Part shown: positions 1-64,000 of the stretch, piece after piece | How the letters are laid out: every line of letters starts with the position of its first letter | Position numbering within the stretch: the first letter of the stretch is position 1 | Assembly: GCA_965223405.1 (NCBI GenBank) | Contig: CBDCWO010000006.1 | Location: forward strand, 2,904,364 to 2,968,363 | Length of the DNA stretch: 64,000 bases | Source: Saprospiraceae bacterium | GTDB lineage: Bacteria; Bacteroidota; Bacteroidia; Chitinophagales; Saprospiraceae | Reading direction: 5' to 3' | Translations under genes and position numbers: made by a program | The notes under the pieces: model-generated | Seen by the model: the letters and a program-made list of their open reading frames with translations, nothing else | What the model was told of the DNA's origin: nothing | Database searches by the model: none

Positions 1-222
1 GGTATAACGATAAAGGTCGCCCATTGGTCTGCGAAATTTATTTCGCAGTCTCTAAGAAAACAAATAAACCTGCCAGCGCAGGCTGGTTTGGTTGACCATT
101 GGACTCAAAAAAGTATATATTTTACCCAAATAATCTTTCAAAGGCAGGTTAAACCGCATACGACGATTTCTTTGACATTTTCTCTTTAGAACATCAATAA
201 AAAGTATAGTTGGTACGAAATC

Positions 223-250
223 TTTTCGGAGTAGACTCACTAGTACTAGT
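223..250. repeat. isolated copy of the terminal-inverted-repeat/palindrome motif shared with the 276-bp repeat units (ttttcggagtagactcact + agtactagt)
   Basis: It is identical to the right end of the repeat units at 6497-7046. It lies immediately downstream of the heparinase stop codon. The interior sequence upstream of it does not match the repeat unit. Confidence 0.5.
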
Positions 251-2138
251 CAGCGGATAAACGAACCCGAATCGTGTCGTTGCCAGCTTGCAACCTATGG
301 GGTGGAAATCGAAGCTCAATTCTTTTTAGATTTTTGATGCGCCGGTCCAACTTCAGTGGAGGAGGATCAAGTGAGATTACCGCTATCGAAAGATCAGGGT
401 GAGACAAAACTTCCATTTTTAACTTTTTCCCCTGTTGGGATAAGATAGCTCCTCCTTCTACGGTTTGTACTTCAGCAGTAGTAATCAATTGCCAGGTTAC
501 CGAGCGGGTTTCATCGTTAATCTTTATTTCATCTTCTATCAGTAGTGAAGCCGTACCTTCTTTGACAAATCTACGAGTAGCCTGGGACAATTGGTTCCCA
601 AACACTGGTGAGAGATCAAAGCTAACTTCCGGTTGACTACCGGTTTTAAAATCTAAAATGGTCGCCTGACCGTCTACCTGATGAAGCTCATTATTTACGG
701 TTAGGGTACTGTGTCCAAAATTATTTTTAGTCAATAGGCGCCAGCGCTCACATTCCTGACAGCGTCCCCAAAGTTCAAAGCCGGTTTTTTCCAATTCATG
801 ATAAGGCTGATTGCCGGGATCGATGACCCAACGTACTCCATTCAACTCAAACACAAAAGAGCCCGCATCCATATTCCCATGGTTGACAGATCCCCGACCT
901 CCTTTACAGCCTAAATAGTATTGATTAGAATCATTATGGTCACCTCTGATGATTGCTATCGGATTGGTGCCGGAGCCCTTCCAGGCGAGCGGTAATGCAT
1001 TTGATTTTTTCCCTTCAAATTGCGAAATCCAAACCAATGATGCCCCGGCATGCCGACTGAGTTTTCCCATTTTTTCAGCCGGAATTGAAAATCGGTCAAG
1101 TTCAAAAAACATGGAATTTCCGGTTTTGGTAGCAAACCAGGCTAAGGTCAAGTCCCCATTATTTGCTCGTCGGTCCCCACAGTCAGCAAAATTATAGTAT
1201 CCGCCCGAAGGAGCAACCGTCAATACGCGAAATAAAGCACTTTCCATAAATCCTGGAGACTTGCTGATTCCAAAATCAGTGCCCAACGCACTTTCTAACA
1301 TGGCAATGGTCAGTACCGTAAATCCGGTTCCATAACCCCAGTAAGTGGATCCTTCGGGATAGACACCATCGGGTTCGTATTCGGCCAAAGCATAGGGTAT
1401 TCCCTCGAGCGCCCTGCGGATGGTTTTTACTGCTAATTCCGGATTCTCTTCGGCGATGACCAGAGAAGCGGCAATCATGCCTGCATGGCATACCTGATTC
1501 CAATTGTTGGTACCCTTGATCCACCAGGTATTACCGGTCTCATCATAACTTGGTAGCAATCCTTTCTCGATTAAGGCTTTTTTACCCAATTTGATAGATT
1601 CGTCCGGTAATTGTCCGGCAGTCCAGTCCAACGCCAGGGCAACCGCCAGCGACATCTCGGCCACATCCAGATAATGGGAAGGATTCCAATCCGAAAAGTT
1701 ACATACTGCCAGCAACTCCCGATTGATCCGGTCCAGGACCTTCGGATCCCTTTCCATGCGATAGGTCATTCCGAGAATGTTCATTCGATAGAGCATTTCC
1801 CTGGATGTGGACAACAATCGGCGTCCGATCATTACCCTTTTTAACAAAGGTTGTTTTTGGATTTGCTTGGCATTGTATTGCAGCGCTTGATACAGGTTTT
1901 GCACTACGGTGTCTGATCGTGACTTTTGACGGAGATCGTTTTCCAGTCTTTTGTTTAGGATCAGTCGGGGAGATTCCGGGGTCAGATTTTCTTTTAAATA
2001 TTGAACCGTGACCGGATTTTCAAGCGCATGCTCTTGAGCCTGAATCGGCATCCATAGGATAATTACAAAGAATACTCCAAATATCGATTTGACTAGGAAG
2101 TTATCCATAATTCTAATTTGTCTTGTGGTAATGAACAT
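246..2138 (-). CDS. heparinase II/III family polysaccharide lyase with N-terminal signal peptide. The start is either the ATG at 2138 or the ATG at 2108.
   Basis: 630-aa ORF. The N-terminus is hydrophobic. The conserved central region (DWNPSHYLDVAEMSLAVALALDW, NNWNQVCHAGMIAASLVIAEENPE, GSTYWGYG) is typical of the heparinase II/III-like (alginate lyase superfamily) fold. Confidence 0.75.
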   Translation of the reverse strand: MFITTRQIRIMDNFLVKSIFGVFFVIILWMPIQAQEHALENPVTVQYLKENLTPESPRLILNKRLENDLRQKSRSDTVVQNLYQALQYNAKQIQKQPLLKRVMIGRRLLSTSREMLYRMNILGMTYRMERDPKVLDRINRELLAVCNFSDWNPSHYLDVAEMSLAVALALDWTAGQLPDESIKLGKKALIEKGLLPSYDETGNTWWIKGTNNWNQVCHAGMIAASLVIAEENPELAVKTIRRALEGIPYALAEYEPDGVYPEGSTYWGYGTGFTVLTIAMLESALGTDFGISKSPGFMESALFRVLTVAPSGGYYNFADCGDRRANNGDLTLAWFATKTGNSMFFELDRFSIPAEKMGKLSRHAGASLVWISQFEGKKSNALPLAWKGSGTNPIAIIRGDHNDSNQYYLGCKGGRGSVNHGNMDAGSFVFELNGVRWVIDPGNQPYHELEKTGFELWGRCQECERWRLLTKNNFGHSTLTVNNELHQVDGQATILDFKTGSQPEVSFDLSPVFGNQLSQATRRFVKEGTASLLIEDEIKINDETRSVTWQLITTAEVQTVEGGAILSQQGKKLKMEVLSHPDLSIAVISLDPPPLKLDRRIKNLKRIELRFPPHRLQAGNDTIRVRLSAD

Positions 2139-2394
2139 ATGAATACCGGTATGCTTATCTGTAAATATAAAGAGATCTGGAGGGTGATTACACTTTAGTA
2201 AGTGTTTATTCCCATTTATTTAGTCACCAAAATCGCAAACTTTACCAATAGTTGTATCGAGTTGAATGATTTACTTCTTGATCTAACCCTTGTTGCAGGT
2301 TTAGAAAAAGGGAAATACCAACGTTCCGGGTTCTCAATTAATGAAATAAATTCAATATAAATACTCAGCATAGATCTGGAAGTGATTTAAGAAC

Positions 2395-2560
2395 AAATTG
2401 TTAATTGATTTGCATGCCATTGATTCTCAATACGTCAGCTTTATCTCGATCCATAACTGTGGCTATGAATCTCAAAAAGAGCTTCGTCTTGAAAATCAAG
2501 CGCATACAACTCATTTTAACATCTGTTTTTAAATCACTTCCTGTAAAAAATAAGCATGGA
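2395..2560 (+). other. conserved ~165-bp noncoding element, copy 1 (copy 2 is at 57285-57450). A candidate small RNA or shared regulatory region.
   Basis: Alignable blocks are ttaattgatttgcatgccattgattctcaatacgtcagctttatctcgatcc...tgtggctatgaatc...atctgtttttaaatcacttc vs ttaatttgcttgcaagccattgatccctaatacttcagctttttctcatccc...agctatgaaac...atatgtttttaaatcacttc. Confidence 0.45.
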
Positions 2561-3020
2561 GGATGTCGAAAGGACCTTAAGATTTTTCGTTAAAAAAATC
2601 TTAGAGTCTTGATTTTCTTTGTCTCCGACGCGCCATAGTCGCTCTGGCGACGGAGCGGTTCGTTTCTTGCATCAAGGCAAGAAATGAACGCCGCGCCGGC
2701 GAGGTGTGTCATAATTGACAAATTGTTTAATAATTCCATTATTGTGTTTTAGTTTTTGCTCTATGCTTGTAGTTTACTCGTTCCTTGTTAATCTTTTTTT
2801 CTCCTTCCTTTTTCGGATGACAAATTAACAATTTGTTGTCGTCTAGTCGCTAAGAACATTTGCATATTGCTTTAAGTTCGGATTAGCAACTTGGACGTTC
2901 TGGGTTTTATGTGAAGAATTAAATTCAGTACTTATTATTCATTATTGCACTTTTTGGTTCTAGCTCACCCAGCTTAGTTTTTAAACGACAAAGTCAGTGA
3001 ACACCCAGTCGGACATTGAA

Positions 3021-4193
3021 TCACTTACCACCAATACCCAGATATTTCATCACCATGTCATCACCCTGTAATGCTGTTTCCGGTCTGGGAGTTTGGGTAG
3101 TGAAAATCTGGAGTTTTTCTTTTGGCAGGATAGTCACAAAATCCTCCAGGTATCCTTCCTCGTAAGGGATGCGATTTTTATTCAATCTGAGGTGGTGGGC
3201 CAAAAAATTATAGGCGGCAGTTCTTTTAGAATAACCATAGTCATGTTTTTCTGCTGGTAAATGGACATTTTCGATTTTATGTTCGGCATCGTAAAGAGCA
3301 TAGACCCTGCGAATATAGGGGTATTCGATTCGTGGCGTATTGCGTGTCCAATCGCCACCATTCGAAATCAACATCATCGGTCGCGGCGCACACAAAGCGG
3401 CAATTTCAACATTATTGGTCTGATGGTGGGCACTCTTGTGTACAGGCATTCCACTTTCACAAATGCAACCGCCGAAAAAGTGGGCCGACACTTGTACTAC
3501 CGGAACCGAAACTTTGATGCGGTTGTCAATTGCGGTAAGCATAAAGGTTTGGGTACCTCCTCCCGAACCACCGGTCATACCTATTCTTTCGGGATCGACT
3601 TCAGGTAAAGAAAGCAGATACTCCAATACTCTTTTACTATTCCAGGTCTGCAATAATAGCGCGATCGGCATCCGGTGATTCACCTGATTGGATTCACCAT
3701 ATCCGATCATATCATAAGCGAAGACGATAGCTCCCATCCTGGCAAGTACTGCACTTCGTTTTTGTACATCTTCTCTAAAACGCTTATCACTAAGATGTCC
3801 ATGGGGGCATAGTATCGCGGCATGCCTTCCGTTGACCTCTAGTGGTTTATACAAATTTCCCGTGATATAGAATCCAGGAAAGCTCTCAATCGTTATATTC
3901 TCTACGCTATATCCGTCCTGCTTTTTATAACCTCTGATAATCGGATTAAAGGCCTGGTCAATGATGGGCATTTTATCCAATTGCATACCCTGAATAATGC
4001 CTTGTTTGATTACCTCACGTCTTTTCTCCCAGGATTCCTGATCAGTCCACTTGGAAGCAAATTCTTTCATCTTCAGATTCGCTTCATCTTCGGTCCAGTG
4101 ATAACCCATACATAGTTCAGCATCTTGACTGGATAAACTTAGAGATGTTAAGCACAGAAATATGGAGGTAAATAGTCTCATTGTCAAATTCAT
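3021..4193 (-). CDS. secreted alpha/beta hydrolase (esterase, acetyl-xylan-esterase/dienelactone-hydrolase-like)
   Basis: 390-aa ORF with a signal peptide (MRLFTSIFLCLTSLSLSSQ). It carries a GGSGGG nucleophile-elbow-like motif and alpha/beta-hydrolase-like core segments. It sits between the lyase and the sulfatase. Confidence 0.55.
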   Translation of the reverse strand: MNLTMRLFTSIFLCLTSLSLSSQDAELCMGYHWTEDEANLKMKEFASKWTDQESWEKRREVIKQGIIQGMQLDKMPIIDQAFNPIIRGYKKQDGYSVENITIESFPGFYITGNLYKPLEVNGRHAAILCPHGHLSDKRFREDVQKRSAVLARMGAIVFAYDMIGYGESNQVNHRMPIALLLQTWNSKRVLEYLLSLPEVDPERIGMTGGSGGGTQTFMLTAIDNRIKVSVPVVQVSAHFFGGCICESGMPVHKSAHHQTNNVEIAALCAPRPMMLISNGGDWTRNTPRIEYPYIRRVYALYDAEHKIENVHLPAEKHDYGYSKRTAAYNFLAHHLRLNKNRIPYEEGYLEDFVTILPKEKLQIFTTQTPRPETALQGDDMVMKYLGIGGK

Positions 4194-4220
4194 TTGATGT
4201 TGATTTGGGGATATTCAAAT

Positions 4221-5564
4221 TTACATATTCGCATCAAATTGTTCCATCAAATCAGATAGTTTACGTACGATATCGGGATATTGATCTGCCAGGTTTTCCG
4301 TTTCTTCAATATCCCGATCCAAGTCATATAAAGAAATTGGAAATTTTCCCTGCTTCGGTTCTGACCATCCGATACTCTTTTTCAGGTGAAGTTTCCACTT
4401 TCCTAATCGAATGGCTTCTAAATCTCCATTACGCGCATAATAATAAAAAGGGCGTTCGGCCACTTTCGAGTCATTTGGTTGCATCAGGTAATTACTAATA
4501 TCAATTCCATCATATTTGAGATCAGGGGGAATCTGGGATCCGGAGAATGTGGCCAAAGTGGGTAGCAGATCCAATGTGGTCACCATTTCATTACTTACGG
4601 TACCCGCAGCGATTTTGTTCGGCCAGGTGATGATGCCGGGCACGCGTTGCCCACCTTCCCAAGTTTGCGCTTTTTTCCCCCGCAGTGGTTTTGCAGAACC
4701 CACTTGGGGTCCATTGTCGGAGGTGAAAATGAAAATCGTATTGTCATACAATCCTTCTTGTTTTAATGTTTTGGTAAGTTCTCCGACGCTCCAATCCAAT
4801 TCCATAATGACGTCTCCATACATTCCTTGTTGACTTTTTCCTTTAAAATCCGGCGAGACGTGTAATGGAGTATGAGGCATATTGTGTGCCAGGTAAATGA
4901 AAAATGGGGTTCCTTGATTTTCTTTTATTTGCCGGATGGCTTCCTCAGTATACCTTTTAGTCAAAAATCTTTGATCCGGACCGCTTTCGATTAGTTCCTG
5001 GTTTCGATGTAATGGAAGTGGGGGAGACTGAAATTCATTGTGATTGTAGTAATGATTGTCCATATCATTGGAATAGGGTACTCCGAAATATTCATCGAAC
5101 CCATGATTGTTGGGCATAAATTGGGGCAGATGTCCTAAATGCCATTTTCCAATACAAGAAGTAAAATAGCCGTTATCCCGCAACATTTCTGCCATGGTAT
5201 GGGTTTCCGGAGGAAGTCCATCCTCAGAATATGGAAAGAGCACCGCTTCATGAAGGTTGTGCCGTTTTGGATACAGACCCGTTAGTAACCCGGCTCTGGA
5301 TGGGGTACAAACCGTCGCCGGTACATAAAAGTTTGTAAAACGAATGCCCGCTTGAGCCAGTTGATCTAAATGTGGGGTTGTATATCCTTTGGCCCCGAAG
5401 CATCCCACATCCGCATATCCCTGGTCGTCGGTAAAAAAGATGATGATGTTGGGCTTGCTACCGGCAAAATTGCTTTGATTGGGGCATGCGGAAATAACAA
5501 TAATAAGTATGACACAGCCCAATACTTTTTTGATGTATTTAGAAATTTCGTTCTTCACTTTCAT
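4221..5564 (-). CDS. formylglycine-dependent sulfatase (arylsulfatase family)
   Basis: 447-aa ORF with a signal peptide. It has the canonical C-x-P-S-R formylglycine motif (ATVCTPSRAGLLTG) and metal-binding DDQGY near the N-terminus. Confidence 0.85.
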   Translation of the reverse strand: MKVKNEISKYIKKVLGCVILIIVISACPNQSNFAGSKPNIIIFFTDDQGYADVGCFGAKGYTTPHLDQLAQAGIRFTNFYVPATVCTPSRAGLLTGLYPKRHNLHEAVLFPYSEDGLPPETHTMAEMLRDNGYFTSCIGKWHLGHLPQFMPNNHGFDEYFGVPYSNDMDNHYYNHNEFQSPPLPLHRNQELIESGPDQRFLTKRYTEEAIRQIKENQGTPFFIYLAHNMPHTPLHVSPDFKGKSQQGMYGDVIMELDWSVGELTKTLKQEGLYDNTIFIFTSDNGPQVGSAKPLRGKKAQTWEGGQRVPGIITWPNKIAAGTVSNEMVTTLDLLPTLATFSGSQIPPDLKYDGIDISNYLMQPNDSKVAERPFYYYARNGDLEAIRLGKWKLHLKKSIGWSEPKQGKFPISLYDLDRDIEETENLADQYPDIVRKLSDLMEQFDANM

Positions 5565-5876
5565 GATGACTTAGGTATAAGAGAGGTAAAAGGTAATTAA
5601 AATATTGTTTAAAAGGGAAATTGGAAGCGGTATCATCTGATGATGAAATGACAAAACCTCCGGTCGTCTGAAAAGAATGCAGGGAATAAGATGAGCCTTG
5701 AACGAGTAAACTACAACCACAAACCAAAAAATTACAAAACACAACCAACTTTTGACTATTTGTAGGTAGAAGTAATTGACCAAGTGTCGAATTCGGTATC
5801 GAATTTGCAACAGTAAACTCAACATCCGATGTGACCATCTGAAAACTCAACGTCTAATTATCAAAATTGTCTTGTT

Positions 5877-6479
5877 GTGGAAAATATTCAACTTCTCATT
5901 TCAGAAATTCAAAATAGATTGCAATCCGGATTATCGTCACGATTGACCTATCATCATTTTGATCACACCCTTTCGGTTGTTGCCACATGTAACCAGTACA
6001 TTGCACATTATGGAATTGATAAAAAGCAGGCTCAATTACTACGACTGGCAGCATGGGGGCATGATTTGGGATTTGTCAATACCTATAAAGATCATGAAGT
6101 GGAAAGTGCCAGACTTACGGCTGAGTTGATGTCCAAGTATGGATATGACAAGGATGACATTCAAATAGTGGAATCCCTGATTCTGGCAACCCGCATACCA
6201 CAGTCTCCCAATACATTGCTGGAAAAGATCCTATGTGATTCAGATTTGGATTATCTTGGTAAGGCCAATTATTTTCCCATCAGTAATACACTATACCAAG
6301 AGTTAAAAAGTTATGGTGTAATCCAAGATGAAGACCATTGGTTGGACTTGCAAATCTCCTTTTTAAAAAAGCACCATTATCATACCCTATTTGCCCGAAC
6401 CCATCTTGCTCCTCAGAAAGAACAAGTTTTACAAAAATTACAAAAACAAAAACAGGATTCGTTCAACTCAGCAGCTTAA
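5877..6479 (+). CDS. HD-domain phosphohydrolase
   Basis: 200-aa ORF. The H..HD motif (HHFDHTLSV ... WGHDLGF) is characteristic of the HD superfamily. Confidence 0.7.
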   Translation: MENIQLLISEIQNRLQSGLSSRLTYHHFDHTLSVVATCNQYIAHYGIDKKQAQLLRLAAWGHDLGFVNTYKDHEVESARLTAELMSKYGYDKDDIQIVESLILATRIPQSPNTLLEKILCDSDLDYLGKANYFPISNTLYQELKSYGVIQDEDHWLDLQISFLKKHHYHTLFARTHLAPQKEQVLQKLQKQKQDSFNSAA

Positions 6480-6496
6480 CTAGCTAGCCTAGTAAT

Positions 6497-7046
6497 AGTG
6501 AGTCTACTCTGAAAACTGTCATATAAAAAGAATACTTGAAATAATGCAAAATATTGTATACTCCCCCGCCACCCTAACCCTAAAGGGCCTCCGCCCACAA
6601 ATCCATTCTTTACCCTAGCCCAAAAGGGAATGCAGTCGCGCATTCATTTACAGCAAGTTATGCGGGAGGACTTTCCTTTAGGAGTCGGAGGCGAGCGTGG
6701 GCAAATTCTAAAACCAAATTATATTTACCGAAGGCTTTGATGTTGACTTTTCGGAGTGGACTCACTAGTACTAGTGAGTCTACTCTGAAAACTGTCATAT
6801 AAAAAGAATACTTGAAATAATGCAAAATATTGTATACTCCCCCACCACCCTAACCCTAAAGGGCCTCCGCCCACAAATCCATTCTTTACCCTAGCCCAAA
6901 AGGGAATGCAGTCGCGCATTCATTTACAGCAAGTTATGCGGGAGGACTCTCCTTTAGGAGTTGGAGGCGAGCGTGGGCAAATTCTAAAACCAAATTATAT
7001 TTACCGAAGGCTTTGATGTTGACTTTTCAGAGTAGACTCACTAGTG
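6497..7046. repeat. two tandem copies of a 276-bp noncoding unit, each bounded by ~19-bp terminal inverted repeats. The unit is MITE-like or a structured RNA element.
   Basis: Unit 1 starts at 6497 and unit 2 at 6773 (period 276 bp, ~97% identical). Each unit starts with AGTGAGTCTACTCTGAAAA and ends with TTTTC(G/A)GAGT(G/A)GACTCACT. The junction forms a perfect palindrome gagtggactcactagtactagtgagtctactc. No ORF is present. The interior has paired motifs ccctaaccctaaaggg/ccctagcccaaaaggg. Confidence 0.8.
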
Positions 7047-8091
7047 GTTTAACGTGAATAATGGATAAAAAAACTGTTGTTTTAATTTAAAACATAGGAG
7101 GATATTTAATATATTAACAGTTGAAACACAATTAAATAATATTAAACTCCTCCATATGTTTGATGATAAAATTACAGAAATTTATGTTGCTGTGGATGAC
7201 TTTTATAAAGAATTCTCTCAACAAATTCAATATTTCAGGCTTCAAGACGGTAAAAAATGTACACGCAATAGGAAAAGTAGACTATCAGACTCTGAAATGA
7301 TGACCATATTGATATGCTTTCATCATAGCCATTACACTAATTTCAAGTCATTTTATAATGAAATGGTTAGACGATATTGGATGCACTTGTTTCCTGATCT
7401 TGTTTCCTATGAACGGTTCAACCAAACACAGCAAAAAGTAATAATTCCTCTACTATTATTCCTCAAACAGTATGGATTAGGTTGTAGTAGAGGTATCAAT
7501 TTCATAGATTCTACTACGATTAAGGCATGTCATATTAAGCGAGAAAAACAACATAAAGTAATGAAGGGGTTTGCAGCAAAAAGTAAAGGTACCATGGGTT
7601 GGTTCTATGGTTTCAAGTTGCATTTAGTAATTAATGATATGGGAGAAATTCTGAGTTTTTACCTAACAAAAGCCAATGTAGATGATCGTAACCTACAGGT
7701 AATCACTTCTTTAACTGAAAACATATTTGGAAAACTTTACGGGGACAGAGGCTATATTTCAAAAGCTCTGGCCGACTTTTTATGGAATGATGGTGTACAT
7801 CTAATTTATAAAACACGCAAAAACATGAAAGATCAAAATCTATCAGATATCGATAAAATCCTCTTGAGAAAAAGAGCTCTTATCGAATCGGTCAATGATG
7901 AATTGAAAAATATCTGTTCTATTGAACATTCCAGACATAGAGCCCCTAAAGGGTTTTTTATAAATCTGGTTGCTGGGTTAATAGCATATCAGTTCTTACC
8001 AAAAAAACCTTCTTTGAATATCTCAACTGAAAAAACTGATAATTTACAGCTCCTCCTTACAGCCGCTTAAACATTATTCACGTTGGTTTAA
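7047..8091 (+). mobile_element. IS982-family insertion sequence (distinct from the other two IS copies) with a 12-13-bp terminal IR (AACGTGAATAATG) and a 5-7-bp target-site duplication (TGGTTTA)
   Basis: The left end is ...agTGGTTTA|ACGTGAATAATG and the right end is CATTATTCACGT|TGGTTTAag. It is inserted exactly at the end of the second 276-bp repeat unit. Confidence 0.75.
7156..8070 (+). CDS. IS982-family DDE transposase
   Basis: 304-aa ORF. The N-terminal ..IYVAVDDFYKEF.. and overall length and pattern resemble IS982-type transposases. It is flanked by IRs. Confidence 0.75.
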   Translation: MFDDKITEIYVAVDDFYKEFSQQIQYFRLQDGKKCTRNRKSRLSDSEMMTILICFHHSHYTNFKSFYNEMVRRYWMHLFPDLVSYERFNQTQQKVIIPLLLFLKQYGLGCSRGINFIDSTTIKACHIKREKQHKVMKGFAAKSKGTMGWFYGFKLHLVINDMGEILSFYLTKANVDDRNLQVITSLTENIFGKLYGDRGYISKALADFLWNDGVHLIYKTRKNMKDQNLSDIDKILLRKRALIESVNDELKNICSIEHSRHRAPKGFFINLVAGLIAYQFLPKKPSLNISTEKTDNLQLLLTAA

Positions 8092-8275
8092 GAACAAAAT
8101 AGTAAGAGGTTATAACTCGATCTTTTTCCCAATATCATCGTTGAAAAGCCTCGACGTAACTATGGTTATACCTACGTTTTTCAACTTGATCTTAGAAAAA
8201 ATCTACATCGTTCTAACCTCACATTACTTCGTTCTTAAACCTCTAGCCTTTGACATCATAGGTATACTGTTGGAT

Positions 8276-10468
8276 TTAATATTCCAACAACTCCATTTCG
8301 ACTTCTTTGCGATCCAGGTCGGCTTCTACGATTTTTACTTTCACCATATCACCAAAAGAAAAAGCGTGACCGGAATGGTTGCTCATTGCCCGGAAGCGGT
8401 TTTCTGACACGGTATAGGACTCTCCCATCGTATTAAAAGGTACTAATCCTTCACACTTGCTATCCTTCAATTCAACAAAAATTCCCTTGTCAATAATACC
8501 CGAAACATATCCGACAAAAGTTTGTCCTATGTACTTTTGCATAAATTCTACTTGCTTGAATTTGACGGATTCCCTTTCGGATTCGATGGCTTTTCGTTCC
8601 TGTAAGGAGATGTGGGTACATTTTTCTTCCAGTAGTCTACCATTCACTCGGTGCAGACTTTTGAGATTTTTTTCGAGGATGCGGTGAGCAAGTACATCAG
8701 AATACCTCCGTATGGGTGAAGTAAAATGGGTATAATTGGCAAAGCCCAAACCAAAATGACCGATGTTGTCGGTAGAATATGCCGCTTTGGCCATGGTGCG
8801 AATGGCTAGTGGCCCTAAAGCTCGGAGCGCTGGGTCTTTGGCCACCGCATACTGTATGCTATTCAGCGATTCTGCAATTTTTCTTGGCGTATCAATCTGC
8901 ATGGTAATTCCCAGCTCTTTAGCAAACAAGCTGAATTCTCTGATTTTCTCCACATCAGGTAGATCATGAATCCGGTAGATAAAAGGAATTTCTTGTTCCT
9001 GTCCTTTGCGGGAAATAAAAATAGCTACTTCCTTATTGGCCAATAGCATAAAATCTTCAATCAATAGATGGGCATCCTTTCTTTCTTTTACCTGGATGCT
9101 TACGGGTTCATTATTCTCATTGAGTACAAATTGTACTTCACTGGATTCAAATTGAATTCCACCACCCTTCAGATTTTCATTGCGTAGTTTCTTGGCAATG
9201 GCGTTCAATTTGCGTAATTCTTTGGCAAATGGTCCGGAACCTGTCTCGATGCACTCTTGTGCCGCTTCATAAGTAAAGCGATGATCGGAGTGAATAATAC
9301 CCTTGCCAAACCATCTGTTGACTAAGCGCCAGTTCCGATCAAAGGTAAATAAAGCAGAAAAAACCAATTTGTCTTCATTAGGCTTTAAAGAGCATAAATC
9401 ATTGGATAATTTTTCCGGCAACATAGGTAACACCCGGTCTACCAGGTATACTGAGGTCGAGCGCTTATATGCTTCCCGGTCAAGCTGGGAGTCTGGTTTT
9501 ACAAAATGGGTTACATCCGCTATGTGGATTCCAATTTCCAGGAATCCATTTTTGAGTACTTTATAGGATAGGGCATCGTCAAAATCTTTGGCCGTTTTAG
9601 GATCGATGGTAAAGGTTAATTCCTGGCGAAAATCTCGGCGATAATTTATTTCAGTTTCCCAATCTATTTTTAACCGATCAGCTTCCAGGTTTGCCGCTTT
9701 GGGAAACCGTAAAGGAAATCCATGATTAATCAAGATAGATTGCATGGCATAATCATTATAATCGGTACCTTCCAGTGTAGTCACAAATTCACCTAATACC
9801 AGATTTTTACCATAGTTCCAATCCAGGATTTCCACAATTATTTTATGATCAGGGTCCACATGGGCAGGTATTTGTTTAAGTAAAATATCAAAAGGGACCA
9901 TCGGGTTATCAGGGATCACATAGATCTTTTTCCTGGATATAAATGGTGTGCCTATAAATTGGTTTGTGGATCGTTCCAACACTTCGATAACTTCGCCCTT
10001 GGGCTTTCGGCCTCTGATTATTCCATTGATTTTTACCTTTACTAAATCACCATGCAATGCGGAATTTAGAGATCGTACATTCACATAAATATCGTCGGGT
10101 AAGTCGGTATCCGTAATGTATGCCGCGCCACTTTGAGTTTGATCTACATAACCGGTAAAAAGTTCGTCATGATTGGAGTTTTCTTGATTTCCAAAAATAT
10201 AGCGACTGTTGATTTTTCGGATGGCGCCTTCTTTTAAAAGTTTTTCCAGTATTTCAGATATCTCCCGTTTACTTATATGTATTCTGGATCTTTTTTGTAT
10301 TTGTTTGAGTGTAAATTGTTTCCCCGGATTCTTCCTGAACATATGGAACACCGCACTCTTTGCCGGCGTACGCTTATAACGATTTGTTTTGTTGTTTTTC
10401 TTTTTCTTCAAAATATGAATATTTGGATTTAGTTGTAAATAAATTATTGTGGGATAGAGATATCTCAA
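8276..10468 (-). CDS. rnr: ribonuclease R (RNB family 3'-5' exoribonuclease). The start is uncertain: TTG at 10468, TTG at 10411 or ATG at 10342.
   Basis: The N-terminal HTH region is NPGKQFTLKQIQ..., preceded by a lysine-rich tail as in Bacteroidetes RNase R. The central RNB catalytic region and the C-terminal S1 domain (GQTFVGYVSGIIDKGIFVEL) are present. Confidence 0.85.
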   Translation of the reverse strand: MRYLYPTIIYLQLNPNIHILKKKKNNKTNRYKRTPAKSAVFHMFRKNPGKQFTLKQIQKRSRIHISKREISEILEKLLKEGAIRKINSRYIFGNQENSNHDELFTGYVDQTQSGAAYITDTDLPDDIYVNVRSLNSALHGDLVKVKINGIIRGRKPKGEVIEVLERSTNQFIGTPFISRKKIYVIPDNPMVPFDILLKQIPAHVDPDHKIIVEILDWNYGKNLVLGEFVTTLEGTDYNDYAMQSILINHGFPLRFPKAANLEADRLKIDWETEINYRRDFRQELTFTIDPKTAKDFDDALSYKVLKNGFLEIGIHIADVTHFVKPDSQLDREAYKRSTSVYLVDRVLPMLPEKLSNDLCSLKPNEDKLVFSALFTFDRNWRLVNRWFGKGIIHSDHRFTYEAAQECIETGSGPFAKELRKLNAIAKKLRNENLKGGGIQFESSEVQFVLNENNEPVSIQVKERKDAHLLIEDFMLLANKEVAIFISRKGQEQEIPFIYRIHDLPDVEKIREFSLFAKELGITMQIDTPRKIAESLNSIQYAVAKDPALRALGPLAIRTMAKAAYSTDNIGHFGLGFANYTHFTSPIRRYSDVLAHRILEKNLKSLHRVNGRLLEEKCTHISLQERKAIESERESVKFKQVEFMQKYIGQTFVGYVSGIIDKGIFVELKDSKCEGLVPFNTMGESYTVSENRFRAMSNHSGHAFSFGDMVKVKIVEADLDRKEVEMELLEY

Positions 10469-10477
10469 CCGGTCCGA

Positions 10478-10987
10478 TCAGGACATGTCGCGAGGAGTGT
10501 AGATAGTACCATCTGCTAAAATTTCTCGATAACTACTCTGACTGGTATGTGCATCGAATTCCGCAAGATCGTTTTGGATACCGGTCATAGTATGAATTAC
10601 CCAGTCCGGATCGATCATCGCTACCTGAACTTTAAGCACAGATCCCTCACAGGATGTACTGGCAATTATTTCCCGATGGATAAAATCCCCTTTTTCCGTA
10701 TAAGTGAGCAGATGATATTGATAGTTTAACATAGATGCTTTCCAAATGATGATCGCCGCAAACTTGCCTGTATCTTTTAATCTGAAGCAGGGGACATACT
10801 CGGTGTACTCATCTTCCATATCCATCCATTCACTGATATATTGACTCACCATTCCCTGGGGTAAAGGATCATTTTGTTGGCTAAAATCATGATGAGTGTC
10901 CTCTCCCAAGGTAACCGGAAGATCAATAATTGGAAATTTGCTTAGAAATTGTTGAAATGTATATTTCTGTTGTTTTTTGATATTCAT
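10478..10987 (-). CDS. hypothetical protein
   Basis: 169-aa ORF co-directional with and 10 bp downstream of rnr. No recognisable motif. Confidence 0.4.
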   Translation of the reverse strand: MNIKKQQKYTFQQFLSKFPIIDLPVTLGEDTHHDFSQQNDPLPQGMVSQYISEWMDMEDEYTEYVPCFRLKDTGKFAAIIIWKASMLNYQYHLLTYTEKGDFIHREIIASTSCEGSVLKVQVAMIDPDWVIHTMTGIQNDLAEFDAHTSQSSYREILADGTIYTPRDMS

Positions 10988-11220
10988 TCAGGTTGCAAAG
11001 GTAATACTTATTCAATTCAAAAAAACAAAACATAGATAAACTCGTCACAAAATAATGGTTTACATGGCCTATCCTGGACCTGGAGATTGTGAATCTGGAT
11101 AGTCTTTTTTAGAATTATTCTAAATAACTATCTTGACGATTCTATTCTTTGAGTAAGCAGGTATAATTAATAGTTTTGGGGCTTATTGCGAGACATGAAT
11201 CAATCAACAAATAGTAATAT

Positions 11221-11907
11221 ATGGGCTGGGTAAGCGACTTTTTTACTTCCTCGCTTGGAAGGAAGCTGGTAATGAGTCTGACAGGCTTATTTTTGATTTT
11301 ATTTTTAGTAATTCATTTAGTCGGAAATCTACAATTATTGAAGACCGATGGAGGTGAGGCTTTTAATATCTACACTGCTTTTATGAGCAAGAATCCCCTC
11401 ATCCAATTGGTTTCCAAAGGACTTTATCTTTTTATATTGATCCATACATTTTTGGGAATAAATCTATGGTGGAAAAACCGCAAAGCCAAAGGTCGAAGGT
11501 ATTTGGTCAGGACCAGTGCGAATGCTTCATTTGCTTCGAAAAACATGGCCCTTTTGGGTATTTTGATTTTTGCATTTATATTAATCCATATGGGTGATTT
11601 TTGGTTTAAAATAAAATTTACCCCGGATATATTTGCGATGATGGAATACGAGGGTATGGATTATGCTGTAAAAAATGCCTATCAACAAGTAGTAATTACA
11701 TTTGAGAAACCCATTTTTGTAATCACCTATGTAATAGGAATGATCGTATTGGCATTTCATCTCTGGCATGGATTCCAAAGTGCTTTTCAAACTCTGGGAT
11801 TAAATCATTCCAAATACACCCCCGCCATTGAATGGATAGGCAAGGCATTTTCAATACTTGTACCTGCCTTATTTGCTTTAATTCCTATTTATATGTATTT
11901 AGCTTAA
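11221..11907 (+). CDS. sdhC: succinate dehydrogenase/fumarate reductase cytochrome b subunit (Bacteroidetes b558 type)
   Basis: 228-aa polytopic membrane protein with conserved His residues. It lies immediately upstream of the flavoprotein subunit. Confidence 0.7.
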
Positions 11908-11908
11908 T

Positions 11909-13912
11909 ATGAAGACAATGAAACTGGATGCCAAAATACCAAGTGGAGAATTAGCGGAAAAATGGACCCAATACCGGTCTACCATGAATCTGGTTGCTCC
12001 CAACAACAAACGAAGGATAGAAATAATCGTAGTTGGAACCGGCCTGGCTGGAGCTTCAGCGGCCGCCTCATTGGGAGAACTTGGATACCAGGTAAAGTGT
12101 TTTACCTTCCATGACAGTCCCCGCCGCGCACATAGCATCGCTGCCCAGGGTGGTATCAATGCTGCCAAAAATTATCAAAATGATGGTGACAGCATTTATC
12201 GATTGTTTTATGACACTATCAAAGGAGGGGATTACCGTTCCCGCGAGGCTAATGTACATCGCCTGGCTGAAGTAAGTGTCGATATCATTGATCAATGTGT
12301 TGCTCAGGGAGTCCCCTTTGCCCGCGAATATGGAGGGTTGCTTGAAAACAGGTCTTTTGGGGGAGTTCAGGTTTCCAGGACCTTTTATGCCCGCGGTCAG
12401 ACAGGACAACAGTTATTGATAGGAGCATATCAGGCATTGGCACGTCAGGTAGCCAGTGGAAGTGTCCAATTGTACCACCGCCATGAAATGTTGGACTTGG
12501 TTGTAGTAGAAGATAAAGCCAGAGGGATTATTACCCGCAACCTGATTACCGGTGAAATTGAGCGCCATGCAGCTCATTGTGTGGTATTGGCAACCGGAGG
12601 ATATGGGAATGTCTTTTATTTATCTACCAATGCCATGGGCTGCAATGTAACCGCTGCCTGGCAAGCTGTGAAAAGAGGAGCTTTGATGTCTCACCCTTGC
12701 TTTACTCAAATCCATCCAACCTGTATTCCTGTTTCCGGTAGTTATCAGTCTAAACTGACCTTGATGTCTGAGTCACTCAGAAACGACGGGCGGGTATGGG
12801 TTCCCAAAAACTTAGAGGATGTAAAGGCCATTCGGGAAGAAACTAAATCTCCCAATGATATTCCTGAAGAAGACCGGGATTACTATCTGGAAAGAAGATA
12901 TCCGGCCTTCGGCAATCTGGTGCCCAGAGATGTAGCCTCGCGAGCAGCAAAAATGGTATGTGACGATGGATTCGGAGTAAATAAAAGCGGATTGGCGGTT
13001 TATCTGGATTTTGCCGATGCTATTGTGCGCTATGGCAAATCCAGAGCACAATCTCTGGGTATAAAAAATCCGGATGCAAAAACCATTAAGAAATATGGAG
13101 ATGAAGTAATTGCTGAAAAATATGGAAACCTATTCCAAATGTATGAAAAGATTACCGGTGTAGATCCATATAATAATCCAATGATGATTTATCCTGCAGT
13201 TCACTACACCATGGGAGGATTGTGGGTAGATTATAATTTGGAAACCAACATCCCCGGACTGTTTGCTTTGGGTGAATGCAATTTTAGTGATCACGGAGCC
13301 AATCGTCTTGGAGCCTCTGCTTTGATGCAAGGTCTTGCAGACGGATACTTTGTGATCCCGTATACGATAGGACAGTTTTTGTCCGGAGAAATAAGGACAC
13401 CGGCTATTAGCGCCGACTTGCCGGAATTTAAAGCTGCTGAGGAAAGTATCCGCAATAAAATCGAGCGGCTTATGAATATTGGCGGCAACCGGTCAGTAGA
13501 AAGTTTCCATCGCGAATTGGGATTGATCATGTGGAACCACTGTGGGATGTCCCGATCTGCTGAAGGCTTAAGGGAAGGTCGAGAGAAGATCCGAGCCCTT
13601 AGAGAAGAATTTTGGAAAGATGCATTTGTTCCGGGTTCTGCTAATGAATTCAATCCCGAACTTGAAAAAGCTTCCCGAGTAGCAGATTTTCTGGAACTGG
13701 GAGAAATGATGATTTTAGATGCCTTGGATCGCAATGAATCGTGCGGTGGTCATTTCCGTGAAGAATACCAAACTCCGGAGGGAGAAGCGATGCGGGATGA
13801 TAAAAATTATGCTTACGTTTCGGCTTGGGAATGGGACGAAAATGAACCTGTGATGCACAAAGAACCCTTGCACTTTGAAAATGTAGAATTAAAAACCAGA
13901 AGTTATAAATAA
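11909..13912 (+). CDS. sdhA: succinate dehydrogenase/fumarate reductase flavoprotein subunit
   Basis: 667 aa. It has an FAD-binding GxGxAG motif ([12 protein letters not shown]), the covalent-FAD histidine region [12 protein letters not shown] and the C-terminal capping domain. Confidence 0.9.
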
Positions 13913-13987
13913 ATGAAAGAGAGGATGAAAATCCTAGTTCTGTCGTATGAAGTTTATTCTCTCTGTATTAACAAATTCAATTAGCAG

Positions 13988-14734
13988 ATGAAACTGACAC
14001 TTAAAGTCTGGAGACAAAAGAATGCTCAATCAAAAGGAGGATTTCAATCCTATCAGGTCGAGGCCAATGAACATATGTCATTCCTGGAAATGCTTGACGT
14101 ATTGAATGAATCATTAGTAGCTAAACGGGAGGAACCGGTTGCTTTTGACCACGATTGCAGGGAAGGTATTTGTGGTGCTTGCAGCCTGGTCATCAATGGC
14201 AGACCCCATGGATCATTGCAAGGAACGACTGTATGTCAGTTGCACATGCGCTTCTTTAAAGATGGAGAGACTGTAGTGATAGAACCATTTATTGCCCGTG
14301 GATTTCCAGTCATTAAAGATCTGGTCGTTGACAGAACCGCTTTCGATCGGATCATTCAGGCCGGGGGATTTATCTCTGTCAATACCGGTCAAGCGCCGGA
14401 TGGAAATTCAATCCCGGTAGAAAAGGATATCGCTGAAAAGTCCATGGATGCTGCAGCTTGTATCGGATGTGGAGCCTGTGTTGCCGCATGCCCCAATGGT
14501 TCGGCGATGTTATTTACCAGCGCCAAAGTGGCTCACTTAGGTCTGTTACCTCAAGGAGAGGTTGAAAAACAACGCCGGGTACAATCCATGGTAAAACAAA
14601 TGGATAAAGAGGGATTTGGAATGTGCTCGAATATCAAAGCGTGTGAAGTGGAATGTCCCAAAGAAATCAGCGTGGAAAACATTGCCAGAATGAACCGCGA
14701 CTATTATAGTTCGATGGTTTCATCGGATAAATAA
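13988..14734 (+). CDS. sdhB: succinate dehydrogenase/fumarate reductase iron-sulfur subunit
   Basis: 248 aa. It has a 2Fe-2S ferredoxin motif (CREGICGAC) and 4Fe-4S/3Fe-4S Cys clusters ([24 protein letters not shown]). Confidence 0.9.
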
Positions 14735-14794
14735 AGTGGGTCAGAGTAGCAGATCGAGTTATGGCCGAACTGTTAATTTCACAAATCTAAGATA

Positions 14795-16159
14795 TCAAAA
14801 CATGCTTTCCAACCATTCTTTTTCGGCAATGGAATTCTCAGCGATAAATCTGGATCTTATTTTTTGTTTTTGCACCGGATTGAGATAATCCCATTTGATC
14901 AATTCCTCCAAATAGCGAATAAAATTCAGAAAAGCCTTTTTGTGATATCCTATTCTTTTTTGACGATAGATGTATGCTTTCATCGCCAATAAATGATATT
15001 CCAATAAAGACCAATCCTTGCTTTCAAAATATATTTTAGCTAGTAATGATTTACTAACCAAATTAAAAAGTAGGCTCTTGAAATGAATATTTAGTAATTG
15101 TGCAGATGCTCGCTCATATTCTCGGGTCACATAATAAATCCTGGCAAGACTCAGTTTGTACAACTCTTCTCTCTGATCCGGTGCTAGATGTGGCTTATAC
15201 GTTTCAATGAACTTTTTTGTCCAATTGATTTCTTGATTTTTTATGGCCAGAGCAGTAATATTGGTGTAAGTGAAATTGCTCATCAGATTATTTTCTAATA
15301 ATACACCCATTTCCAATCCCAATTTGTAAAGGTCTAGCGAAATCACTTCATAATCCTTATTTCCTTCATTAAGTTTCTTTATGGAATAGTTATTTACTAC
15401 CATAAATAAGTCCCTTAATTCCGTTTGGGGGAATTGTCTGAAATTCTCCATCATATTCGAAAATACTCGATGAAAATATTTTTCATCCTGGGTGGTTACC
15501 ATATGGTAATAATCATAATAGATCCGGATAGTAGGTAATTCCAATAGATTTTCCTTTTCGATGTATTCGATTACTGATGGCAGTATGCCAAAATCAAATT
15601 GGGTATTAAATACCGAACTATTGGCTAAAAGGGGATAGCTATTTCTCATGATAGCCGAAATAAACGCGAGATTATTGGCAGAAAATTGACGCTGAATGGT
15701 TTCAGGATCGTTGGTCTGTCCCAGTTTATCTCCTAAGATCATTTGTCTCCAATAATGGTCTGCATTGCGATAGGGTAGTTCGCGGTTTTTCTTTTCCAGC
15801 CGGTGATGAATTTGATCGGCGTACTTTTTAAGGCCTTTTTGTTTGTAGATTTCAGCTAGATGAAGTTGATATTCGTATGATTCGGGGGACAGCAACGCAT
15901 TTACCAGATATTGCTCGACTTTTTTTAACAAATCGGATTTTAATAATCGAATCTTAATGTCTTGATAGATTTGTCCTGGATAGAGTCTTTGAAAAATTGT
16001 TTGTTTAAAAACTTCCGAAACAATCCATCCATTTTCTTCCAGCTCATTGAAAAATAATTTTGCTGGACTTTCCTTACCTGATTTATCCAGCATCATGAGT
16101 TTCAGGTTCTCCAATTCACGCAAAGTCAGAGACTTTAACAAATCTTCTAATTTGGCCAT
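14795..16159 (-). CDS. hypothetical protein (helical, TPR-like)
   Basis: 454-aa ORF with compositionally normal coding sequence. No diagnostic motif. Confidence 0.5.
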   Translation of the reverse strand: MAKLEDLLKSLTLRELENLKLMMLDKSGKESPAKLFFNELEENGWIVSEVFKQTIFQRLYPGQIYQDIKIRLLKSDLLKKVEQYLVNALLSPESYEYQLHLAEIYKQKGLKKYADQIHHRLEKKNRELPYRNADHYWRQMILGDKLGQTNDPETIQRQFSANNLAFISAIMRNSYPLLANSSVFNTQFDFGILPSVIEYIEKENLLELPTIRIYYDYYHMVTTQDEKYFHRVFSNMMENFRQFPQTELRDLFMVVNNYSIKKLNEGNKDYEVISLDLYKLGLEMGVLLENNLMSNFTYTNITALAIKNQEINWTKKFIETYKPHLAPDQREELYKLSLARIYYVTREYERASAQLLNIHFKSLLFNLVSKSLLAKIYFESKDWSLLEYHLLAMKAYIYRQKRIGYHKKAFLNFIRYLEELIKWDYLNPVQKQKIRSRFIAENSIAEKEWLESMF

Positions 16160-16319
16160 TTACACATATTTAGCATTTGTAGTCATAAATATTTGATAAT
16201 CAATAAAAATAGCTTAACTACAAATCTAAATCATTTCTACAATTGTTATAATTAATAATTGCGAAATTCAAAAAATAAACCCAATTTTACTTCATCAATG
16301 AAGTTTTCACCATAGTCCA

Positions 16320-18536
16320 ATGAATTTGATCACTACATATAGCCGGAATTTCATCAAAGTCCTGTTTTGGATATTCCTTCTGGGTCTTTCGAAGATCAGC
16401 TTATCTCAGGATGGGTTACTTTCTGTGGAAATTTCAGAATCGACTGACGATGTAACTGCCATAGTATCTCTACAGGCAGAAAGTAAGATATTGGGGATGC
16501 AATTTAGCGTAAATTGGGATCCCGTAGTATTACAATACGCCAATATAGAATTGCTTCAGAATTTTAATCAAAGACCAGAATCTACCGTTGGCATTAGTGC
16601 TCCCAAAGGAGTATTATCCTTTCTGTGGATCGGACCTGTACTAGAAAATGACAATCCGTTCGATTTTACCAATTCCCTTCCTCTTTTTAAACTGACTTTT
16701 AAAAAACGGATTCCGGTTGCTCCTTTTGTATTTGTAAATGACGATCCCACCATCATTGAAATCTTTAACTATGCCGATCAGATTTTAGCCATTCAGACAG
16801 CAACCAATCTGGAAGGAATTGCCATTACCAACGGTAAAGTTTATTGGGATGAAGACGATAATTGCATTAATAACGACGAAACTAATTTGGCCAATAAGAT
16901 TATCGAACTCATCAATCTGGAAAATGGACAAATTCAGAGTAGAATTACCAATGAAAATGGAGAGTTCTGGTTTCCGGTAAGTGATGGAAATTTTGCGATT
17001 ACCGCTATCAACCCACATCAATTGTGGGCACCCTGTGAAGACACCCTTTTCTTTGCTGTAGAGAATCTTTCTGCTCCTTTTATCAACCTGGGATTGAAAC
17101 CGGCAAAGATATGCCCAAAGCTGGTGATCGAAACACAAATCCCGGTACTACGCAGATGTTTTGAAAATGATGCCTACATCCAATATCGCAATATCGGTAC
17201 GGCCCTGGCCGAAAACATTTCTATTCGACTGAAATTAGATCCGCTACTTACCCTAACTCAATGTCCATTTCCCTATGTGGAGGACGGGGATTCGGTTTAC
17301 ATTCAAATACCAGATCTTGGGATCAATCAGGATTCTACATTTCGCATCAAATTATTGGTTGATTGTGACCATTCCTTCTTGGGGCAAACTCATTGTTTTT
17401 CGGCAACCATACATCCTCACGACGCTTGTGGGGAATTTCAAGGAACCTGGGAAGGAAGCCAACTGGCGGTACGCACTAATTGTGAGAATGATTCGGTAAA
17501 ACTTGAGCTTCGCAATATAGGACCCGGTCCGATGAATACCCAAACCCGGTTTATCGTTACTGAGGATATTGTGATATTCCTTAAAGAGGATGTTCAATTG
17601 GATTTTCAGGAAGATTTCCGTCTCGATATTCCGGCTACTGGTAAAACGTACCGCTTGCACGCCGTTCAGGAAACAGGATATCCCGGTCCACAAGATGTAG
17701 TGGCATTTGTGGAAGGATGCGGTCAGGGTAATCCCATCAGTAAAGGGATTCCTACCCAATTTCAAGATTATGACGATGTCACCTATTACGCATTGGAATG
17801 TGTGGAAAATAAAGGATCATTTGATCCCAATGACAAATCAGCTATCCCCAAAGGTCTAGGTGAAAACCATGAAATTGATTCCATCACTAAACTGGAATAT
17901 TTAATCCGGTTTCAAAATATAGGAACAGACACCGCTTTTTCAGTCATCATTTTGGACACACTGGATCCAAATTTGGATACCTACACACTGCAGGTCGGAC
18001 CCAGTTCCCATCAATTCAGCTTCGATGTTAATGAGTCCGGAATATTGAGAATTATTTTCGATCAAATCAATTTGGCAGACAGTAATACCAACGAATTGGA
18101 ATCGCATGGTTTCATCAAAGTTTCCATAAGAGTAAGATCTGATGCAGAGATTGGAACGATTATTAATAACCGCTCTGCCATCTATTTTGATTTCAACGAC
18201 CCAATTCTGACCAACACGGTTCAACATCAAATCGCAGAACCTTTGATAGACATCCGATCATTTATTTCGATTAATAAGACAAACCCTATTCAAGTGGTCA
18301 TTGTCCCAAATCCGGTAGTAAATGACAGTTATTTACGCCTCAAAGGTGATGAGTCGAACGATTGGCAAAACTACAGGTTCGGAATCTATGACATGCAAGG
18401 TAGAATGGTTCAACATTTCCGGGCGGATGGGAGCCACACCAGATATGTACCCTTAAGTGGAATGCGAGGGATTTATTTTATCAAGGTCTATCGCGACCGT
18501 AAAATACAAGGGGTAGGAAAGATGATCATACCCTGA
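16320..18536 (+). CDS. secreted T9SS cargo protein with an N-terminal cohesin-like domain and a C-terminal Por/T9SS sorting domain
   Basis: 738 aa. It has a signal peptide. The C-terminal ~80 aa (YRFGIYDMQGRMVQHF...GIYFIKVYRDRKIQGVGKMIIP) matches the T9SS type-A CTD pattern. Confidence 0.7.
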   Translation: MNLITTYSRNFIKVLFWIFLLGLSKISLSQDGLLSVEISESTDDVTAIVSLQAESKILGMQFSVNWDPVVLQYANIELLQNFNQRPESTVGISAPKGVLSFLWIGPVLENDNPFDFTNSLPLFKLTFKKRIPVAPFVFVNDDPTIIEIFNYADQILAIQTATNLEGIAITNGKVYWDEDDNCINNDETNLANKIIELINLENGQIQSRITNENGEFWFPVSDGNFAITAINPHQLWAPCEDTLFFAVENLSAPFINLGLKPAKICPKLVIETQIPVLRRCFENDAYIQYRNIGTALAENISIRLKLDPLLTLTQCPFPYVEDGDSVYIQIPDLGINQDSTFRIKLLVDCDHSFLGQTHCFSATIHPHDACGEFQGTWEGSQLAVRTNCENDSVKLELRNIGPGPMNTQTRFIVTEDIVIFLKEDVQLDFQEDFRLDIPATGKTYRLHAVQETGYPGPQDVVAFVEGCGQGNPISKGIPTQFQDYDDVTYYALECVENKGSFDPNDKSAIPKGLGENHEIDSITKLEYLIRFQNIGTDTAFSVIILDTLDPNLDTYTLQVGPSSHQFSFDVNESGILRIIFDQINLADSNTNELESHGFIKVSIRVRSDAEIGTIINNRSAIYFDFNDPILTNTVQHQIAEPLIDIRSFISINKTNPIQVVIVPNPVVNDSYLRLKGDESNDWQNYRFGIYDMQGRMVQHFRADGSHTRYVPLSGMRGIYFIKVYRDRKIQGVGKMIIP

Positions 18537-18602
18537 TTTAGTAAGGTTATTCCGGGTTATCTTTTAGGATAACATTTTTATAAAGAATGCTTCATGGACA
18601 AA

Positions 18603-18640
18603 AGCCGCAGCTTAAAGAAGATTGCGGCTTTTGTTATTTT
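18603..18640 (+). terminator. rho-independent terminator after the T9SS cargo gene
   Basis: An 8-bp stem aagccgca/tgcggctt with a 13-nt loop, followed by ttgttatttt. Confidence 0.5.
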
Positions 18641-19306
18641 AAGTCCGAAGTATGAACTAAGGATGATCGAACATCTTACAACCTATCGACATAAAATCTT
18701 TCAGCAGCAATACATCACAACTTGATATTTAATCAATTAAGTAAAATACTATGCGACCCCTCCAAAGGTGTCTCCACGGAGTCATGACCTCTTGGACACC
18801 AAATAACAGGGATGCCATTCATGAACCCTTTACCGCATTTATCGCGCAGGAATTTCCTTCGATTTAATCCATTAAATCTTCAGAAAATAGCCTTATTGGT
18901 GAAATTTTCTACGGATTCTCCGCCGGCCAAAGTCTCGTACGGATATTTGTACCAGAGCTTATAGCCCCGGAGGGCGGGCTGGTACTTCGCAATAATTCAG
19001 GTTTAAACCAACCCAATGAAGAATAACCTGCTTCCTTGGCCAAAATCTGTGCTAATTTTTACTAATGACGAAAATATAGTAACTTTAATATGGAATTTTG
19101 GTCCTAACTACAATCTCGGATTCTTGTGTATCAGGTACTGAAAAATATAACGCTCAAAATGGAATCCCACCAGTCAAATTATTCTTGCTGTAGAGCCCGT
19201 CGCATAACTCACCATGTTTATGGTCTCTTCTTTGAAAAAACCACATCGCTACGCCCAAAAAGCGCAATTACAATTTTAAACATAATGTAATCCTTAACCA
19301 AATACC

Positions 19307-20164
19307 ATGAAGAAATTAGCCATTCTGATCTTTCTAGTCAATACAATAATAATCTGTGATGCGCAAATTCAAAAAATGGATATTTATAGTGATGGCACCT
19401 TATTAAACGCTTATATATACCAAACTGAGGGTACTGGGCAGCCGACTTTGATATGGTGTCATGGCAATCCGGGAATGAAAGAAAATGGAGAATCAAAATT
19501 TGCGGTGGCATTAAACAAACTTGGAATAAATGTTTTAAGATTTAACTACCGGGGATTATGGGATACTCCGGGGATTTACAAATTAAGCAACTCTATCGAG
19601 GACCTGGCCAATGTTTTAGATCATATCTATAAGCCTGAAATAATTACAAAACATAAGATAGATACTAATCAGATCTTTGTAGGTGGATATAGCTTTGGAA
19701 CTCATGTTGTTTTGGTTTCAGCCCTTGATAATCAAAGGATAAAAAATATTTACTGTCAGGGGATCGCAGATCACAACTATTTTTACTTTACACCCAAATC
19801 CTTGGACCCCAATAATGTGAAGCAGTGGAGAGAATTGCTTCCTTCTGTTAATGAGGTACTCTGGGGATCTGAACCAAAATTTGATGAAATATATAATCCT
19901 TTCAATACGGACATCCTTAAGAACACTTATGAGTTTGACTTTGTATCGAATGCGGAAAAACTTAAAGACAAGAAAATATTTATTGTCGTAGGACTAAATG
20001 ACTTGACCGTTCCCATTGAATTTAATTTTTTACCATTTCACAGAAAACTTGTGAAAATGAACCATGAAAACTACACCTATAAAATATTGGAGTCAGATCA
20101 TTATTTCAGAAATGTCAGTGTAGGTGAAAGAGCTCAATTGATTGCTGATTGGATCAATAACTAA
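19307..20164 (+). CDS. secreted alpha/beta hydrolase (dienelactone hydrolase / peptidase S9-like fold)
   Basis: 285 aa with a signal peptide, a nucleophile elbow GYSFG, and a C-terminal Asp/His region. Confidence 0.6.
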   Translation: MKKLAILIFLVNTIIICDAQIQKMDIYSDGTLLNAYIYQTEGTGQPTLIWCHGNPGMKENGESKFAVALNKLGINVLRFNYRGLWDTPGIYKLSNSIEDLANVLDHIYKPEIITKHKIDTNQIFVGGYSFGTHVVLVSALDNQRIKNIYCQGIADHNYFYFTPKSLDPNNVKQWRELLPSVNEVLWGSEPKFDEIYNPFNTDILKNTYEFDFVSNAEKLKDKKIFIVVGLNDLTVPIEFNFLPFHRKLVKMNHENYTYKILESDHYFRNVSVGERAQLIADWINN

Positions 20165-20251
20165 TCCAGTTTGGCTGCGCCGCCAATTTAGGGAGTACCT
20201 CAATTAATTGCTTAACCGACCTTATTTTATGAATCTCATAACCGTATAACG

Positions 20252-20746
20252 ATGAAACCACTTAGATCGATTGGTGTAATATCAATTATTCTATTCTTAG
20301 TCAATTGTACCGCCTACGACTCAGTCGACTTAATGGAACGCAACAAAAAACTTGTCATGAAAATGAATGCTGAAGTGTGGAACAAGGGAAATATTAAAGC
20401 GATTGAAGATTATTTTTCAGTGGACTTTGTACAGCATTTTATACCCGATAATTCTGAGCGTAAAGGCCTCGGTCCATTACGTCAGCATATTATAGATCAT
20501 AGGAAAGCTTTTCCCGATTGGAAAGAAGAAATAATCCATATAGTTGCAGAAAATAATCTTGTGGTTATTCATTTTAAATCGTCGGGAACCAATCTTGGAG
20601 ATTGGATGGGTAAACCCGCAACTGGTAATTACATCAACATTAATGAGTTTTCAATCTTGAGAATTAAAGATGGGAAGATCGTAGAACAATGGTTAATGCC
20701 GGACTTGTTTAATTTGATGGATCAACTTTACAACGAGAAAGAATAA
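20252..20746 (+). CDS. SnoaL-like ester cyclase / NTF2-fold lipoprotein
   Basis: 164 aa with a lipoprotein-type signal (LFLVNCTA) and a SnoaL-like polyketide cyclase pattern (NKKLVMKMNAEVWNKGN...DFVQH). Confidence 0.55.
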   Translation: MKPLRSIGVISIILFLVNCTAYDSVDLMERNKKLVMKMNAEVWNKGNIKAIEDYFSVDFVQHFIPDNSERKGLGPLRQHIIDHRKAFPDWKEEIIHIVAENNLVVIHFKSSGTNLGDWMGKPATGNYININEFSILRIKDGKIVEQWLMPDLFNLMDQLYNEKE

Positions 20747-20822
20747 AATTTCTACCATATGTCTAAATTTCTTCCCATAACGTCTTTTTTTTAAAATCAA
20801 AGGTTTAGTAAGTATAGTAATT

Positions 20823-21395
20823 ATGGTTTTGATACTCATCTTGAGTTGTCAATCAGATAATAGTCATCATCTTGAAGAACTACTAAAGGACTACATCCGG
20901 GCCAGCAACAATCATGATATTGAAGCCATGGAAAAAATGACCCATGATAGCATCATCTGGATACTGGGCGCTTATACTTTGAAAGGAAAAGAAGCAGCAC
21001 TGAGCCCTAATTGGTATGATAAAGGGGTTGGAACCTCATTAGAATACCACGTAACCCGTATACAGGAGGATACCATTGAATGTGAGTTTTTTGAGCGAAG
21101 TCCAATTATTTCATCGGTCGGCATGGAGTGTATCAAACAATTTCCCCGGTTTATTTTCCAAAATGGGAAACTAATTAAAAAAGAACCGTGGAAAATATCG
21201 TCCGATCTGGCCAAACTGAACCAACTTTCTGCACCAAAAAGAAAATGGATAAGAGAAAATTACCCGGATGTAATAAAGCAATTAATAGATGCTAATGGAA
21301 ATTTCATTTTTTCAGAGGAAAATGGAAAACTAATGGCGCAAATGTCCAAAGAATGGGAAAAAGCAATGCAATCCCCCAAAAGATCTAACAAATAA
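20823..21395 (+). CDS. NTF2-like (SnoaL_2-like) hypothetical protein
   Basis: 190 aa. A LKDYIRASNNHDIEAMEKMTHDSIIW-type NTF2-like N-terminus. Confidence 0.45.
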   Translation: MVLILILSCQSDNSHHLEELLKDYIRASNNHDIEAMEKMTHDSIIWILGAYTLKGKEAALSPNWYDKGVGTSLEYHVTRIQEDTIECEFFERSPIISSVGMECIKQFPRFIFQNGKLIKKEPWKISSDLAKLNQLSAPKRKWIRENYPDVIKQLIDANGNFIFSEENGKLMAQMSKEWEKAMQSPKRSNK

Positions 21396-21399
21396 ATAA

Positions 21400-21800
21400 A
21401 GCAGCTATAAGTATTACTACGTCTGCCTGCCGCTTTAGGTTGATTCTCGCGATGCCGAAAGGTTAAACATCTGCGATGTTCTTTCTTTGGGGGCCTGCTC
21501 GTGATTGTAGTCCAGGAGAGCCATAGACTTTGATCGGAAAGATTTGAAAACCCCGAATGCCGAAGTGCCGGCAAACACCATTATTATACACGGCGAGTAG
21601 GTTTTGGACATAGCAGTGGTTGATTCTTCCTTATTCGGAACACCGTCCCCTGGACCTGTGGGGGCCTACCAATTCTCCAATAAATCTGTGTTGGTACGCT
21701 TTTATTGCATGAATGCCAGAACCTAATGGAAAATGATCTTTGAAAAAATTGACTTGAGTGCGGGAGTAAATTCAAGTATTTTTCACTTTTGGGTAACGTT
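21400..21800 (+). pseudogene. decayed partial duplicate of the 24300-26030 locus (its upstream element plus an internal fragment of the Omp28-like gene) carrying a ~1.4-kb internal deletion and stop codons
   Basis: 21400-21560 aligns with 24300-24480 (core GCCTGCTCGTGAT..TAGTCCA). 21600-21790 aligns with 25860-26030 (VVD.S.FG..PGPVGAYQ.SNKSVLVRF...MIFEKIDLS), but with an in-frame stop. Confidence 0.5.
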
Positions 21801-21848
21801 TTTAGCGGTCTACTACACGTATTGATAATTCAACTATAGAAGTATTTA

Positions 21849-23546
21849 ATGACCCCTGCAGGTGTAATAGTGCGCTTTGCAAATAAACTAACTATCATGG
21901 CTAAGAAAAAAGAAAGCAAATCACAAAAAGCAGATCTCGAATGGTTTCGATCTTCGGATGACGTACACAAGACCACCATCAGAGGGCTGGTGGACGGCCC
22001 TAGTAAATATGCCTTTGGCGAGAAAGAAATTACCTATTCAATAGTAGATGGAATACCAATTTTTGAAGGAGATATAGCCATAGGACTAGGCAGTTCAGAA
22101 GTTCCTGGGGATGTTCCGGAAGGTGTAGAGTTCGCTGTGGCTATTACCGGACAACAATACCGATGGCCAAATGGGGTTGTCGCTTATACTATTCACTCAA
22201 ATCTTCCAAACAAGGCTAGGGTTACAAATGCAATTGCTGAAATTCAAGCAAATACAAGTATTCGATTTGTCAAAAGAACTTCTGCCAATGCAATGGACTT
22301 TCCCAATTATATAGAGTTTTTTGCCGGTTCGGGCTGCTGGTCGTATGTGGGTATGAGGAGAGGAAAGCAACAGATTTCTTTAGCAGCAGGATGTGGAAAT
22401 GGTTCTACAATCCACGAAATACTTCACGCACTTGGTATGTGGCATGAACAGAGCAGAGAGGATAGAGATAAATTCGTGACCATCAACTGGGATAATATTC
22501 AGGATGGCCGAGAGCACAACTTTAATCAACATATAGTGGATGGTACAGACATTGGCCTTTACGACTATGGATCAATTATGCATTATGGACGATTTGCTTT
22601 TAGTAAAAATGGACTTCCTACCATAGTGCCAAAGGGAGGAAATGCCATCGGACAGCGCAGTGGAATGAGTAATTTTGACATCGCAGGAATCGAAGAATTG
22701 TATCCAGGTACCTGGTTGCAGGGTGCATTTACAATTCAGCAGAAGTCCAATCATCGTTACCTCGATGCTTATGAATCGTCAAATCGGGATTTTGAGGTTG
22801 TTACTCGGAAATCTCAAAATAATAACACACAAAGGTGGGAGTTAACACCAGTTGGCAGGGTATATTCTATTCGACAGGCAAGCACTGGGAGATTTCTTGA
22901 TGCTTACGGGTCTGCATCAAAAGACTTTTCAGCTGTGACGCGAAATGCTCAGAATAATGATACACAGCTTTGGATCGTTACTCATCTCGATAATACACTT
23001 GGTCAATATACTATTCAGCAACTCAATAACGGTCGGTTTCTAGATGCTCATGTTTTTGCCGGAAAAGACTTTGATGTTGTTACCCGAGCTGCCCAATTTA
23101 ATGACACCCAAAATTGGTCACTTATACCCCTCGGTAACAATCGTTTTCACGTCAAACAAATGATCAACAATCAATTTCTTGATGCATGGGAGTCGGCACC
23201 TAAGGATTTCAGAGCCGTGACTAGAACAGCGCAAAACAATGAAAGCCAGGAGTGGATTTTTGTGCCAAAAGGGGCGGTTTACACTATCCAACAGAAGAGT
23301 GGGCTAAGATTTTTAGATGCTCATGAAATTGCTTCTCGAGATTGGAGAGCCGTCACAAGGGGGCCTCAAAACAATGCGACACAGAGATGGGTAATCATGC
23401 CTTACAATGGTACCTCTTTTACTATACAACAAGCGAGTAACGGTAGGTATCTGGACGCTCACGAACATTCCGGTCAGGATTTCAGAAGTGTTACCAGGCC
23501 TAGACAAAATAATAACACCCAGCGATGGATAATCAAGAAAGTATAA
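21849..23546 (+). CDS. astacin-family (M12A) zinc metalloprotease fused to two ricin-B (beta-trefoil, QxW) lectin domains. An alternative ATG start lies at 21897.
   Basis: It has the astacin signature HEILHALGMWHEQSREDRD (HExxHxxGxxHEQxRxDRD) and a Met-turn SIMHY. An aspartate-switch-like FEGD lies in the N-terminal prosegment. There are six ~45-aa QxW repeats (Q.RW/QLW...). No signal peptide is apparent. Confidence 0.8.
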   Translation: MTPAGVIVRFANKLTIMAKKKESKSQKADLEWFRSSDDVHKTTIRGLVDGPSKYAFGEKEITYSIVDGIPIFEGDIAIGLGSSEVPGDVPEGVEFAVAITGQQYRWPNGVVAYTIHSNLPNKARVTNAIAEIQANTSIRFVKRTSANAMDFPNYIEFFAGSGCWSYVGMRRGKQQISLAAGCGNGSTIHEILHALGMWHEQSREDRDKFVTINWDNIQDGREHNFNQHIVDGTDIGLYDYGSIMHYGRFAFSKNGLPTIVPKGGNAIGQRSGMSNFDIAGIEELYPGTWLQGAFTIQQKSNHRYLDAYESSNRDFEVVTRKSQNNNTQRWELTPVGRVYSIRQASTGRFLDAYGSASKDFSAVTRNAQNNDTQLWIVTHLDNTLGQYTIQQLNNGRFLDAHVFAGKDFDVVTRAAQFNDTQNWSLIPLGNNRFHVKQMINNQFLDAWESAPKDFRAVTRTAQNNESQEWIFVPKGAVYTIQQKSGLRFLDAHEIASRDWRAVTRGPQNNATQRWVIMPYNGTSFTIQQASNGRYLDAHEHSGQDFRSVTRPRQNNNTQRWIIKKV

Positions 23547-23615
23547 CTTGGTGTATACCGAAAATAATATCCTTTGTTAGTCGAAATGAGTTTATATTTT
23601 GCATAAATAGGATAG

Positions 23616-24038
23616 ATGTTGTTATATTCTACAATTATTTATAGCGTTACCTCTGATTTTGATTGGATGATGGAAACTAAAAGGGAACATAAACCTCCCC
23701 TTCTAATCGAGGGGGAACTGTTGATTGAGAAAAGCAGCGCGATTGGAAAATCTGAAGTAAAGATAAGAATCTTGGATATTACACATATTGACAAGAAATC
23801 GATTGTACTGGCTGAGTCAATGGAAGAGCTTATGATTGATAAGGAGCTGACGAAGATACCCTACAAGGTTTTTGGTCCTCCACCAGATCCTTCGTGTAAC
23901 TATATCGTAGTTGCAACTATTTCAGTTGAAACAGAAAAAGGAATTAAAAAGACCCTATACCGTACAACTCAATCAATTCCTGTATTCAGGGGAGGTGAAT
24001 CAAAAAACATTGAAATTCCACTTACGAAAATCGATTAA
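23616..24038 (+). CDS. hypothetical small protein downstream of the astacin gene (the start is possibly at MMETKR, ~23667)
   Basis: 140-aa ORF in the same orientation, 70 bp downstream. No signal peptide. Confidence 0.4.
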   Translation: MLLYSTIIYSVTSDFDWMMETKREHKPPLLIEGELLIEKSSAIGKSEVKIRILDITHIDKKSIVLAESMEELMIDKELTKIPYKVFGPPPDPSCNYIVVATISVETEKGIKKTLYRTTQSIPVFRGGESKNIEIPLTKID

Positions 24039-24565
24039 TAGCACATCTAAATTGAATTAAAATAGGTCCTTCATAGTTGTGGCGAGAGTCTCCTTAATTG
24101 CATCAGTATTTTTATTTGCCAGAATCGATATTGAAAATTTATTTATTTACCCAAACCTATTTCGTATTTCTACTTTGAACTAAGAAGATCCAATCGGTAT
24201 TTTCACTTCATTCCACCTAGGTGCTATGTCAAAGTTTGAATGACGAGTTGGATTAGAGTGAAGTTTAACTTGGGCTAGGTCCGCGACTCTTATGGAGGAG
24301 CTAACTGCCATTATGCCTGCGTTTTTCGCTCCGTAAAGTCTCCCAAGTCCACGAAAGTCGCAGACTCAAAAGAGTGCCTATTCGAGCCTGCTCGTGATGA
24401 TAGTCCACCAGAGTCACGGACCTTGATAATGGGAAAAATCTCCTTCGTTGGTTCTGTTATTTTGTTGTATCCATCGACCTGAGAAATCCAACTCAATGAG
24501 GTAAAAAACCGCGTGAAGTTTCGACAACTAATATATTATTATTACATTTAATAAGTTAATAGCTC

Positions 24566-26464
24566 ATGATCAGGTTTATATTCTGGATTATGGCATTATT
24601 ATTTTTCGTACTACCATTAAAAAAAGTTTTATGTAAAAAATATCTTTGCACGAAAAACTCTGAAAAACCAATGTTGAAAAAAATTATTTTTACAATAATA
24701 TGTCTTACCACTTTTGGAACCACTTTACTCACCGCTCAGGCTACCAGGAAAGTGATGGTGGAAGAATTTACCAATGCATCCTGTGCCCCATGTGCCGCCC
24801 AAAATCCGACTTTTGACGCATTAATGTTGGCCAATAAGAGTAAAGTTACTCTGTTGAAATATCAAGTTTGGTGGCCCGGATCTGACCCCATGTATGATCA
24901 AAACACGGCAGATGTAAGAGAAAGAACAACTACATATTATGGGGTAAACGCTGTGCCATATGGTATAGTTGATGGTATAAATACAGGTGTTGCTGGTAAT
25001 GTCGACCAAACCCTTATTGACAATGCAGCTGCCATTTCAACCCCTCTTGAAATCAAGTTGGATCATAATCTTACCGTTGCTTTGGATTCCATAAAAATCA
25101 GTTGCACCATCAAAAATGTTGATGTTTCGGCATTTAATCCGGGTAATACGGTTGTGCAAATAGCCATAGTGGAGACCATTAATTTCCCCAGTCCTCCCGG
25201 TACTAATACTGAACAGGACTTTATTCAGGTTATGCGTAAAATGCTACCCAATGCACTGGGTAGTTCCTTGCCGGCAATACCTGCTGGCGATTCAGTAACA
25301 TTCAGTTTTTGTGATTCTATCCCAGACTATATCTATGAATATGGAAAAATAGGCGTTGTTGCTTTTGTCCAGAACAATACGACCAAAGTAGTTTACCAAT
25401 CTGAGCTGAGTGAGCCTAAACTTTTACCATTTCCAAATGATGATGTAGCCGTAGTGAATAGTTCAATTGAGCCTCTGGGGTTTTGTGATTACAACTTCGA
25501 ACCGAGATTAACGATCACTAATGTGAGTGCGACCAACATTACACAGATTGATGCCAGTTACCGTGTTAATGGAGGAATACCGGTATCCATGTTATATACC
25601 AATACACTAACTCCTGCAAATTCTAATGAAATCATTTTTCCTCAGGTAAATCTACCTGGTGGAACTAACATAGTTACTTATGATGTATTAGTAAATGGTC
25701 ATCCCGATCTCAATCGACACAACAATGATCTTGGCCCGCATGAATATCATCTATTGCAAGTTACTCCGGTATTTTCCGGAACATTATCCGAGGGATTTGA
25801 AACAACACCAAATGCCGCAGTGCCTGCAAACACCATTATTTTACGCAATGAGGTTTTCGATATGAGTGTGGTTGATGCTTCGGTCTTTGGTTCAGCACCA
25901 GGTCCAGTGGGAGCCTACCAGTTATCCAACAAGTCTGTGTTGGTGCGCTTTTTTAACATGGCTGCCGGAACCACATCGGAAATGATTTTTGAAAAAATTG
26001 ACTTAAGTACAAGGGTGAATTCGAGAATTACCTTCGACCATGCCTATCGCTCCTATCAAGGAGAAAATGATCGCTTGCAAATTATGGTATCACCTGATTG
26101 TGGAGCCAGTTGGGACATCGTTTATGATGAACAAGGAAGTAGTTTGGCCACACTTCCACCTAGCACGGTCCAATTCATACCAAGCGCTCAGGACTGGACT
26201 TCAGACACCATTGATATTTCTCAATACGATAATGCACCTGAATTGACGATGCGTTTGGTGGCAACTTCTGCTTTTGGAAACAACCTCTTTTTTGACAACC
26301 TTCAGATTTCCAGCGATTCGCTTCCGGCTACGGGCTCAGCTATTCCTACCGTGAGTCAATGGGGGCTTATCCTATTAGTGCTTGGATTTCTAATTTTATC
26401 GGTGGTTGCGATTCATAATCAACAAAGAGCATTATCGCGAATCGAAGATCCGGTTAGACCTTAG
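24566..26464 (+). CDS. Omp28-related thioredoxin-fold outer-membrane/secreted protein with an IPTL-CTERM-like C-terminal sorting tail. The likely start is MLKKIIF at ~24671.
   Basis: It has a signal peptide. The EEFTNASCAPCAAQNP motif resembles the Omp28 family EEFTG.WC..CP. The C-terminus is IPTVSQWGLILLVLGFLILSVVAI + basic tail. Confidence 0.55.
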   Translation: MIRFIFWIMALLFFVLPLKKVLCKKYLCTKNSEKPMLKKIIFTIICLTTFGTTLLTAQATRKVMVEEFTNASCAPCAAQNPTFDALMLANKSKVTLLKYQVWWPGSDPMYDQNTADVRERTTTYYGVNAVPYGIVDGINTGVAGNVDQTLIDNAAAISTPLEIKLDHNLTVALDSIKISCTIKNVDVSAFNPGNTVVQIAIVETINFPSPPGTNTEQDFIQVMRKMLPNALGSSLPAIPAGDSVTFSFCDSIPDYIYEYGKIGVVAFVQNNTTKVVYQSELSEPKLLPFPNDDVAVVNSSIEPLGFCDYNFEPRLTITNVSATNITQIDASYRVNGGIPVSMLYTNTLTPANSNEIIFPQVNLPGGTNIVTYDVLVNGHPDLNRHNNDLGPHEYHLLQVTPVFSGTLSEGFETTPNAAVPANTIILRNEVFDMSVVDASVFGSAPGPVGAYQLSNKSVLVRFFNMAAGTTSEMIFEKIDLSTRVNSRITFDHAYRSYQGENDRLQIMVSPDCGASWDIVYDEQGSSLATLPPSTVQFIPSAQDWTSDTIDISQYDNAPELTMRLVATSAFGNNLFFDNLQISSDSLPATGSAIPTVSQWGLILLVLGFLILSVVAIHNQQRALSRIEDPVRP

Positions 26465-26758
26465 TCCAAGCCTGACTACTTGCAAGGAAAACGGATAACC
26501 ATATAATATGAGCAACACTTAATCGGTTCATATAAGGAAGGCCGCACGGTATTGTAGCTTTTCCGATACCTTGTATGTTGGCTTTTCTGACCGCATGGAC
26601 CATGTAAGTTGCGATTAGAATTATCGCTAATTGCAGCTGAATTCACTAATTGGAATCGGTTACAATTTACTATCTTTCGGTAAGGTCGCAGAATCTTATC
26701 TGATTTTCCATCGCGAACCATACATGAAAGGTAGGCACATTTTGAAAAACTATAAATC

Positions 26759-27745
26759 ATGATATCTAAGTCAAAGAACCAATTAATTTTCATCTTACTC
26801 ACCATGGGATTTTTTTTATTTCCCACCTTTGGAATTACCCAACAAAGTGCAGAGCTTTCAAAAGCAAAATCTTCAGAGTGGGGGCCAGATGATCAGAAGG
26901 GCGCAAAGAATCGAATCACTCCTGAAAAGGTAATTGAAGCAGCAAACCTGATTACTGAAGGAAAGATTTATGAACTTGGTCAAACTTATGAAGAGAGCAT
27001 GCCGACAGGAGGCAGAACTTATACCCTTCATCTGATTAGCCCCCCTCCCATTGATTCAACAAACCAAAACAGATTGGTTGGAAACCTTGATTTTCATGCT
27101 GGAGAATTGGGTCAAATAGGTACTCAATTTGATGCCTTAGGTCATGTTGGTTATAGAAAAGAAACGGAAGATTATTATTACAATGGTTTCACAGGAACTG
27201 AATTGTACTCATCCAAAGGATTAAGGAAATTAGGGGTGGAAAACGCCGGTCCTTTTTTTACAAGGGGTGTTTTAATAGATGTTGCCGGATTTAAAGAAGT
27301 TGAGAGGTTAGAAGCTGGATACGAGATCACTGTGAATGACTTAAAAGGGTCATTACAAAAACAGCAAATTGAGATCAAAGATGGAGACGTAGTTTTGATT
27401 CGTACCGGCCATAGCAAATTATGGAAAGTTGATAATGAGGCTTATTATAGTTGGGCTGGAGGAGAACCTGGAATCGGCACATTGGCTGGTCAATGGTTGG
27501 CTAACCAGAAAGTGGTAATAATAGGTGCTGATAATTTTGGGGTGGAAGTAGTGCCTTTTGCCAAAGCAGACACTAATTGGCCAGTACATTTAATGATGCT
27601 AAAAGAAAATGGAATATATTTATTGGAAAGTCTAAACCTGGAAGAATTATCTAGAGATGCGGTGTATGAATTTACATTTGTGTTTTCTCCACTTCCAATT
27701 AAAGGAGCGACCGGATCGCCGGGAAATCCGATTGCAATAAAGTGA
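26759..27745 (+). CDS. putative cyclase family protein (kynurenine formamidase-like fold), secreted
   Basis: 328 aa with a signal peptide. It has the conserved cyclase-family segments (HLISPPP..., DALGHVGY, VLIRTGH, GIGTLAGQWLANQKVVIIGADNFGVE). Confidence 0.65.
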   Translation: MISKSKNQLIFILLTMGFFLFPTFGITQQSAELSKAKSSEWGPDDQKGAKNRITPEKVIEAANLITEGKIYELGQTYEESMPTGGRTYTLHLISPPPIDSTNQNRLVGNLDFHAGELGQIGTQFDALGHVGYRKETEDYYYNGFTGTELYSSKGLRKLGVENAGPFFTRGVLIDVAGFKEVERLEAGYEITVNDLKGSLQKQQIEIKDGDVVLIRTGHSKLWKVDNEAYYSWAGGEPGIGTLAGQWLANQKVVIIGADNFGVEVVPFAKADTNWPVHLMMLKENGIYLLESLNLEELSRDAVYEFTFVFSPLPIKGATGSPGNPIAIK

Positions 27746-27837
27746 GCATTTAATATTTAACCATTATCTTTTAACAGACCCTTTATCCATAAAACCTATA
27801 AAATTGGATTGCTAATAAATAAGGAGAAGAATTCAAA

Positions 27838-28266
27838 TTGAAAAATAGTCGACCATATAAAATCCTATGGTGGTCAATGCCGATATTATTTCTACCAATC
27901 GCATTCGGAAGTGATAGCGCTTTCGATTTCCAATTTCATGAGACTTACTTTGTGGTGAGCTCAGTACATCTAGCCATAATATCCACACTATTTTTAGGAA
28001 TTTTAGGAGGAATTTATTGGTTTCTAAGGAAATATAACCTGAAAACCACCCTAAGTATTTTCCATGCAATAGGTACTTCATTCTCCTTAATTGGAATTGG
28101 TTTAATAGCCATCATACAAACTACCTATTGGACTAAAGATCTTGAGTTGTTTAGGTTACTAAATCTAATAGGGGCGATCGTAATCTTGATACTAATAATT
28201 GTACAAATTATATTCATGGCGAATGTAATTAATGGTTTAATTAAGGGAAAAGGGAAAGGCATCTGA
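27838..28266 (+). CDS. small polytopic membrane protein (hypothetical)
   Basis: 142 aa with 4 predicted TM helices. Confidence 0.4.
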   Translation: MKNSRPYKILWWSMPILFLPIAFGSDSAFDFQFHETYFVVSSVHLAIISTLFLGILGGIYWFLRKYNLKTTLSIFHAIGTSFSLIGIGLIAIIQTTYWTKDLELFRLLNLIGAIVILILIIVQIIFMANVINGLIKGKGKGI

Positions 28267-28359
28267 CGCACCGGCGGCCTTGAGGGCAGATGGGCTAGCG
28301 TCAGATCCACCATCTCAAATCCGTCCGTTGTATTAATTGCTGAATAATTAAAAAATTGA

Positions 28360-28788
28360 ATGATGATAAAACTAAACAATGAAATGATTAAAAAGGGATT
28401 TATCCTTTCAGGAATTATGAATATAGGTGGAGTATTAATTCTATCCCGGCTGTTTACGAATGATGTAATACCTGAGGCTGACCCAGTGGTTATGTCAAAT
28501 TTTGGATTACTAATGATTATTGTCTGGGGATTGGTTTTTCTTGCAACGTCCCAAAAATATGAACAATTGAAGTGGCTTGTCGGGGTATTTGTAATTGAGA
28601 AATTTATCTACGGATTGGTATGGGCCAATTGGATCTTAAATAATGACCTTGCTTCCGTCTACAACCAAGATACCATGGCTGGGATTTTCTATACAATCTA
28701 TGGAGTAAACGATTGGTTTTTCTTTTTGTTTTTCCTGATAGTCTTTATCAGACTAGTGAATCCGACCGAGAAGTATATTAGAAAATAG
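28360..28788 (+). CDS. small polytopic membrane protein (hypothetical)
   Basis: 142 aa with 4 predicted TM helices. Confidence 0.4.
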   Translation: MMIKLNNEMIKKGFILSGIMNIGGVLILSRLFTNDVIPEADPVVMSNFGLLMIIVWGLVFLATSQKYEQLKWLVGVFVIEKFIYGLVWANWILNNDLASVYNQDTMAGIFYTIYGVNDWFFFLFFLIVFIRLVNPTEKYIRK

Positions 28789-28985
28789 ATGATAAGTCAC
28801 CAGTGCCTCAGCGTGCTTTCATACGATGTCGACTTTGCTCAAAAAATCGGTTCACTTTGCGAATTGTAGATCTTTATCATAAAGCGTAATTGTAAATATA
28901 AATGAGCGAATTACTGGCCACCAGGAATCCAGTGAGTTTATTATTCAGAAGAAATGTAATATTTTCTATCTTCGCAACTCAATAA

Positions 28986-29941
28986 TTAATTAACCCAAGT
29001 TGCGAACTATAGATTGATAGACCTAAAAAAGGTGTAAGCTAACACAAAAAGGAATATTTTGATCAAAAAGCCTTGGGGCGTGACTGCATGGATTTTAGCA
29101 GGCATCATTTGAGCTATTTCACTAAAAGTGGTTTCAATACGTTTTCTTTTATTTTCTATTAAATAATCTGTATAGGGTTTATGTTGTCTTTTGAGGTTGG
29201 ATTTTCTTTGTACCAGTAAATGAATTTGGTCGCATTCCATCAACAAATCTTCGTACTGATAATCGTTGTAAATAGCATCTGCATACAAGGTGCTATCAAC
29301 AGGTAAATCCAAATTCATAGATTTAAAAGCGGTTATGTCGGAGAAAGAACCAGCCGCAATATAATAGTCCACTGGTATTCCATTTGCATCCACTACCAAT
29401 TGGACTTTAAAACCATAAAAATACTCCCTTTTAGAAACACATTTGCCACGATAAGCTTTGTTTTTCAATAACTTACAGTTTGGGATTCGAATGTTGTGAC
29501 ACACTTTAACCGGAAATGAATCAATGATGTATTCACTACTTATATTTAGATTTTTGATCCTTTGTCCAAGACCTCGAAATAGACTCCATAATAAAAATTC
29601 TAATCCATGAAGTCTTCTATTAAATCCGCTTTTATCAATAAATACAACTCCATGATGTGACCTCATATAACCTCTGGCTTTGACCATGTTGCATCCAAAA
29701 TATCTGGATGCTATAATTGCGGTTGTTAAAATTTCAGCATCAGTAGTTTTTCTTAATGATTCATCTTTTTTTCTTGAAATCTTGACAAAATCATCAATAA
29801 AGCAATAAATTGTAATTACATAATTTTCCATAATGGGTGTAGATTTTGGTGGGATGAGACCTCCTTAATTTACACCATTATGGATTCTTTAGCAATATGT
29901 ATTATCATTTATTTTAATACGTCGCAACTTGGGTTAATTAA
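28986..29941 (-). mobile_element. IS982-family insertion sequence, copy A (956 bp, ~20-bp terminal IRs TTAATTAACCCAAGTTGCGA)
   Basis: The left end is attaattaacccaagttgcga and the right end is tcgcaacttgggttaattaat. It is 100% identical over its whole length to copy B at 55712-56668. Confidence 0.85.
29007..29831 (-). CDS. IS982-family DDE transposase (copy A)
   Basis: 274 aa. The N-terminal ITIYCFIDDF motif and the size are typical of the IS982 family. It is identical to the ORF at 55733-56557. Confidence 0.85.
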   Translation of the reverse strand: MENYVITIYCFIDDFVKISRKKDESLRKTTDAEILTTAIIASRYFGCNMVKARGYMRSHHGVVFIDKSGFNRRLHGLEFLLWSLFRGLGQRIKNLNISSEYIIDSFPVKVCHNIRIPNCKLLKNKAYRGKCVSKREYFYGFKVQLVVDANGIPVDYYIAAGSFSDITAFKSMNLDLPVDSTLYADAIYNDYQYEDLLMECDQIHLLVQRKSNLKRQHKPYTDYLIENKRKRIETTFSEIAQMMPAKIHAVTPQGFLIKIFLFVLAYTFFRSINL

Positions 29942-30077
29942 TAATGTATTGCATTAACCGCAAATCGGCAAGATGAGTTATCTGGAAGCACATTTACAAT
30001 TTGATTTTATGACCAAGTTACTTTTTCAGGAAGCAGCAATAGATAAGGATTGATCTAATCTAAAAGAATATCATATT

Positions 30078-30112
30078 AAACAGCGTCCTGCAGAAGTGGG
30101 ACGCTTTTTTTT
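30078..30112 (+). terminator. rho-independent terminator-like hairpin right of IS copy A
   Basis: cagcgtcc-tgcagaagtg-ggacgctg stem followed by tttttttat. Confidence 0.4.
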
Positions 30113-30535
30113 ATGAAAATATTAAATAAAATATGCAGAAATAAAGTCAGATATAGGAATTGGAGGATTTTGCACAAATGGCAGTGGTACAACGAATTAC
30201 AAAATCCAGAGTATAACGTCTTATGGCGAATGGGAATTCCTATATCTAACCTTAGTCAAAAGCAATTGATTATCAGATATTTAGGTTGGAATAGATTTGG
30301 AAATGTAAATACAATTTATATACCTTTGCGAATCGAAATTAAATAGAAATGATAGGACTAAAATTTATTGGGAATAAGAACTGTGTAAGCCATGATCTAC
30401 ACCAGGATAATTATTTAGACGTATTATGCAAAGAGGCAAGAATGATGTAATCTCATCGATTATATAAGATACATTAAGGCATCTCTTTGCATCAAGGAGG
30501 TGCTTTTTTTATTTCTGCATTTCCCCATTTCAAAT

Positions 30536-30607
30536 AGTGTCGTAGTTCAGTGGTAGAACATCCGACTGTCTATCGGAAGGTCGCGAGTTCGATTCTCGTC
30601 GACACTG
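30536..30607 (+). tRNA. tRNA-Asp (anticodon GTC)
   Basis: Manual fold: 7-bp acceptor agtgtcg/cgacact, D-arm gttc-agtggta-gaac, anticodon stem tccga/tcgga with loop ctGTCta, and T-arm gcgag-ttcgatt-ctcgt. CCA is not encoded. Confidence 0.8.
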
Positions 30608-30685
30608 CATTTTTCTTTTGCGCTGATGATTATACCGGACTTTGTATCGGAATATGGAGATTCATTTTCGCTCACTTAATAACCC

Positions 30686-30759
30686 TGTCCTGTGTTGTAA
30701 TGGTAGCATTTGAGAATTTGGATCTCAGGGTAAAGGTTCGAATCCTTTCGGGATAGCCA
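30686..30759 (+). tRNA. tRNA-Gln (anticodon TTG) with an imperfect D-stem and CCA encoded
   Basis: The acceptor tgtcctg/cgggata has 2 G-U pairs. The anticodon stem is tgaga/tctca with loop atTTGga. The T-arm is aaagg-ttcgaat-ccttt. The discriminator is g, followed by cca. The D-stem has a 10-25 mismatch. Confidence 0.55.
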
Positions 30760-30973
30760 ATGATATTAAATTAACAATGCGACGGGTAACGACTCTTCGC
30801 ACTAAAATTGAAAAATCGATAAAGAAATAGTCACAGTCAAGTGACAGAAGAAGGTTTTTTGATAATGATTGAGATAGCACGATGCGGGTTTCTGTATAAC
30901 CCCATGTAACCAGGACAATAGTCATTAGGTTTGACGATCGAAGCATTATCAGGAATCCCAAACTCCAAGTGTC

Positions 30974-31069
30974 GTGGGTTCGATTCCCACTCATGCCGCT
31001 GGTGTGATAGTTCAGAAGGTTAGAACATTGGAATTTTTGATTGCGCAGGTTCGAATCCTGCCAGGCCTC
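30974..31069 (+). other. tRNA-like fragments: a 3' tRNA half (T-arm + acceptor 3' strand) immediately followed by a 5' tRNA half (acceptor 5' strand + D-arm) and a degenerate T-arm. Either a pseudo-tRNA or a rearranged tRNA.
   Basis: 30974-30998 is gtggg-ttcgatt-cccac + tcatgcc + g. 31001-31027 is ggtgtga-ta-gttc-agaaggtta-gaac-a. The 7-nt strands tcatgcc and ggtgtga are fully complementary (2 G-U), but in permuted order. A second T-arm gcagg-ttcgaat-cctgc at 31045-31061 lacks a matching acceptor. It is followed by the perfect 18-bp palindrome caggcctcatgaggcctg. Confidence 0.35.
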
Positions 31070-31448
31070 ATGAGGCCTGTGGCGGAATTGGTTGACGCGA
31101 TAGACTTAGGATCTATTAATCATTTCAACTGAGCTGATCCCTCGTAAAAGGATTACCACTTGAGGATTTGGTCTTTAGAATCGCACTGATTTAGGTTGGT
31201 CTATTCGGTAAAAAAGCTGAAAGACGCTACCATGAATTAGAAAATTAACTTTTGATAAGAGTGAAGTTGGATACCGTCTGATTGAGGCTCTACTCTGATA
31301 GCATACCTATATTTTCAATGAGAATATACATGTGCCGATCACAGTTTTACCGAAATCTGGCTTAAAGCTGCATCCATCGGCAGTTGATGATTCTAGGGAC
31401 CGGTTCTCTATTTCAAAATGGATTTTATAACTATTTAAATATTAAATC

Positions 31449-32552
31449 ATGAGACATGTTAGAATTGCAGTAAATGCGTATGAAAAAGCATTGGTTTTCA
31501 GAAATGGTGAACTTGTCAGGGTATTGGATAGTGGAAAATACTGGATAAGCCCGTGGGCAAAAGTCATGAAGTATGATATTACAGAGCTATTCTACCATGA
31601 AGTAGATCTCGATATATTGATGAAGTGCGAAGATTTGAATTCGAGATTGAATGTTGTGGAGGTAGCCGATCATGAAATAGTAATCCAATGCAGGCATAAT
31701 AACTTCAATCAGGTCCTGACTCCGGGTAGATATGCGTACTGGAAAGAGGGATTAGAGTATTCCTACGAGCGGGTGGATCTCAATGTCATCGAGGTAAGTG
31801 ATAAACTACCTCGTAAAATATTGCATAGACCAGAGGTCTTGAAATACTTGGATGTTCATACTGTTGAAAGCTATGAAAAAGGATTGTTGTTTGTCGATGG
31901 AGAATTGTACAAAAAATTGAATCCTGGTCTCTATTACTTTTGGAAGGGTGAACAAAACGCCATCTTGACCAAAGTGGATACTCGTAAGCTACAAGTTGAA
32001 GTGAGCGGTCAGGAGCTATTGACTCAAGATAAGGCGGCAATTCGGTTGAGTTTGTTTGCCAATTATCAGGTCATCGATATTATGAAGGCTTTGGCTGAGA
32101 GCAAAGACTATGCAAAACAGTTGTATGTAACTTTGCAGTTAGGCTTGAGAGAGTATATAGGTCAATTCACTTTGGATCAATTGCTACGTAATAAGTCTGC
32201 TATTGCGCCAAACATCATGGAGTATGTGGAAGAACGCGCTTCAGAACTTGGTGTCCAGCTGATAGATTGTGGTATCAGAGATATCATCTTACCTGGCGAT
32301 ATCAAAGAGATCATGAATCAAGTATTGGTAGCCGAGAAAAAAGCTCAGGCCAACACCATCATGAGAAGAGAAGAGACTGCGTCCACTCGAAGTTTGCTTA
32401 ACACAGCCAAACTGATGGAAGACAACGAAATGCTCTTCAAACTCAAAGAGATGGAATACATGGAGCGTATTGCAGATAAAATCGGTGAGATAACGGTCAA
32501 TGGCGGTATGCGTGTAGTTGATCAGTTGAGAGAGCTTGTAGGTAGCAAATGA
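31449..32552 (+). CDS. SPFH/band-7 (stomatin/prohibitin/HflK-C-like) domain protein with a duplicated N-terminal segment
   Basis: 367 aa. The C-terminal 200 aa match the SPFH pattern (QDKAAIRLSLFANYQVIDIMKAL..., coiled-coil tail). The N-terminus has an internal repeat (FRNGELVRVLDSGKYWISPW / FVDGELYKKLNPGLYYFWKG). Confidence 0.7.
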   Translation: MRHVRIAVNAYEKALVFRNGELVRVLDSGKYWISPWAKVMKYDITELFYHEVDLDILMKCEDLNSRLNVVEVADHEIVIQCRHNNFNQVLTPGRYAYWKEGLEYSYERVDLNVIEVSDKLPRKILHRPEVLKYLDVHTVESYEKGLLFVDGELYKKLNPGLYYFWKGEQNAILTKVDTRKLQVEVSGQELLTQDKAAIRLSLFANYQVIDIMKALAESKDYAKQLYVTLQLGLREYIGQFTLDQLLRNKSAIAPNIMEYVEERASELGVQLIDCGIRDIILPGDIKEIMNQVLVAEKKAQANTIMRREETASTRSLLNTAKLMEDNEMLFKLKEMEYMERIADKIGEITVNGGMRVVDQLRELVGSK

Positions 32553-32555
32553 TGA

Positions 32556-32596
32556 TTCCCCTCCTAGATAAATGTCGGAGGGGAATTTTTTTACCT
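32556..32596 (+). terminator. rho-independent terminator after the SPFH gene
   Basis: A stem ttcccctcc/ggaggggaa with a 12-nt loop, followed by ttttttta. Confidence 0.55.
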
Positions 32597-33003
32597 GGCC
32601 AAAAATTCAGAAGTTGATTAGACAATGTAAGGAGTCGTTGTTCATTTCAAAAGATGCTTAATTTGATCAGAACTCATTGCACAAATGGCTATTTCAACAC
32701 GTATACACCGGTATCGAGTATTAAGACAAATCACCAACTTGTGCCTCAACGTGATAAGTCATATAACCAAACTCCTGAAGTAAGAAATCATTAAGAAGAG
32801 GTATTAATTCTCACCGAAAACCGGCCGGTCCAGGAATGATGGTCTCCTCTCTTGGAAAGTGAAATGCAAGTTGTCAAACAGATCAAAATGCCTATCTAAT
32901 GATTCGAAACTTCACAAAAGTTGAAAAATGTTTGATAAAGTTAGGATTCCTAACTATATTTGCTGAGGCGATTTTGCCACCATAGAAATAAACATCATCT
33001 AAA

Positions 33004-33237
33004 ATGAGTAATTCAATTTTTTATCATGCCGGATGTCCGGTTTGCGTCAGCGCAGAAAAGGAAATCATCGATTTGATTGGCGCTGAAAATGTAGAAATTG
33101 TACATTTGGGTGAAGACCAAGGTAGAATTGAAGAAGCAGAAAAAGCTGAAGTAAAGTCTGTTCCTGCATTGGTCACACCTAATGGAAATGTACTTCACAT
33201 CAACTTTGGTGCCTCAATGGCTGATGTAAAGGGGTAG
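33004..33237 (+). CDS. small thioredoxin-fold (glutaredoxin-like) redox protein
   Basis: 77 aa. It has a CPVC active-site-like motif near the N-terminus (YHAGCPVC) and the size of glutaredoxin-like small redox proteins. Confidence 0.45.
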   Translation: MSNSIFYHAGCPVCVSAEKEIIDLIGAENVEIVHLGEDQGRIEEAEKAEVKSVPALVTPNGNVLHINFGASMADVKG

Positions 33238-33319
33238 GTTCTTCCGCCTGTACAATGAGGTCTAACCACTGGTTCATCAGGGACAAAGTAATTAATTAGA
33301 ATCACCTGAAATTTATTTT

Positions 33320-33682
33320 GTGCTTGATGAACCAGATATCAATTTGGATTTTGCAGTGTTAATCTTAATTGTAACATTAAATTCACCAACAATCACGTTT
33401 ATGGAAAATACAACTCGACACAAAGTAAATGTCTGGGATACTTACGTAACCAAAAAAAATGGTACCATCATGCATTTTGATATTATTGCTCCAGTAGAGA
33501 TAACCGATACCAGGACCATCTACAATTATGGCAAGGAATATCTTAAAAGTAAAGGCCAAGAGGGTCAACCTCTCGATTCAAGGCAATGCAGACTTTGTCA
33601 CATTGAAATCCTAAAACCTGAATGGAAGGATGATATTGCCGATAAAGGATACTTCATAATAGAAATGGAAGGATGCAAATAG
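33320..33682 (+). CDS. hypothetical protein (the likely true start is MENTTRHK at ~33401), DUF-type small protein
   Basis: ORF with normal coding composition. It has a CRLCH motif. No confident family assignment. Confidence 0.4.
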   Translation: MLDEPDINLDFAVLILIVTLNSPTITFMENTTRHKVNVWDTYVTKKNGTIMHFDIIAPVEITDTRTIYNYGKEYLKSKGQEGQPLDSRQCRLCHIEILKPEWKDDIADKGYFIIEMEGCK

Positions 33683-33744
33683 TATTTTAAAGTTAGGAAT
33701 GCTTACTTTGTGATCATTCTGGTTTTAGAAAAAATAGGTAAGCA

Positions 33745-34326
33745 TTGAGTTTAGAAGCAAAGATACTCAGCGGGTTAGAGCGAATTTCGGAAACTTTAAA
33801 GTCTTTGTTATGGGAAAAAGCTAAAGCTTTTGGAATCAGCCCTATACAAATACAAATCTTATTATTTGTGTCCAATCATCAGACAGATCTCTGTAATGTA
33901 AGTTACCTGGCGAGAGAATTTAATGTAACGAAAGCCACTATAAGTGATGCAGTCAAAGTGCTGTTGAAGAAAGAACTTTTAGATAAAGATTTTTCTCCAG
34001 TAGACAATCGCCGGTATAATATACTTATTACCCATAAAGGAAGAGAATTGGTAAATAATTTGTCGGATTACTCTAAGCCTATTTCGGATGAGTTATCTAC
34101 TTTGGATCAAAAAGATCTAATCGGCATTTTCAACTCATTAACCAAATTAATATTCCAATTAAACCAGCAAAACATTATTAAAGTCCAACGGACTTGTTTT
34201 AAGTGTCAATTTTATCAGGGCGATAAGATAAGTGATCATTTTTGTAATTTAATTGGCAGTCAATTAAATGTCCAGGATCTCAGGCTGGATTGTAGTGACT
34301 TTATGGAAAAAACCAATGCCTGTTAG
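33745..34326 (+). CDS. MarR-family winged-helix transcriptional regulator with a C-terminal Cys-rich extension
   Basis: 193 aa. It has a MarR-like wHTH core (ISPIQIQILLFVSNH...LAREFNVTKATISDAVKVLLKKELL...DNRRYNILITHKGREL). The C-terminal 45 aa contain CFKCQ...HFC...LDCSDF. Confidence 0.65.
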   Translation: MSLEAKILSGLERISETLKSLLWEKAKAFGISPIQIQILLFVSNHQTDLCNVSYLAREFNVTKATISDAVKVLLKKELLDKDFSPVDNRRYNILITHKGRELVNNLSDYSKPISDELSTLDQKDLIGIFNSLTKLIFQLNQQNIIKVQRTCFKCQFYQGDKISDHFCNLIGSQLNVQDLRLDCSDFMEKTNAC

Positions 34327-34520
34327 TCAGGTATTAAATTGAACAATCGTTCCACCTCCTTCATTTGAGCCGATTTGCTCTATTTTACTCCTAATGAAAC
34401 TATCTAGCCCACATATTGTTTTTTGATAATGAGGACTTTAATAATAAGGTTCATTGGGAGTTGGTTACAATAATTCATCCGAGTATATTTGTAACATAAT
34501 CTTTTTGAAAACATTCAGTA

Positions 34521-35342
34521 TTGGATAAGAAAGTAGCAATTGTTACAGGAGCATCATCCGGAATTGGAGAAGCATGTGCCTGGCAGTTTGCCAAGGAGGG
34601 GTATCACGTGGTATTGGCGGCTAGAAATGAGGCAAAAATTATCCAAATGTCCAAAGAGTTAACCACCTTTGGAGTCAATACACTGGCAGTAAGAACTGAT
34701 GTAACCAAAGAAGAAGATTGTAAGCATTTGGTTGAATCCACCATTAAAAACCTGGGTCGAATCGATGTTTTACTTAATAATGCCGGTATTTCCATGCGGG
34801 CTCAATTCCAGGATGTAGATATGCAAGTCCTCAGAAAACTTATGGATGTCAATTTCTGGGGTACGGTAAATTGTACGAAGTATGCCCTTCCTCATATTCT
34901 GAAAACTAAGGGATCCATTGTGGGTGTTTCCTCCATTGCCGGTAAGCAAGGCTTGCCTGGAAGAATCGGTTATTCGGCCTCTAAATTTGCTATGGAGGGA
35001 TTTTTAAAAACCTTGCGGATAGAGCATATGGAGGATGAACTACATGTATTAATTGCCTGTCCGGGATTTACCGCATCTAATATTAGGGTTTCCGCTTTAT
35101 TAACCGATGGCGAACCACAAGGAGAAAGTCCTTTGGAAGAAAAGAAAATGATGACGGCAGAAGAGGTTGCCAAACATATTGTAGCAGCAATTCAAAAACG
35201 CAAGCGTGATATAGTCTTGACCTTGCAGGGTAAAGCCATCGTAGCATTTAACAAAGTCTTACCTGAGTGGGTAGATGGTAGAGTGCATAAATACATGAGT
35301 AGGGAAGATCAACGTGGTGATTTCGCCAAACCCAATACATAG
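34521..35342 (+). CDS. short-chain dehydrogenase/reductase (SDR) family oxidoreductase
   Basis: 273 aa. It has a TGASSGIGEA cofactor-binding motif, NNAG, and a catalytic S...YxxxK region (YSASKFAMEGF). Confidence 0.85.
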   Translation: MDKKVAIVTGASSGIGEACAWQFAKEGYHVVLAARNEAKIIQMSKELTTFGVNTLAVRTDVTKEEDCKHLVESTIKNLGRIDVLLNNAGISMRAQFQDVDMQVLRKLMDVNFWGTVNCTKYALPHILKTKGSIVGVSSIAGKQGLPGRIGYSASKFAMEGFLKTLRIEHMEDELHVLIACPGFTASNIRVSALLTDGEPQGESPLEEKKMMTAEEVAKHIVAAIQKRKRDIVLTLQGKAIVAFNKVLPEWVDGRVHKYMSREDQRGDFAKPNT

Positions 35343-36136
35343 ATACATTCTTTCTTTTCCAAGTTCGGAATTCCAGAACTTTTCCAATCTTTTATTTTCA
35401 AGGTCCGGCTGAATTCATCTTCTGCAGTAAGCCGGCAAGAAATATTCAGATATAATTCTCCCTTGATCTGATCGAGAATGGCTGATACCAGCGACCTATT
35501 GCGGTACGGAGTTTCAATAAAAATCTGACTGGAGTGAGTTTTTAAGATTTCTTGTTCCAGGGATTTAAGACGAGATCGCAGAAGGGGTAATTTCCGGGGA
35601 AGATAGCCCACAAAACTAAACTTTTGACCATTTAGTCCACTGGACATAAGAGCCAATATGATCGATGTCGGTCCTACCATTGGCCGTACCCTGATCCCTT
35701 TTTTATGGGCTTCCATTACCACTTCAGCACCTGGATCGGCAATTCCCGGACATCCTGATTCCGATACCAATCCCACATCATGGCCTAACTCGGCCGGCTT
35801 TAGCCAGGAGTTGATATCCTGTGTTCCATGTTTGTCATACTCATAAAATGTAATGGAATCAATGTTGATATGCGGATCGAGATTTTTCAAATACCTGCGG
35901 GTGGTACGTGCACGTTCAGTGATAAAATACTTTAGTTTAGTGGTAATGTGTATCAAAAACTCGGATATAACTTGGGTATTTCCCTCATTGATGGGTGTGG
36001 GGATCAGCCATAGATCGCCTTTTGATTTCCTAATCACTACGGCAAGATAATAATACCAACGCGAAATAAAGTAAGAAAAAACGATCGTCATCCTGAACCC
36101 ACCTCTGACGGGCAAGATTTGCTGCCCCGGCGGCAA
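35309..36136 (-). CDS. rsmI: 16S rRNA (cytidine1402-2'-O)-methyltransferase RsmI (tetrapyrrole-methylase fold). The start is probably internal (~36091 or later).
   Basis: It has LWLIPTPI..GN.. N-terminal and GLVSESGCPGIADPG motifs typical of RsmI. The N-terminal 15-30 aa of the ORF are probably not translated. Confidence 0.75.
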   Translation of the reverse strand: MPPGQQILPVRGGFRMTIVFSYFISRWYYYLAVVIRKSKGDLWLIPTPINEGNTQVISEFLIHITTKLKYFITERARTTRRYLKNLDPHINIDSITFYEYDKHGTQDINSWLKPAELGHDVGLVSESGCPGIADPGAEVVMEAHKKGIRVRPMVGPTSIILALMSSGLNGQKFSFVGYLPRKLPLLRSRLKSLEQEILKTHSSQIFIETPYRNRSLVSAILDQIKGELYLNISCRLTAEDEFSRTLKIKDWKSSGIPNLEKKECIYVLGLAKSPR

Positions 36137-36288
36137 ATGTTCAGAAGCTCTGTTGTTTGGGGTGTCCTCGCCTCAAACGGGATTTGGAATTAAAGCACTA
36201 AGCGAAGACGCCTAAAGCAATGCAGTATTGAGTAGCCAGTATTGAATAATGAGATGAAAAACCAGTTCCACCATTATATTTCGAAAAA

Positions 36289-36861
36289 TCAGGAACTTTC
36301 CGAAATGGGCTGATGCATCCTGTCAACTGCACGAGTCAACCATAAAAAGTCATCCAAAAATGCGGTGAACTTTTGCTGTAGTTGCTCGTCGAATATTTTC
36401 CCGTTTTGATCAACTGTATTCTTTATTTCGGATACCAGCAACATATGGGGAATAGGATATCCCCACAATCCCAGTACTAAATTCTGCATTTGCATAGCCC
36501 CACGCATGCCGCCCAATTTTCCGGCAGAAACGGAAACCACACCAATGACCTTCTTCCTGAACGCCGTTTCATCCAAATGATCAACCGCATTTTTCAAGGC
36601 CGGGGTATAACTTCCGTTATATTCGGGAGATACAAAAAGGATACCCTCGGCATTGGTAATCTCCTGATTGAATCGCATTAAGTCAGCATTTGGATTGGAT
36701 TGTTCAGCAAGAACTTCTTTAAAAAATGGAATGTCCATTTGTCCCAAATCCAAGGTGATGGCAGTGACCCCCATTTCTTCCAATTGATTACATAAGGCGA
36801 ATGCCACCCGGTTGGAAAGTCGGTTTACTCGGGTAGAGCCAGATACAATCGCAATCCGCAT
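36289..36861 (-). CDS. NADPH-dependent FMN reductase family protein
   Basis: 190 aa. It has an MRIAIVSGSTR flavodoxin-like N-terminus and an SPEYNGSY motif. Confidence 0.8.
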   Translation of the reverse strand: MRIAIVSGSTRVNRLSNRVAFALCNQLEEMGVTAITLDLGQMDIPFFKEVLAEQSNPNADLMRFNQEITNAEGILFVSPEYNGSYTPALKNAVDHLDETAFRKKVIGVVSVSAGKLGGMRGAMQMQNLVLGLWGYPIPHMLLVSEIKNTVDQNGKIFDEQLQQKFTAFLDDFLWLTRAVDRMHQPISESS

Positions 36862-36950
36862 TTTATTTTTAATTTCTAGTTAAACAAAATGTTGACCGGA
36901 TAGTTGCTGTTGATTCCACCTTTATATTTAACTTTGAAATTACGTACAGA

Positions 36951-37697
36951 ATGACTTATACTGTAAAAATAAAGCAATTTGAAGGTCCATTTGATCTCCT
37001 TCTTTTCTTTATAGAAAGGGATGAATTGGATATCAACGACATTCCAATTTCCAAAATTACCGATGATTTTTTAGCCTACCTCAAAAAATTGGAATCAATG
37101 AATATCGATGTGGCCAGTGAATTTATCCTGGTAGCGGCAACATTGATGAAGATTAAAGCCCGGATGCTTATTCCCCGCAAACACATAGATGAACAGGGTA
37201 ATGAAATTGATCCCCGTGAGGAATTAGTTCAGAGGCTTTTGGAGTATAAAAAGTTTAAAAGTGTCCTGGATGACTTCCGCAGCCTTGAAGCAGCTCAAGC
37301 GATTAAAGTTCAGCGTGGGAACATTGTTCCGGAACTAAAGAAAATGGCAACCAAAGCTTTAGTAGATGTCGAATTGGAGTCGCTAAATCTTTTTAACCTG
37401 CTAAAAGCCTTTGAAGCAGTTATTGATCGTTACGAACATTCTGAAAAGGTTGTTCACCACATTGCGAGATATAACTACACCATTAAAGATCAACAAACTC
37501 AGATTTTCGCTATCCTGAATAAGTCAAAACGAGCAGATTTCACCGGATTGTTCTCTGCCTGTGAGAACAGAATCCACGCTATCGTGACCTTTCTGGCCCT
37601 ATTGGAACTGGTAAATCATCAAAAAATCAAAATAATCGGTGGTACTACAATTAACAGTTTTTGGATAGAGGAAAAGGAAAATGGAGTTCCGGATTGA
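36951..37697 (+). CDS. scpA: segregation and condensation protein A
   Basis: 248 aa. An F-EGPFDLLL-I-ERDELDI.DIPI..IT N-terminus is diagnostic of ScpA. Confidence 0.8.
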   Translation: MTYTVKIKQFEGPFDLLLFFIERDELDINDIPISKITDDFLAYLKKLESMNIDVASEFILVAATLMKIKARMLIPRKHIDEQGNEIDPREELVQRLLEYKKFKSVLDDFRSLEAAQAIKVQRGNIVPELKKMATKALVDVELESLNLFNLLKAFEAVIDRYEHSEKVVHHIARYNYTIKDQQTQIFAILNKSKRADFTGLFSACENRIHAIVTFLALLELVNHQKIKIIGGTTINSFWIEEKENGVPD

Positions 37698-37719
37698 GTT
37701 AGATATGACAAATAGTTTA

Positions 37720-38421
37720 TCAAATGTATCTTTCCCGCTTTTGTAAATTTATCAGAGCACCTAGGATAAAAACTACCGTTCCCACGCTTAAGAAAATCCG
37801 GCTTTTCCAAACGATTTGCTTCCAGGCCAGCTGACTGAATCCCCTGCGTGGGTCATAGGGATTTAAAAATACGTTCCAAAAAGTATCTTCCAGGAACTCA
37901 CTGAATATGGTCAATCCAACTCCGAGTATTACCATAACAACCGCCGTTGCATTACCATTTTTTATCCAGGTGGAAATCAAAAAAGCCAAACTACCCAGGA
38001 AGCAGATGGGAAACAACAATTGGATCGCTACTGAAACTGGATTTATTGGATACAACAACCAGGAACCAAGAGCAGCGAAAAGTATGAGTAAAATAAATAT
38101 TTGAGTAAATATCAGTACTAATCGAACCAGCCAAACTTTATAACGATAATCCGGAATACCAAAGTGGATTTCCAACATACGCGCATCCTCATCCCGTTGA
38201 ATCCCAAATACCACGGGATAAAAAATCAATAGAATGGCTGGAAAAAAAGTTAAAGAATAGATTGACCCAATATTGATTTCATCGTTTTCAAAAACACTTA
38301 TCACCATAAAAAATAGATAAAAAGCCAATGCGGCTACCAAAAACCAAAGAAAGCGTCCGGCAAAGATGACTTTCAAGTTATACTTGATCAAACTGCGGAT
38401 ATTTGTAATTGTATTGCGCAT
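37720..38421 (-). CDS. ABC-2-type permease-like integral membrane protein, translationally coupled (TAATG) to the upstream RND-ABC fusion gene
   Basis: 233 aa with 6 predicted TM helices. Its start codon overlaps the stop of the 38421-43112 gene by 1 nt. Confidence 0.5.
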   Translation of the reverse strand: MRNTITNIRSLIKYNLKVIFAGRFLWFLVAALAFYLFFMVISVFENDEINIGSIYSLTFFPAILLIFYPVVFGIQRDEDARMLEIHFGIPDYRYKVWLVRLVLIFTQIFILLILFAALGSWLLYPINPVSVAIQLLFPICFLGSLAFLISTWIKNGNATAVVMVILGVGLTIFSEFLEDTFWNVFLNPYDPRRGFSQLAWKQIVWKSRIFLSVGTVVFILGALINLQKRERYI

Positions 38422-41400
38422 TAGTTTTTAATATTCTTTAATAAACACAAATAGGCATCCTCCAAAACGGGATCAACGGAAATGGCCGATTCCTGGGGTT
38501 TATGTAGGGAAATACATCGGACCCGTATGTGATCACCTTCACGCAGGTGATTAACTACAACCTCTTCTGATTCAACCGTGGCAAAGTCCACTGCCGGGAT
38601 GATATATTCCCAAACCAGTCCTTGCGCCAGACCAAGCATATCCTGTGGTGAACCCTGGTATTTTACAGCACCATGATCCAACACGGCCAATTGATTGCAA
38701 GAACTGGCGATATCTTCGATGATATGAGTAGAAAACAGGACAATCCGATCACGGCTTAATTGTACCAGGAGGTTTCTGAAACGAATACGTTCGCGAGGAT
38801 CCAATCCGGCTGTCGGTTCATCGACGATTAATATTCGAGGCAAATGAAGTAATATTTGAGCGATACCAATACGTTGTTTCATTCCACCGGAAAAGGAACC
38901 GATTTTTTCATGTTTGCGATCCAACATATTTACAGAATCCAACACATAGAGTAATCGTTCCTCCCTTTTATTGCGGTCATGCAATCCTTTGAGGATGGCT
39001 TGATAATCAAGAAAAGCCCAGGCCGTCATATTGTCATAACTTCCAAATGCCTGAGGTAGATACCCAATTAATCCCTGAAGTTCTTCACGTTTCTCCTGCG
39101 TATCAATACCATTGATCCAGATCTTGCCATAACTTTGTTCGAAGATTCCAGAGATGATACGCATTAAAGTTGATTTCCCGGCTCCATTGGGTCCTAGCAG
39201 CCCATACATGCCGGTACCAATATTCAATGACACGGTATCAAGGGCCTTAAATGGGATTTTACGTCTACCAAGCAGTGGGATGCTGATAATCGAGCGATAA
39301 TAAAATCGTCTCAGCTTTCCCTTTATCCTTTCAACCTTTAGCTGTTTACGGTAGAAATATGCCGACGATTTATAAACAATCAATACCAAATACCAAACTA
39401 AACCCCAAAAAATGGTATATCCCCATTCCTCCCATTTCTGATTCATTTGAAAAAGTAATACCAGCGGACTGGCCCAAAATAGGAGTTCTCCCAAAATCAT
39501 TGGGATCCATTTCTTTTTATCAGAATAAACTAAATTAAAGGCTAACTTGAACGGTTGCCATATTCCCAATAATAGAAGATAAATGCCTATTCCAATCAGG
39601 AGTATCCAAAAGCCATCCTGCAAATAAGAAAATGCAAACCATCCTAAAAAGATTAGAAGAGGAATTTTCCAAATAAACTCACTTAACAATGCACCCCAGC
39701 GAATCTTACCTTCTTCGGATTGAAGAACAAAAGATGGTGTTTTGCTGTTTGACCACTCTCTTGAAAACCGACCGGGTCGATTGTAAATCTTTACCAGGTT
39801 TTGGACCTTAATGTATAATGCTTCATCGGTAGAGATCAGCCTGGTCTGAGCACGTTTTAGACTCGCTAAAATAAAATATGTAATAGCCGGAATCAGGAAG
39901 ACCAATAACAGGATATCCAGCAATTGCCATAGAAATGAAGTTACTCTGAAATAGATCAGTAACCCTCCACAGACGAAAAGGATGACATTCAATATTTTTA
40001 TCCATAGAGATAAACCTCTAAACCAATTAATGGTATTTTCTAACCCCAAATAGACTGTGGGGATCACGATTAAAGTAAGTACTGTTCCCAAAGCCAAACC
40101 TCCAATCACAGTTATTGCAAAAGGTGCTCCAATTACACTGACATATTCTGCTGTACCCAACGCCAAGGGAAACATAGCGGCAATAGTAGTAATAGCTGTA
40201 ATCAGGATTGGGCGTAACCTATGAAGTCCAGCAGTGATTAATGCCCGGATTTTACGATAGCCCTTTCTCCTCAAAGCATTGACATAATCAATCATGATGA
40301 TGCCATTGTTGACAATAACACCCAAAAGGATTAAAAATCCGGTGAGGGTATTGGCGTTGAATAATCCATTTCCGGTGATTGTTAAGGCTAATAGTGACCC
40401 TGTAGCGGCTAGTGGCACGGAAAACATCAATACAAAAGGTGCTGACAAAGATTCAAACACTGAAGCCAGGATAATGAAAATAAGGAGAATGGCTGCTCCT
40501 GCCAGTGCTTTAAAATCTTTGATCTGATCCTGGGCTGCTTCCATTTCGATAGCAATTCCCGGAGGGACCGGGTAGTTTGAGATTAGCAACTTTATGCTTT
40601 CCTGGTGCGCTTCCAGAAGTTCTTTTGACTGATTGGCTTCTTGAGAGCGAGTGTAAGAAATCTGTATTTGTTTCTGTTGGTTGATACGCCTGATATCATC
40701 ATAACTTTCACCTGTACGGATAGCAGATAAGGTGGACATTTCATGAGCTCCACCTTCTTGATCAATAACTTCCAACTTTTTGAGATCTGACATGGTTTTG
40801 GGTTGGAATCCTGATTGAAGGTCTTCATTATCGCGTATGATAATATTGTATTCATCGTCAACATATCTGAACTTGGTGTCCGCAGGTGCCTCTTGTTCGA
40901 AATTTCTTAATGCGATAGCAATATTTTCCGGAGTGACTTTATTTCTGGCCAGGGTTAAGGGGTCAAAGGCCAGCAATACTTCAGGTCGGTTGCCACGAGT
41001 GCTAAGATTAGCATTCCGGGTATCGTCCAGGTTTTGGATATAATATAGAAGATCCTGGGCAACTCTCTGCAACAATCCATAGTCCTCTCCTTTCACGACA
41101 ATTTTTTCCTGATTTTCACCAAAACCCATTAGTTGTCCCAGAGCATCCAATCCACCTAGGCCTTGAGAACCCTCACCGGAATTACTGGAAGCAAAACTAA
41201 TTCGAGCACCTCCGATGCGGCGGGTGAGATCTTCAATTTCCGATTTGATATCATTATAGGATCGATTATCTATTTTTTCAAAATCTTCTTTAAGCTTAAT
41301 ATTTACGACAGCATCTTCCTCCTGGATACGACTGCTGATATCTTGTTTCTCGGCGAGACCCTCTAGTTTAGATTCAATTTCGAGGACAATCTTATCTGTT

Positions 41401-43112
41401 TTCTCGATGGTACTGCCTTTGGCCATGGTTACAAAGACATCGATCTGATCCCTTTCTACTTCTTCAAGAGTATTAATACTGATAGCCAGAACGGCAAATG
41501 TAGTGATGAAAAACAAAACTAATCCACCAAGAATAGTTCTTGCCGGATATCGCAAACTGCTTTTTAGTAATACCAGATAGATGCGGGATGTTCGGTTCAT
41601 TTCATTCCGGCGACCAAATAGTCCTTTTTGTCGCTTACCATAAAATCCCAAACCAAGTAAAGCCAATACCGGAATCAACAACAAAGCGACTAATAAAGAA
41701 ACCATCAATGTAGATATAATCGATACGCCAATGTGTTTTCCGATCAGAGCGACCAGATAATTTCCAAAAAACAGAAAAGGGATAAATACTGTAGCCGTAG
41801 TCAAGGTTGCGGCAAAAATGGCCTTGGCTACTCCTGATACGCCCACAGAGACCGCTTTATCTGTCCGGATACCTGTAGATACTTTACGGTAAATATTCTC
41901 CAATACGACTATGCTGTTATCAAGTAACATTCCTATCGCCAGAGCCATACCTACGAGGGTTAAACTATTGATGGTTATTCCAGCTCCATAAAACAAATTG
42001 AAAGCGGCGAAAACAGAAACCGGAATCGATAAGGCTATTACAGAAACTAAACGAAGATCTTTAAGGAAAATCCATAATACGAAAACGGCCAGCAAACCCC
42101 CGATCAGGGCAAGATCTATTATCTGCTGGATATTTTCCTCCATGGTATCTGCAAGATTATTTTGAATTACAATTTGTACATCCTTGGCATGCAATTGATC
42201 ATTTAGTTGATTGATTAACTCTTTACAGCGATGTGAAAGCTCGATGATATTGGCTTGTGAGGCTTTGGTGGCAGTAAGAGAAATGGCGTCCTTTCCGTTA
42301 ACCCGGCTAATAGATGTCTCCTTGTCTACTCCAAAAGATATTTTGGCAACATCCCTTAATAGGATTGGTCCCGGGGCCATAACGGTGTTTTCAATATCTT
42401 TTACTTGGGTATATTCGGAGGCCGTGCGTACAAAAAGTCTGCGGTTTCCTTCGTACACGAATCCCGCCAGCGTTCTACTTCCTGAGTTCTGCATTAGCCG
42501 CGAACGCACTTGATCCGGAGTAATTTTATGGGGCTCGCAAGCTTGCTTATCCAATAGGATTTCAAGGGTTTTCTGTTGTCCTCCAAAAATATTAAGTGAA
42601 GCAATTCCGTCCAGGTTTTCAAAGGCTGGTCTGATTTCTTTTTCCGATATATTACGTAATCGATCGGTTCCTCCGCTACCACGAATCTGTAGTTCCAAGA
42701 ATTGATTGGTCAGCTGTTGCACATCTATTTTTGAAACTCGAACCAGGATATCTGATGGCAACTGACTCTTAACCGCATCAATCTTTTGCTGTAGTTTCAA
42801 AAAGACATATTTGAACTTAATTGATTGATCAAAACTGACTTGGATAAAAGCCCTATTACCATTAATTCGGGTATCGATCTTTTCTACTCCCTCCATGGTT
42901 CCGATTACTCCTTCCACTGGTATCACCCCCTGTTGTTCCAGGTATTGAGGGCTGATTTGTCTGGGCGATCCCACCTGTATAAAGAGCATAGGGAGCTCAG
43001 CATTTGGAAGTAACTCCACCGGTAAATATCGATAGGAAATATAACCCAATAGGCTCAAGCCTATGAATATCATACAGATGGTTACTTTCCTATGGATGAA
43101 TGCTAACTTCAT
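38421..43112 (-). CDS. fusion protein: a complete RND (AcrB/HAE1-type) efflux permease (aa ~1-1040), an additional ~6-TM region (aa ~1041-1285) and a C-terminal ABC-transporter ATP-binding domain (aa ~1286-1563)
   Basis: It is a single uninterrupted 1563-aa ORF. The RND hallmark is NSLTLVGMALAIGMLLDNSIVVLENIYRK plus a second-half equivalent. The C-terminal ABC domain has Walker A GPNGAGKST, a Q-loop, signature FSGGMKQR, Walker B ILIVDEPTAGLD and an H-loop STHII. Confidence 0.75.
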   Translation of the reverse strand: MKLAFIHRKVTICMIFIGLSLLGYISYRYLPVELLPNAELPMLFIQVGSPRQISPQYLEQQGVIPVEGVIGTMEGVEKIDTRINGNRAFIQVSFDQSIKFKYVFLKLQQKIDAVKSQLPSDILVRVSKIDVQQLTNQFLELQIRGSGGTDRLRNISEKEIRPAFENLDGIASLNIFGGQQKTLEILLDKQACEPHKITPDQVRSRLMQNSGSRTLAGFVYEGNRRLFVRTASEYTQVKDIENTVMAPGPILLRDVAKISFGVDKETSISRVNGKDAISLTATKASQANIIELSHRCKELINQLNDQLHAKDVQIVIQNNLADTMEENIQQIIDLALIGGLLAVFVLWIFLKDLRLVSVIALSIPVSVFAAFNLFYGAGITINSLTLVGMALAIGMLLDNSIVVLENIYRKVSTGIRTDKAVSVGVSGVAKAIFAATLTTATVFIPFLFFGNYLVALIGKHIGVSIISTLMVSLLVALLLIPVLALLGLGFYGKRQKGLFGRRNEMNRTSRIYLVLLKSSLRYPARTILGGLVLFFITTFAVLAISINTLEEVERDQIDVFVTMAKGSTIEKTDKIVLEIESKLEGLAEKQDISSRIQEEDAVVNIKLKEDFEKIDNRSYNDIKSEIEDLTRRIGGARISFASSNSGEGSQGLGGLDALGQLMGFGENQEKIVVKGEDYGLLQRVAQDLLYYIQNLDDTRNANLSTRGNRPEVLLAFDPLTLARNKVTPENIAIALRNFEQEAPADTKFRYVDDEYNIIIRDNEDLQSGFQPKTMSDLKKLEVIDQEGGAHEMSTLSAIRTGESYDDIRRINQQKQIQISYTRSQEANQSKELLEAHQESIKLLISNYPVPPGIAIEMEAAQDQIKDFKALAGAAILLIFIILASVFESLSAPFVLMFSVPLAATGSLLALTITGNGLFNANTLTGFLILLGVIVNNGIIMIDYVNALRRKGYRKIRALITAGLHRLRPILITAITTIAAMFPLALGTAEYVSVIGAPFAITVIGGLALGTVLTLIVIPTVYLGLENTINWFRGLSLWIKILNVILFVCGGLLIYFRVTSFLWQLLDILLLVFLIPAITYFILASLKRAQTRLISTDEALYIKVQNLVKIYNRPGRFSREWSNSKTPSFVLQSEEGKIRWGALLSEFIWKIPLLIFLGWFAFSYLQDGFWILLIGIGIYLLLLGIWQPFKLAFNLVYSDKKKWIPMILGELLFWASPLVLLFQMNQKWEEWGYTIFWGLVWYLVLIVYKSSAYFYRKQLKVERIKGKLRRFYYRSIISIPLLGRRKIPFKALDTVSLNIGTGMYGLLGPNGAGKSTLMRIISGIFEQSYGKIWINGIDTQEKREELQGLIGYLPQAFGSYDNMTAWAFLDYQAILKGLHDRNKREERLLYVLDSVNMLDRKHEKIGSFSGGMKQRIGIAQILLHLPRILIVDEPTAGLDPRERIRFRNLLVQLSRDRIVLFSTHIIEDIASSCNQLAVLDHGAVKYQGSPQDMLGLAQGLVWEYIIPAVDFATVESEEVVVNHLREGDHIRVRCISLHKPQESAISVDPVLEDAYLCLLKNIKN

Positions 43113-43151
43113 TTAGGTGTTTACTATTTCCATTGTCATTGTCATTGTCAT
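43113..43151 (-). promoter_or_regulatory. candidate leader-peptide uORF MTMTMTMEIVNT whose stop codon abuts the ATG of the RND-ABC gene (TAAATG)
   Basis: On the minus strand the sequence reads ATG ACA ATG ACA ATG ACA ATG GAA ATA GTA AAC ACC TAA directly 5' of the start codon at 43112. It is generated by a (CATTGT)n hexamer repeat. Confidence 0.35.
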
Positions 43152-43431
43152 TTGTCCATTTTCTATATGTACTTTCATTCAAAATTCCACCCCCTGCCCC
43201 CTCAAGGGTCCCTCAAGGGGGACAAAATTCTTCCATTACCATTGTGATTGCTATTGTCATTGCTATTGCCATTTGCTTATCCAATCTCCATTCATACTTT
43301 CATTCAAAATTCCACATCACATTTCCATTTGTCATCAACTTTTTCAGAAATACGGATACAATTACTATTGTCATTTATTTCAAGCAGATTTTCATTTTCA
43401 TTTCTTTATCTACTCAACATTGAATTCAATT
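43113..43431. repeat. repeat-rich intra-operon spacer: (CATTGT/CATTGC)n hexamer tracts and two diverged ~125-bp tandem units each ending in tactttcattcaaaattccac, plus the GC hairpin-like ccccctcaagggtccctcaaggggg
   Basis: Direct inspection: cattgtcattgtcattgtcatttgtccat at 43131-43160 and ccattgtgattgctattgtcattgctattgccatttgc at 43238-43275. The motif tactttcattcaaaattccac occurs at 43171 and 43296. Confidence 0.6.
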
Positions 43432-46400
43432 TCATTTGTCATTATTATTGTTGCCTCCAAAATCGATTGCCGAATAAACACAAGGAATCACGACAAGAGT
43501 CAGAAGCGTGGAGGTCACTAATCCTCCGATTACTGCCCAAGCCATGGGTGCTCTGAGGGCTGCACTTTCTCCAAATCCAAAGGTGAGCGGTAATAAAGCG
43601 AGTATGGTTGTAATACTGGTCATTAGAATAGGTCGTATTCGCTGCTGACCCGCAAGTACAATCGCATTGTTTCGACTTAATCCTCCACGCTTCAATTGGT
43701 TGATTCGATCCACAAGAATAATGGCATCGTTAACAGCTATGCCTACCAGCATGATGATACCTATAATGGCCATAATATTCAATGGAGTATTTAGCCAATA
43801 AAATGTAAAAATAGTGCCGACGACTGCAAGAGGAATCGTAAATAATATGATGAAAGGATGCAAAAGAGACTCAAATTGAGAGGCCATAACCATATAGACC
43901 AGGACTATGGATAAAATGAGAGAAAAAGTCAGACTTTGAAGTGATTGCTGTCGACGTGCTTCGTCTCCCACTACCGAAATACTGTAATTCGGTGGTAAAC
44001 TTATCGTGCTGGTTCGTTCTCGAATCTGGTTGGCCACGAATTCCAATGGTACTTGTTTGTCGGTTTGAGCGTAAACTTTTCCAATTCTGGCTTGATTACG
44101 TCGATGGATTTCCCGTGGTGCAATCGATGGGTTTAAAGTTGCGATTTCATGAAGACGATATTCTTTATCACCACCGTTGATGGTGATATTTTTAAAATCA
44201 TCCAGACCAATATCTGGCATCATCAGATCGATATCGATCATTTCCCCGGACTGTTCGATTTTTCCAGCAGTTTTGCCCTGCAATTGATCCTGGATTTGGG
44301 CAATCACATTACTCATATCCAAATTATACAAACCAAGTTTCAAGCGATCAAATAGAACTTCTATTTCCGGAGCTCCTTGTTCGATGGAAGTGCGCACATT
44401 TTGCAGCTCAGGCATATCCATTAAGCTATTCCGGACAGCTTGAGTAAGATCTTCTATGATATCCAAATTATCTCCTTTTATTTCCACTACCAATGGAGAT
44501 TCTTCCATGCTTAGGATGCTATTCAAAGAGGATACTTCAGGAGAGAATGAAAACTTAACACCAGATATTCCCGCAGTGATTTCATCGAGTGCCGAAATTA
44601 CATTTTGAGTTCCTAACCGGGTGCTATCAGTCAATGCTACTTCAATAATAGCGGTATGCTCACCTTGAAATAAAGAGGATCGATCTCCTCCTTCCAATTC
44701 GGTCTTCGGACCAATATGGCTATACACAAATTTAAGATCTTCATCCAATGCCTGCTGGATTATCCCTTCTACGTTGCTAATGGTAGCGGCTGTTCTGGCC
44801 AGGACAGTTCCCTCCGGCATTTGAACATTTACGCGAAATTTTTTGGTGGTGGATCTCGGCATGAATTCAGTACCAATCGAAGAATATAAATAAAGGGCTC
44901 CGGCCATAAGCAAAGCAGCGAGGAAAATAATCGCCCATTTTATTCTAAGCATGCCCTGTAGAAAGCCACCATATCTGCGGAGTTGAAATGATTTTGCCTT
45001 GGCAGGAGCATTCCTTTTTCGGTAAAAACGATGATATAACATCGGAATCACAAAAATAGCGACAAAAAGAGATGACAATAGTGAAAAGGCCACCGTCCAG
45101 GCTTGATCTTTAAACAGCTCGCCAGCTGCATCTTGTAAATAGACTACTGGCAGAAAAACAATAATCGTAGTCAATGTGGATGCAGTAATAGCCCCCCCAA
45201 CTTCAGCTGTACCAGTAATGACTGCGGATTTGGTGTCTGCGCCGGATTCGTGATTACGAAAAATATTTTCCAGGACTACAATGGCATTATCAACCAACAT
45301 TCCGGCACCCAAAGCAAGGCCGCCAAGTGTCATGATATTAATGGTCAGACCATTGAAATACATCAGTGTGAACGTCGCAATGATGGAAATAGGAATGGCT
45401 ATACCAATGATCAACGTCGTTCCAAAACGGTGCAAAAAGATAAAAAGAACGATAATTGCTAAGAGAATTCCAATTAACGCCGTTTCCTGAACTTCATCAA
45501 CAGCCGTTTTAATAAATGTGCCCTGATTCGAAATGATTTCAAAATGATATCCTGGAAGTGCAGACTCAATCACATCAAATGCCTCACTAATTTCTTCAAC
45601 GGCTTTGACCGTATTAAACCGGTTTTCCTTAAATATAGATAATCCGATGCAGCGATGGCCGTTGATCCGAACGATGTTTTTAGGTTCTTTATTAGTAAAC
45701 TTTGTTTCAGCAATGTCTTGCAAATAAATTGGAGTTCTATTGATATCGGCTTCATTTTCCGGTACGTTCAGATTTTCAGCTGTGGCTTGATCATGCTCTG
45801 AGCTTTCATTATAACCGATAATTAAATTATTGAAATCAGTCTCTGTCTCCAGCATACCTACTCCTTTTACTGTGTATCTTAGACCTAGGTCTTCTACAGT
45901 CCCTCCGGAAACATTTTGGTTGAAACTTTGAATTTTTTGGGTGATGTCATCAACGGTCAACTTGAAGGCTTTCAATTTATGCAGATCTGGTTTAATCACA
46001 ACTTCATGTTCTTCTTGTCCGGAAAGCGTAACCTGGGCAACTCCTTCAAGTCGCATTAATTCATTGCTGATGTAATTTTGGCTTATCTTCCTGAGTTCAT
46101 TTAAATCTGTAATTGAGGAATGAGAAATCCCTACTAGCATGATGGGTGCACTATTGGGATCAAACTGAGTTACATTGACGCGATCCAGTTCTCCACTTTG
46201 ATTAAAATCGTTTATGGCCTTCTGTAAATCCAGAAATGCTTCATCCATATCCTTGTTCCAATTGTATTCGATAGTCAGCTGGGCTGATCCGATACGGGTC
46301 ACTGAGGCAACCTGGGTGACACCTTGTTGTCTCATGGATAAAGCCTCGATTTGTTCTACATACTGCTTTTCAATTTCCTCCGGAGCCTTTTCACCGGCAT

Positions 46401-46551
46401 GAATTTCGATAAAAAGCCGGGGGGAGTTCAGATCCGGAAACAAGTCTACCCCTAATCGGGAGTATGATATGTACCCCAAAATGCATATTCCGAGTATTGC
46501 CATCAGAATGGTTACGGGAAAATTAACGGCAAATTGGATCAGTTTTTTCAT
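43432..46551 (-). CDS. RND (AcrB/AcrD/AcrF-family, HAE1) efflux permease
   Basis: 1039 aa with 12 TM and two large periplasmic loops. It has the motif INIMTLGGLALGAGMLVDNAIVVLENIFR. Its start overlaps the adaptor gene stop (ATGA). Confidence 0.9.
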   Translation of the reverse strand: MKKLIQFAVNFPVTILMAILGICILGYISYSRLGVDLFPDLNSPRLFIEIHAGEKAPEEIEKQYVEQIEALSMRQQGVTQVASVTRIGSAQLTIEYNWNKDMDEAFLDLQKAINDFNQSGELDRVNVTQFDPNSAPIMLVGISHSSITDLNELRKISQNYISNELMRLEGVAQVTLSGQEEHEVVIKPDLHKLKAFKLTVDDITQKIQSFNQNVSGGTVEDLGLRYTVKGVGMLETETDFNNLIIGYNESSEHDQATAENLNVPENEADINRTPIYLQDIAETKFTNKEPKNIVRINGHRCIGLSIFKENRFNTVKAVEEISEAFDVIESALPGYHFEIISNQGTFIKTAVDEVQETALIGILLAIIVLFIFLHRFGTTLIIGIAIPISIIATFTLMYFNGLTINIMTLGGLALGAGMLVDNAIVVLENIFRNHESGADTKSAVITGTAEVGGAITASTLTTIIVFLPVVYLQDAAGELFKDQAWTVAFSLLSSLFVAIFVIPMLYHRFYRKRNAPAKAKSFQLRRYGGFLQGMLRIKWAIIFLAALLMAGALYLYSSIGTEFMPRSTTKKFRVNVQMPEGTVLARTAATISNVEGIIQQALDEDLKFVYSHIGPKTELEGGDRSSLFQGEHTAIIEVALTDSTRLGTQNVISALDEITAGISGVKFSFSPEVSSLNSILSMEESPLVVEIKGDNLDIIEDLTQAVRNSLMDMPELQNVRTSIEQGAPEIEVLFDRLKLGLYNLDMSNVIAQIQDQLQGKTAGKIEQSGEMIDIDLMMPDIGLDDFKNITINGGDKEYRLHEIATLNPSIAPREIHRRNQARIGKVYAQTDKQVPLEFVANQIRERTSTISLPPNYSISVVGDEARRQQSLQSLTFSLILSIVLVYMVMASQFESLLHPFIILFTIPLAVVGTIFTFYWLNTPLNIMAIIGIIMLVGIAVNDAIILVDRINQLKRGGLSRNNAIVLAGQQRIRPILMTSITTILALLPLTFGFGESAALRAPMAWAVIGGLVTSTLLTLVVIPCVYSAIDFGGNNNNDK

Positions 46552-47603
46552 CTCAATATTTTCACTTTGGACTTATTGCGTAGTGTTTCAAATCCCTTAA
46601 CAACCAGACGTTCGTTTTCTTCTAAACCACTGATTACTTCGATCTGATCTTCATTTTCGAGTCCGGTTGTAATCATACGTTCGAAGGCGGTGTTTTCCTG
46701 AACTACAAATACCCTTTTACCTCTCTGATCAGAAATAATCACTTCCTTGGGGATGGTGATGATGTCCTCTTTTTGATCGACTTTGATAAGTATTTTGACA
46801 AACATCCCGGGACGTATCAACAGTTTTGGATTGCTGAAGCGGACTCTGCCTAAATAGGTACGGGTATTGACGTCGATGGCTGGTGAAAGTTCAGTAATAG
46901 TTCCCGGTATGGTATCATTTGGTAAGCTGTAATTGGTGATTTGCACTTTCTGTCCTGGTTTTACTTCCATCATGGTATTTTCCGGCAGACTTACATCCAC
47001 ATACATGCGAGAATAATTCATGACTGTGACCAATGGATTGCCTTGTTGAATTATACTATTTTGCGTGTAGTGTGGAAGCTTCACTATGACGCCAGAAACC
47101 GGTATTTCAACCCGCATCTTCTCCAATCGTATCTGGGCATTTTCAAGGTCTTTCTTGGCATTTGTCAGCTGCAATTCCGAATTTCGTAATTCTCGCAAAG
47201 TAACCCCACCTTTGTCGAAAACAGATTTTTGTTTTTCATATTCCTGTTGTGCCAATTCAAGATTCATTTTCACTGACTCCAATCCAATGTTGTTTACATA
47301 TTCTTTATCTTCAATTTCGACAAAAGCTTGTCCGGCTTTGACCCAATCGCCTAATTTATATGGACGTTTTCGCGTTGGATGATTTTTTAGCTTGTATTTG
47401 CCATTAATTTGGGCCGTCAGTTCAATCTCTTTATCAGCCAGCGCATTTCCAGTAGCAATGGTATGCCGGGTTAAAGAACCGCTTTTTATTTCTACAACAG
47501 ATACAGGAGCGGCAATATCTATATTGGGGCTTTCCTCTTCGGTCTGGTTACAGGCGAGAAGGATTAGCAAAGCATAAATGAGGATATAATATTGTTTTTT
47601 CAC
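46548..47603 (-). CDS. efflux RND transporter periplasmic adaptor subunit (membrane fusion protein, HlyD/AcrA family)
   Basis: 351 aa. It has a lipoprotein-like signal (LLILLACNQ), a coiled-coil hairpin, a lipoyl/beta-barrel pattern, and a C-terminal MP domain. Confidence 0.85.
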   Translation of the reverse strand: MKKQYYILIYALLILLACNQTEEESPNIDIAAPVSVVEIKSGSLTRHTIATGNALADKEIELTAQINGKYKLKNHPTRKRPYKLGDWVKAGQAFVEIEDKEYVNNIGLESVKMNLELAQQEYEKQKSVFDKGGVTLRELRNSELQLTNAKKDLENAQIRLEKMRVEIPVSGVIVKLPHYTQNSIIQQGNPLVTVMNYSRMYVDVSLPENTMMEVKPGQKVQITNYSLPNDTIPGTITELSPAIDVNTRTYLGRVRFSNPKLLIRPGMFVKILIKVDQKEDIITIPKEVIISDQRGKRVFVVQENTAFERMITTGLENEDQIEVISGLEENERLVVKGFETLRNKSKVKILR

Positions 47604-47637
47604 AAGTTTAGTTTTAATTATTTATTTGTTGATACAA

Positions 47638-49149
47638 CTAGTTATCCGACGGAAGCGCTATTGACACGGGTTCATTTTTTTCCCAATCGAAGAGTGTGAG
47701 TATTTTTAAATCCAGTAATTGTGTTTTATAATTAATTAAGGCACGAGCGTAGTCAATTTTCTTGGTAGATAGCTGATTCTGAAATTGATTAAGATCAATT
47801 CCTGATAAATCACCATTGATATACCTTTCAAGATTGATTTCATACGTTCTTTGCGCATTTTCTACACTTTTTTTGGCAATTTCGATACGAGGCATTTGAG
47901 TTTGAATATTACGGTAGGAACGGCGGATATCCATTCGTATCTGTTTGCGATCTTCAGCCAGGTCCAACCGCTGTGATCGCATGGATACTTCCTGGGCTCG
48001 AATCCGGGCTTCTCGTTCACCCCAATCGAAAATTGGTATGTTAAATGAAATTCCGATACTGGGGTTATTGGTAGGCATATTATAAATCTTGCCAAACTGC
48101 TCATCGTCCCCAAATATCCCTAGGGTCAACTGAAGATCTGCTCTAAACTCATTTTGGGCTTTAGTTCTTTCCAGTTCGAAAAATGATTTTTCAATGTTAA
48201 TTTGTCTTTGTTGGAGTTCCATGCGGGATTTCAAAGCATATTCGATGGCTTTTTCCAAATCCACGACTACAGGTATTGCTTCTAAATCAGTAGATAGCTG
48301 AATCTGCTGATCAAGGTTCATTCCAATTTCTCTTTTGAATGATTCTTCGGCATTCGTCAAAGCCAGTTCGCTATCCTGAAGTGACAGCTGAGCATTGGCA
48401 AAATTGAGTTCGGCCTGGTACAACTCCTCCTGTGCCAGCAATCCTGCTTCAACTTTGTTTTTCACGATCTCAAAATTTTTAGAAGTATTCTCCAGTTCAT
48501 CTTTGGCAATATCCAGGTTCAATTGAGCAAGATAGACATCAAAAAACTGACTGGTAATCGTTTTCTCCAGTGTTAATCGCTGAATAGCGTATTCCAAGCT
48601 GGCATTCTGATAGTTTAATTCCAATTCCTCAAGTTGCATTTTTCTTCGATTGAAAGTAAAGATCGGTTGGTTAAAGGCCAGATATAAATTATTGTAAAAC
48701 GCTTTATTGGAATTCTCTCCGAAACCCACAATTTCAGATTTGTTATTGCGCCAGCTTAAATTGTTGATTAAAGCAATAGTGCCATCGGTTTTCAAGATGG
48801 GTTGTTCTACCCGGAAAGATCCGGAAGAAAATACTTCCTTATTAGTGAACCACTGAGAAAACTGATTATCAAAACTCCGGCGGTTACTGAAGTTGAATGG
48901 ATCCAGAGTTAGGGAAAACCGTGATTTCAAGGATGCCCTTTCAGCTTCCAAGCTGAATTGATATTGTTCGATATTAAAAAGAGAACGCTGAATTGAAGGA
49001 CTTCCTTGTTCCGCTATTTCCATGGCCGACTCCAGAGTCAGTAGAGTCTGGGTAGATCCCGGTTGTGCAAGCAAAAATACAAACAACAAGAATCCGTGGG
49101 ATACAACTGAAGGTGCAATTCTAAATATTTTTAAGTATTTCATAATCAT
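47638..49149 (-). CDS. TolC-family outer membrane efflux protein
   Basis: 503 aa with a signal peptide and two repeated OEP halves with the characteristic coiled-coil-rich pattern (LTLESAMEIAEQGSPSIQRS...). Confidence 0.8.
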   Translation of the reverse strand: MIMKYLKIFRIAPSVVSHGFLLFVFLLAQPGSTQTLLTLESAMEIAEQGSPSIQRSLFNIEQYQFSLEAERASLKSRFSLTLDPFNFSNRRSFDNQFSQWFTNKEVFSSGSFRVEQPILKTDGTIALINNLSWRNNKSEIVGFGENSNKAFYNNLYLAFNQPIFTFNRRKMQLEELELNYQNASLEYAIQRLTLEKTITSQFFDVYLAQLNLDIAKDELENTSKNFEIVKNKVEAGLLAQEELYQAELNFANAQLSLQDSELALTNAEESFKREIGMNLDQQIQLSTDLEAIPVVVDLEKAIEYALKSRMELQQRQINIEKSFFELERTKAQNEFRADLQLTLGIFGDDEQFGKIYNMPTNNPSIGISFNIPIFDWGEREARIRAQEVSMRSQRLDLAEDRKQIRMDIRRSYRNIQTQMPRIEIAKKSVENAQRTYEINLERYINGDLSGIDLNQFQNQLSTKKIDYARALINYKTQLLDLKILTLFDWEKNEPVSIALPSDN

Positions 49150-49159
49150 AGATTTTGAT

Positions 49160-52100
49160 CTAATCCATTTTTACCAATTTAATTGCATCGGCAAAAATTG
49201 CTCTGAGTCTGGATTCATTACTTAATGTAATAGTAGCTGTATCTGCTGTAAAAACATAATCGCCAAGGGAGTTCCAACCACCCGGAGATTGGTGGGATAA
49301 TTCGATACTTGGACGGTCTATTCCATTCGCATGGGGTATCACAAATTGATAATTTCCTTTTTGACCGCGATTCCAATTGAATGAATCGTCTTTATACACA
49401 TGATAAAAGACATCATATCTTCCCGGTTCGGATATCGGAATATTCCATTTGGCTTCCTTGGAGCCATCCCCGGCTTTGATGTAGAAGGCGGATCTAATGA
49501 ATTCTCCAAAAAAGCGATCATTGGTCGTTGCCGTCCAATTGAGAGGTGCACGCCATACCATAGTACCCTGATACTTGAAATCATCGTCCACTTCCGCTTT
49601 CAACCATTTGCGAAGCCGGCTTACTTCTTCAAAATGGGTAAATTCGAAACTGGGATTTTCATTGTCAACAATGATCTCATTATCATTTACGATCACCAGG
49701 GGGTTAGCAACGATTTCCTGTTTTTCTACAGCATTGGTAACCTTAGTTTTGTTAATGACTTCAAAGGAATAGTCAATCTGGTTGGGTAGATTTCCCGAAG
49801 TAAGTGTATTAAAATGGATACCGGCCGGTTCAGTCAGTGATAAATAAAATGCTTCTTTAGTTTGCCCTGGCTCGAGATATATCAATTTTTCCTGGGTATC
49901 TCCTGGGCGAAGTTTGGATTTCACTACACCTCCCGTTGTCCCCAAGTTTGAAATCTTAAAGCGAACCCGGTTCATTTCTCGATTCCCCACCAACACCTTC
50001 TCGGCCACAGGAGTGCTAAATAGATATTGAGCCATATCGGTTTCGTTAAACCATTTGGTCATATGTTGGGATAAATCCACTCCAAATTCGGCGTAAATGT
50101 GTTTTTGGAACTCTGCAAATTTTAGATTTTTGAAACGATATTCTTGCAACAACTGGATTACATATTCTCGAAACCGGTCTGTTTTTGCAATGGCTTGAAT
50201 CATTGAAAAGAGCATCTCTCCCTTTAATTCTATAACATTGTCTATCAAAGATTGGTGTTCCGATAGATTTAGAATTTGGGCAAAGGATTTTTCCTGTAAA
50301 ACCATATTGGCCAATTCATTTTGGGTACTGCCGCTTGTCTGTCGCATCCAATCCCTGCCGCGATTGTTTTCGATTCGTAAATAAGACTCAAAGACACGAT
50401 TTAGAACTGGCCAATCTTTTGAATCCAGATTGTTACACATTTCATATAATTGACCAAATTGATAGTACGGATTTAAAGTTTCTTCTACCTGCGCCCTACC
50501 GGCATTAAAATTGGTGTTGATGTTTTTGAATCGGTAAAATTCTTCTAAGAATACATGGAGTACCTCGATTTGCAATTCCTCAGCAGTTTTATTTCGGCGG
50601 CGGTTCCACCTTTTGCGACGCTTGACGGATCCATTAAAATCCAAATTCCTGGTGTACAAGCCTTTTTCCGGTATCAATACTTGTCCGGGTTGGATTGTCT
50701 GATGAACTGAGGTCCAATTGCGATCATAGGTTTTGAATTGACCAGGAACCTCGATGATTGTAAATTTATCAAATGGGTATTTTAGCCCGGATTGCCGTTC
50801 AAAATCTCTTAACCTTTCTTCAATAATTGAAGGGAGGGTATCTCTTATATCCTGAAAGGCATTATTAAAATAGTCATGGCCATCGATGTAATAGAGTGAA
50901 AACTTCATGCTATCGGTATCCAAGGTGGTCCGTTTGTAATTTCCTATTGCTACTGACAGTTGAGGTAAACCATAGTCACGTTCAAAAAAATAAGTGTTTT
51001 CTTCCAGTTGTGTAGGATGACCTTGTGAAATCGGAATCAATCCGGGCAGAGTTTTTATGGTCAATTGGTAATTGACAAAATCCTTTCGATACCAGAATGG
51101 TGATGCATTACTATATCCGACTCCTGATTGGGGATACCATTGCGCTTCAGGTGTTAACAGTAGATATTGCGGATGGATAAATGCGTATCTACTCCCAATA
51201 TCAAATAAATAATTCTTCTTTTTTTCAGATTTAAGTTTTTCATCAATATCCAAATAGCAGGCATTTTCGTCAATTGTACCCTGATATTCTATGCGCAATT
51301 CGATTGAAGTTTCAATAGGCAAAATAGTATCAAATCGAACTATCAACAATTGTAATTTTCGCTCATATTCCAATTCCTTTGCTATTGATGAAACAGATAT
51401 GACTTTTAGTCCCGGATTTAAAGTAAAAACAAATTCGCTAGCCGCTGTCTCCGTATAACCTTTTATTCTTGAAACGGCCTTGTAATCGGACTCATTTTGT
51501 TCCAATCTAATTTCATGATCTTCAATATCAATTTGGGCATGCGAGATATAGCTATTATTCAGTGCAATCATTTCTGCCGATAAGACTTTGTGTTCCTGAT
51601 AATTCTTTAAATGCTGGTGGCCGAGGTAAAGAGCAGATCCAATTGCCAGGACACCCAACATAAAAGATGAGATATTTATTAATCTGGATTGGGGTAAACG
51701 ATTTGAAATGAGGATAGAAAAAAACATGAAACCTAAACCCAAACAAGTATACATTACCCGCAGACTCAATATCGTAGGCCAGTCTCCAAAACCGACTAAT
51801 TCCGAATGAAATAAAGGGAGATAAAAGGCCATATAATCAAAGAGGTAATTGTGGGATCCGCGTAAATAAATTAAGCTGGAAAGGATATAACCCAATAGCA
51901 GAACAAAAGTCAATGCCTGATTACGGATAACTCCCATTAAAAAGATAGACAATCCAACAATAAATGTTAACGTAGGAACAGAGATTAACAGTGGATAGTA
52001 CAAATAAGCCTGCCAATCGACGTAGGTATCCTTGGCTAGTAAATTAAAAACCAGCGCCATCAACAATGCCACCACGTTGATCAATAGAAATATGGACAAG

Positions 52101-52435
52101 ATGCTCCAAACTTTACCAAACAGATATGTGGCATTACTCATGGACCGAACATAAAAGACCTCGGTGGTGTCCTGTTTTCGGTCACGTTTTATAAATTCTG
52201 AAGACAAGAATACAGCAATAATTGCCTGTGCGACATTTAGGATAAATAGATTGGCATAAGGAAGATTTGCAGGGATTGCCCGATACACCCATTCCATATC
52301 ACCCACCTCAGAAATTTCACCCATATTGAATGCAAATAGTACAAATAGTGAGAGCACCGAGAAAATTCTAAAAAACCAACTCCGCATTAGAATTTTGCGC
52401 TCGTATTTTGCTATCGTTCTAAAAGTAAAGATCAT
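49160..52435 (-). CDS. ABC-2-family permease (6 TM, aa 1-300) fused to a ~790-aa extracytoplasmic domain of unassigned fold (possibly M1-aminopeptidase-like, but no HExxH)
   Basis: 1091 aa. The N-terminal polytopic domain is like GldF/ABC-2 permeases. It lies directly downstream of an ABC ATPase gene. The large soluble C-terminal region has no zinc motif. Confidence 0.6.
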   Translation of the reverse strand: MIFTFRTIAKYERKILMRSWFFRIFSVLSLFVLFAFNMGEISEVGDMEWVYRAIPANLPYANLFILNVAQAIIAVFLSSEFIKRDRKQDTTEVFYVRSMSNATYLFGKVWSILSIFLLINVVALLMALVFNLLAKDTYVDWQAYLYYPLLISVPTLTFIVGLSIFLMGVIRNQALTFVLLLGYILSSLIYLRGSHNYLFDYMAFYLPLFHSELVGFGDWPTILSLRVMYTCLGLGFMFFSILISNRLPQSRLINISSFMLGVLAIGSALYLGHQHLKNYQEHKVLSAEMIALNNSYISHAQIDIEDHEIRLEQNESDYKAVSRIKGYTETAASEFVFTLNPGLKVISVSSIAKELEYERKLQLLIVRFDTILPIETSIELRIEYQGTIDENACYLDIDEKLKSEKKKNYLFDIGSRYAFIHPQYLLLTPEAQWYPQSGVGYSNASPFWYRKDFVNYQLTIKTLPGLIPISQGHPTQLEENTYFFERDYGLPQLSVAIGNYKRTTLDTDSMKFSLYYIDGHDYFNNAFQDIRDTLPSIIEERLRDFERQSGLKYPFDKFTIIEVPGQFKTYDRNWTSVHQTIQPGQVLIPEKGLYTRNLDFNGSVKRRKRWNRRRNKTAEELQIEVLHVFLEEFYRFKNINTNFNAGRAQVEETLNPYYQFGQLYEMCNNLDSKDWPVLNRVFESYLRIENNRGRDWMRQTSGSTQNELANMVLQEKSFAQILNLSEHQSLIDNVIELKGEMLFSMIQAIAKTDRFREYVIQLLQEYRFKNLKFAEFQKHIYAEFGVDLSQHMTKWFNETDMAQYLFSTPVAEKVLVGNREMNRVRFKISNLGTTGGVVKSKLRPGDTQEKLIYLEPGQTKEAFYLSLTEPAGIHFNTLTSGNLPNQIDYSFEVINKTKVTNAVEKQEIVANPLVIVNDNEIIVDNENPSFEFTHFEEVSRLRKWLKAEVDDDFKYQGTMVWRAPLNWTATTNDRFFGEFIRSAFYIKAGDGSKEAKWNIPISEPGRYDVFYHVYKDDSFNWNRGQKGNYQFVIPHANGIDRPSIELSHQSPGGWNSLGDYVFTADTATITLSNESRLRAIFADAIKLVKMD

Positions 52436-52455
52436 TACTATTCAAAATTCATTTA

Positions 52456-53361
52456 CTAACTGGTCAATATCGATTTGGAATTATTTTTAATGGTATGTTC
52501 AACAAAGTAGACATAGGCATGCTCTAAATTTGGGGGTATTGCTTCCGCATTATAACCACTTACATCATCACCGACCACAATGACCTTCCAACCATCCTTC
52601 ATCATCATGGTGGATACCACTTGAAATTTTTGATTAACGTCCATGTATTCCTGCTCCGATACATGAATAGACCATACATGGTTTTGGGCCTGTTGAATAA
52701 GTTTTTCCGGAGACCCTGAAAACGCTACCTTTCCCTTATTTAAAAGAGCCATATGCTCACAAGTGCTGGAAATATCCGCCACAATATGCGTCGAAAGGAT
52801 AATAATGACATCTTGTGAACTCAAGTGGGCTAACAGATTTCGAAATCGAATACGCTCTTCGGGATCCAGTCCGGTAGTAGGTTCATCTACTACGATTATT
52901 TTTGGATTATTAATTAAAGCTTGAGCGATACCAAGTCGTCGTTTCATACCACCTGATAACTTACCTGCTTTACGGCTTCTCACATCAAAAAGACCAACTT
53001 CTTCCAGCAAATGGTCTACGGCCTGAGTTCGTTCACGTTTGGTTTTCATGCCGGCCAGTCGAGCTGCATAATCCAAAAACTCATGAGTTTTCAAGTTGGA
53101 GAAAAAGCTAAAATCCTGAGGTAAGTACCCTAGCATGCTACGTACGTAATCTCGGTTTTCTGCAACATCTTTTCCGTTTACTAACACTTTGCCACTACTG
53201 GGTTTCATCAAAGTCACCAAAATTCGCATTAAACTGGATTTACCCGCACCATTTGGTCCAAGCAACCCGAACATACCTTCCTTAATTTCAAGATTAATAT
53301 CATGGAGGGCATGATTTCCGTTTGGATAAACTTTGTTCAAGCCTTGTATTGAGATATTCAT
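52456..53361 (-). CDS. ABC transporter ATP-binding protein (ABC-2/GldA-like), paralogous to the NBD fused to the RND gene
   Basis: 301 aa. It has Walker A GPNGAGKSS, signature LSGGMKRR, Walker B IIVVDEPTTGLD and H-loop LSTHIV. It shares long identical stretches with the 38421-43112 C-terminal domain (LDPEERIRFRNLL vs LDPRERIRFRNLL). Confidence 0.9.
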   Translation of the reverse strand: MNISIQGLNKVYPNGNHALHDINLEIKEGMFGLLGPNGAGKSSLMRILVTLMKPSSGKVLVNGKDVAENRDYVRSMLGYLPQDFSFFSNLKTHEFLDYAARLAGMKTKRERTQAVDHLLEEVGLFDVRSRKAGKLSGGMKRRLGIAQALINNPKIIVVDEPTTGLDPEERIRFRNLLAHLSSQDVIIILSTHIVADISSTCEHMALLNKGKVAFSGSPEKLIQQAQNHVWSIHVSEQEYMDVNQKFQVVSTMMMKDGWKVIVVGDDVSGYNAEAIPPNLEHAYVYFVEHTIKNNSKSILTS

Positions 53362-53551
53362 TTCATCGTGGTAAGGTTATCTGAAAGTAAGAAACTTATG
53401 CAGCGCAAATGAATTAATAGGGATGAAATTAGATTAATACCGTGATGAGCTCGACGAAATAGATGTTATTTGAGAGTTCGGTAACACACAATATCGAAAT
53501 ATCAGAAAAGGAGAGAATATTGTTTGTCTGAATAAAAGGGTGGATGTACAG

Positions 53552-54331
53552 TCAATTTTTTCTAATACCCAATAGATTGACCACACAGTTTTCCATATTA
53601 CCTACGGTAAACGCAAATTCCTGCTTTATTTTAGTGCCATCGGAGTAGCTGGCGGGACTCCAATTGGGCATGCAACGAATTGCGTTTAATAATAAGGTAT
53701 CGATTTTTTCATCCTTAAAAGGCCAAAAAATATGCGCATTAACGACTTGTCCTAGATTATCAATGGTAAATTTTACGGTAGCTAAGTCGAGATTCTGAAA
53801 GGTACTATCCGGAATTTGACTTAAGGCGTTTTCCTTCAGATAGTGTCTCAGCTGTTGTACACCACCGGGATATTTTGCATCACTTTGGGGAAGTACGGCC
53901 AGTTTAAAATCAATGACTTTGATTTCATTATGACTTAAAGTGTTATCAGGAATGTATTGAACCACAACGGCTATATCAGTTCCTGAGTCGGCCACGGTGA
54001 TCAGATCTTTTTGTTTCTGACTGAGGGTATCGTTTTTACTCCTGGCCGTTTTGGTCTGGCCTCGATAGAGTGTTATTATCTCTACCGAAATATATTCTTT
54101 GATCCAGGAAGATTGATATTTCTCATTCAGATCAATTAGGGTTTGTGCTGTTTTGAGTTCATCCTTTGTAATCGAAAAATACGGATAGATCGGATTGATT
54201 TCAAAATGAAGTTCATTGCTAAATCGCTCTTGGGATATACTAAAATGAGGGAAAGAGAGCCACACAAATATCACAGTTACAAAGAGATGTTTGATCAATT
54301 TAGCAACAAATTCAGGCATATCGAGGTTCAA
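53552..54331 (-). CDS. TonB C-terminal-domain-like membrane-anchored protein. The first gene of the efflux operon. (The start is TTG at 54331 or ATG at 54319.)
   Basis: 259 aa with an N-terminal TM anchor. The C-terminal ~90 aa (AKYPGGVQQLRHYL...VKFTIDNLGQVVNAHI...) resemble the TonB_C fold. Confidence 0.5.
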   Translation of the reverse strand: MNLDMPEFVAKLIKHLFVTVIFVWLSFPHFSISQERFSNELHFEINPIYPYFSITKDELKTAQTLIDLNEKYQSSWIKEYISVEIITLYRGQTKTARSKNDTLSQKQKDLITVADSGTDIAVVVQYIPDNTLSHNEIKVIDFKLAVLPQSDAKYPGGVQQLRHYLKENALSQIPDSTFQNLDLATVKFTIDNLGQVVNAHIFWPFKDEKIDTLLLNAIRCMPNWSPASYSDGTKIKQEFAFTVGNMENCVVNLLGIRKN

Positions 54332-54515
54332 GGTTTATAACTATCAGTAATTAAGCAAAGTTAATCTGGAGCCTATATTTATCAAATTGTAAAGTGTAAA
54401 TTAGTGTAAAATGAACGTAAACCACTTCCAAAAAGGGTAATAATCCAATACTTTTGTATCATAGTCAATACGAATGTCGTTCTTTAACCAATACCAATTT
54501 TGACCAAATTTTAGT

Positions 54516-55502
54516 ATGACTGCATCAAAAAATATATTTCATTCAGGTATTTTTCTTGTGAACTTGGTTATAGAAAAACAAATTAAATCAGCATACCAGA
54601 AACTTGGATTATTGGTGGTCTTATTCATAATTCCCTTCGCAGCAATTAGCTCATCGGATAAACTGGTTGATGAAAAACGTACCATGGTAGCCATGAGAAC
54701 CATCGGGCATCAGGTATTACTTAGTATCGGAGATAGCGACTCTCGGATCATGCCTATTGAAAAGACAGATGGATATTTTAAAATTCCTTTTGGAGTTGAA
54801 TTTGGATTTGATCCAGGAGATATTGTTTCAATCATTGACAGTATAATGAGAGATACAAAATTTGCATCCCATGTATTAGTCGAAGTAGGACAATGTGACT
54901 CTAATGAGATCGTACATAGTTTTGAAATTAAAAATGAAGGAAACTCCAGTAAGATTGCTTGTATCGGGAGAAAATTGCCAAAGGACTGTTATAGTCTTTT
55001 TGTTACTATTATAGACAGCAGTGGATCTGGAAATCAGAGTCCTGATAAATTATCATCTAGTGGTTTGTCCATAATTTCATCCAAGTTCAAAGAATCAAAA
55101 CTTTTTCAATCTGCATTCTTGTTGACCCCTTTGATTCTACTACTGGGTTTTTTAGGTTATTTTATCAATAAGAAAAATGAGGTTAGCAAAGATCCAAATC
55201 TGATACTAATCGGTTCTTCCGAGTTTGATACGCGGAATATGTCCCTTTCATATCAAGATAAAAGGGTTGAGTTGTCATACAAAGAAGCACAACTACTTTC
55301 CTTACTTCACACTTCTGCAAATACACCTATCGCACGCGAAGTGTTGCTCCAAAGGGTTTGGGGTGATGAAGGTGGTTATGTAGGAAGGACGCTAGATGTC
55401 TTTATTTCCAAATTACGTAAAAAACTGGAGGCAGATGCCAGTGTGAAAATTGTAAATATCAGAGGGGTTGGTTATAAACTGGTCATGAAGGCTACGAAGT
55501 AA
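54516..55502 (+). CDS. membrane-anchored one-component regulator with a C-terminal OmpR/PhoB-type winged-helix DNA-binding domain (trans_reg_C), divergent from the efflux operon
   Basis: 328 aa. It has an N-terminal signal/TM, a predicted extracytoplasmic domain, a TM at ~aa 195-215 and a C-terminal wHTH (LSYKEAQLLSLL...REVLLQRVWGDEGGYVGRTLDVFISKLRKKLE...IRGVGYKL). Confidence 0.65.
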   Translation: MTASKNIFHSGIFLVNLVIEKQIKSAYQKLGLLVVLFIIPFAAISSSDKLVDEKRTMVAMRTIGHQVLLSIGDSDSRIMPIEKTDGYFKIPFGVEFGFDPGDIVSIIDSIMRDTKFASHVLVEVGQCDSNEIVHSFEIKNEGNSSKIACIGRKLPKDCYSLFVTIIDSSGSGNQSPDKLSSSGLSIISSKFKESKLFQSAFLLTPLILLLGFLGYFINKKNEVSKDPNLILIGSSEFDTRNMSLSYQDKRVELSYKEAQLLSLLHTSANTPIAREVLLQRVWGDEGGYVGRTLDVFISKLRKKLEADASVKIVNIRGVGYKLVMKATK

Positions 55503-55711
55503 AGCCATTGGCTCTTGTTTTTTCTTTTACAGATGGAAGTTCAGATCTATCGATTCACTTTAATCTATTTGACAACAGAATAAGTGAGACAGTAAATTGG
55601 ATTTATTTCATTTTGCATACAGCAGTTTAAAATGTGAACCATTTCGCCAACTCCCTTGGAATATTTTTCGTCTTTTAATTAGATTAACAGATAATAATCG
55701 AACTCAGGTTA

Positions 55712-56668
55712 TTAATTAACCCAAGTTGCGAACTATAGATTGATAGACCTAAAAAAGGTGTAAGCTAACACAAAAAGGAATATTTTGATCAAAAAGCCTT
55801 GGGGCGTGACTGCATGGATTTTAGCAGGCATCATTTGAGCTATTTCACTAAAAGTGGTTTCAATACGTTTTCTTTTATTTTCTATTAAATAATCTGTATA
55901 GGGTTTATGTTGTCTTTTGAGGTTGGATTTTCTTTGTACCAGTAAATGAATTTGGTCGCATTCCATCAACAAATCTTCGTACTGATAATCGTTGTAAATA
56001 GCATCTGCATACAAGGTGCTATCAACAGGTAAATCCAAATTCATAGATTTAAAAGCGGTTATGTCGGAGAAAGAACCAGCCGCAATATAATAGTCCACTG
56101 GTATTCCATTTGCATCCACTACCAATTGGACTTTAAAACCATAAAAATACTCCCTTTTAGAAACACATTTGCCACGATAAGCTTTGTTTTTCAATAACTT
56201 ACAGTTTGGGATTCGAATGTTGTGACACACTTTAACCGGAAATGAATCAATGATGTATTCACTACTTATATTTAGATTTTTGATCCTTTGTCCAAGACCT
56301 CGAAATAGACTCCATAATAAAAATTCTAATCCATGAAGTCTTCTATTAAATCCGCTTTTATCAATAAATACAACTCCATGATGTGACCTCATATAACCTC
56401 TGGCTTTGACCATGTTGCATCCAAAATATCTGGATGCTATAATTGCGGTTGTTAAAATTTCAGCATCAGTAGTTTTTCTTAATGATTCATCTTTTTTTCT
56501 TGAAATCTTGACAAAATCATCAATAAAGCAATAAATTGTAATTACATAATTTTCCATAATGGGTGTAGATTTTGGTGGGATGAGACCTCCTTAATTTACA
56601 CCATTATGGATTCTTTAGCAATATGTATTATCATTTATTTTAATACGTCGCAACTTGGGTTAATTAAT
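55712..56668 (-). mobile_element. IS982-family insertion sequence, copy B (identical to copy A, same orientation)
   Basis: It has the same 20-bp IRs and is 100% identical internally to 28986-29941. Confidence 0.85.
55733..56557 (-). CDS. IS982-family DDE transposase (copy B)
   Basis: 274 aa, identical to the 29007-29831 product. Confidence 0.85.
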   Translation of the reverse strand: MENYVITIYCFIDDFVKISRKKDESLRKTTDAEILTTAIIASRYFGCNMVKARGYMRSHHGVVFIDKSGFNRRLHGLEFLLWSLFRGLGQRIKNLNISSEYIIDSFPVKVCHNIRIPNCKLLKNKAYRGKCVSKREYFYGFKVQLVVDANGIPVDYYIAAGSFSDITAFKSMNLDLPVDSTLYADAIYNDYQYEDLLMECDQIHLLVQRKSNLKRQHKPYTDYLIENKRKRIETTFSEIAQMMPAKIHAVTPQGFLIKIFLFVLAYTFFRSINL

Positions 56669-56680
56669 TATCGTGCAAAT

Positions 56681-57190
56681 GAATATCAAACGCCATTTTT
56701 TAATCATGACTTTCATTTCAGTGTTTGTGGCTTGTAATAAGGATGATCCACTTATGAAAGCCGTGGAAAATCTACAAATAAATTGTCCTTTCGTTGAAAA
56801 TAAGAATGGTGATGGAATAATTAGTAAACACGAATGATTAATAATGGATGAATGTATGAAAAATGCACTCTTCGAAAAGGATATTGCCAGGAAGAATCTT
56901 ATTGGGAACTGGGAACTAATTGGACATGGTGAAGGGTGGATTCCAGCAGCATCTCAGCCTTGTAGCTTTATCAATATTAGTGAGTCCGAATTAGTGCTTA
57001 CTTTTCAAAAATTGATACGATAACCATACATACCTGGGCGATCATTGAGAAATCTGGGAAAGTAGGATTATCAATTTCGCCACGCTTGATTGAAAAAATC
57101 TTCTTTAGTACAATATGTGAAAATTTCATGTTTGGGGATGCCACTTCTGTTGAAGGAAACATGTATCTGTATAGGAAAGTAGAATAAATT
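56681..57190 (+). pseudogene. probable frameshifted small lipoprotein gene (lipocalin-like) beginning 12 bp after the IS copy B end
   Basis: ATG at 56681 gives MNIKRHFLIMTFISVFVACNKDD... (a lipobox-like signal) and stops after 52 codons. The continuation (MDECMKNALFEKDIARKNLIGNWELIGHGEGW...) is in another frame, followed by further short frames. Confidence 0.35.
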
Positions 57191-57284
57191 TACTCTCGAA
57201 TACTTACATGTCGAAATCAGTAAGTCGTTTCAATTGATAATCTCCTTTTTTTCACATTGAAGTGATTTAAAAACAAAAAGTTAA

Positions 57285-57450
57285 TTTGCTTGCAAGCCAT
57301 TGATCCCTAATACTTCAGCTTTTTCTCATCCCATGATTATAGCTATGAAACCTGCCTGCAGCAGCCAGGCTCAAAAATAGTATTGTCTTAGGAATCAATC
57401 ACTTACAATCAATTTTTAACATATGTTTTTAAATCACTTCATTAAAAGTA
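57285..57450 (+). other. conserved ~165-bp noncoding element, copy 2
   Basis: See copy 1. It is located 180 bp upstream of the enolase-superfamily gene. Confidence 0.45.
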
Positions 57451-57625
57451 TCAGAAAAACCAAGTTCCCTTGATTAATACTTCTTTCCAAGTAGGATTTT
57501 CTTCGAGATAAATTAGCAATGCTTTCATTTTTATTTTAATGACTTCTTTATTGCCTTGATATCCAGGTTATCTTTGATCATTTATAAATTATTATTTTCA
57601 AAGTTACTAACAAACAAATCAAGCA

Positions 57626-58717
57626 ATGATCCAGGATGACGCGATTAGAGAAGTAAAAATATTTAATGTAACCACTGATCTAAAAAAACCTATTTCTGAC
57701 GCTACTCATACGCTAACAGAAATTTCTTTCATCGTACTGAGAATGCGCTTGAAAAATGGGGTAATCGGGTATTCTTATCTATTATCATTTCAATATTCGC
57801 CCCGTGCGATAGTAGGCGCATTAAAGGACATGGTTCCTGTGGTGATAGGTCATCGGGTTTACGAAACAGGTGCAGTTTTTCAAAAGTTAAATGCATTATC
57901 CGAATATTTTGGTAATCAGGGATTATTGAGATGGGCGCAGAGTGCAATAAATCTGGCCATGTGGGATGCTTGGGGCAAAACTTTAGGACAGCCCATCTTT
58001 AAAATATTAGGAACGTATCAAGAAAAAGTGCCACTTTATGGAAGTGGCGGGTGGATTTCTTACTCAATTGAGGAACTCATTGAAGAAGTTTGTGGCTATG
58101 TGGAGAGAGGGTTTAAAGCGGTAAAAATAAAAGTGGGATCGCCAAATGTCAAAACAGACATCGAACGATTAAAACGAGTCCGAGAAGTAGTTGGTGATAA
58201 AATAGCCATCATGATGGATGCTAATCAGGGCTTCGATTTACCTACAGCTTTGAGATTATCCCACGCCGCAAAAGATTTAGATATAAATTGGTTTGAAGAA
58301 CCGGTATATCATCAAAATTTTCAAGCCTATCAAATTCTTAAGAGCCATGCGGGTATTTCCTTGGCTATGGGTGAAAGAGAATACGATACCTTGCCGCTCA
58401 GAGAACTTGCAACCAGGAGTGCGTTAGACATATGGCAGCCGGATATCTTGAGGATTGGTGGAGTTGAAGCTTGGAGAGAGAGCGCGGCTTTGGCAAAAAG
58501 TTTCAATTTATCGGTTTTGCCCCACTTTTATAAAGAGTACGATGTACCTCTTTTATGTACTATTTCGAATGGAAAAGGCGCAGAATCATTCGACTGGTTG
58601 GATCCTTTGATCGATAATCCCATGATCGTAGAAGACGGATGCGTAAAACCACATGATTTACCGGGATGGGGATTTAGCTTTCTCGATGATAGAATGACAG
58701 AGATCAAATTGTTTTAG
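57626..58717 (+). CDS. enolase-superfamily enzyme (mandelate racemase/muconate lactonizing enzyme family; sugar-acid dehydratase-like, e.g. fuconate/galactonate dehydratase type)
   Basis: 363 aa. It has a KIKVG general-base region, metal ligands in IMMDANQGFD / WFEEPV / the DIWQPD pattern, and a capping domain at the N-terminus. Confidence 0.8.
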   Translation: MIQDDAIREVKIFNVTTDLKKPISDATHTLTEISFIVLRMRLKNGVIGYSYLLSFQYSPRAIVGALKDMVPVVIGHRVYETGAVFQKLNALSEYFGNQGLLRWAQSAINLAMWDAWGKTLGQPIFKILGTYQEKVPLYGSGGWISYSIEELIEEVCGYVERGFKAVKIKVGSPNVKTDIERLKRVREVVGDKIAIMMDANQGFDLPTALRLSHAAKDLDINWFEEPVYHQNFQAYQILKSHAGISLAMGEREYDTLPLRELATRSALDIWQPDILRIGGVEAWRESAALAKSFNLSVLPHFYKEYDVPLLCTISNGKGAESFDWLDPLIDNPMIVEDGCVKPHDLPGWGFSFLDDRMTEIKLF

Positions 58718-58857
58718 TGTTTATTTTCCTTCAAAATTTAAACTACACTCTGGATTATTATTGGATAAAATAAGAACATTTTAGTAATTTAGGATTTTCA
58801 CAAGCTCTGCTTAAGGTATCTATTTTGAATGGGCGAATTTAGCCTTTATACTCTGAT

Positions 58858-60201
58858 ATGAAATCAAAATCAAGTTCTTCGCGTGAATTGGACCGACGGT
58901 CATTTATCAAAACGGCTACGGTTATTACCGGTGCTATGACAGTCGACCCATTGGTAGGAATGGATAGGACGTATAATTCCAATAAATCAGTACTCAAACT
59001 GGCCTTGATTGGATGTGGTGGTCGTGGTACTGGGGCTGCTGCCCAGATACTGAATACCCCATATAATATTAAGTTGGTGGCTATGGCTGACGCATTTAAG
59101 GATCAATTGGAATCATCATACCATAATCTTTTTAAGAAATTCGGGGCCAAGAAGGTGGACGTTGCAGAAGACCAAAAATTCACTGGTTTTGATGCCTATG
59201 AAAGTGCAATCAAACTAGCTGATGTAGTAATATTAGCCACTCCTCCTGGCTTTCGACCCCTTCATTTTGAATCAGCTGTAGAAGAAGGGAAACATGTCTT
59301 TTTGGAAAAACCGGTAGCTACCGATGTGCCGGGAATAAGGAAAATCATCAAAACCGGTAAGTTGGCTAGTCAAAAGAATCTGAAGGTGATGGTGGGCCAT
59401 CAGCTGCGTTACCAAAAGAGTACGATCAATTCAATGCAAAAAATGAAAACGGGCATAATTGGTGATCTACTGGCGATGCGGAGTTATTTTAATTCTGGCG
59501 GGGTTTGGGTAAGACCGAGAAAGCCGAAATGGACGGAGATGGAATATCAAGTTAGAAACTGGTATTACTTTAATTGGTTAAGTGGAGATCATATTGTTGA
59601 ACAACATGTGCACAATCTGGATTTTATGAACTGGGTAAAAGGAGCCCATCCCGTCAAAGCTCAGGGAATGGGTGGCCGACAAGTACGGAATGGTCCTGAA
59701 CATGGGCAAATCTTTGATCACCATTTTGTTGAATTTACATATCCCGATGGTTCGATTCTATCAAGCCAATGTCGTCATATTAAAGGGTGTTGGAACTCTT
59801 GGGCTGATGCGATTATCGGTAGTAAAGGAAGCTTTTATAGCGAACCTAGCCGGCAGTATGTCGAATTTAAGAATCGGAAGGACAAACTTATTTATCAATA
59901 TGATGGGCAAGAAGATACACCGCCTCATCAATTGGAACAAAATGCATTTATTGAGAGCATTGTGACTGATACTCCACTTAATGAAGCCCATCAGGGTGCC
60001 ATTAGTTCGCTAACGGCAATTATGGGTAGGATGGCTACCTATTCCGGGAAGGAAATTACCTGGGAAGAAGCCTTGCAATCAAACATGAACCTATTGCCTG
60101 ATCATTTTAGTTGGGATGCCGATCCTCCGGTGTTACCCGATAAGAAAGGTATGTACCCGATTCCAATACCTGGTCGATCAGGTGTAATTTACAAAAGTTG
60201 A
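58858..60201 (+). CDS. Gfo/Idh/MocA-family NAD(P)-dependent oxidoreductase with a twin-arginine (Tat) signal
   Basis: 447 aa. It has RRSFIKTATVITGAM Tat motif, a Rossmann LALIGCGGRGTGAA, and a conserved EKP motif (VFLEKPVA). Confidence 0.8.
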   Translation: MKSKSSSSRELDRRSFIKTATVITGAMTVDPLVGMDRTYNSNKSVLKLALIGCGGRGTGAAAQILNTPYNIKLVAMADAFKDQLESSYHNLFKKFGAKKVDVAEDQKFTGFDAYESAIKLADVVILATPPGFRPLHFESAVEEGKHVFLEKPVATDVPGIRKIIKTGKLASQKNLKVMVGHQLRYQKSTINSMQKMKTGIIGDLLAMRSYFNSGGVWVRPRKPKWTEMEYQVRNWYYFNWLSGDHIVEQHVHNLDFMNWVKGAHPVKAQGMGGRQVRNGPEHGQIFDHHFVEFTYPDGSILSSQCRHIKGCWNSWADAIIGSKGSFYSEPSRQYVEFKNRKDKLIYQYDGQEDTPPHQLEQNAFIESIVTDTPLNEAHQGAISSLTAIMGRMATYSGKEITWEEALQSNMNLLPDHFSWDADPPVLPDKKGMYPIPIPGRSGVIYKS

Positions 60202-60296
60202 GCACACAGAAGAACTTCAGTGAATTACATGAAAGGAATAACCCAAGCGCATAAATAAATGGTGACCTGGACTTACGATACTCCAAATATGCCTAA

Positions 60297-61784
60297 TTGG
60301 ATTTGCTAAATGTGATTAGAAAACTGAATACAAATGGACCAATTGAAAAAAAATCATTGCTGGTTGTCATCACATTTTTATATGGCTGTACCATATCAAC
60401 TCAGCAAAATCCAAATAATCAAGAAGAGTCTTTAGCCATTCCGTCCGATATTCAGTATAAATGGCATGAGCAAGAACGCATAATGTTTGTGTGTCTGGAC
60501 CCATGCACTTGGCAGGGAAGGGAATTCGACAACCATTCAATTCCTTTAGAAAGAATTAATCCCCAAAAACTAGATACTGATCAATGGTGTGAAGTGGCAC
60601 AATCATGGGGAGCAAAGGAAATTCTATTTGTTGCCAAGCACACCGGTGGATTTTGTTGGTGGCAAACAGAAACCACCGATTACGGGATTAAAAATACCCC
60701 CTATAAACAGGGGAAGGGAGATGTGTTGAAAGAACTTTCGGAATCCTGTTCAAAGTATGGTTTAAACCTGGGTATCTATGTGTATCCCGGAGATGAAACC
60801 TGGGGTGCTGGAATTGGAAGTGGAGGTCAAACCAAAGATCCAACCAAGCAAGAAGCATACAACAAAATATTCAGGAAACAACTCGAGGAAACACTAGCGA
60901 ATTACGGCAAAGTGATTGAAGTTTGGTTTGATGGAAGTTGCGTAATCGATGTATCGGATATTTTAGAAAAGTATGCGAAAAATTCAGTTATTTTCCAGGG
61001 CCCACATGCTACCTTACGCTGGCCTGGAACAGAATCCGGAAAGCTGTTTTATCCGGCATGGAATACTGTAAAGAGGGAAGATTTGAAGACAGGACTTGCC
61101 ACTCAGATTCACGGCGATCCCAGTGGAGATGTTTGGGCTCCTTTGGAAACTAACACAACCCTTTACGATCATTTTTGGTTTTGGTCACCGGAGAAAGAGA
61201 ATAAAAGAAAATCCTTGGATGAATTAATGGACTGTTACTATAAGTCAATAGGCTTTGGAAGTGTGTTTTTGCTAAATTCCACACCAGATACCACTGGTTT
61301 GATACCTGATAAAGATGTCAAACTGTACCAGGCATTTGCCAAAGAAATTGATCGAAGATTTAAGAGTCCTTTATTTAAATTATCTAATGTAAAAGGAGGA
61401 GAAATCGAACTTTCACTTCCGGAAAGTTGCAAGGTAAACCATATAGTTACTATGGAGGATTATCGCAAAGGGCATAGAATCAGAAAGTACGACATCGAGG
61501 GAATGGTAGAAGGTGAATGGAAAAAACTTTGTTCGGGACAATCTATCGGGCGAAAAAAAATTGACTATTTTCCGGAGGTAACGGTTTCAAAGCTTCGAAT
61601 AAAAGTGACCCAATCGGTAAATGTGCCCTTATTTAAGAGGATTGCCACCTATTATGTTGATCATTTTAAACCACCGGTGCGGTATCCGGTTCGAGCTCAT
61701 TCGCAATGGGTTAATGTTGGAGAGTGGAGTCCTGAGGCATTTAGTCGGGGTCAGGTGAAGATGCAAATTAACCTTTCTAAATAA
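60297..61784 (+). CDS. alpha-L-fucosidase (GH29-like) with a C-terminal beta-sandwich domain
   Basis: 495 aa. It has FVAKHTGGFCWWQTE, which resembles the GH29 AKHHDGFxLW nucleophile region, and a signal/lipoprotein-like N-terminus. Confidence 0.6.
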   Translation: MDLLNVIRKLNTNGPIEKKSLLVVITFLYGCTISTQQNPNNQEESLAIPSDIQYKWHEQERIMFVCLDPCTWQGREFDNHSIPLERINPQKLDTDQWCEVAQSWGAKEILFVAKHTGGFCWWQTETTDYGIKNTPYKQGKGDVLKELSESCSKYGLNLGIYVYPGDETWGAGIGSGGQTKDPTKQEAYNKIFRKQLEETLANYGKVIEVWFDGSCVIDVSDILEKYAKNSVIFQGPHATLRWPGTESGKLFYPAWNTVKREDLKTGLATQIHGDPSGDVWAPLETNTTLYDHFWFWSPEKENKRKSLDELMDCYYKSIGFGSVFLLNSTPDTTGLIPDKDVKLYQAFAKEIDRRFKSPLFKLSNVKGGEIELSLPESCKVNHIVTMEDYRKGHRIRKYDIEGMVEGEWKKLCSGQSIGRKKIDYFPEVTVSKLRIKVTQSVNVPLFKRIATYYVDHFKPPVRYPVRAHSQWVNVGEWSPEAFSRGQVKMQINLSK

Positions 61785-62064
61785 ATACATTAATCTTCCC
61801 GGTCAATATGTGGTAACAATATCAGGCAATTGTGAATTGACAATATCCGGTGCAGAGATTTATTATGAAGGGAGTAAAGCGCTGGAGGAGTTTGTACAAA
61901 TTTCAGAAAATGAATTACGAATTAACAGAACGGCAATGGTTACAGAAGAGAGTAGTTCTGTTCTTCATGTTATGATTGAATCTAATAATCCGTGTCATGG
62001 AATTGCCAATTTCAAACCATCCATGATCTATTAGTTAGAGCTAATTCGAACCTATTCCATTCTT

Positions 62065-62769
62065 TCATTTGAGAATTTCTAAAATGGCCCGGTTTTCCAG
62101 AATTTCCTCCGTGGCTCCACTTAGTCCTATCTGAAACATTGCCGTTGCCAATTCAGTAGATTTGATGCTGGCATTTTTTCCCATCAATTTGATTACAGGA
62201 TAGAGCATGCGACTGATGCGATACATCAAATTGGGTTCCTTTCGTGGTGTGACCGGATAGATGTATCCCGGTCTAAAGCTGTAAAATTGTAGACCCAAAC
62301 CAGAAATTTGATTTTCAGCCATCCCCTTATAACGGGCAAATGACATTTTGCTTTTTTCCGTTCGGTCGGCTCCCGCTCCACTTAAAAAACACAGATGGGT
62401 GTTTGGGCTATACTTCTTCAATGCTTTGGCAAAGGCAATGGCATAGTCAACAGTGATTTGTTTGAATTTATCATCTGGAACCTGCCCGGTATATGCTCCA
62501 ATACAGAAAAAGGCCAGGTCCATATGTAGAAATGCATCTGATTGAGCAGAATAGTCCATAAAATTGTTGACCACAATCTCCTGTAGTTTTGGATGTTTGT
62601 GATCTGTGCTTTTTCGGACCAATGAGGTTACCTGGCTTATTTCAGGAGCAGAAAGACAATGGCCTAAGATTAAGTGACCAACCATACCTGAAGCACCCGC
62701 GATTATGGCATTTTTCATAGATTCCATTAAAAGATTAATAGATGAAGATGCTTCAAAAGAGATCACCAT
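62065..62769 (-). CDS. NAD(P)H-binding (NmrA/atypical SDR-like) oxidoreductase. The likely start is MKNAII at ~62715.
   Basis: It has AGASGMVGHLIL Rossmann glycine motif. Confidence 0.6.
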   Translation of the reverse strand: MVISFEASSSINLLMESMKNAIIAGASGMVGHLILGHCLSAPEISQVTSLVRKSTDHKHPKLQEIVVNNFMDYSAQSDAFLHMDLAFFCIGAYTGQVPDDKFKQITVDYAIAFAKALKKYSPNTHLCFLSGAGADRTEKSKMSFARYKGMAENQISGLGLQFYSFRPGYIYPVTPRKEPNLMYRISRMLYPVIKLMGKNASIKSTELATAMFQIGLSGATEEILENRAILEILK

Positions 62770-62847
62770 TCATCCTCAAACGCAAATTTATTTTTTCAAA
62801 TAACCCATTAGTACCTTTAAGGTAATAGCGTATTCAGCAAAGATACG

Positions 62848-63645
62848 TCACTCAAAAGTTATTGATAACAATTGAAATTTACTATAGAATCCGCAATTTT
62901 GAATGGCTTTGAGTGAACCAACATTGTTTTTCTCACAGGAACATATGGGAACTTTATTCGAATCGATTGCTATATTTTTGGCCCGATGCAACAAATAAGT
63001 TCCGACTCCTTGCCTTCGATAATCTGGAGACACGACCATCCCAATATCTGCATATTCCGGGGCAGTTTTACTCTTTCTCACTTCACATGTTCCAATAATT
63101 ACACCTTTTTTTTCTAAAAAATATATTTCTTCATGATTGATTAAGGTGCTAATATATTCTCTGAGCCATTCTTGTGATGCTCCAATGCTATAACGACAAA
63201 ATTCAACAATCCTTTCCAATTCCTTGGTTTTGCACATTTTGAACGTTCCGGTTTTGGAATTAACATTTATTTCGTAGTTACCTCGAAACAAATAGGTATG
63301 GATATCTATATTAGAAGCAAAGTATAGTGCAAAGGATAGATAAATTGGATTGTTTGAACCTACAATCCCATTTTTTATATTGAACTCCTTGATAAATTGA
63401 TTAAATATTCCCATTCCATTTCTCATATATTCTGGAATCAAAAAAAATTGCAATAGTTGTTCTTCTCCAATACAAGCATACCCAATCACTTCCTTACGGT
63501 TATATATTTTAAATTTATTGGCATTATCCCTAAAGGATTCCCACATGCCGTCCTGAGGGCTGGTCAGACTTTCGAGCCATTTCTTGTGAAGACCTTTCAG
63601 TTCATGAGTGCTCGATATTGGACTAAAGGCAAAATTCTGTTGCAT
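62848..63645 (-). CDS. GNAT-family N-acetyltransferase-like protein
   Basis: 265 aa. The C-terminal half has the GNAT motif A pattern (VSPDYRRQGVGTYLL). Confidence 0.5.
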   Translation of the reverse strand: MQQNFAFSPISSTHELKGLHKKWLESLTSPQDGMWESFRDNANKFKIYNRKEVIGYACIGEEQLLQFFLIPEYMRNGMGIFNQFIKEFNIKNGIVGSNNPIYLSFALYFASNIDIHTYLFRGNYEINVNSKTGTFKMCKTKELERIVEFCRYSIGASQEWLREYISTLINHEEIYFLEKKGVIIGTCEVRKSKTAPEYADIGMVVSPDYRRQGVGTYLLHRAKNIAIDSNKVPICSCEKNNVGSLKAIQNCGFYSKFQLLSITFE

Positions 63646-64000
63646 GCGCTACCAATTTTCAATTTCTGAAATAATTAATTGGAATGTTCCACTTTAGCAA
63701 TTCTGTAAATCGGCCCCATTCAAACAATTCTTTTTCCAATTTTATAACAAGGCCACTTTATGCATATGCCAAATCTCCATTTGGGTATTTGGTTTTCTTT
63801 TATAGATTTCTTCGGCTTTAATATAATTTTGTTCGTCTTTTTCAAATAAACCTTGTTCAGTTTGCAAACCCGCTCTATGTCGGATCGAATGTGCAATCTT
63901 ATCCGAGTTTTTAGCTTTGGTGTCATACACTATGGACTCATAGTTGAAGTCTAGGGAATTTAGAATGTAATCATTGTCATGTTCTTATGGTATACGAATA

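Follow-up and report, generated by a model that had tools for sequence, protein, structure and literature searches.

Insertion sequences (IS) of the IS982 family have a mean length of about 1 kb and, by convention, AC ends (Fayad, Kallassy Awad and Mahillon 2020, PMC7335449). Their inverted repeats follow the consensus AC(N)6T(N)5TT and they are flanked by direct repeats of 2-10 bp (PMC7335449). A strict T[AWWT]A target is absent from this family review, which contains neither 'palindrom' nor 'AT-rich' and in which the sole match to 'specificity' concerns a protease (PMC7335449). The system closest to the element described here is an uncharacterised Bacteroidota subgroup annotated 'IS982 family transposase' (Pontibacter, Aureispira, Microscilla and Saprospiraceae MAGs). 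The present element occurs twice in the 64-kb stretch of DNA that was analysed (the window). It resembles the IS982 family in its length of about 1 kb, single DDE transposase ORF, inverted repeats starting 5'-AC and short direct repeats, and its end A-ACCCAAGTTGCG fits the subgroup consensus A-ACTCAAGTTGCG. Agreement with the family consensus is only partial: AC and T9 are present, whereas positions 15-16 read CT or GT instead of TT, so that a regular expression for the full consensus fails.

Tn10, Tn5 and Tn9 are classical composite (compound) transposons, in which two IS copies mobilise the genes between them. The locus shares with these two identical IS copies placed around genes that include an efflux system. 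Unlike them, it bears no sign of movement as a unit. At one end an IS appears simply to have inserted into conserved resident DNA, the 25.8-kb cargo is compositionally native and contains ScpA, and the inner and outer duplications are indistinguishable. As in tRNA-associated genomic islands, there are tRNA genes close to an edge of the segment. In contrast to such islands, the segment has no integrase, tRNA 3'-end direct repeat or compositional shift, and its tRNA genes are part of a conserved tRNA / YrlA-like RNA / slipin module that is also present in relatives.

The repeat pair and the ends of the insertion sequence

A 958-bp direct repeat is present in the window with 0 mismatches between its copies (Table 1). 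Both transposase ORFs lie on the minus strand and the copies are therefore in direct orientation. The transposase scored 193.9 bits against the NCBIfam model NF033520 'IS982 family transposase' (cutoff 130; model positions 1-241 of 243) and 72.3 bits against PF13612 DDE_Tnp_1_3 (cutoff 27), with a further match to PF01609 DDE_Tnp_1. The DDE domain models were matched almost end to end, and the 942-bp length with a single 274-aa ORF is that of an IS982 element. These results bear out the earlier note, which described two 100% identical, directly oriented IS982-family copies; of its span, 28986-56668, the end was correct and the start was one base off (28985). In a collection of 5.8 billion proteins, transposase identity reached at most 87% to a fragment and 68% to a full-length protein, and we therefore regard the IS as a new element. 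Both copies are intergenic, with no ORF broken and nothing truncated at the junctions. Neither solo IS ends nor IS remnants were found in the 64-kb window, and no paralogy was evident between the 328-aa ORFs that lie upstream of the two copies. The identity of the copies fits the recent transposition already proposed for them, and on the strength of these two identical copies the IS is probably still active.

Table 1. Positions of the features discussed, numbered from the first base of the window
Feature	Position	Strand	Details
Third IS982-family element	7052..8083	+	1,032 bp, AC...GT ends, 12-bp inverted repeat
Promoter-like conserved box, just outside copy 1	28963..28985	+	TTTCTATCTTCGCAACTCAATAA; in relatives directly adjoins unit 29943-30112
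Left copy of 958-bp direct repeat (IS + common target bases)	28985..29942	.	100% identical to 55711-56668
Left direct repeat, copy 1	28987..28992	.	TAATTA; alternative parse (IS 28992-29935): core AATT 28988-28991
IS982-family IS copy 1	28993..29934	-	942 bp, AC...GT ends, 13-bp perfect terminal inverted repeats (ACCCAAGTTGCGA); homology with ~45 elements
Transposase gene, copy 1	29007..29831	-	274 aa; NF033520, PF13612, PF01609
Right direct repeat, copy 1	29935..29940	.	TAATTA
Bracketed segment, native chromosome	29943..55710	.	25,768 bp between repeats
Non-coding unit of ~170 nt, just inside copy 1	29943..30112	+	aligns with L084 135-304 and L081 7394-7570
tRNA-Asp(GTC)	30536..30608	+	ARAGORN, Rfam; also upstream of slipin in L084
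tRNA-Gln(TTG)	30686..30759	+	ARAGORN, Rfam
ScpA (segregation/condensation protein A), housekeeping	36951..37697	+	PF02616 131.6 bits
RND/ABC efflux locus	38421-53361		
Right copy of 958-bp direct repeat	55711..56668	.	100% identical to 28985-29942
Left direct repeat, copy 2	55713..55718	.	TAATTA
IS982-family IS copy 2	55719..56660	-	942 bp, identical to copy 1
Transposase gene, copy 2	55733..56557	-	274 aa
Right direct repeat, copy 2	56661..56666	.	TAATTA
Right-hand neighbours			regulator 54516-55502, small lipoprotein-like ORF 56673, MR_MLE gene 57626
Outer flanks of IS-block-IS, if joined			...CTCAATAATTAATTAATTATCGTGC... (hypothetical empty-site sequence)

The IS ends and targets were defined using 79 related loci obtained by a transposase search of genome contigs. 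The ends AAC...GTT are common to 44 related elements, found in Pontibacter, Saprospiraceae and Cytophagales, and about 45 relatives altogether end at A-AC...GT-T with variable flanks. An abutting 4-bp duplication was found for 29 of the 44, reading AATT in 10. A wider set, which adds L082, L083 and others, comprises 33 elements with a 4-bp duplication (AATT in 13); in every one of the 33 the duplication is preceded by T and followed by A, a target consensus of T[AWWT]A. Judging from these alignments, members of this IS982 subgroup insert strictly at palindromic T[AWWT]A sites. In the two relatives that, among those with flanks, are most similar to the window element (67-68% aa identity), the ends are AAT/AACTCAAGTTGCGA, the duplications are AATT and the outer flanks are unrelated.

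Placed accordingly, both ends of the 942-bp IS give a 13/13 inverted repeat, and the 958-bp repeat most likely includes, at either end, 7-8 bp of target DNA that lie outside the IS. The ends and duplications of the related elements indicate that both window copies carry intact duplications, of TAATTA (6 bp) or, under the alternative parse, AATT (4 bp); for both copies the length falls within the 2-10 bp family range. At the level of sequence, the IS ends and duplications are established by this homology. The statement that matching target duplications are missing from the outer ends was mistaken and arose from misplaced IS boundaries: TAATTA flanks each copy. Since the inner duplications match as well as the outer ones, a test on outer duplications cannot decide either way. 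All four junctions are alike (TAATTA within ATTAATT / AATTAAT), and the duplications are therefore uninformative as between two simple insertions and one composite event or a recombinant copy.

Both copies are inserted at the same 10-bp palindrome, ATTAATTAAT. From the target spectrum of the relatives, the chance of both sites having this full sequence is only about 1%, and of the 32 remaining TAATTA sites in the window not one is flanked by AT..AT. This coincidence tells against two independent insertions; the shared palindrome may reflect either an extended target preference of this IS or another link between the copies. Guidance of insertion by motifs resembling the inverted repeat, such as CGCAACT left of copy 1, was considered and rejected. 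No enrichment was seen in the flanks of 47 elements (4 near matches, versus 11 in a threefold larger number of control windows), and CGCAACT is ancestral at copy 1, being also present in L084; its occurrence is attributed to chance.

The copy-1 site in relatives

Comparison with relatives was informative at the left junction. In L084 and L081, whose slipins are 77% and 76% identical to that of the segment, the conserved box and the ~170-nt unit are contiguous and IS-free across the copy-1 site. The 31 nt left of copy 1 match L084 at 26 positions, with a score of 21 against a null maximum of 15 (258 windows). The box sequence given in Table 1 has a single occurrence in the window; a search of 172 loci recovered it in L084 alone, where its position is syntenic. 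Continuity left of copy 1 spans only ~30-50 nt, beyond which synteny with the relatives ends. The ~170-nt unit ends in an intrinsic terminator at 30082-30105 (terminator scan) and matched no Rfam family at the gathering or E-value threshold.

Because the sequences outside and inside copy 1 are contiguous in L084 and L081, copy 1 is best read as a simple insertion into resident DNA. On these alignments the continuity across the site is ancestral, and copy 1 appears to have parted the ~170-nt unit from its upstream box. An empty site for a composite unit would join the two outer flanks; L084 and L081 instead join the outer-left to the inner-left flank. The IS-free orthologous site in L084 has seven A/T-rich bases, ACTAAAA.

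Content and surroundings of the bracketed segment

The segment encodes, in order, the conserved small RNA-like unit, tRNA-Asp, tRNA-Gln, a YrlA-like RNA, slipin, MarR, SDR, FMN reductase, ScpA, an RND-ABC fusion, RND, MFP, OMP, an ABC-2/M1-like protein, an ABC ATPase and a wHTH regulator (Pfam and NCBIfam). Its 25.8-kb length and its efflux locus were described correctly in the earlier note; the 'tRNA cluster' amounts to two genes. In L084, tRNA-Asp/Glu/Gln/His lie upstream of slipin, and in L081 tRNA-His alone is found there. The NCBIfam ScpA models gave E = 1e-54 for the ScpA gene, yet fell under their curated cut-offs. No paper on RND-ABC fusions was found under the search terms tried.

The composition of the segment is native, and its content includes a housekeeping gene. 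GC content is 0.392, versus 0.399 and 0.383 for the flanks, and the tetranucleotide centroid distance between segment and flanks is not distinctive (permutation p = 0.27). No integrase, recombinase, relaxase or other mobility gene was detected among the segment ORFs (Pfam/NCBIfam), and no repeat of the tRNA 3' ends was found. The segment thus shows none of the usual marks of a genomic island (integrase/recombinase, tRNA 3'-end repeat, atypical composition). Neither these data nor the IS-free copy-1 site in two relatives support the proposal of an island, or of a composite unit, marked by tRNA 'landmarks'.

The flanks contain the core genes RNase R and SdhCAB. On the right side, conservation in the closest available relatives is limited to the divergent gene pair 53552-54331 / 54516-55502. 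The regulator is 57-59% identical in L080 and L086, and 34-61% across 80 metagenome loci. In L080, in the 80 metagenome regulator loci and in blastn and tblastx comparisons of the downstream region, nothing aligned past its stop codon, and in none of these 80 loci was the efflux locus linked to the regulator that forms the right edge of the segment. The IS-bounded unit was encountered in no other context, the 80 regulator loci having no efflux genes. Gene order around the segment is not conserved in any relative examined.

Origin of the arrangement

We consider it highly probable that the arrangement reflects two independent recent IS982 insertions into the native chromosome of a Saprospiraceae-like member of the Bacteroidota, the bracketed 25.8 kb being ordinary resident DNA. 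One active IS982-family IS would have inserted twice, separately and recently, at two AT-rich intergenic sites. Each insertion would have taken the preferred palindromic target of the subgroup, T-AWWT-A, here ATTAATTAAT in both cases, and would have generated a separate short duplication, TAATTA or AATT. The intervening 25.8 kb would be resident and bracketed by happenstance. We infer that the insertions were separate events and recent. The pair would then amount to a latent substrate and no more, on which RecA could act to delete or duplicate the segment and which could also support composite transposition; the suggestion that it can delete, duplicate or mobilise the segment is upheld as a principle only.

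Alternatively, at least one copy could be a recombinant with another copy elsewhere in the 7.17-Mb genome, with the right junction or the whole segment translocated, inverted or duplicated. If the IS always inserts at ATTAATTAAT-like sites, recombinants would still show matching duplications, so that intact TAATTA repeats are no proof of simple insertion. The gene order around the segment, unlike that of every relative examined, also fits this reading. Against it, the left junction is ancestral, both copies are intergenic and the junctions have no truncated genes. At 57-78% protein identity, moreover, poor synteny is to be expected and does not point to rearrangement by the IS. We regard a recombinant copy as unlikely.

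It is improbable that the mobile element is the full 958 bp, with 21-bp inverted repeats (ATTAATTAACCCAAGTTGCGA) and insertion without target duplication. The identity of the copies does run 7-8 bp past the homology-defined ends on both sides, these bases form a perfect inverted repeat, and their sharing by chance has a likelihood of only about 1% on the relatives' target spectrum. However, an AATT duplication with invariant T/A flanks makes five of the seven extra bases an automatic inverted repeat. Some 45 related elements, among them the two closest that have flanks, share the A-AC...GT-T ends and show variable flanks and clear duplications. A 958-bp element also predicts no A/T-rich bases at the IS-free orthologous site, yet L084 has ACTAAAA. 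Box and unit lie 16 nt apart in L084 and 14 nt apart in L081; the 942-bp model predicts 19 nt and the 958-bp model 9 nt. The ends of the relatives and the IS-free orthologous site led us to reject the longer element.

A very improbable variant of two insertions is that they formed a nascent functional composite transposon in situ, the IS recognising the extended 10-bp palindrome ATTAATTAAT and the whole being able to excise or transpose as a 27.7-kb unit. If so, it could spread the unusual RND-ABC fusion efflux locus together with the YrlA-like RNA / slipin module.

We give barely any credence to arrival of IS-block-IS as a unit, a composite transposon or island carrying the tRNA genes and efflux locus. 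Two identical, directly oriented copies around a cargo are what such a unit would look like, an efflux locus is a typical transposon payload, and the outer ends have matching TAATTA once the boundaries are corrected. The inner ends also have TAATTA, so that the outer match says nothing. The outside and inside of copy 1 form one contiguous conserved unit in L084 and L081, and L084 also has a tRNA cluster upstream of slipin. The segment has the same composition as its flanks and contains ScpA and assorted metabolic genes with no mobility genes, and the efflux locus was linked in 0/80 metagenome regulator loci.

There is a negligible probability that an artefact of assembly or polishing accounts for the perfect identity or for the very presence of a second copy: the source is a single 7.17-Mb contig and consensus polishing can homogenise repeats, but each copy has unique, distinct flanks, an intact duplication of its own and a plausible location between genes, and long reads trivially span a 1-kb repeat.

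Two independent insertions matter little beyond genome annotation, to which they add a new, probably active IS982-family element from a poorly studied Bacteroidota lineage. They also illustrate that an apparent 'extended inverted repeat' may conceal palindromic target duplications, in which case duplication-based tests for composite transposition are uninformative. A deletion of the segment would take ScpA and two tRNA genes with it, and selection would probably act against it.

The window holds a third, unrelated IS982-family element, which shares only 28% transposase identity with the pair. The earlier note was right that it is real and has an intact target duplication (TGGTTTA, 7 bp, at 7045-7051 and 8084-8090); its bounds are those in Table 1 rather than 7047-8091.

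Structure and target sites of the IS pair

A repeat search with base-by-base extension returned a 958-bp exact direct repeat (28985–29942 = 55711–56668) enclosing 25,768 bp. The transposase ORF of each copy, encoded on the same strand, matched the Pfam models DDE_Tnp_1_3 and DDE_Tnp_1 and scored 193.9 bits against NCBIfam NF033520 'IS982 family transposase' (cutoff 130). The copies are thus identical, directly oriented IS982-family elements, confirming the bracket described in the earlier note, whose positions for the pair were real apart from a start one base off (28985). Both tRNA genes (Asp-GTC and Gln-TTG) and the efflux locus that it had placed inside the segment were also found. Since no full-length relative in the protein collection exceeded 68% identity, the IS is, judged by its transposase, a new element within the known IS982 family. 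Its transposase fits the family model, and its size, its AC ends and its short direct repeat also agree with that family; agreement with the published consensus for the inverted repeats, AC(N)6T(N)5TT, is only partial.

The source genome is one 7,167,583-bp contig, its proteins being singletons in the protein collection. The ends were defined from 79 related loci (37–61% amino acid identity) obtained by genome scan from Pontibacter, Saprospiraceae, Cytophagales and others. They read AACTCAAGTTGCG...CGCAACTTGAGTT in the 44 elements having both ends recognisable, and a 4-bp duplication abutted them in 29/44, being AATT in 10 of those 29. L082 and L083, the two nearest relatives that came with flanks (67–68% identity), had the ends AATTCAAGTTGCGACGTATTAAAA and AACTCAAGTTGCGATGTATTAAAA, both with an AATT duplication and with unrelated outer flanks. 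Adding these two and others gave 33 elements with a 4-bp duplication (13 AATT). T preceded and A followed it in 33/33, which indicates an invariant palindromic target, T[AWWT]A, for this IS982 subgroup. The family convention places AC at the ends (Fayad et al. 2020, PMC7335449); the equivalent parse on that basis gives AC...GT elements and a 6-bp repeat, TAWWTA. In the window, the homology-defined ends delimit a 942-bp IS with 13/13 inverted repeats reading ACCCAAGTTGCGA and assign the outer 7–8 bp of the 958-bp identity most likely to target DNA. TAATTA lies on both sides of each copy, in the context ATTAATT–IS–AATTAAT. The supposed absence of target duplications was therefore wrong, and arose from boundaries set too far outward.

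Both insertion sites (28985–28994/29933–29942 and 55711–55720/56659–56668) reconstruct to one 10-bp palindrome, ATTAATTAAT; the pre-insertion sites expected under two simple insertions are CTCAATAATTAATTAATAATGTATT and CAGGTTATTAATTAATTATCGTGC. Because the palindrome is shared, the four IS junctions are interchangeable in sequence. Duplications match at the outer ends, as a composite transposon predicts, and within each copy, as two insertions predict, so the duplication test is uninformative here. From the relatives' target spectrum, the chance of a second insertion in an identical 10-mer is ~1%, and AT..AT flanks were found at 0/32 other TAATTA sites in the window. The shared 10-mer may reflect an extended target preference of this IS, or chance. 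Guidance of insertion by IR-like motifs beside the sites was tested on 47 elements and rejected.

Features of the IS pair, the bracketed block and its surroundings
Feature	Position	Strand	Remarks
Third IS982-family element	7052–8083		AC...GT ends; 7-bp duplication TGGTTTA
Box left of copy 1	28963–28985	+	TTTCTAnnTTCGCAnCTCAATAA
IS proper, copy 1	28993–29934		942 bp; ends by homology
Transposase ORF, copy 1	29007–29831	-	274 aa
Conserved ~170-nt non-coding unit	29943–30112	+	ends in terminator 30082–30105
tRNA-Asp(GTC)	30536–30608		in block
tRNA-Gln(TTG)	30686–30759		in block
Efflux locus	38421–53361		in block
RND-ABC fusion	38421–43112	-	1,563 aa
Stand-alone ABC ATPase	52456–53361	-	beside 1,091-aa protein (region 49160–53361)
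Uncharacterised ~250-aa protein	53552–54331	-	divergent partner of regulator
wHTH (Trans_reg_C) regulator	54516–55502	+	right edge of block
IS proper, copy 2	55719–56660		942 bp; ends by homology
Transposase ORF, copy 2	55733–56557	-	274 aa
Small lipoprotein-like ORF	56673–57023	+	signal peptide ...FISVFVAC

Origin of the bracketed block

We consider it likely that one active IS982-family element inserted twice, recently and independently, each time as a simple insertion at a preferred palindromic target in resident intergenic DNA. Both copies are intergenic and no gene is truncated. At the right junction, the regulator was compared with L080, one of the two closest full-length loci, and 80 metagenome loci (34–61% identity by best segment), in which nothing downstream of the regulator aligned. 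A recombinant copy, or an IS-mediated rearrangement on that side, is an unlikely alternative.

Relatives for the left junction were reached through homologues of the slipin gene (31449–32552), namely L084 (77% identity), L081 (76%) and L085 (74%). In L084 and L081 the flanks of copy 1 are contiguous and IS-free, the box region adjoining the ~170-nt unit (114–304 and about 7360–7570, respectively). The left 31 nt were 26/31 identical to L084 (score 21; control maximum 15 over 258 windows) and scored 15 against L081 (empirical p ~0.001). A single occurrence of the box was found in the window and a single one among 172 fetched loci, the latter at the syntenic position in L084. The contiguous flanks indicate that copy 1 is a simple insertion that split a unit already in place. 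Where the IS sits in the window, L084 reads ACTAAAA against the reconstructed ATTAATTAAT, which supports a chromosomal origin for these bases. It also argues against an element that spans all 958 bp and made no duplication, a question of boundaries only and a rather improbable answer to it.

Simple insertion of copy 1 rules out that the block came here as a composite transposon with that copy as one of its ends. The array is the same in form as such a transposon, and its outer duplications match as the inner ones do, but it fails the sole context test that was run. A composite unit or island, as envisaged in the earlier note, is thus very improbable. The compositional skew against the flanks for which a check had been proposed was absent: GC is 0.392 in the block and 0.399 and 0.383 in the flanks, and a tetranucleotide centroid test on 4-kb chunks gave p = 0.27, the block ranking 4th of 13 contiguous partitions. 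Nor do the tRNA genes serve as an island landmark. Four tRNA genes (Asp, Glu, Gln and His) precede slipin in L084, and other relatives have different tRNAs at that position; by this synteny the tRNA genes of the window belong to a resident module. The gene content of the block comprises slipin, a thioredoxin-like protein, DUF2024, MarR, SDR, FMN reductase, ScpA, the efflux genes and the wHTH regulator, with no integrase, recombinase or relaxase among its ORFs; RNase R and succinate dehydrogenase lie in the left flank. An assembly artefact is hardly credible.

The pair has a latent capacity for rearrangement: homologous recombination between the copies could delete or duplicate the segment, and in principle the whole could undergo composite transposition. 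No signs that any of these has occurred were seen among the evidence examined. Deletion via the pair would take out ScpA and the two tRNA genes. As a whole, the IS pair is ordinary.

Non-coding elements near copy 1

Copy 1 sits between the conserved box, which we take to resemble the Bacteroidetes -7 promoter element (consensus TAnnTTTG), and the ~170-nt unit. The unit had no Rfam match and, ending in a terminator, is a candidate small RNA that the insertion may uncouple from its promoter. In L081 it lies just downstream of RtcB.

The ~600 nt 5' of slipin (about 30840–31440, + strand), following tRNA-Gln, hold a structured non-coding RNA that is conserved and has two tRNA-mimic modules in tandem (core 30974–31143), each built from T-arm, closed acceptor-like hairpin and D-arm. 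Its match to Rfam YrlA (Y RNA-like, RF02553), at 42.6 bits with E = 4.6e-8, falls short of the gathering score (69). The YrlA-like RNA lies directly 5' of slipin in 7 Bacteroidota loci. In a 7-sequence alignment, 95.8% of cells were paired under a hand-drawn structure compared with ≤50% in slid controls, and 16/38 pairs showed both-side changes; the observed values were reached by 0/500 shuffles. Genes nearby in relatives include those for the RNA ligase RtcB and for a TPR-like protein of ~170 aa. Described YrlA RNAs adjoin Ro60 orthologues (PMC4201824), whereas no Ro60/TROVE gene was seen near this one. In Anabaena, TrcR co-represses a slipin gene, rtcB and a tRNA operon (PMC10272220).

Efflux locus, regulator and other repeats

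The RND-ABC fusion combines a full RND permease (ACR_tran, 4–1022), a ~270-aa linker and an ABC ATPase domain (1292–1435). Because its C-terminal 563 residues (1001–1563) align colinearly with at least 30 clusters (50% identity) of ~1,550–1,600 aa, the architecture is real and recurrent; no paper was found under the name RND-ABC. At the DNA level the stand-alone ATPase is a paralogue of the fused domain, with 70% identity (38755–38894 vs 52820–52959), and the neighbouring 1,091-aa protein has weak ABC-2 membrane, M1-peptidase-like and Golvesin_C matches.

The regulator and its divergent partner alone are conserved in L080 and the 80 metagenome loci, and the pair is widespread in Bacteroidota (L080, L086 and ~17 other loci), L080 and L086 being the closest full-length regulator loci (57–59% identity). 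In the loci examined, the regulator had no neighbour matching the RND, adaptor, outer-membrane or ABC-2/M1-like genes of the window; the sole efflux-locus matches there, in L125 and L164, were weak ones (28–30%) to the stand-alone ATPase. A regulator dedicated to the efflux locus is therefore improbable. Beyond the block, the lipoprotein-like ORF begins 8–14 nt past the right duplication of copy 2. It is broken by a single in-frame TGA, with a 59-aa ORF next in the same frame, and may be a pseudogene or a gene with its 5' region displaced by the IS.

The third, different IS982-like element with an intact duplication was borne out, its transposase sharing only 28% identity with that of the pair. 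Two tandem 276-bp units at 6489–7040, 98% identical and with terminal inverted repeats ACTAGTGAGTCTACTCTGAAAA ... TTTTCAGAGTAGACTCACTAGT, look like MITEs and stop 4 bp short of its target duplication. Two short direct repeats (21549–21780 versus 25804–26029, 79–88% identical) connect sequence upstream of an astacin/ricin-lectin protease gene with the interior of an Omp28-like gene (24566–26464).

What the first reader, a model, noticed from the sequence alone, without database searches (positions are those of the whole stretch)
38421..43112. Single ORF fusing a complete RND (AcrB-type) pump to extra TM helices and an ABC ATPase domain
RND pumps are driven by proton-motive force and ABC transporters by ATP, and they are normally separate proteins. 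Here 1563 codons run without a stop from an AcrB-like N-terminus through about six extra TM helices into a fully intact nucleotide-binding domain. That domain has Walker A GPNGAGKST, signature FSGGMKQR, Walker B ILIVDEPTAGLD and an H-loop. The gene is TAATG-coupled to a downstream ABC-2-type permease, and a second conventional RND gene lies directly upstream, giving an MdtBC-like pair. A pump combining both energy-coupling modules would be an undescribed architecture. Alternatively the ABC half-transporter may simply use the RND trimer as a scaffold.
Basis: partly seen in the sequence, partly recalled or inferred. Interest (0 to 1): 0.9.

Follow-up and report, generated by a model that had tools for sequence, protein, structure and literature searches.

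The report
RND efflux pump fused to ABC ATPase
One 1563-residue membrane protein really does join a complete proton-driven RND efflux pump to an ATP-driven ABC motor, and this fusion recurs with the same six neighbouring genes across many Bacteroidota, yet I found no paper describing it.

The parts
52456..53361 (-). Free ABC ATPase (301 aa), first gene of the conserved cassette and a paralogue of the fused NBD
   Evidence: PF00005, E 4e-33. It is DrrA/GldA-like but scores below both curated cut-offs. It is 42% identical to the fused NBD over 276 aa, including the C-terminal domain. It is conserved upstream in L017-L019.
49160..52435 (-). 1091-aa protein: N-terminal ABC-2-like membrane domain (about 7 TM), then a large, presumably periplasmic, region with an M1-peptidase-like segment lacking HExxH and a Golvesin_C domain
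   Evidence: Pfam gives Golvesin_C at E 3e-13, and weak hits to ABC2_membrane_2 (E 2e-4) and Peptidase_M1 (E 6e-4). No HExxH or GxMEN motif is present. The protein sits directly upstream of the OMF gene in all 10 loci that reach that far.
47638..49149 (-). Outer-membrane factor (TolC-like, 503 aa)
   Evidence: PF02321 OEP, two repeats, E 6e-44; syntenic in 10 loci.
46548..47603 (-). Membrane-fusion (periplasmic adaptor) protein, 351 aa, probably a lipoprotein
   Evidence: HlyD_D23 and HlyD_3. The N-terminus reads LLILLAC. Its 3' end overlaps the RND start by 4 nt.
43432..46551 (-). Conventional partner RND permease (1039 aa)
   Evidence: PF00873, E 2.5e-207. It is 27% identical to the RND half of the fusion. 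TM4 reads VDNAI. TM10 reads VNDAI, an Asp that the fusion lacks; this is conserved in 9 of 10 sequences (window plus 8 of 9 orthologues).
43113..43431 (-). Repeat-rich spacer between the two RND genes. In other genomes this junction is a 4-nt overlap, or holds a four-helix-bundle protein gene.
40047..43112 (-). RND half of the fusion (aa 1-1022): 12 TM helices and two large periplasmic loops
   Evidence: PF00873 covers aa 4-1022. Relay positions are D398, N399, N935, R967 and T972 (AcrB D407, D408, K940, R971, T978), invariant or near-invariant in 132 sequences.
39843..40025 (-). Extra TM13-TM14 hairpin (aa 1030-1090)
   Evidence: Hydropathy; AlphaFold helices at model residues 26-46 and 50-79, pLDDT 80-92.
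39699..39842 (-). Cytoplasmic loop (aa 1091-1138) carrying the invariant IKVQNLVKIY motif, the probable beta1 strand and A-loop Tyr of the NBD
   Evidence: L, V, K and Y are invariant. The motif matches the N-terminus of the free ATPase, ISIQGLNKVY. It also matches the beta1 strands of ABCA1 NBD1 and NBD2, at E about 1 only. ABC profiles start at about position 16 when aligned near Walker A.
39348..39698 (-). Extra TM15-TM18 (aa 1139-1255), a four-helix membrane insertion between beta1 and the rest of the NBD
   Evidence: AlphaFold helices at model residues 129-153, 157-185, 192-217 and 220-245; positive-inside charge pattern; no similarity to ABC-2 TMDs.
38631..39347 (-). Pre-NBD segment and NBD core (aa 1256-1494) with all catalytic motifs
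   Evidence: PF00005 covers aa 1292-1435. Motifs are invariant. Mean column identity is 0.86, the highest of any segment.
38424..38630 (-). C-terminal domain after the NBD (aa 1495-1563), resembling the regulatory domain of NosF, TM_1403 and ABCA
   Evidence: Foldseek alignments span about 290-300 residues of TM_1403, NosF and ABCA NBD-plus-R-domain chains. The domain also aligns with the C-terminus of the free ATPase.
37720..38421 (-). 233-aa 6-TM protein, the type V (ABC-2) transmembrane domain partner, translationally coupled by TAATG

Best explanation
The gene encodes a real, conserved single polypeptide. It covalently tethers a type V (ABC-2 class) ABC exporter to a tripartite RND efflux pump.

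Shown: the N-terminal 1022 residues are a full-size RND permease. Six extra TM helices return the chain to the cytoplasm, where an intact NosF/ABCA-class NBD sits. The translationally coupled downstream 233-aa protein has the type V exporter membrane fold and is the NBD's likely membrane partner. The gene always sits in one seven-gene cassette with a second RND, one adaptor, one outer-membrane factor and a second ABC-2 module.

Inferred: the RND half assembles with the upstream RND paralogue into a heterotrimer under the adaptor and outer-membrane channel, as MdtB2C does. The ABC module uses ATP to move the unknown substrate out of the cytoplasm or inner leaflet. It hands the substrate directly to the RND module, which expels it across the outer membrane. 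This would be a hard-wired version of the two-stage efflux that normally relies on separate transporters. The trimer-versus-dimer mismatch could be solved in two ways: two fusion protomers per trimer whose NBDs homodimerise, or one fusion protomer whose NBD pairs with the 42%-identical free ATPase of the same operon. The four TM helices inserted between NBD strand beta1 and the rest of the domain would pin the NBD against the membrane next to its partners.
For: The ORF and domains are intact. All ATPase motifs are invariant in 132 homologues spanning 36-78% identity. Full-length orthologues occur in isolates and complete genomes. The 271-aa linker hits only 79 of 1.84 billion representative proteins, and in every full-length hit it follows an RND at about aa 1025-1300. 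The apparent 'split' versions are frameshifts in long-read assemblies or contig ends. The seven-gene order was seen complete (free ATPase through 6-TM protein) in the window and three loci, and the ten loci with upstream flank show no departure from it. The downstream protein has the type V TMD fold, and its most conserved segment lies where the coupling helix should be. The NBD resembles NosF, TM_1403 and ABCA. The topology places the NBD in the cytoplasm. There is precedent for a two-RND heterotrimer with divided labour, MdtB2C (PMC7015380; PMC4338810). There is also precedent for inner-membrane transporters feeding trans-envelope pumps (PMC4338810 abstract).
Against: No experiment or multimer model supports any subunit contact, stoichiometry or substrate hand-over. 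The substrate is unknown. The RND half lacks the AcrB D408 and K940 equivalents, and the TM10 Asp of its own partner, so it may not be a normal proton-driven protomer. The two RND paralogues are only 27% identical, and heterotrimer formation is assumed. The six extra TM helices resemble nothing known, so their role is guesswork. The linker-plus-NBD model is only moderately confident (pLDDT 71, pTM 0.42).
Confidence: 0.45

Rival explanations
1. ATP-powered RND. ATP binding and hydrolysis by the fused NBD, transmitted through TM13-18, would drive or gate the conformational cycle of an RND protomer that has lost normal proton coupling. The ABC part would act as a motor for the RND rather than as a transporter in its own right.
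For: The fusion has N at the AcrB D408 and K940 positions in 132 of 132 sequences. It also lacks the TM10 Asp that the partner RND keeps. In AcrB, substituting any one relay residue abolishes transport (PMC8277102). The tether is never broken in evolution. RND TM8-12 and the NBD core are the two most conserved segments.
Against: The NBD has its own dedicated, co-translated type V membrane partner with a highly conserved coupling-loop region, which points to a genuine ABC transporter. The fusion retains Asp in TM4 plus Arg and Thr in TM11; Asp(TM4) plus Arg(TM11) is the set that is essential in SecDF (PMC8277102 section 5.7.6.3). The partner RND also lacks D408 and K940, so this is partly a subfamily trait. 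No conserved charged residues in TM13-18 suggest a transmission device.
Confidence: 0.15
2. One four-component heterodimeric ABC exporter docked on the RND. The fused NBD would pair with the free ATPase, and the 6-TM protein with the membrane domain of the 1091-aa protein. A single asymmetric ABC-2 transporter would then be attached to a (partner)2(fusion)1 RND trimer.
For: The two NBDs are 42% identical paralogues that share the C-terminal domain. Both ABC modules are present wherever the sequence reaches far enough. A single NBD per RND trimer would need an outside partner.
Against: Both NBDs have fully canonical motifs with no degenerate site, which is uninformative rather than supportive. 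The two membrane domains show no detectable sequence similarity (hhalign probability 0.4%). Gene order pairs each NBD with its own membrane protein, as in homodimeric systems.
Confidence: 0.2
3. Scaffold or co-localisation only. The ABC-2 exporter and the RND pump would handle unrelated steps, and the fusion would merely ensure co-assembly or equal expression, or the NBD would act as an ATP-sensing regulator.
For: Nothing observed demands substrate hand-over. Domain fusions often reflect co-localisation.
Against: The fusion and the whole cassette are strictly retained down to 36% identity, with no natural split found. This argues for tight functional coupling. Fully conserved catalytic residues argue against a purely regulatory, non-hydrolysing NBD.
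Confidence: 0.15
4. Artefact: an assembly chimera or a missed frameshift or stop joins two separate genes.
For: None. Frameshifted copies exist in some long-read metagenome assemblies, but those break the gene rather than join it.
Against: The same 1550-1580-aa ORF appears in more than 120 independent clusters, including isolate genomes.
Confidence: 0.01

Closest known systems
MdtABC / MuxABC-OpmB (tripartite pumps with two RND paralogues forming a B2C heterotrimer)
   Same: Two adjacent RND genes share an operon with a single adaptor and an outer-membrane factor. Relay residues differ between the two paralogues, which echoes the division of labour reported for MdtB and MdtC (PMC4338810).
   Different: The paralogues are 27% identical rather than about 50%. 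One carries six extra TM helices and an ABC NBD. Both lack the canonical D408 and K940. Heterotrimer formation is untested.
Type V (ABC-2) exporters with separate NBD and 6-TM subunits, especially NosDFY; also PmtCD, Wzm-Wzt, KpsMT, ABCG and ABCA
   Same: The NBD plus C-terminal domain resembles NosF, TM_1403 and ABCA. The downstream 6-TM protein has the NosY/ABCG fold, and its gene is adjacent and translationally coupled. The second module's permease carries a large periplasmic domain, loosely like NosY with NosD.
   Different: The NBD is covalently attached to an RND permease and appears interrupted by four TM helices. The 6-TM protein matches no ABC-2 Pfam model.
MacAB-TolC (ATP-driven tripartite efflux pump)
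   Same: ATP hydrolysis, an adaptor and an outer-membrane channel act in one envelope-spanning export system.
   Different: MacB is a type VII mechanotransmission ABC protein with its own periplasmic domain and no RND component (PMC5985334, listed). Here the periplasmic machinery is a full RND and the ABC part is type V.
Two-stage efflux by cooperating separate transporters (inner-membrane pumps feeding AcrAB-TolC-type pumps)
   Same: The proposed logic is the same: one transporter moves substrate into the periplasm or outer leaflet, and the RND complex expels it (PMC4338810 abstract).
   Different: In known cases the transporters are independent proteins. Here they are one polypeptide in a fixed cassette.
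CFTR NBD1 regulatory insertion between strands beta1 and beta2 (recalled from memory, not tested here)
   Same: It is an insertion at the same loop of an ABC NBD.
   Different: CFTR's insertion is a short soluble segment. Here it is about 165 residues forming four TM helices.

Membership tests
RND superfamily (AcrB/AcrD/AcrF, PF00873) | Full-length match to the family profile above the curated threshold | tested here: met
   507 bits against a cut-off of 28; aa 4-1022 cover profile positions 4-1018 of 1021.
RND superfamily (AcrB/AcrD/AcrF, PF00873) | 12 TM helices in two repeats, each with a large periplasmic loop after its first helix | tested here: met
   Hydropathy places TM1 at about aa 9-27, TM2-6 at 331-487, TM7 at 526-544 and TM8-12 at 869-1017, with loops of about 300 and 320 aa.
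HAE-1 type multidrug RND (AcrB-like) | Proton-relay set D407, D408 (TM4), K940 (TM10), R971 and T978 (TM11) | tested here: not met
   The fusion has D398, N399, N935, R967 and T972. N at both the D408 and K940 positions is invariant in 132 sequences. The definition of the relay comes from PMC8277102.
HAE-1 type multidrug RND (AcrB-like) | Score above the NCBIfam subfamily or equivalog cut-offs | tested here: not met
   The best hit is NF033617 at 425 bits against a cut-off of 1250. MdtB, MdtC and AcrB equivalogs score far below their cut-offs.
RND tripartite pump | Adaptor (MFP) and outer-membrane factor genes in the same operon | tested here: met
   The HlyD-family gene at 46548-47603 and the OEP gene at 47638-49149 lie on the same strand and are syntenic in 10 loci.
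RND tripartite pump | Trimeric assembly with the adaptor and OMF | not testable with these tools
   No multimer prediction or experiment was available.
MdtBC-like heterotrimeric RND | Two paralogous RND genes adjacent in one operon with one adaptor | tested here: met
   The two genes overlap by 4 nt in L007 and L019.
MdtBC-like heterotrimeric RND | B2C heterotrimer as the only active form; orthology to MdtB or MdtC | tested here: not met
   Orthology is not met: the equivalog scores are 236-252 bits against cut-offs of 1584-1774, and the two paralogues are 27% identical. Stoichiometry is not testable.
ABC ATPase (PF00005) | Walker A, Q-loop, signature, Walker B with catalytic Glu, D-loop and H-loop | tested here: met
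   All motifs are present and 98-100% conserved in 132 sequences. PF00005 scores 98 bits against a cut-off of 25.
ABC ATPase (PF00005) | Contiguous domain with the beta1 strand and A-loop aromatic residue immediately before Walker A | tested here: inconclusive
   ABC profiles align only from about position 16. An invariant IQNLVKIY motif lies about 190 aa upstream and resembles the free paralogue's N-terminus and ABCA1 beta1 (E about 1). The in-silico deletion construct did not extend the profile match, and the model has low confidence in that region.
Type V (ABC-2) exporter | NBD of the DrrA/NosF/ABCA class | tested here: met
   The top NCBIfam NBD hits are GldA and DrrA. The top Foldseek hits are TM_1403, NosF and ABCA1/3/4/7.
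Type V (ABC-2) exporter | Partner membrane domain with the 6-TM type V fold (N-terminal interface helix, coupling helix between TM2 and TM3) | tested here: met
Type V (ABC-2) exporter | Assembly of two NBDs with two TMDs | not testable with these tools
   No multimer prediction was available.
GldA gliding-motility ABC ATPase (TIGR03522) | Score above the equivalog cut-off | tested here: not met
   166 bits for the fused NBD and 203 bits for the free ATPase, against a cut-off of 402.6.

The most novel reading that the evidence does not exclude
The fused NBD would directly energise or gate an RND protomer whose proton relay has been reduced. This would be the first ATP-coupled RND transporter, with TM13-18 acting as the force-transmitting element and the split NBD as its lever. 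The complex would therefore draw on both ATP and proton-motive force within one heterotrimer.
Probability: 0.15. Interest if true: 0.95.

Novelty: new variant of a known kind. Interest (0 to 1): 0.72.

Why it matters
RND pumps (secondary active, trimeric) and ABC transporters (primary active, dimeric) are treated as separate energy classes of efflux machinery. I found no review or paper that mentions a covalent hybrid. This family shows that evolution has fixed the two classes in one polypeptide, inside an invariant seven-gene cassette, across at least two orders of Bacteroidota. The family would allow several questions to be tested directly. How is a 3-fold machine coupled to a 2-fold one? 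Can cytoplasm-to-periplasm and periplasm-to-outside export be hard-wired together? Can an RND protomer be driven or gated by ATP? It also supplies a new membrane module (TM13-18), a probable example of an ABC domain interrupted by TM helices, and a large uncharacterised family of type V membrane subunits that has no Pfam model. Cultured hosts exist (Flavilitoribacter nigricans DSM 23189, Portibacter species, Maribellus luteus), so experiments are feasible.

Tried and rejected
- **Artefact hypothesis:** rejected on conservation.
- **Natural split versions:** the short homologues listed proved to be frameshifted long-read assemblies (L016, L020) or contig-edge fragments (L021).
- **Sequence identification of the 233-aa protein:** Pfam and NCBIfam gave nothing. 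A profile-profile comparison with the membrane domain of the 1091-aa protein gave probability 0.4%. Only the fold search worked.
- **In-silico deletion of TM15-18:** this was meant to test whether ABC profiles would then extend to strand beta1. There was no gain in score or alignment range, so the test was inconclusive.
- **Profile of the beta1 loop against PDB sequences:** ABCA1 NBD1 and NBD2 beta1 strands were among the top hits, but at E about 1 and alongside unrelated proteins. This is suggestive only.
- **Extra TM helices versus ABC-2 membrane domains:** hhalign found no similarity.
- **'The fusion's RND is proton-dead':** not sustained. The partner RND shares the D-N motif in TM4, and the fusion keeps the Asp(TM4)/Arg(TM11) pair that is essential in SecDF.
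- **GldA, MdtB and MdtC membership:** rejected on curated cut-offs.
- **Literature:** seven searches for any description of an RND-ABC fusion found none. The main review of tripartite pumps does not mention one in the 300,000 characters held.
Full report
**Observation**

The minus strand carries an uninterrupted ORF of 1563 codons at 38421..43112. Pfam places a full-length AcrB/AcrD/AcrF domain on aa 4-1022 (E 1e-151, profile positions 4-1018 of 1021). It places an ABC_tran domain on aa 1292-1435 (E 9e-28). The stop codon overlaps the start of the next gene as TAATG. A conventional 1039-aa RND gene lies directly upstream.

**Is it an artefact?**

No.
- A scan of one genome per species with the C-terminal 553 aa found nine close loci, all Saprospiraceae or other Bacteroidia. 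Seven of them hold an intact ORF of 1560-1569 aa, including the isolate Flavilitoribacter nigricans DSM 23189. The other two (L002, L008) are cut by contig ends.
- A search with the whole protein returned more than 115 clusters of 1548-1577 aa that carry both Pfam domains. They come from Portibacter lacus, Portibacter marinus, Maribellus luteus, Prolixibacteraceae JC049, Mariniphaga and several complete 5-7 Mb chromosomes.
- More divergent members, down to 36% identity, include a Rikenellaceae MAG and a cluster whose named members are Latescibacterota MAGs.
- The window's own protein is in public databases, on a 7.17-Mb contig.
- Shorter homologues that looked like split genes are frameshifts in long-read assemblies (L016 and L020) or contig-edge fragments (L021).

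**The linker is specific to the fusion**

The 271 residues between the RND and the Walker A region were compared by HMMER with 1.84 billion representative proteins. Only 79 matched. In every full-length hit the match lies at about aa 1025-1300, directly after an RND. The linker shows no profile similarity to ABC-2 membrane domains.

**Topology**

Hydropathy finds the 12 RND helices and five of the six extra ones; TM18 falls below the threshold. The AlphaFold model of aa 1011-1563 has six long helices in the linker at pLDDT 80-92. The predicted cytoplasmic loops hold 11, 4 and 13 Lys+Arg, against 1, 0 and 1 in the periplasmic loops. The number of extra helices is even, so the NBD is cytoplasmic.

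**A probable split NBD**

ABC profiles align to the region near Walker A only from about profile position 16, so the first strand is missing there. The cytoplasmic loop between TM14 and TM15 lies about 190 residues upstream. It contains IKVQNLVKIY, whose L, V, K and Y are invariant in 132 sequences.

The free ATPase of the same operon starts with ISIQGLNKVYPNGNHALHDINL, which is the same pattern followed directly by strand 2. A profile of the loop, searched against PDB sequences, picked the first strands of ABCA1 NBD1 (VSIQNLVKVY) and NBD2, although only at E about 1.

I read this as the beta1 strand and A-loop tyrosine being separated from the rest of the domain by a four-helix membrane insertion. 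This is likely but not proven. The deletion construct did not extend the profile match, and the model is unconfident in that region.

**The ABC half has a proper membrane partner**

The downstream 233-aa protein has six hydrophobic segments and no Pfam or NCBIfam hit. It belongs to a large family of unnamed proteins of 228-243 aa.

The fused NBD with its C-terminal domain resembles TM_1403, NosF and the ABCA NBD plus regulatory domain. The ABC half therefore looks like a real type V exporter, not a stray ATPase.

**The cassette**

The same seven genes occur in the same order in the window and in loci from Portibacter marinus, Maribellus luteus and another Marinilabiliales-like chromosome. The order is:
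1. free ABC ATPase (about 300 aa)
2. an approximately 1100-aa protein
3. OMF
4. MFP
5. RND
6. RND-ABC fusion
7. 6-TM protein

In all 10 comparison loci that extend upstream, the C-terminus of the 1100-aa protein sits directly before the OMF gene.

The 1091-aa protein has about seven TM segments with a weak ABC-2 match. It also has an M1-peptidase-like region without HExxH and a Golvesin_C domain. The extra seventh helix should place this large region in the periplasm, which is an inference. The free ATPase is 42% identical to the fused NBD over 276 residues, including the C-terminal domain.

**Proton relay**

Alignment to AcrB and MexB maps AcrB D407, D408, K940, R971 and T978 to D398, N399, N935, R967 and T972. 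These are invariant or nearly so in 132 sequences. In AcrB, changing any one relay residue abolishes transport (PMC8277102).

The partner RND also has D-N in TM4 and N at the K940 position. It carries an Asp one residue later in TM10 (VNDAI), found in 9 of 10 sequences (window plus 8 of 9 orthologues), where the fusion has Asn.

So both proteins are non-canonical, and the fusion has one membrane carboxylate fewer than its partner. The fusion keeps Asp in TM4 and Arg in TM11, and that pair is the essential set in SecDF (PMC8277102 section 5.7.6.3). Proton coupling is therefore neither shown nor excluded.

**Mechanism**

Shown: one polypeptide joins an RND permease to the ATPase of a type V ABC exporter, within a fixed operon that also encodes everything needed for a tripartite pump and a second ABC-2 module.

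Inferred: the ABC module moves the substrate out of the cytoplasm or inner leaflet. The RND module, probably a heterotrimer with its paralogue as in MdtB2C (PMC7015380, PMC4338810), then expels it through the OMF. This is the known two-stage logic of cooperating transporters (PMC4338810), made permanent by fusion.

The trimer-versus-dimer mismatch could be met in two ways: two fusion protomers per trimer, or pairing of a single fused NBD with the free paralogue. I could not test either. The rival readings are an ATP-driven RND, a single heterodimeric ABC transporter, and a mere scaffold. None is excluded. The dedicated, conserved membrane partner argues against the NBD being only a motor for the RND. 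The substrate is unknown, and genes flanking the cassette are not conserved.

**Novelty**

Seven full-text searches found no description of an RND-ABC fusion. The main review of tripartite systems does not mention one in the part held. Databases hold the proteins under automatic names. Both building blocks are well known. The covalent combination, the family-specific six-helix linker, the probable split NBD and the fixed seven-gene cassette appear to be undescribed. I rate it a new variant of known kinds, of high interest to transport specialists.

Noticed in passing
window 43113-43431 (- strand); L001 6519-6866, L004 6533-6877, L009 6602-6949: The 319-bp spacer between the two RND genes is filled with hexamer-periodic repeats (aatgacaat, aatggcaat), a 39-nt direct repeat in two copies, and CCCTCAAGGG twice. 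In three related genomes the same junction holds a 115-116-aa 'four helix bundle protein' gene (TIGR02436, E 6e-16) flanked by the same hexamer repeats. In others the two RND genes overlap by 4 nt. The window's spacer looks like an empty or decayed insertion site of that small element.
   Followed up: partly
window 49160-52435 (-): This 1091-aa protein combines an ABC-2-like membrane domain, an M1-aminopeptidase-like region with no HExxH zinc motif, and a Golvesin_C domain. It is paired with its own ATPase and conserved in every copy of the cassette. Its function is unknown, and the peptidase-like domain is presumably non-catalytic.
   Followed up: partly
window 37720-38421 (-): The 233-aa 6-TM protein belongs to a large family (6704 database hits at E <= 0.001; the 120 listed are 228-243 aa, unnamed or 'hypothetical'). 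No Pfam or NCBIfam model recognises it, although its predicted fold is clearly that of a type V ABC exporter membrane domain.
   Followed up: yes
window 43432-46551 (-): The 'conventional' partner RND also lacks the canonical AcrB relay. It has D-N in TM4 and N-D in TM10, and no Lys at the K940 position. This suggests an RND subfamily with a different proton-coupling arrangement.
   Followed up: partly
L016 2434-7132; L020 4865-9578: In two long-read metagenome assemblies the fusion gene is called as two overlapping genes (652+931 aa and 1059+525 aa). These are most likely indel errors. Such fragments populate protein databases as apparent half-RND-plus-ABC proteins.
   Followed up: partly
window 53552-54331 (-): A 259-aa ORF lies just upstream of the cassette. 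It has one N-terminal hydrophobic segment, no family match, and no counterpart in the related loci.
   Followed up: no
L016, L017, L018 downstream of the 6-TM gene: In the three Marinilabiliales-type loci whose downstream genes were listed, a U32 peptidase gene (419 aa) follows the cassette. In L017 and L018 a 291-297-aa gene with no family match comes next. This is absent in the window and in Saprospiraceae.
   Followed up: no

Follow-up and report, generated by a model that had tools for sequence, protein, structure and literature searches.

A conserved seven-gene cassette with an RND transporter fused to an ABC ATPase: a putative composite trans-envelope exporter

Introduction

Do the RND-type, ABC-2-type, TonB-like and regulatory genes clustered on a Saprospiraceae contig encode a single export system, and which of them belong to it? 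The cluster lies in a window of 64,000 nucleotides (the whole stretch of DNA that was analysed), and a first-pass annotation had read it as one hybrid efflux operon.

Results

Gene content and conserved order

All nine ORFs are present with the content, coordinates and strands that the first-pass annotation had given (Table 1), and the conserved core comprises seven of them, beginning with the free ATPase and ending with the small permease. In each of the 69 informative loci (those long enough, from Saprospiraceae and Prolixibacteraceae), the genes from NBD-A to RND2::NBD were found in the same order and on the same strand, and permease B followed the fusion gene in every related locus long enough to include it. 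This constancy bore out the view that the cluster is a dedicated composite system and not a chance neighbourhood, for which synteny in relatives had been proposed as a check. A version in Latescibacterota retains six of the seven core genes and lacks the OMF; the spread of the cassette covers two bacterial phyla.

Intergenic gaps of 20, 10 and 34 bp and overlaps of 4 and 1 nt agreed with the description of the gaps as minimal or overlapping, the MFP stop overlapping the RND1 start (ATGA) and the permease B start overlapping the fusion stop (TAATG), but the description did not fit two longer gaps, one of 190 bp that separates the TonB-like and ATPase genes and one of 319 bp that separates RND1 from RND2. 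The latter spacer had been called a repeat leader. Repeats are present, as an imperfect duplication of ~125 bp with GACAAT-like runs and one G+C hairpin, whereas the leader was not substantiated: no Rfam family matched, the fold z-score was 0.63, and the spacer ranges from 15 to 2371 bp across 71 loci and is not conserved. In related loci, this junction takes insertions of up to 2.4 kb as well as extra genes.

Table 1. Positions of the cassette genes, their domains and the upstream neighbours in the window
Feature	Position	Strand	Length or residues	Description
Core genes	37720-53361	minus		Order NBD-A, permease A, OMF, MFP, RND1, RND2::NBD, permease B
Permease B	37720-38421	minus	233 aa	6 TM (hydropathy); last core gene
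RND2::NBD-B fusion	38421-43112	minus	1563 aa	
NBD-B body and C-terminal domain	38424-39227	minus	1296-1563	ABC_tran, 98 bits
TM15-TM18 four-helix membrane insertion	39348-39698	minus	1139-1255	AlphaFold fragment helices 130-246
NBD-B detached first strand and A-loop	39783-39818	minus	1099-1110	LYIKVQNLVKIY
TM13-TM14 helical hairpin	39852-40007	minus	1036-1087	AlphaFold fragment helices 27-47 and 51-78
RND2 core	40038-43112	minus	1-1025	ACR_tran, 507 bits
RND1/RND2 spacer	43113-43431		319 bp	Variable
RND1	43432-46551	minus	1039 aa	Stand-alone RND permease; ACR_tran, 691 bits
MFP	46548-47603	minus	351 aa	Periplasmic adaptor, lipoprotein; HlyD / RND_mfp
OMF	47638-49149	minus	503 aa	Outer-membrane factor, TolC family; OEP, 150.6 bits in two stretches
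Permease A	49160-52435	minus	1091 aa	Predicted 7-TM ABC-2-like domain and periplasmic region of roughly 815 aa
Permease A Golvesin_C	49172-49540	minus	966-1088	50.4 bits, above cut-off
Permease A pseudo-M1-aminopeptidase domain			about 300 to 800-900	Periplasmic region also has further beta-sandwiches
Permease A membrane domain	51611-52435	minus	about 1-275	
NBD-A	52456-53361	minus	301 aa	Free ABC ATPase; ABC_tran, E 3.6e-33; first core gene
TonB-like protein	53552-54331	minus		Membrane-anchored, weak TonB-C-like C-terminus; outside core
Regulator	54516-55502	plus		Membrane-bound, one-component: TM, ~150-aa outside domain, TM, OmpR/PhoB-type winged helix; outside core

An RND transporter fused to an ABC ATPase

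The RND2::NBD ORF encodes a single protein that comprises a full RND (AcrB-type) transporter, six extra membrane helices and an intact ABC ATPase, with Pfam matches to ACR_tran at residues 4-1022 and to ABC_tran at residues 1292-1435. More than 120 full-length homologues were found (1548-1577 aa, 99-100% query cover, 53-78% identity), and the RND2 core continues in frame into the linker in 68 of the 69 related loci, confirming the proposed fusion of the second RND protein to membrane helices and an NBD. When the linker was searched on its own against 1.84 billion representatives, just 72 clusters matched, and each full-length match was 1550-1577 aa long and aligned at about residues 1025-1295; outside the RND2::NBD fusion, the linker was not found among these representatives. 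Linker residues are conserved among the fusion homologues. The full-length homologues come from both isolates and metagenomes. In the literature searched, we found no description of a hybrid of an RND subunit with an ABC transporter ATPase.

AlphaFold models were obtained for a fragment of the fusion and for permease A, both with moderate confidence (pLDDT 75-77). In the former, the predicted TM13-TM14 hairpin after RND TM12 returns the chain to the cytoplasm, and the detached segment LYIKVQNLVKIY, which corresponds to residues 3-12 of NBD-A (ISIQGLNKVY), is predicted as a beta strand; its L, V, K, Y and R did not vary across 30 homologues. The TM15-TM18 insertion splits the fused NBD, the A-loop and first strand, with the ATP-stacking tyrosine, lying before it and strand 2 after it.

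The two ATPases and the two permeases

NBD-A carries Walker A (35-42), Q-loop (79-82), signature (135-140), Walker B DEPT (155-162) and H-loop (190-193) motifs that keep their canonical form in each of 79 orthologues, and the catalytic motifs of NBD-B are all invariant in the homologues compared. Because Walker A, Q-loop, signature, Walker B glutamate and H-loop are kept by both NBDs in all orthologues, ATP hydrolysis is under selection. The two had been described as close paralogues with long identical peptides; paralogues they are, but not close ones, with 42% identity over 276 residues in a pairwise alignment (E 1e-79) and identical runs that are mainly the canonical motifs, plus ERIRFRNLL. 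The closest folds of NBD-B were TM_1403, NosF, LptB and ABCA, which places it structurally closest to ATPases of the ABC-2 class, for example NosF (of NosDFY), TM_1403 and ABCA. The best NCBIfam matches of NBD-A, DrrA and GldA, were both below cut-off, and the label GldA-like had to be dropped, given that the GldA scores of the ATPases, 203 and 166 bits where the cut-off is 402.6, indicate generic ABC-2 ATPase similarity only. A heterodimeric NBD pair common to the two permeases is plausible. Neither NBD has lost a catalytic motif, so that no degenerate site speaks for or against such a pair; nor is the pair required, because both NBD genes are followed by a permease gene of their own, a layout standard for independent homodimeric ABC-2 transporters.

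For permease A, the positive-inside rule and seven predicted helices would give the topology listed in Table 1. Pfam returned weak matches to ABC2_membrane_2 (21.2 bits, cut-off 27.2), ABC2_membrane_4 and Peptidase_M1, and a Foldseek comparison of the AlphaFold model (pLDDT 77, pTM 0.68) with the PDB returned ERAP1, IRAP and tricorn F3 (E about 3e-16, about 630 columns), supporting the M1-aminopeptidase-like fold that had been considered for the large extracytoplasmic domain. The sequence contains no HExxH and no GxMEN zinc motif and is therefore not that of a zinc peptidase. Some sources name homologues of permease A NosY-like 'multi-copper enzyme maturation permease'. Permease B had also been annotated as an ABC-2 permease; its own sequence gave no family match in Pfam or NCBIfam, whereas its distant orthologues match ABC2_membrane_2/3. 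Of its 3983 homologous clusters, the best 120 are unnamed or 'hypothetical protein' and have no Pfam domain, and homology to the membrane domain of permease A was not demonstrable (hhalign probability 0.84%, E 0.066).

The RND pair, the adaptor and the channel

MdtB is the best solved relative of both RND1 (E 1e-83) and the RND2 core, and the two RND proteins share 27% identity. The RND2 motifs LLDNS in TM4 (396-403), VNNG in TM10 (932-939) and RLRPILIT in TM11 are invariant in 73 orthologues; RND1 has VDNA in TM4 and VND/VNN in TM10 (75 orthologues). Both proteins thus lack two of the three AcrB proton-relay residues, the equivalents of D408 and K940 being asparagine. In RND2, both substitutions are invariant in the 73 orthologues; in RND1, the first is invariant in the 75 orthologues and the second occurs in all variants listed. 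The TM4 aspartate (D407 equivalent) and the TM11 arginine (R971) and threonine (T978) are kept. The MFP matches TIGR01730 RND_mfp with 201 bits (cut-off 94.9) and has the lipobox LLLAC, and the OMF has an N-terminal signal peptide and matches the TolC and NodT families of NCBIfam below cut-off.

Genes upstream of the cassette

The TonB-like protein, which likely starts at the ATG at 54319, has one N-terminal hydrophobic segment and no Pro-rich spacer. Its TonB-C-like label survived only as a sub-threshold match to TIGR01352 (17.7 bits, cut-off 27.1, E 0.0034), with no match in Pfam. The regulator has the architecture attributed to it, an extracytoplasmic domain and a cytoplasmic Trans_reg_C domain (68 bits, residues 249-322), with hydrophobic segments at 30-48 and 199-217 and no receiver domain. 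An IS transposase gene comes after the regulator gene. Neither protein had a homologue (E<=1e-5) beside the cassette in the 83 related loci of the neighbour comparison, or a counterpart in the closest long-contig relative, and the genes upstream of the ATPase vary by lineage. The regulator query gave just two short matches in related loci, one in L077 and one in L083. Both lie upstream of the ATPase, at a distance of ~3-5 kb and on the opposite strand, and look like a generic wHTH and not a divergent neighbour. Because no related locus has a counterpart, both genes are local neighbours, contrary to their earlier inclusion in the system.

Discussion

The most likely reading, and one that we hold with about evenly divided confidence, is that export proceeds in two stages, through an ABC-2 exporter tethered to a hetero-oligomeric RND/MFP/OMF pump, and that the seven core genes encode one composite trans-envelope exporter. 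From these genes we infer its physical assembly, stoichiometry, transport direction, handover and substrate as follows. RND1 and RND2 would form a hetero-oligomeric trimer, as MdtB2C does, that works with the single lipoprotein adaptor and the TolC-like channel. Two extra TM helices tie RND2 covalently to NBD-B, which the four-helix insertion between the A-loop and the second strand pins to the membrane. NBD-A, NBD-B and the two permeases would constitute a type-V ABC transporter, either one heterodimeric or two homodimeric, beside or under the RND trimer. Using ATP, this part would take an amphiphilic substrate from the cytoplasm or the inner leaflet and deliver it to the periplasmic face, where it might enter the chamber of the inactive M1-like domain, and the RND/MFP/OMF part would then expel it through the outer membrane. 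No biosynthetic or cargo gene is conserved beside the cassette in the related loci compared, so that the nature of this substrate is conjecture. With two RND paralogues and an NBD on one only, the assembly would reconcile the threefold symmetry of the RND trimer with the twofold symmetry of an ABC dimer.

An ATP-powered or ATP-assisted RND pump would use the same parts differently: the fused NBD would dimerise either with NBD-A or with that of another fusion protomer and would thereby drive or gate conformational cycling of the RND trimer, ATP would replace or supplement the proton-motive force, and the ABC-2 permeases would be coupling scaffolds with no separate translocation path. The conserved weld of the NBD to RND2 TM12 through membrane helices points this way, as does the loss of two triad residues in both RND paralogues, given that changing any proton-relay residue of AcrB abolishes efflux (PMC8277102). 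However, the retained residues include the TM4-Asp/TM11-Arg pair, which suffices for proton coupling in SecDF (PMC8277102), and the same substitutions occur in RND1, which has no NBD. There is, moreover, no known route for NBD motion into the RND transmembrane bundle, and two dedicated ABC-2-type permeases are co-conserved, as a normal ABC translocation path requires; we consider an ATP-powered RND pump unlikely. Separate systems travelling together, namely an ordinary RND/MFP/OMF pump and one or two ABC-2 transporters that serve the same pathway or substrate class without forming a complex, would make the fusion a stoichiometry or co-localisation device that is mechanistically uncoupled. The position of each NBD gene ahead of a permease gene of its own, an arrangement also seen in independent ABC-2 operons, the loss of the OMF gene in Latescibacterota and the tolerant RND1-RND2 junction, which suggests two sub-operons, favour such independence; yet a fusion with a family-specific 6-TM linker kept down to 53% identity in two phyla is hard to explain unless the parts are functionally linked, and the gene order is unbroken in 69 loci, which leaves separate systems improbable.

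The first-pass proposal was a gliding- or secretion-related export system with a TonB-like energy transducer under the divergent OmpR-type regulator. Both genes do lie directly upstream of the cassette, with the architecture and the weak TonB-C-like end described above, and GldA is the second-best NCBIfam match of the ATPases. Nevertheless, the GldA scores are half of the family cut-off, the TonB-like match is below its own and comes without a Pro-rich spacer, an IS element flanks the regulator, and the upstream genes are lineage-dependent, with no homologue of either beside the cassette; we regard this proposal as very unlikely. The joining of two genes into the RND::NBD ORF by a sequencing, assembly or frameshift error, to which the unusual ORF length alone would point, is ruled out by the independence of the full-length homologues, the in-frame junctions and the conserved linker residues, and its probability is practically nil.

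Among known systems, MdtABC-TolC of E. coli and Salmonella, in which MdtBC is a known heterotrimer (MdtB2C) from two tandem RND genes with one adaptor (PMC8277102), resembles the cassette in this gene arrangement, in the best solved match of both RND proteins, and in the TolC-family channel and lipoprotein adaptor. Unlike MdtABC-TolC, the cassette has 540 extra residues in RND2, with six TM helices and an ABC ATPase, co-conserves two ABC-2-type permeases and a second ATPase, and has the relay residues D/N/N instead of D/D/K; its RND paralogues, which would form a putative heterotrimer, are just 27% identical. In ABC-driven tripartite pumps such as MacAB-TolC and DevBCA-HgdD, too, the genes for MFP and OMF accompany that for an inner-membrane component that hydrolyses ATP. 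These pumps involve no RND protein, however, and MacB belongs to the type VII ABC proteins, with the FtsX fold and a periplasmic domain of its own; the cassette, by contrast, has NBDs of the ABC-2 class and, in addition, a complete RND pair.

NosDFY(L) shares with the cassette a large periplasmic module attached to an ABC-2 membrane domain, and NosF (7osf_B, 7o0y_B) is among the best structural matches of the fused NBD, including its C-terminal domain; in the cassette, however, permease and module form one protein, the fold of the module is M1-peptidase-like and not a NosD beta-helix, the system is tied to an RND pump, and no nos genes lie near it. The gliding-motility transporter GldA/GldF/GldG also includes an ABC-2-class ATPase of Bacteroidota, with GldA ranking high in NCBIfam, but the scores are far under the cut-off, the gene context differs, and Pfam and NCBIfam searches of the cassette detected no GldF or GldG homologues. 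Permease A matches the multi-domain fold of the M1 zinc aminopeptidases (ERAP1, IRAP, tricorn F3 and aminopeptidase N) at 11-13% identity and differs from them in lacking the zinc motifs, in the attachment of this fold to a 7-TM ABC-2-like domain and in the Golvesin_C beta-sandwich that comes after it. In CFTR NBD1, a short, disordered and soluble regulatory insertion lies between the first and second NBD strands; the insertion in NBD-B occupies the same site, which thus tolerates extra sequence, but it is about 170 residues long and contains four transmembrane helices.

Organization and conservation of the cassette

All genes of the hybrid efflux operon named in the first-pass annotation were recovered in an ORF listing with the same coordinates and strands, and most of its domain calls were confirmed by profile searches (see table). 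Most gaps are small (20, 10 and 34 bp), with overlaps of 4 nt (ATGA) and 1 nt (TAATG); of the two larger gaps, the one that follows the TonB-like gene measures 190 bp and the one separating the two RND genes 319 bp. Permease B is the last co-oriented gene: 22 bp separate its end from that of the gene for the chromosome segregation protein ScpA, which runs convergently, and the cassette therefore stops at 37720. Near matches to the Bacteroidota -7 motif TAnnTTTG (ttcatttg and taagtttc) were found by eye in the 190-bp gap, and the core may thus be transcribed from a separate promoter and not from that of the TonB-like gene. A sigma-70 promoter and terminator scan, which does not cover Bacteroidota promoters, gave counts at or near shuffle expectation.

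Features of the cassette, its surroundings and related loci (L numbers denote related loci, with positions in those loci; all other positions are in the window)
Feature	Position	Strand	Basis or remark
Permease B, 233-aa multi-pass membrane protein	37720-38421	-	ORF listing
RND2::NBD fusion, 1563 aa	38421-43112	-	ACR_tran residues 4-1022, ABC_tran residues 1292-1435
RND2 Gly/Phe/Met-rich loop	~41100-41200		Fusion residues ~640-670
RND1-RND2 junction	43113-43431
RND1, RND permease	43432-46551	-	Profile search
MFP, RND-type adaptor	46548-47603	-	Profile search
OMF, TolC family	47638-49149	-	Profile search
Permease A, 1091 aa	49160-52435	-	Weak ABC-2 membrane and weak Peptidase_M1 signals, C-terminal Golvesin_C
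NBD-A, ABC ATPase	52456-53361	-	Profile search
190-bp gap	53362-53551
TonB-like gene	53552-54331	-
Regulator, 328 aa	54516-55502	+	C-terminal Trans_reg_C
ScpA gene	36951-37697	+	Convergent
DDE transposase, 274 aa	29007-29831	-	DDE_Tnp_1_3/DDE_Tnp_1
DDE transposase, 274 aa	55733-56557	-	DDE_Tnp_1_3/DDE_Tnp_1
328-aa ORF	26759-27745		Unrelated to regulator
RND1-RND2 junction, L002	9533-9913
RND1-RND2 junction, L087	19654-20445
RND1-RND2 junction, L011	~19380-21751
Prolixibacteraceae flanking extras, L001	15600-17793
Prolixibacteraceae flanking extras, L002	15517-17711
Prolixibacteraceae flanking extras, L051	8100-8684
Prolixibacteraceae flanking extras, L060	8211-8792
Prolixibacteraceae flanking extras, L023	8275-8880

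When an alignment of permease A was used to query one genome for each GTDB species, at least 541 relatives were confirmed, and the best 80 of these were all from Saprospiraceae or Prolixibacteraceae. Synteny in related Bacteroidetes, proposed in the first pass as a check on the operon, was borne out by tblastn: ATPase, permease, OMF, MFP, RND1 and RND2 occur in the same order and on the same strand in every one of the 69 loci where all six proteins were detectable. The same seven genes are found in the same order in Maribellus luteus, Portibacter marinus and one 6.1-Mb genome. A far more distant cassette comprises an ATPase, a 1124-aa permease with Golvesin_C, MFP, RND1, RND2::NBD and a 239-aa permease, with no OMF gene; some members of its 90% cluster are fragments with the label Candidatus Latescibacterota, and there is a flagellin gene close by. 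The seven-gene cassette, or six genes without the OMF, is conserved across two phyla. Members of the family are frequent in Bacteroidota of marine and sediment habitats, the small permease has thousands of clusters, and no cargo or biosynthetic gene is conserved beside the cassette. Cassettes in Prolixibacteraceae have lineage-conserved flanking extras that are absent from the window, namely a signal-peptide protein of ~194-201 aa adjoining the ATPase upstream, and a Peptidase_U32 gene and a ~291-aa ORF downstream.

The RND-ABC fusion protein and the two ATPases

More than 120 full-length homologues of the fusion protein (1548-1577 aa, 99-100% query cover, 53-78% identity) were found, all with both ACR_tran and ABC_tran, in isolates (Portibacter, Maribellus) as well as in numerous metagenomes. 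By tblastn, the matches to the RND2 core and to the linker adjoin in 68 of 69 related loci, the second starting within 3 nt of where the first stops. These homologues and the in-frame junction rule out an assembly artefact.

Beyond TM12 of the RND core, the fusion protein continues with a TM pair (residues 1036-1087), a short cytoplasmic segment, LYIKVQNLVKIY (residues 1099-1110), and four further TM helices (residues 1139-1255), and only then does the body of the NBD follow, with Walker A at residue 1307. The segment LYIKVQNLVKIY aligns with the extreme N-terminus of NBD-A (ISIQGLNKVY, residues 3-12), which lies 23 residues ahead of the Walker A of that protein; it forms a beta strand in the structure model, and none of its residues L, V, K, Y and R varies among 30 homologues. 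We take this segment to be strand 1 of the NBD together with the adenine-stacking aromatic residue of the A-loop. Therefore, a four-helix membrane insertion of ~170 residues splits the fused NBD, and the ATP site must be built from both sides of this insertion. The predicted topology is consistent, with the RND C-terminus in the cytoplasm and the two plus four helices bringing the chain back to it. Searching 1.84 billion representatives with the linker alone (residues 1025-1289) using HMMER yielded only 72 clusters, and the full-length matches were all in proteins of 1550-1577 aa, at ~residues 1025-1295. The shorter matches, considered as stand-alone modules of the 6-TM linker and NBD, look like truncated metagenome genes. 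The periplasmic porter region of RND2 also contains a Gly/Phe/Met-rich loop, SSNSGEGSQGLGGLDALGQLMGFGENQ in the window and GGGGGG..GM..FG.FMGIG in the family consensus, which was left unaligned by HMMER and may be an enlarged counterpart of the Gly-Phe switch loop of AcrB.

Both NBD-A and the fused NBD have Walker A, the Q-loop, an LSGGQ-type signature, Walker B with the catalytic Glu and the H-loop, and these motifs are invariant in 79 of 79 NBD-A orthologues and in the 30 aligned fusion proteins; neither ATP site is degenerate. Pairwise alignment of the two domains, which had been described as close paralogues, gave 42% identity over 276 residues. The closest structures to the fused NBD body and its C-terminal domain were TM_1403, NosF of NosDFY, LptB and ABCA NBDs. 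The GldA-like identity suggested in the first pass was not supported, as NBD-A (202.9 bits) and the fused NBD (165.9 bits) both scored under the 402.6-bit equivalog cut-off of TIGR03522.

Two permeases, one with an inactive M1-like module

Each ATPase-encoding gene directly precedes its own permease gene, encoding seven TM helices in permease A and six in permease B. Against the ABC-2 permease families PF12679, PF12730 and PF12698, permease A reached 21.2 and 20.0 bits, with cut-offs of ~27, and permease B had no match to the ABC-2 permease families of Pfam. For two distant permease B proteins such matches are on record, weak ones to ABC2_membrane_2/3 for the 239-aa protein of the OMF-less cassette and one to ABC2_membrane_3 (PF12698) for a 219-aa protein on another diverged contig. 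Homology between permease B and the membrane domain of permease A was not supported, with nothing found by BLASTP and no significant hhalign profile comparison.

The first-pass annotation had raised an M1-aminopeptidase-like fold as one option for the extracytoplasmic domain of permease A, and structure prediction followed by a Foldseek search did reveal one. In the AlphaFold model (pLDDT 77, pTM 0.68), seven TM helices extend to ~residue 275, and beyond them come a first beta-sandwich, a helical domain and additional beta-sandwiches; the charge distribution places the N-terminus inside and suggests that the C-terminal 815 residues are periplasmic. The PDB matches were ERAP1, IRAP, ERAP2, tricorn F3 and PSA (E ~3e-16), aligned over about 610-650 columns at 11-13% identity; for ERAP1, E was 2.9e-16 with ~630-650 columns. 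Neither the HExxH-(18)-E zinc site nor the GxMEN exopeptidase motif occurs anywhere in the protein, which excludes an active M1 peptidase and identifies the domain as an inactive M1-like module. A Golvesin_C beta-sandwich follows it.

The RND pair, its adaptor and its outer-membrane factor

RND1 and the RND2 core both match ACR_tran (PF00873, cut-off 28 bits) over nearly its full 1021 positions (691 bits at positions 2-1020 and 507 bits at positions 4-1018, respectively) and share 27% identity over their whole length. Among solved structures, the best match to each of them is E. coli MdtB, which is part of a pump of the rare heterotrimeric RND type (PMC8277102). As in MdtBC, tandem paralogous RND genes accompany one adaptor gene, in the order MFP, RND1, RND2 in 69 of 69 loci. 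Against the multidrug RND subfamilies NF033617 and NF000282, RND1 (559 bits) and RND2 (425 bits) fell below the curated cut-off of 1250 bits. The MFP matches TIGR01730 (201.3 bits, cut-off 94.9) and has a lipobox; the OMF has a signal peptide and matches PF02321 (OEP) in two stretches above the gathering score (150.6 bits), and its matches to the NCBIfam TolC and NodT subfamilies were under cut-off.

HMMER alignments and an ortholog alignment (75 RND1 and 73 RND2 sequences) were used to locate the equivalents of the AcrB proton-relay triad, D407/D408 in TM4 and K940 in TM10 (PMC8277102), to which we added R971 and T978 of TM11 as the criterion for HAE-1 pumps. In both RND1 and RND2, the D407 equivalent is retained as Asp, and Asn occupies the positions of D408 and K940; Arg and Thr are retained at those of R971 and T978. 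This set (D, N, N, R, T) is invariant in the 73 RND2 orthologues, and in the 75 RND1 orthologues D407/D408 is invariantly D/N and every listed variant has N for K940. One position beyond the K940 equivalent, RND1 has Asp, Asn or Ser and RND2 always Asn. Changing any triad residue of AcrB abolishes efflux, and SecDF functions with an Asp in TM4 and an Arg in TM11 (PMC8277102). The altered relay residues indicate that the RND pair is not a canonical HAE-1 pump; judged from its SecDF-like TM4 Asp and TM11 Arg, it could still be proton coupled.

Variable surroundings of the core

Membership of the TonB-like protein in the system, as first annotated, was not upheld. It had no tblastn match (E<=1e-5) in any of 83 loci, scored 17.7 bits against TIGR01352 (cut-off 27.1, E 0.0034), lacked any Pfam match even at E<=10 (TonB family PF03544) and had no TonB structure among its PDB sequence matches. 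Its ORF was listed from a TTG at 54331, and an ATG four codons downstream at 54319 (MPEFVAK...) is the more likely start. The extracytoplasmic segment and Trans_reg_C domain described for the regulator were both found: its N-terminal part consists of a TM helix, ~150 aa and a second TM helix, and Trans_reg_C scored 68.1 bits (cut-off 26.2) at residues 249-322. No Response_reg match was obtained, and NCBIfam matches were confined to the C-terminal third; a wHTH lacking a receiver behind a TM-flanked N-terminal part makes this protein a membrane-bound one-component regulator. Its assignment to the system failed for want of conserved synteny, as related loci gave only two short tblastn matches, on the opposite strand and several kb off. 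Both proteins were thus rejected as system components. Another 328-aa ORF in the window, considered as a paralogue of the regulator, proved unrelated.

In the nearest long-contig relative (70-78% identity), genes for a SnoaL-like protein and a MacB-like permease lie upstream of the ATPase, and upstream genes in other loci include those for a ~194-aa signal-peptide protein and an M14-like peptidase. The two transposase ORFs in the window are 100% identical, and one sits directly downstream of the regulator gene, which points to recent IS activity by the non-conserved flank of the cassette. Given the non-conserved synteny, the sub-threshold TonB match and the adjoining IS, we regard the TonB-like gene and the regulator as local neighbours, possibly recruited in this genome.

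The spacer between the RND genes, initially called a repeat leader, is repeat-rich with one G+C hairpin, and its motifs are unique within the window. It does not behave as a structured or known RNA, with no Rfam match, a fold no better than that of shuffles and no conservation of length. The RND1-RND2 junction is an insertion hot spot: its length varies between 15 and 2371 bp across 71 loci and is ~500-600 bp in a dozen loci of Prolixibacteraceae and Saprospiraceae. One genome has a PDDEXK_3 gene at this position, and another has a 263-aa ORF.

Discussion

The cassette links an RND permease covalently to an ABC ATPase and encodes two paralogous NBDs with intact catalytic motifs, two ABC-2-like permeases and one adaptor; it is best read as a composite exporter in which ABC and RND parts are joined. 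In such an exporter, a mixed RND1/RND2 trimer would have a type-V ABC transporter tethered to it; the latter would carry out the inner-membrane step, and the RND/MFP/OMF part the outer-membrane step. Each RND trimer might contain one or two fused protomers, and the strict co-conservation of an RND paralogue without an NBD is in keeping with a need to match threefold to twofold symmetry. The ABC part could form one heterodimer (NBD-A/NBD-B with permeases A/B) or else two homodimers. From the usual cargo of ABC-2 and RND systems, our guess is that the substrate might be an amphiphilic component of the envelope, or else a lipid or glycolipid that is secreted.

The joining could go further: RND2::NBD might mechanically connect a proton-coupled RND trimer with an ATP-driven ABC transporter in one supercomplex, coupling two energy sources or two consecutive transport steps; we consider this conceivable but rather unlikely. 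Substrate would then pass from the cytoplasm or inner leaflet to the periplasm and from there to the outside; the transmission element would be the membrane-split NBD, and the pseudo-M1 domain would form a periplasmic hand-over chamber. In the main rival to the composite exporter, it is the RND cycle itself that would be driven or gated by ATP: the altered relay residues make such a cycle worth testing, and the retained TM4 Asp and TM11 Arg are those with which proton coupling could still operate. On a looser reading, it is possible that separate systems simply travel together.

The component parts are of known kinds, their combination is not known, and the sequences are public under generic names. 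Among the listed homologues, source names were only 'RND permease', 'ABC domain protein', 'xanthan lyase' and 'hypothetical', and fusion homologues were named 'efflux RND transporter permease subunit' or 'ATP-binding cassette domain-containing protein' or bore a JGI double label. A full-text literature search returned no relevant report of an RND-ABC fusion or an ABC-2/M1 permease, and neither did a broader search of the Saprospiraceae, RND and ABC literature. Two structural novelties stand on their own, the four-helix-split NBD and an ABC-2-like permease that bears a pseudo-aminopeptidase in the periplasm. As a composite exporter, the cassette would be a model for coordinating cytoplasm-to-periplasm with periplasm-to-outside efflux and for matching a threefold RND to a twofold ABC dimer. 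A comprehensive 2021 review of tripartite systems presents RND, ABC and MFS proteins as alternative inner-membrane drivers and has no mention of a natural RND-ABC fusion (PMC8277102); a conserved natural polypeptide uniting an RND permease with an intact ABC ATPase breaks this either-or picture.
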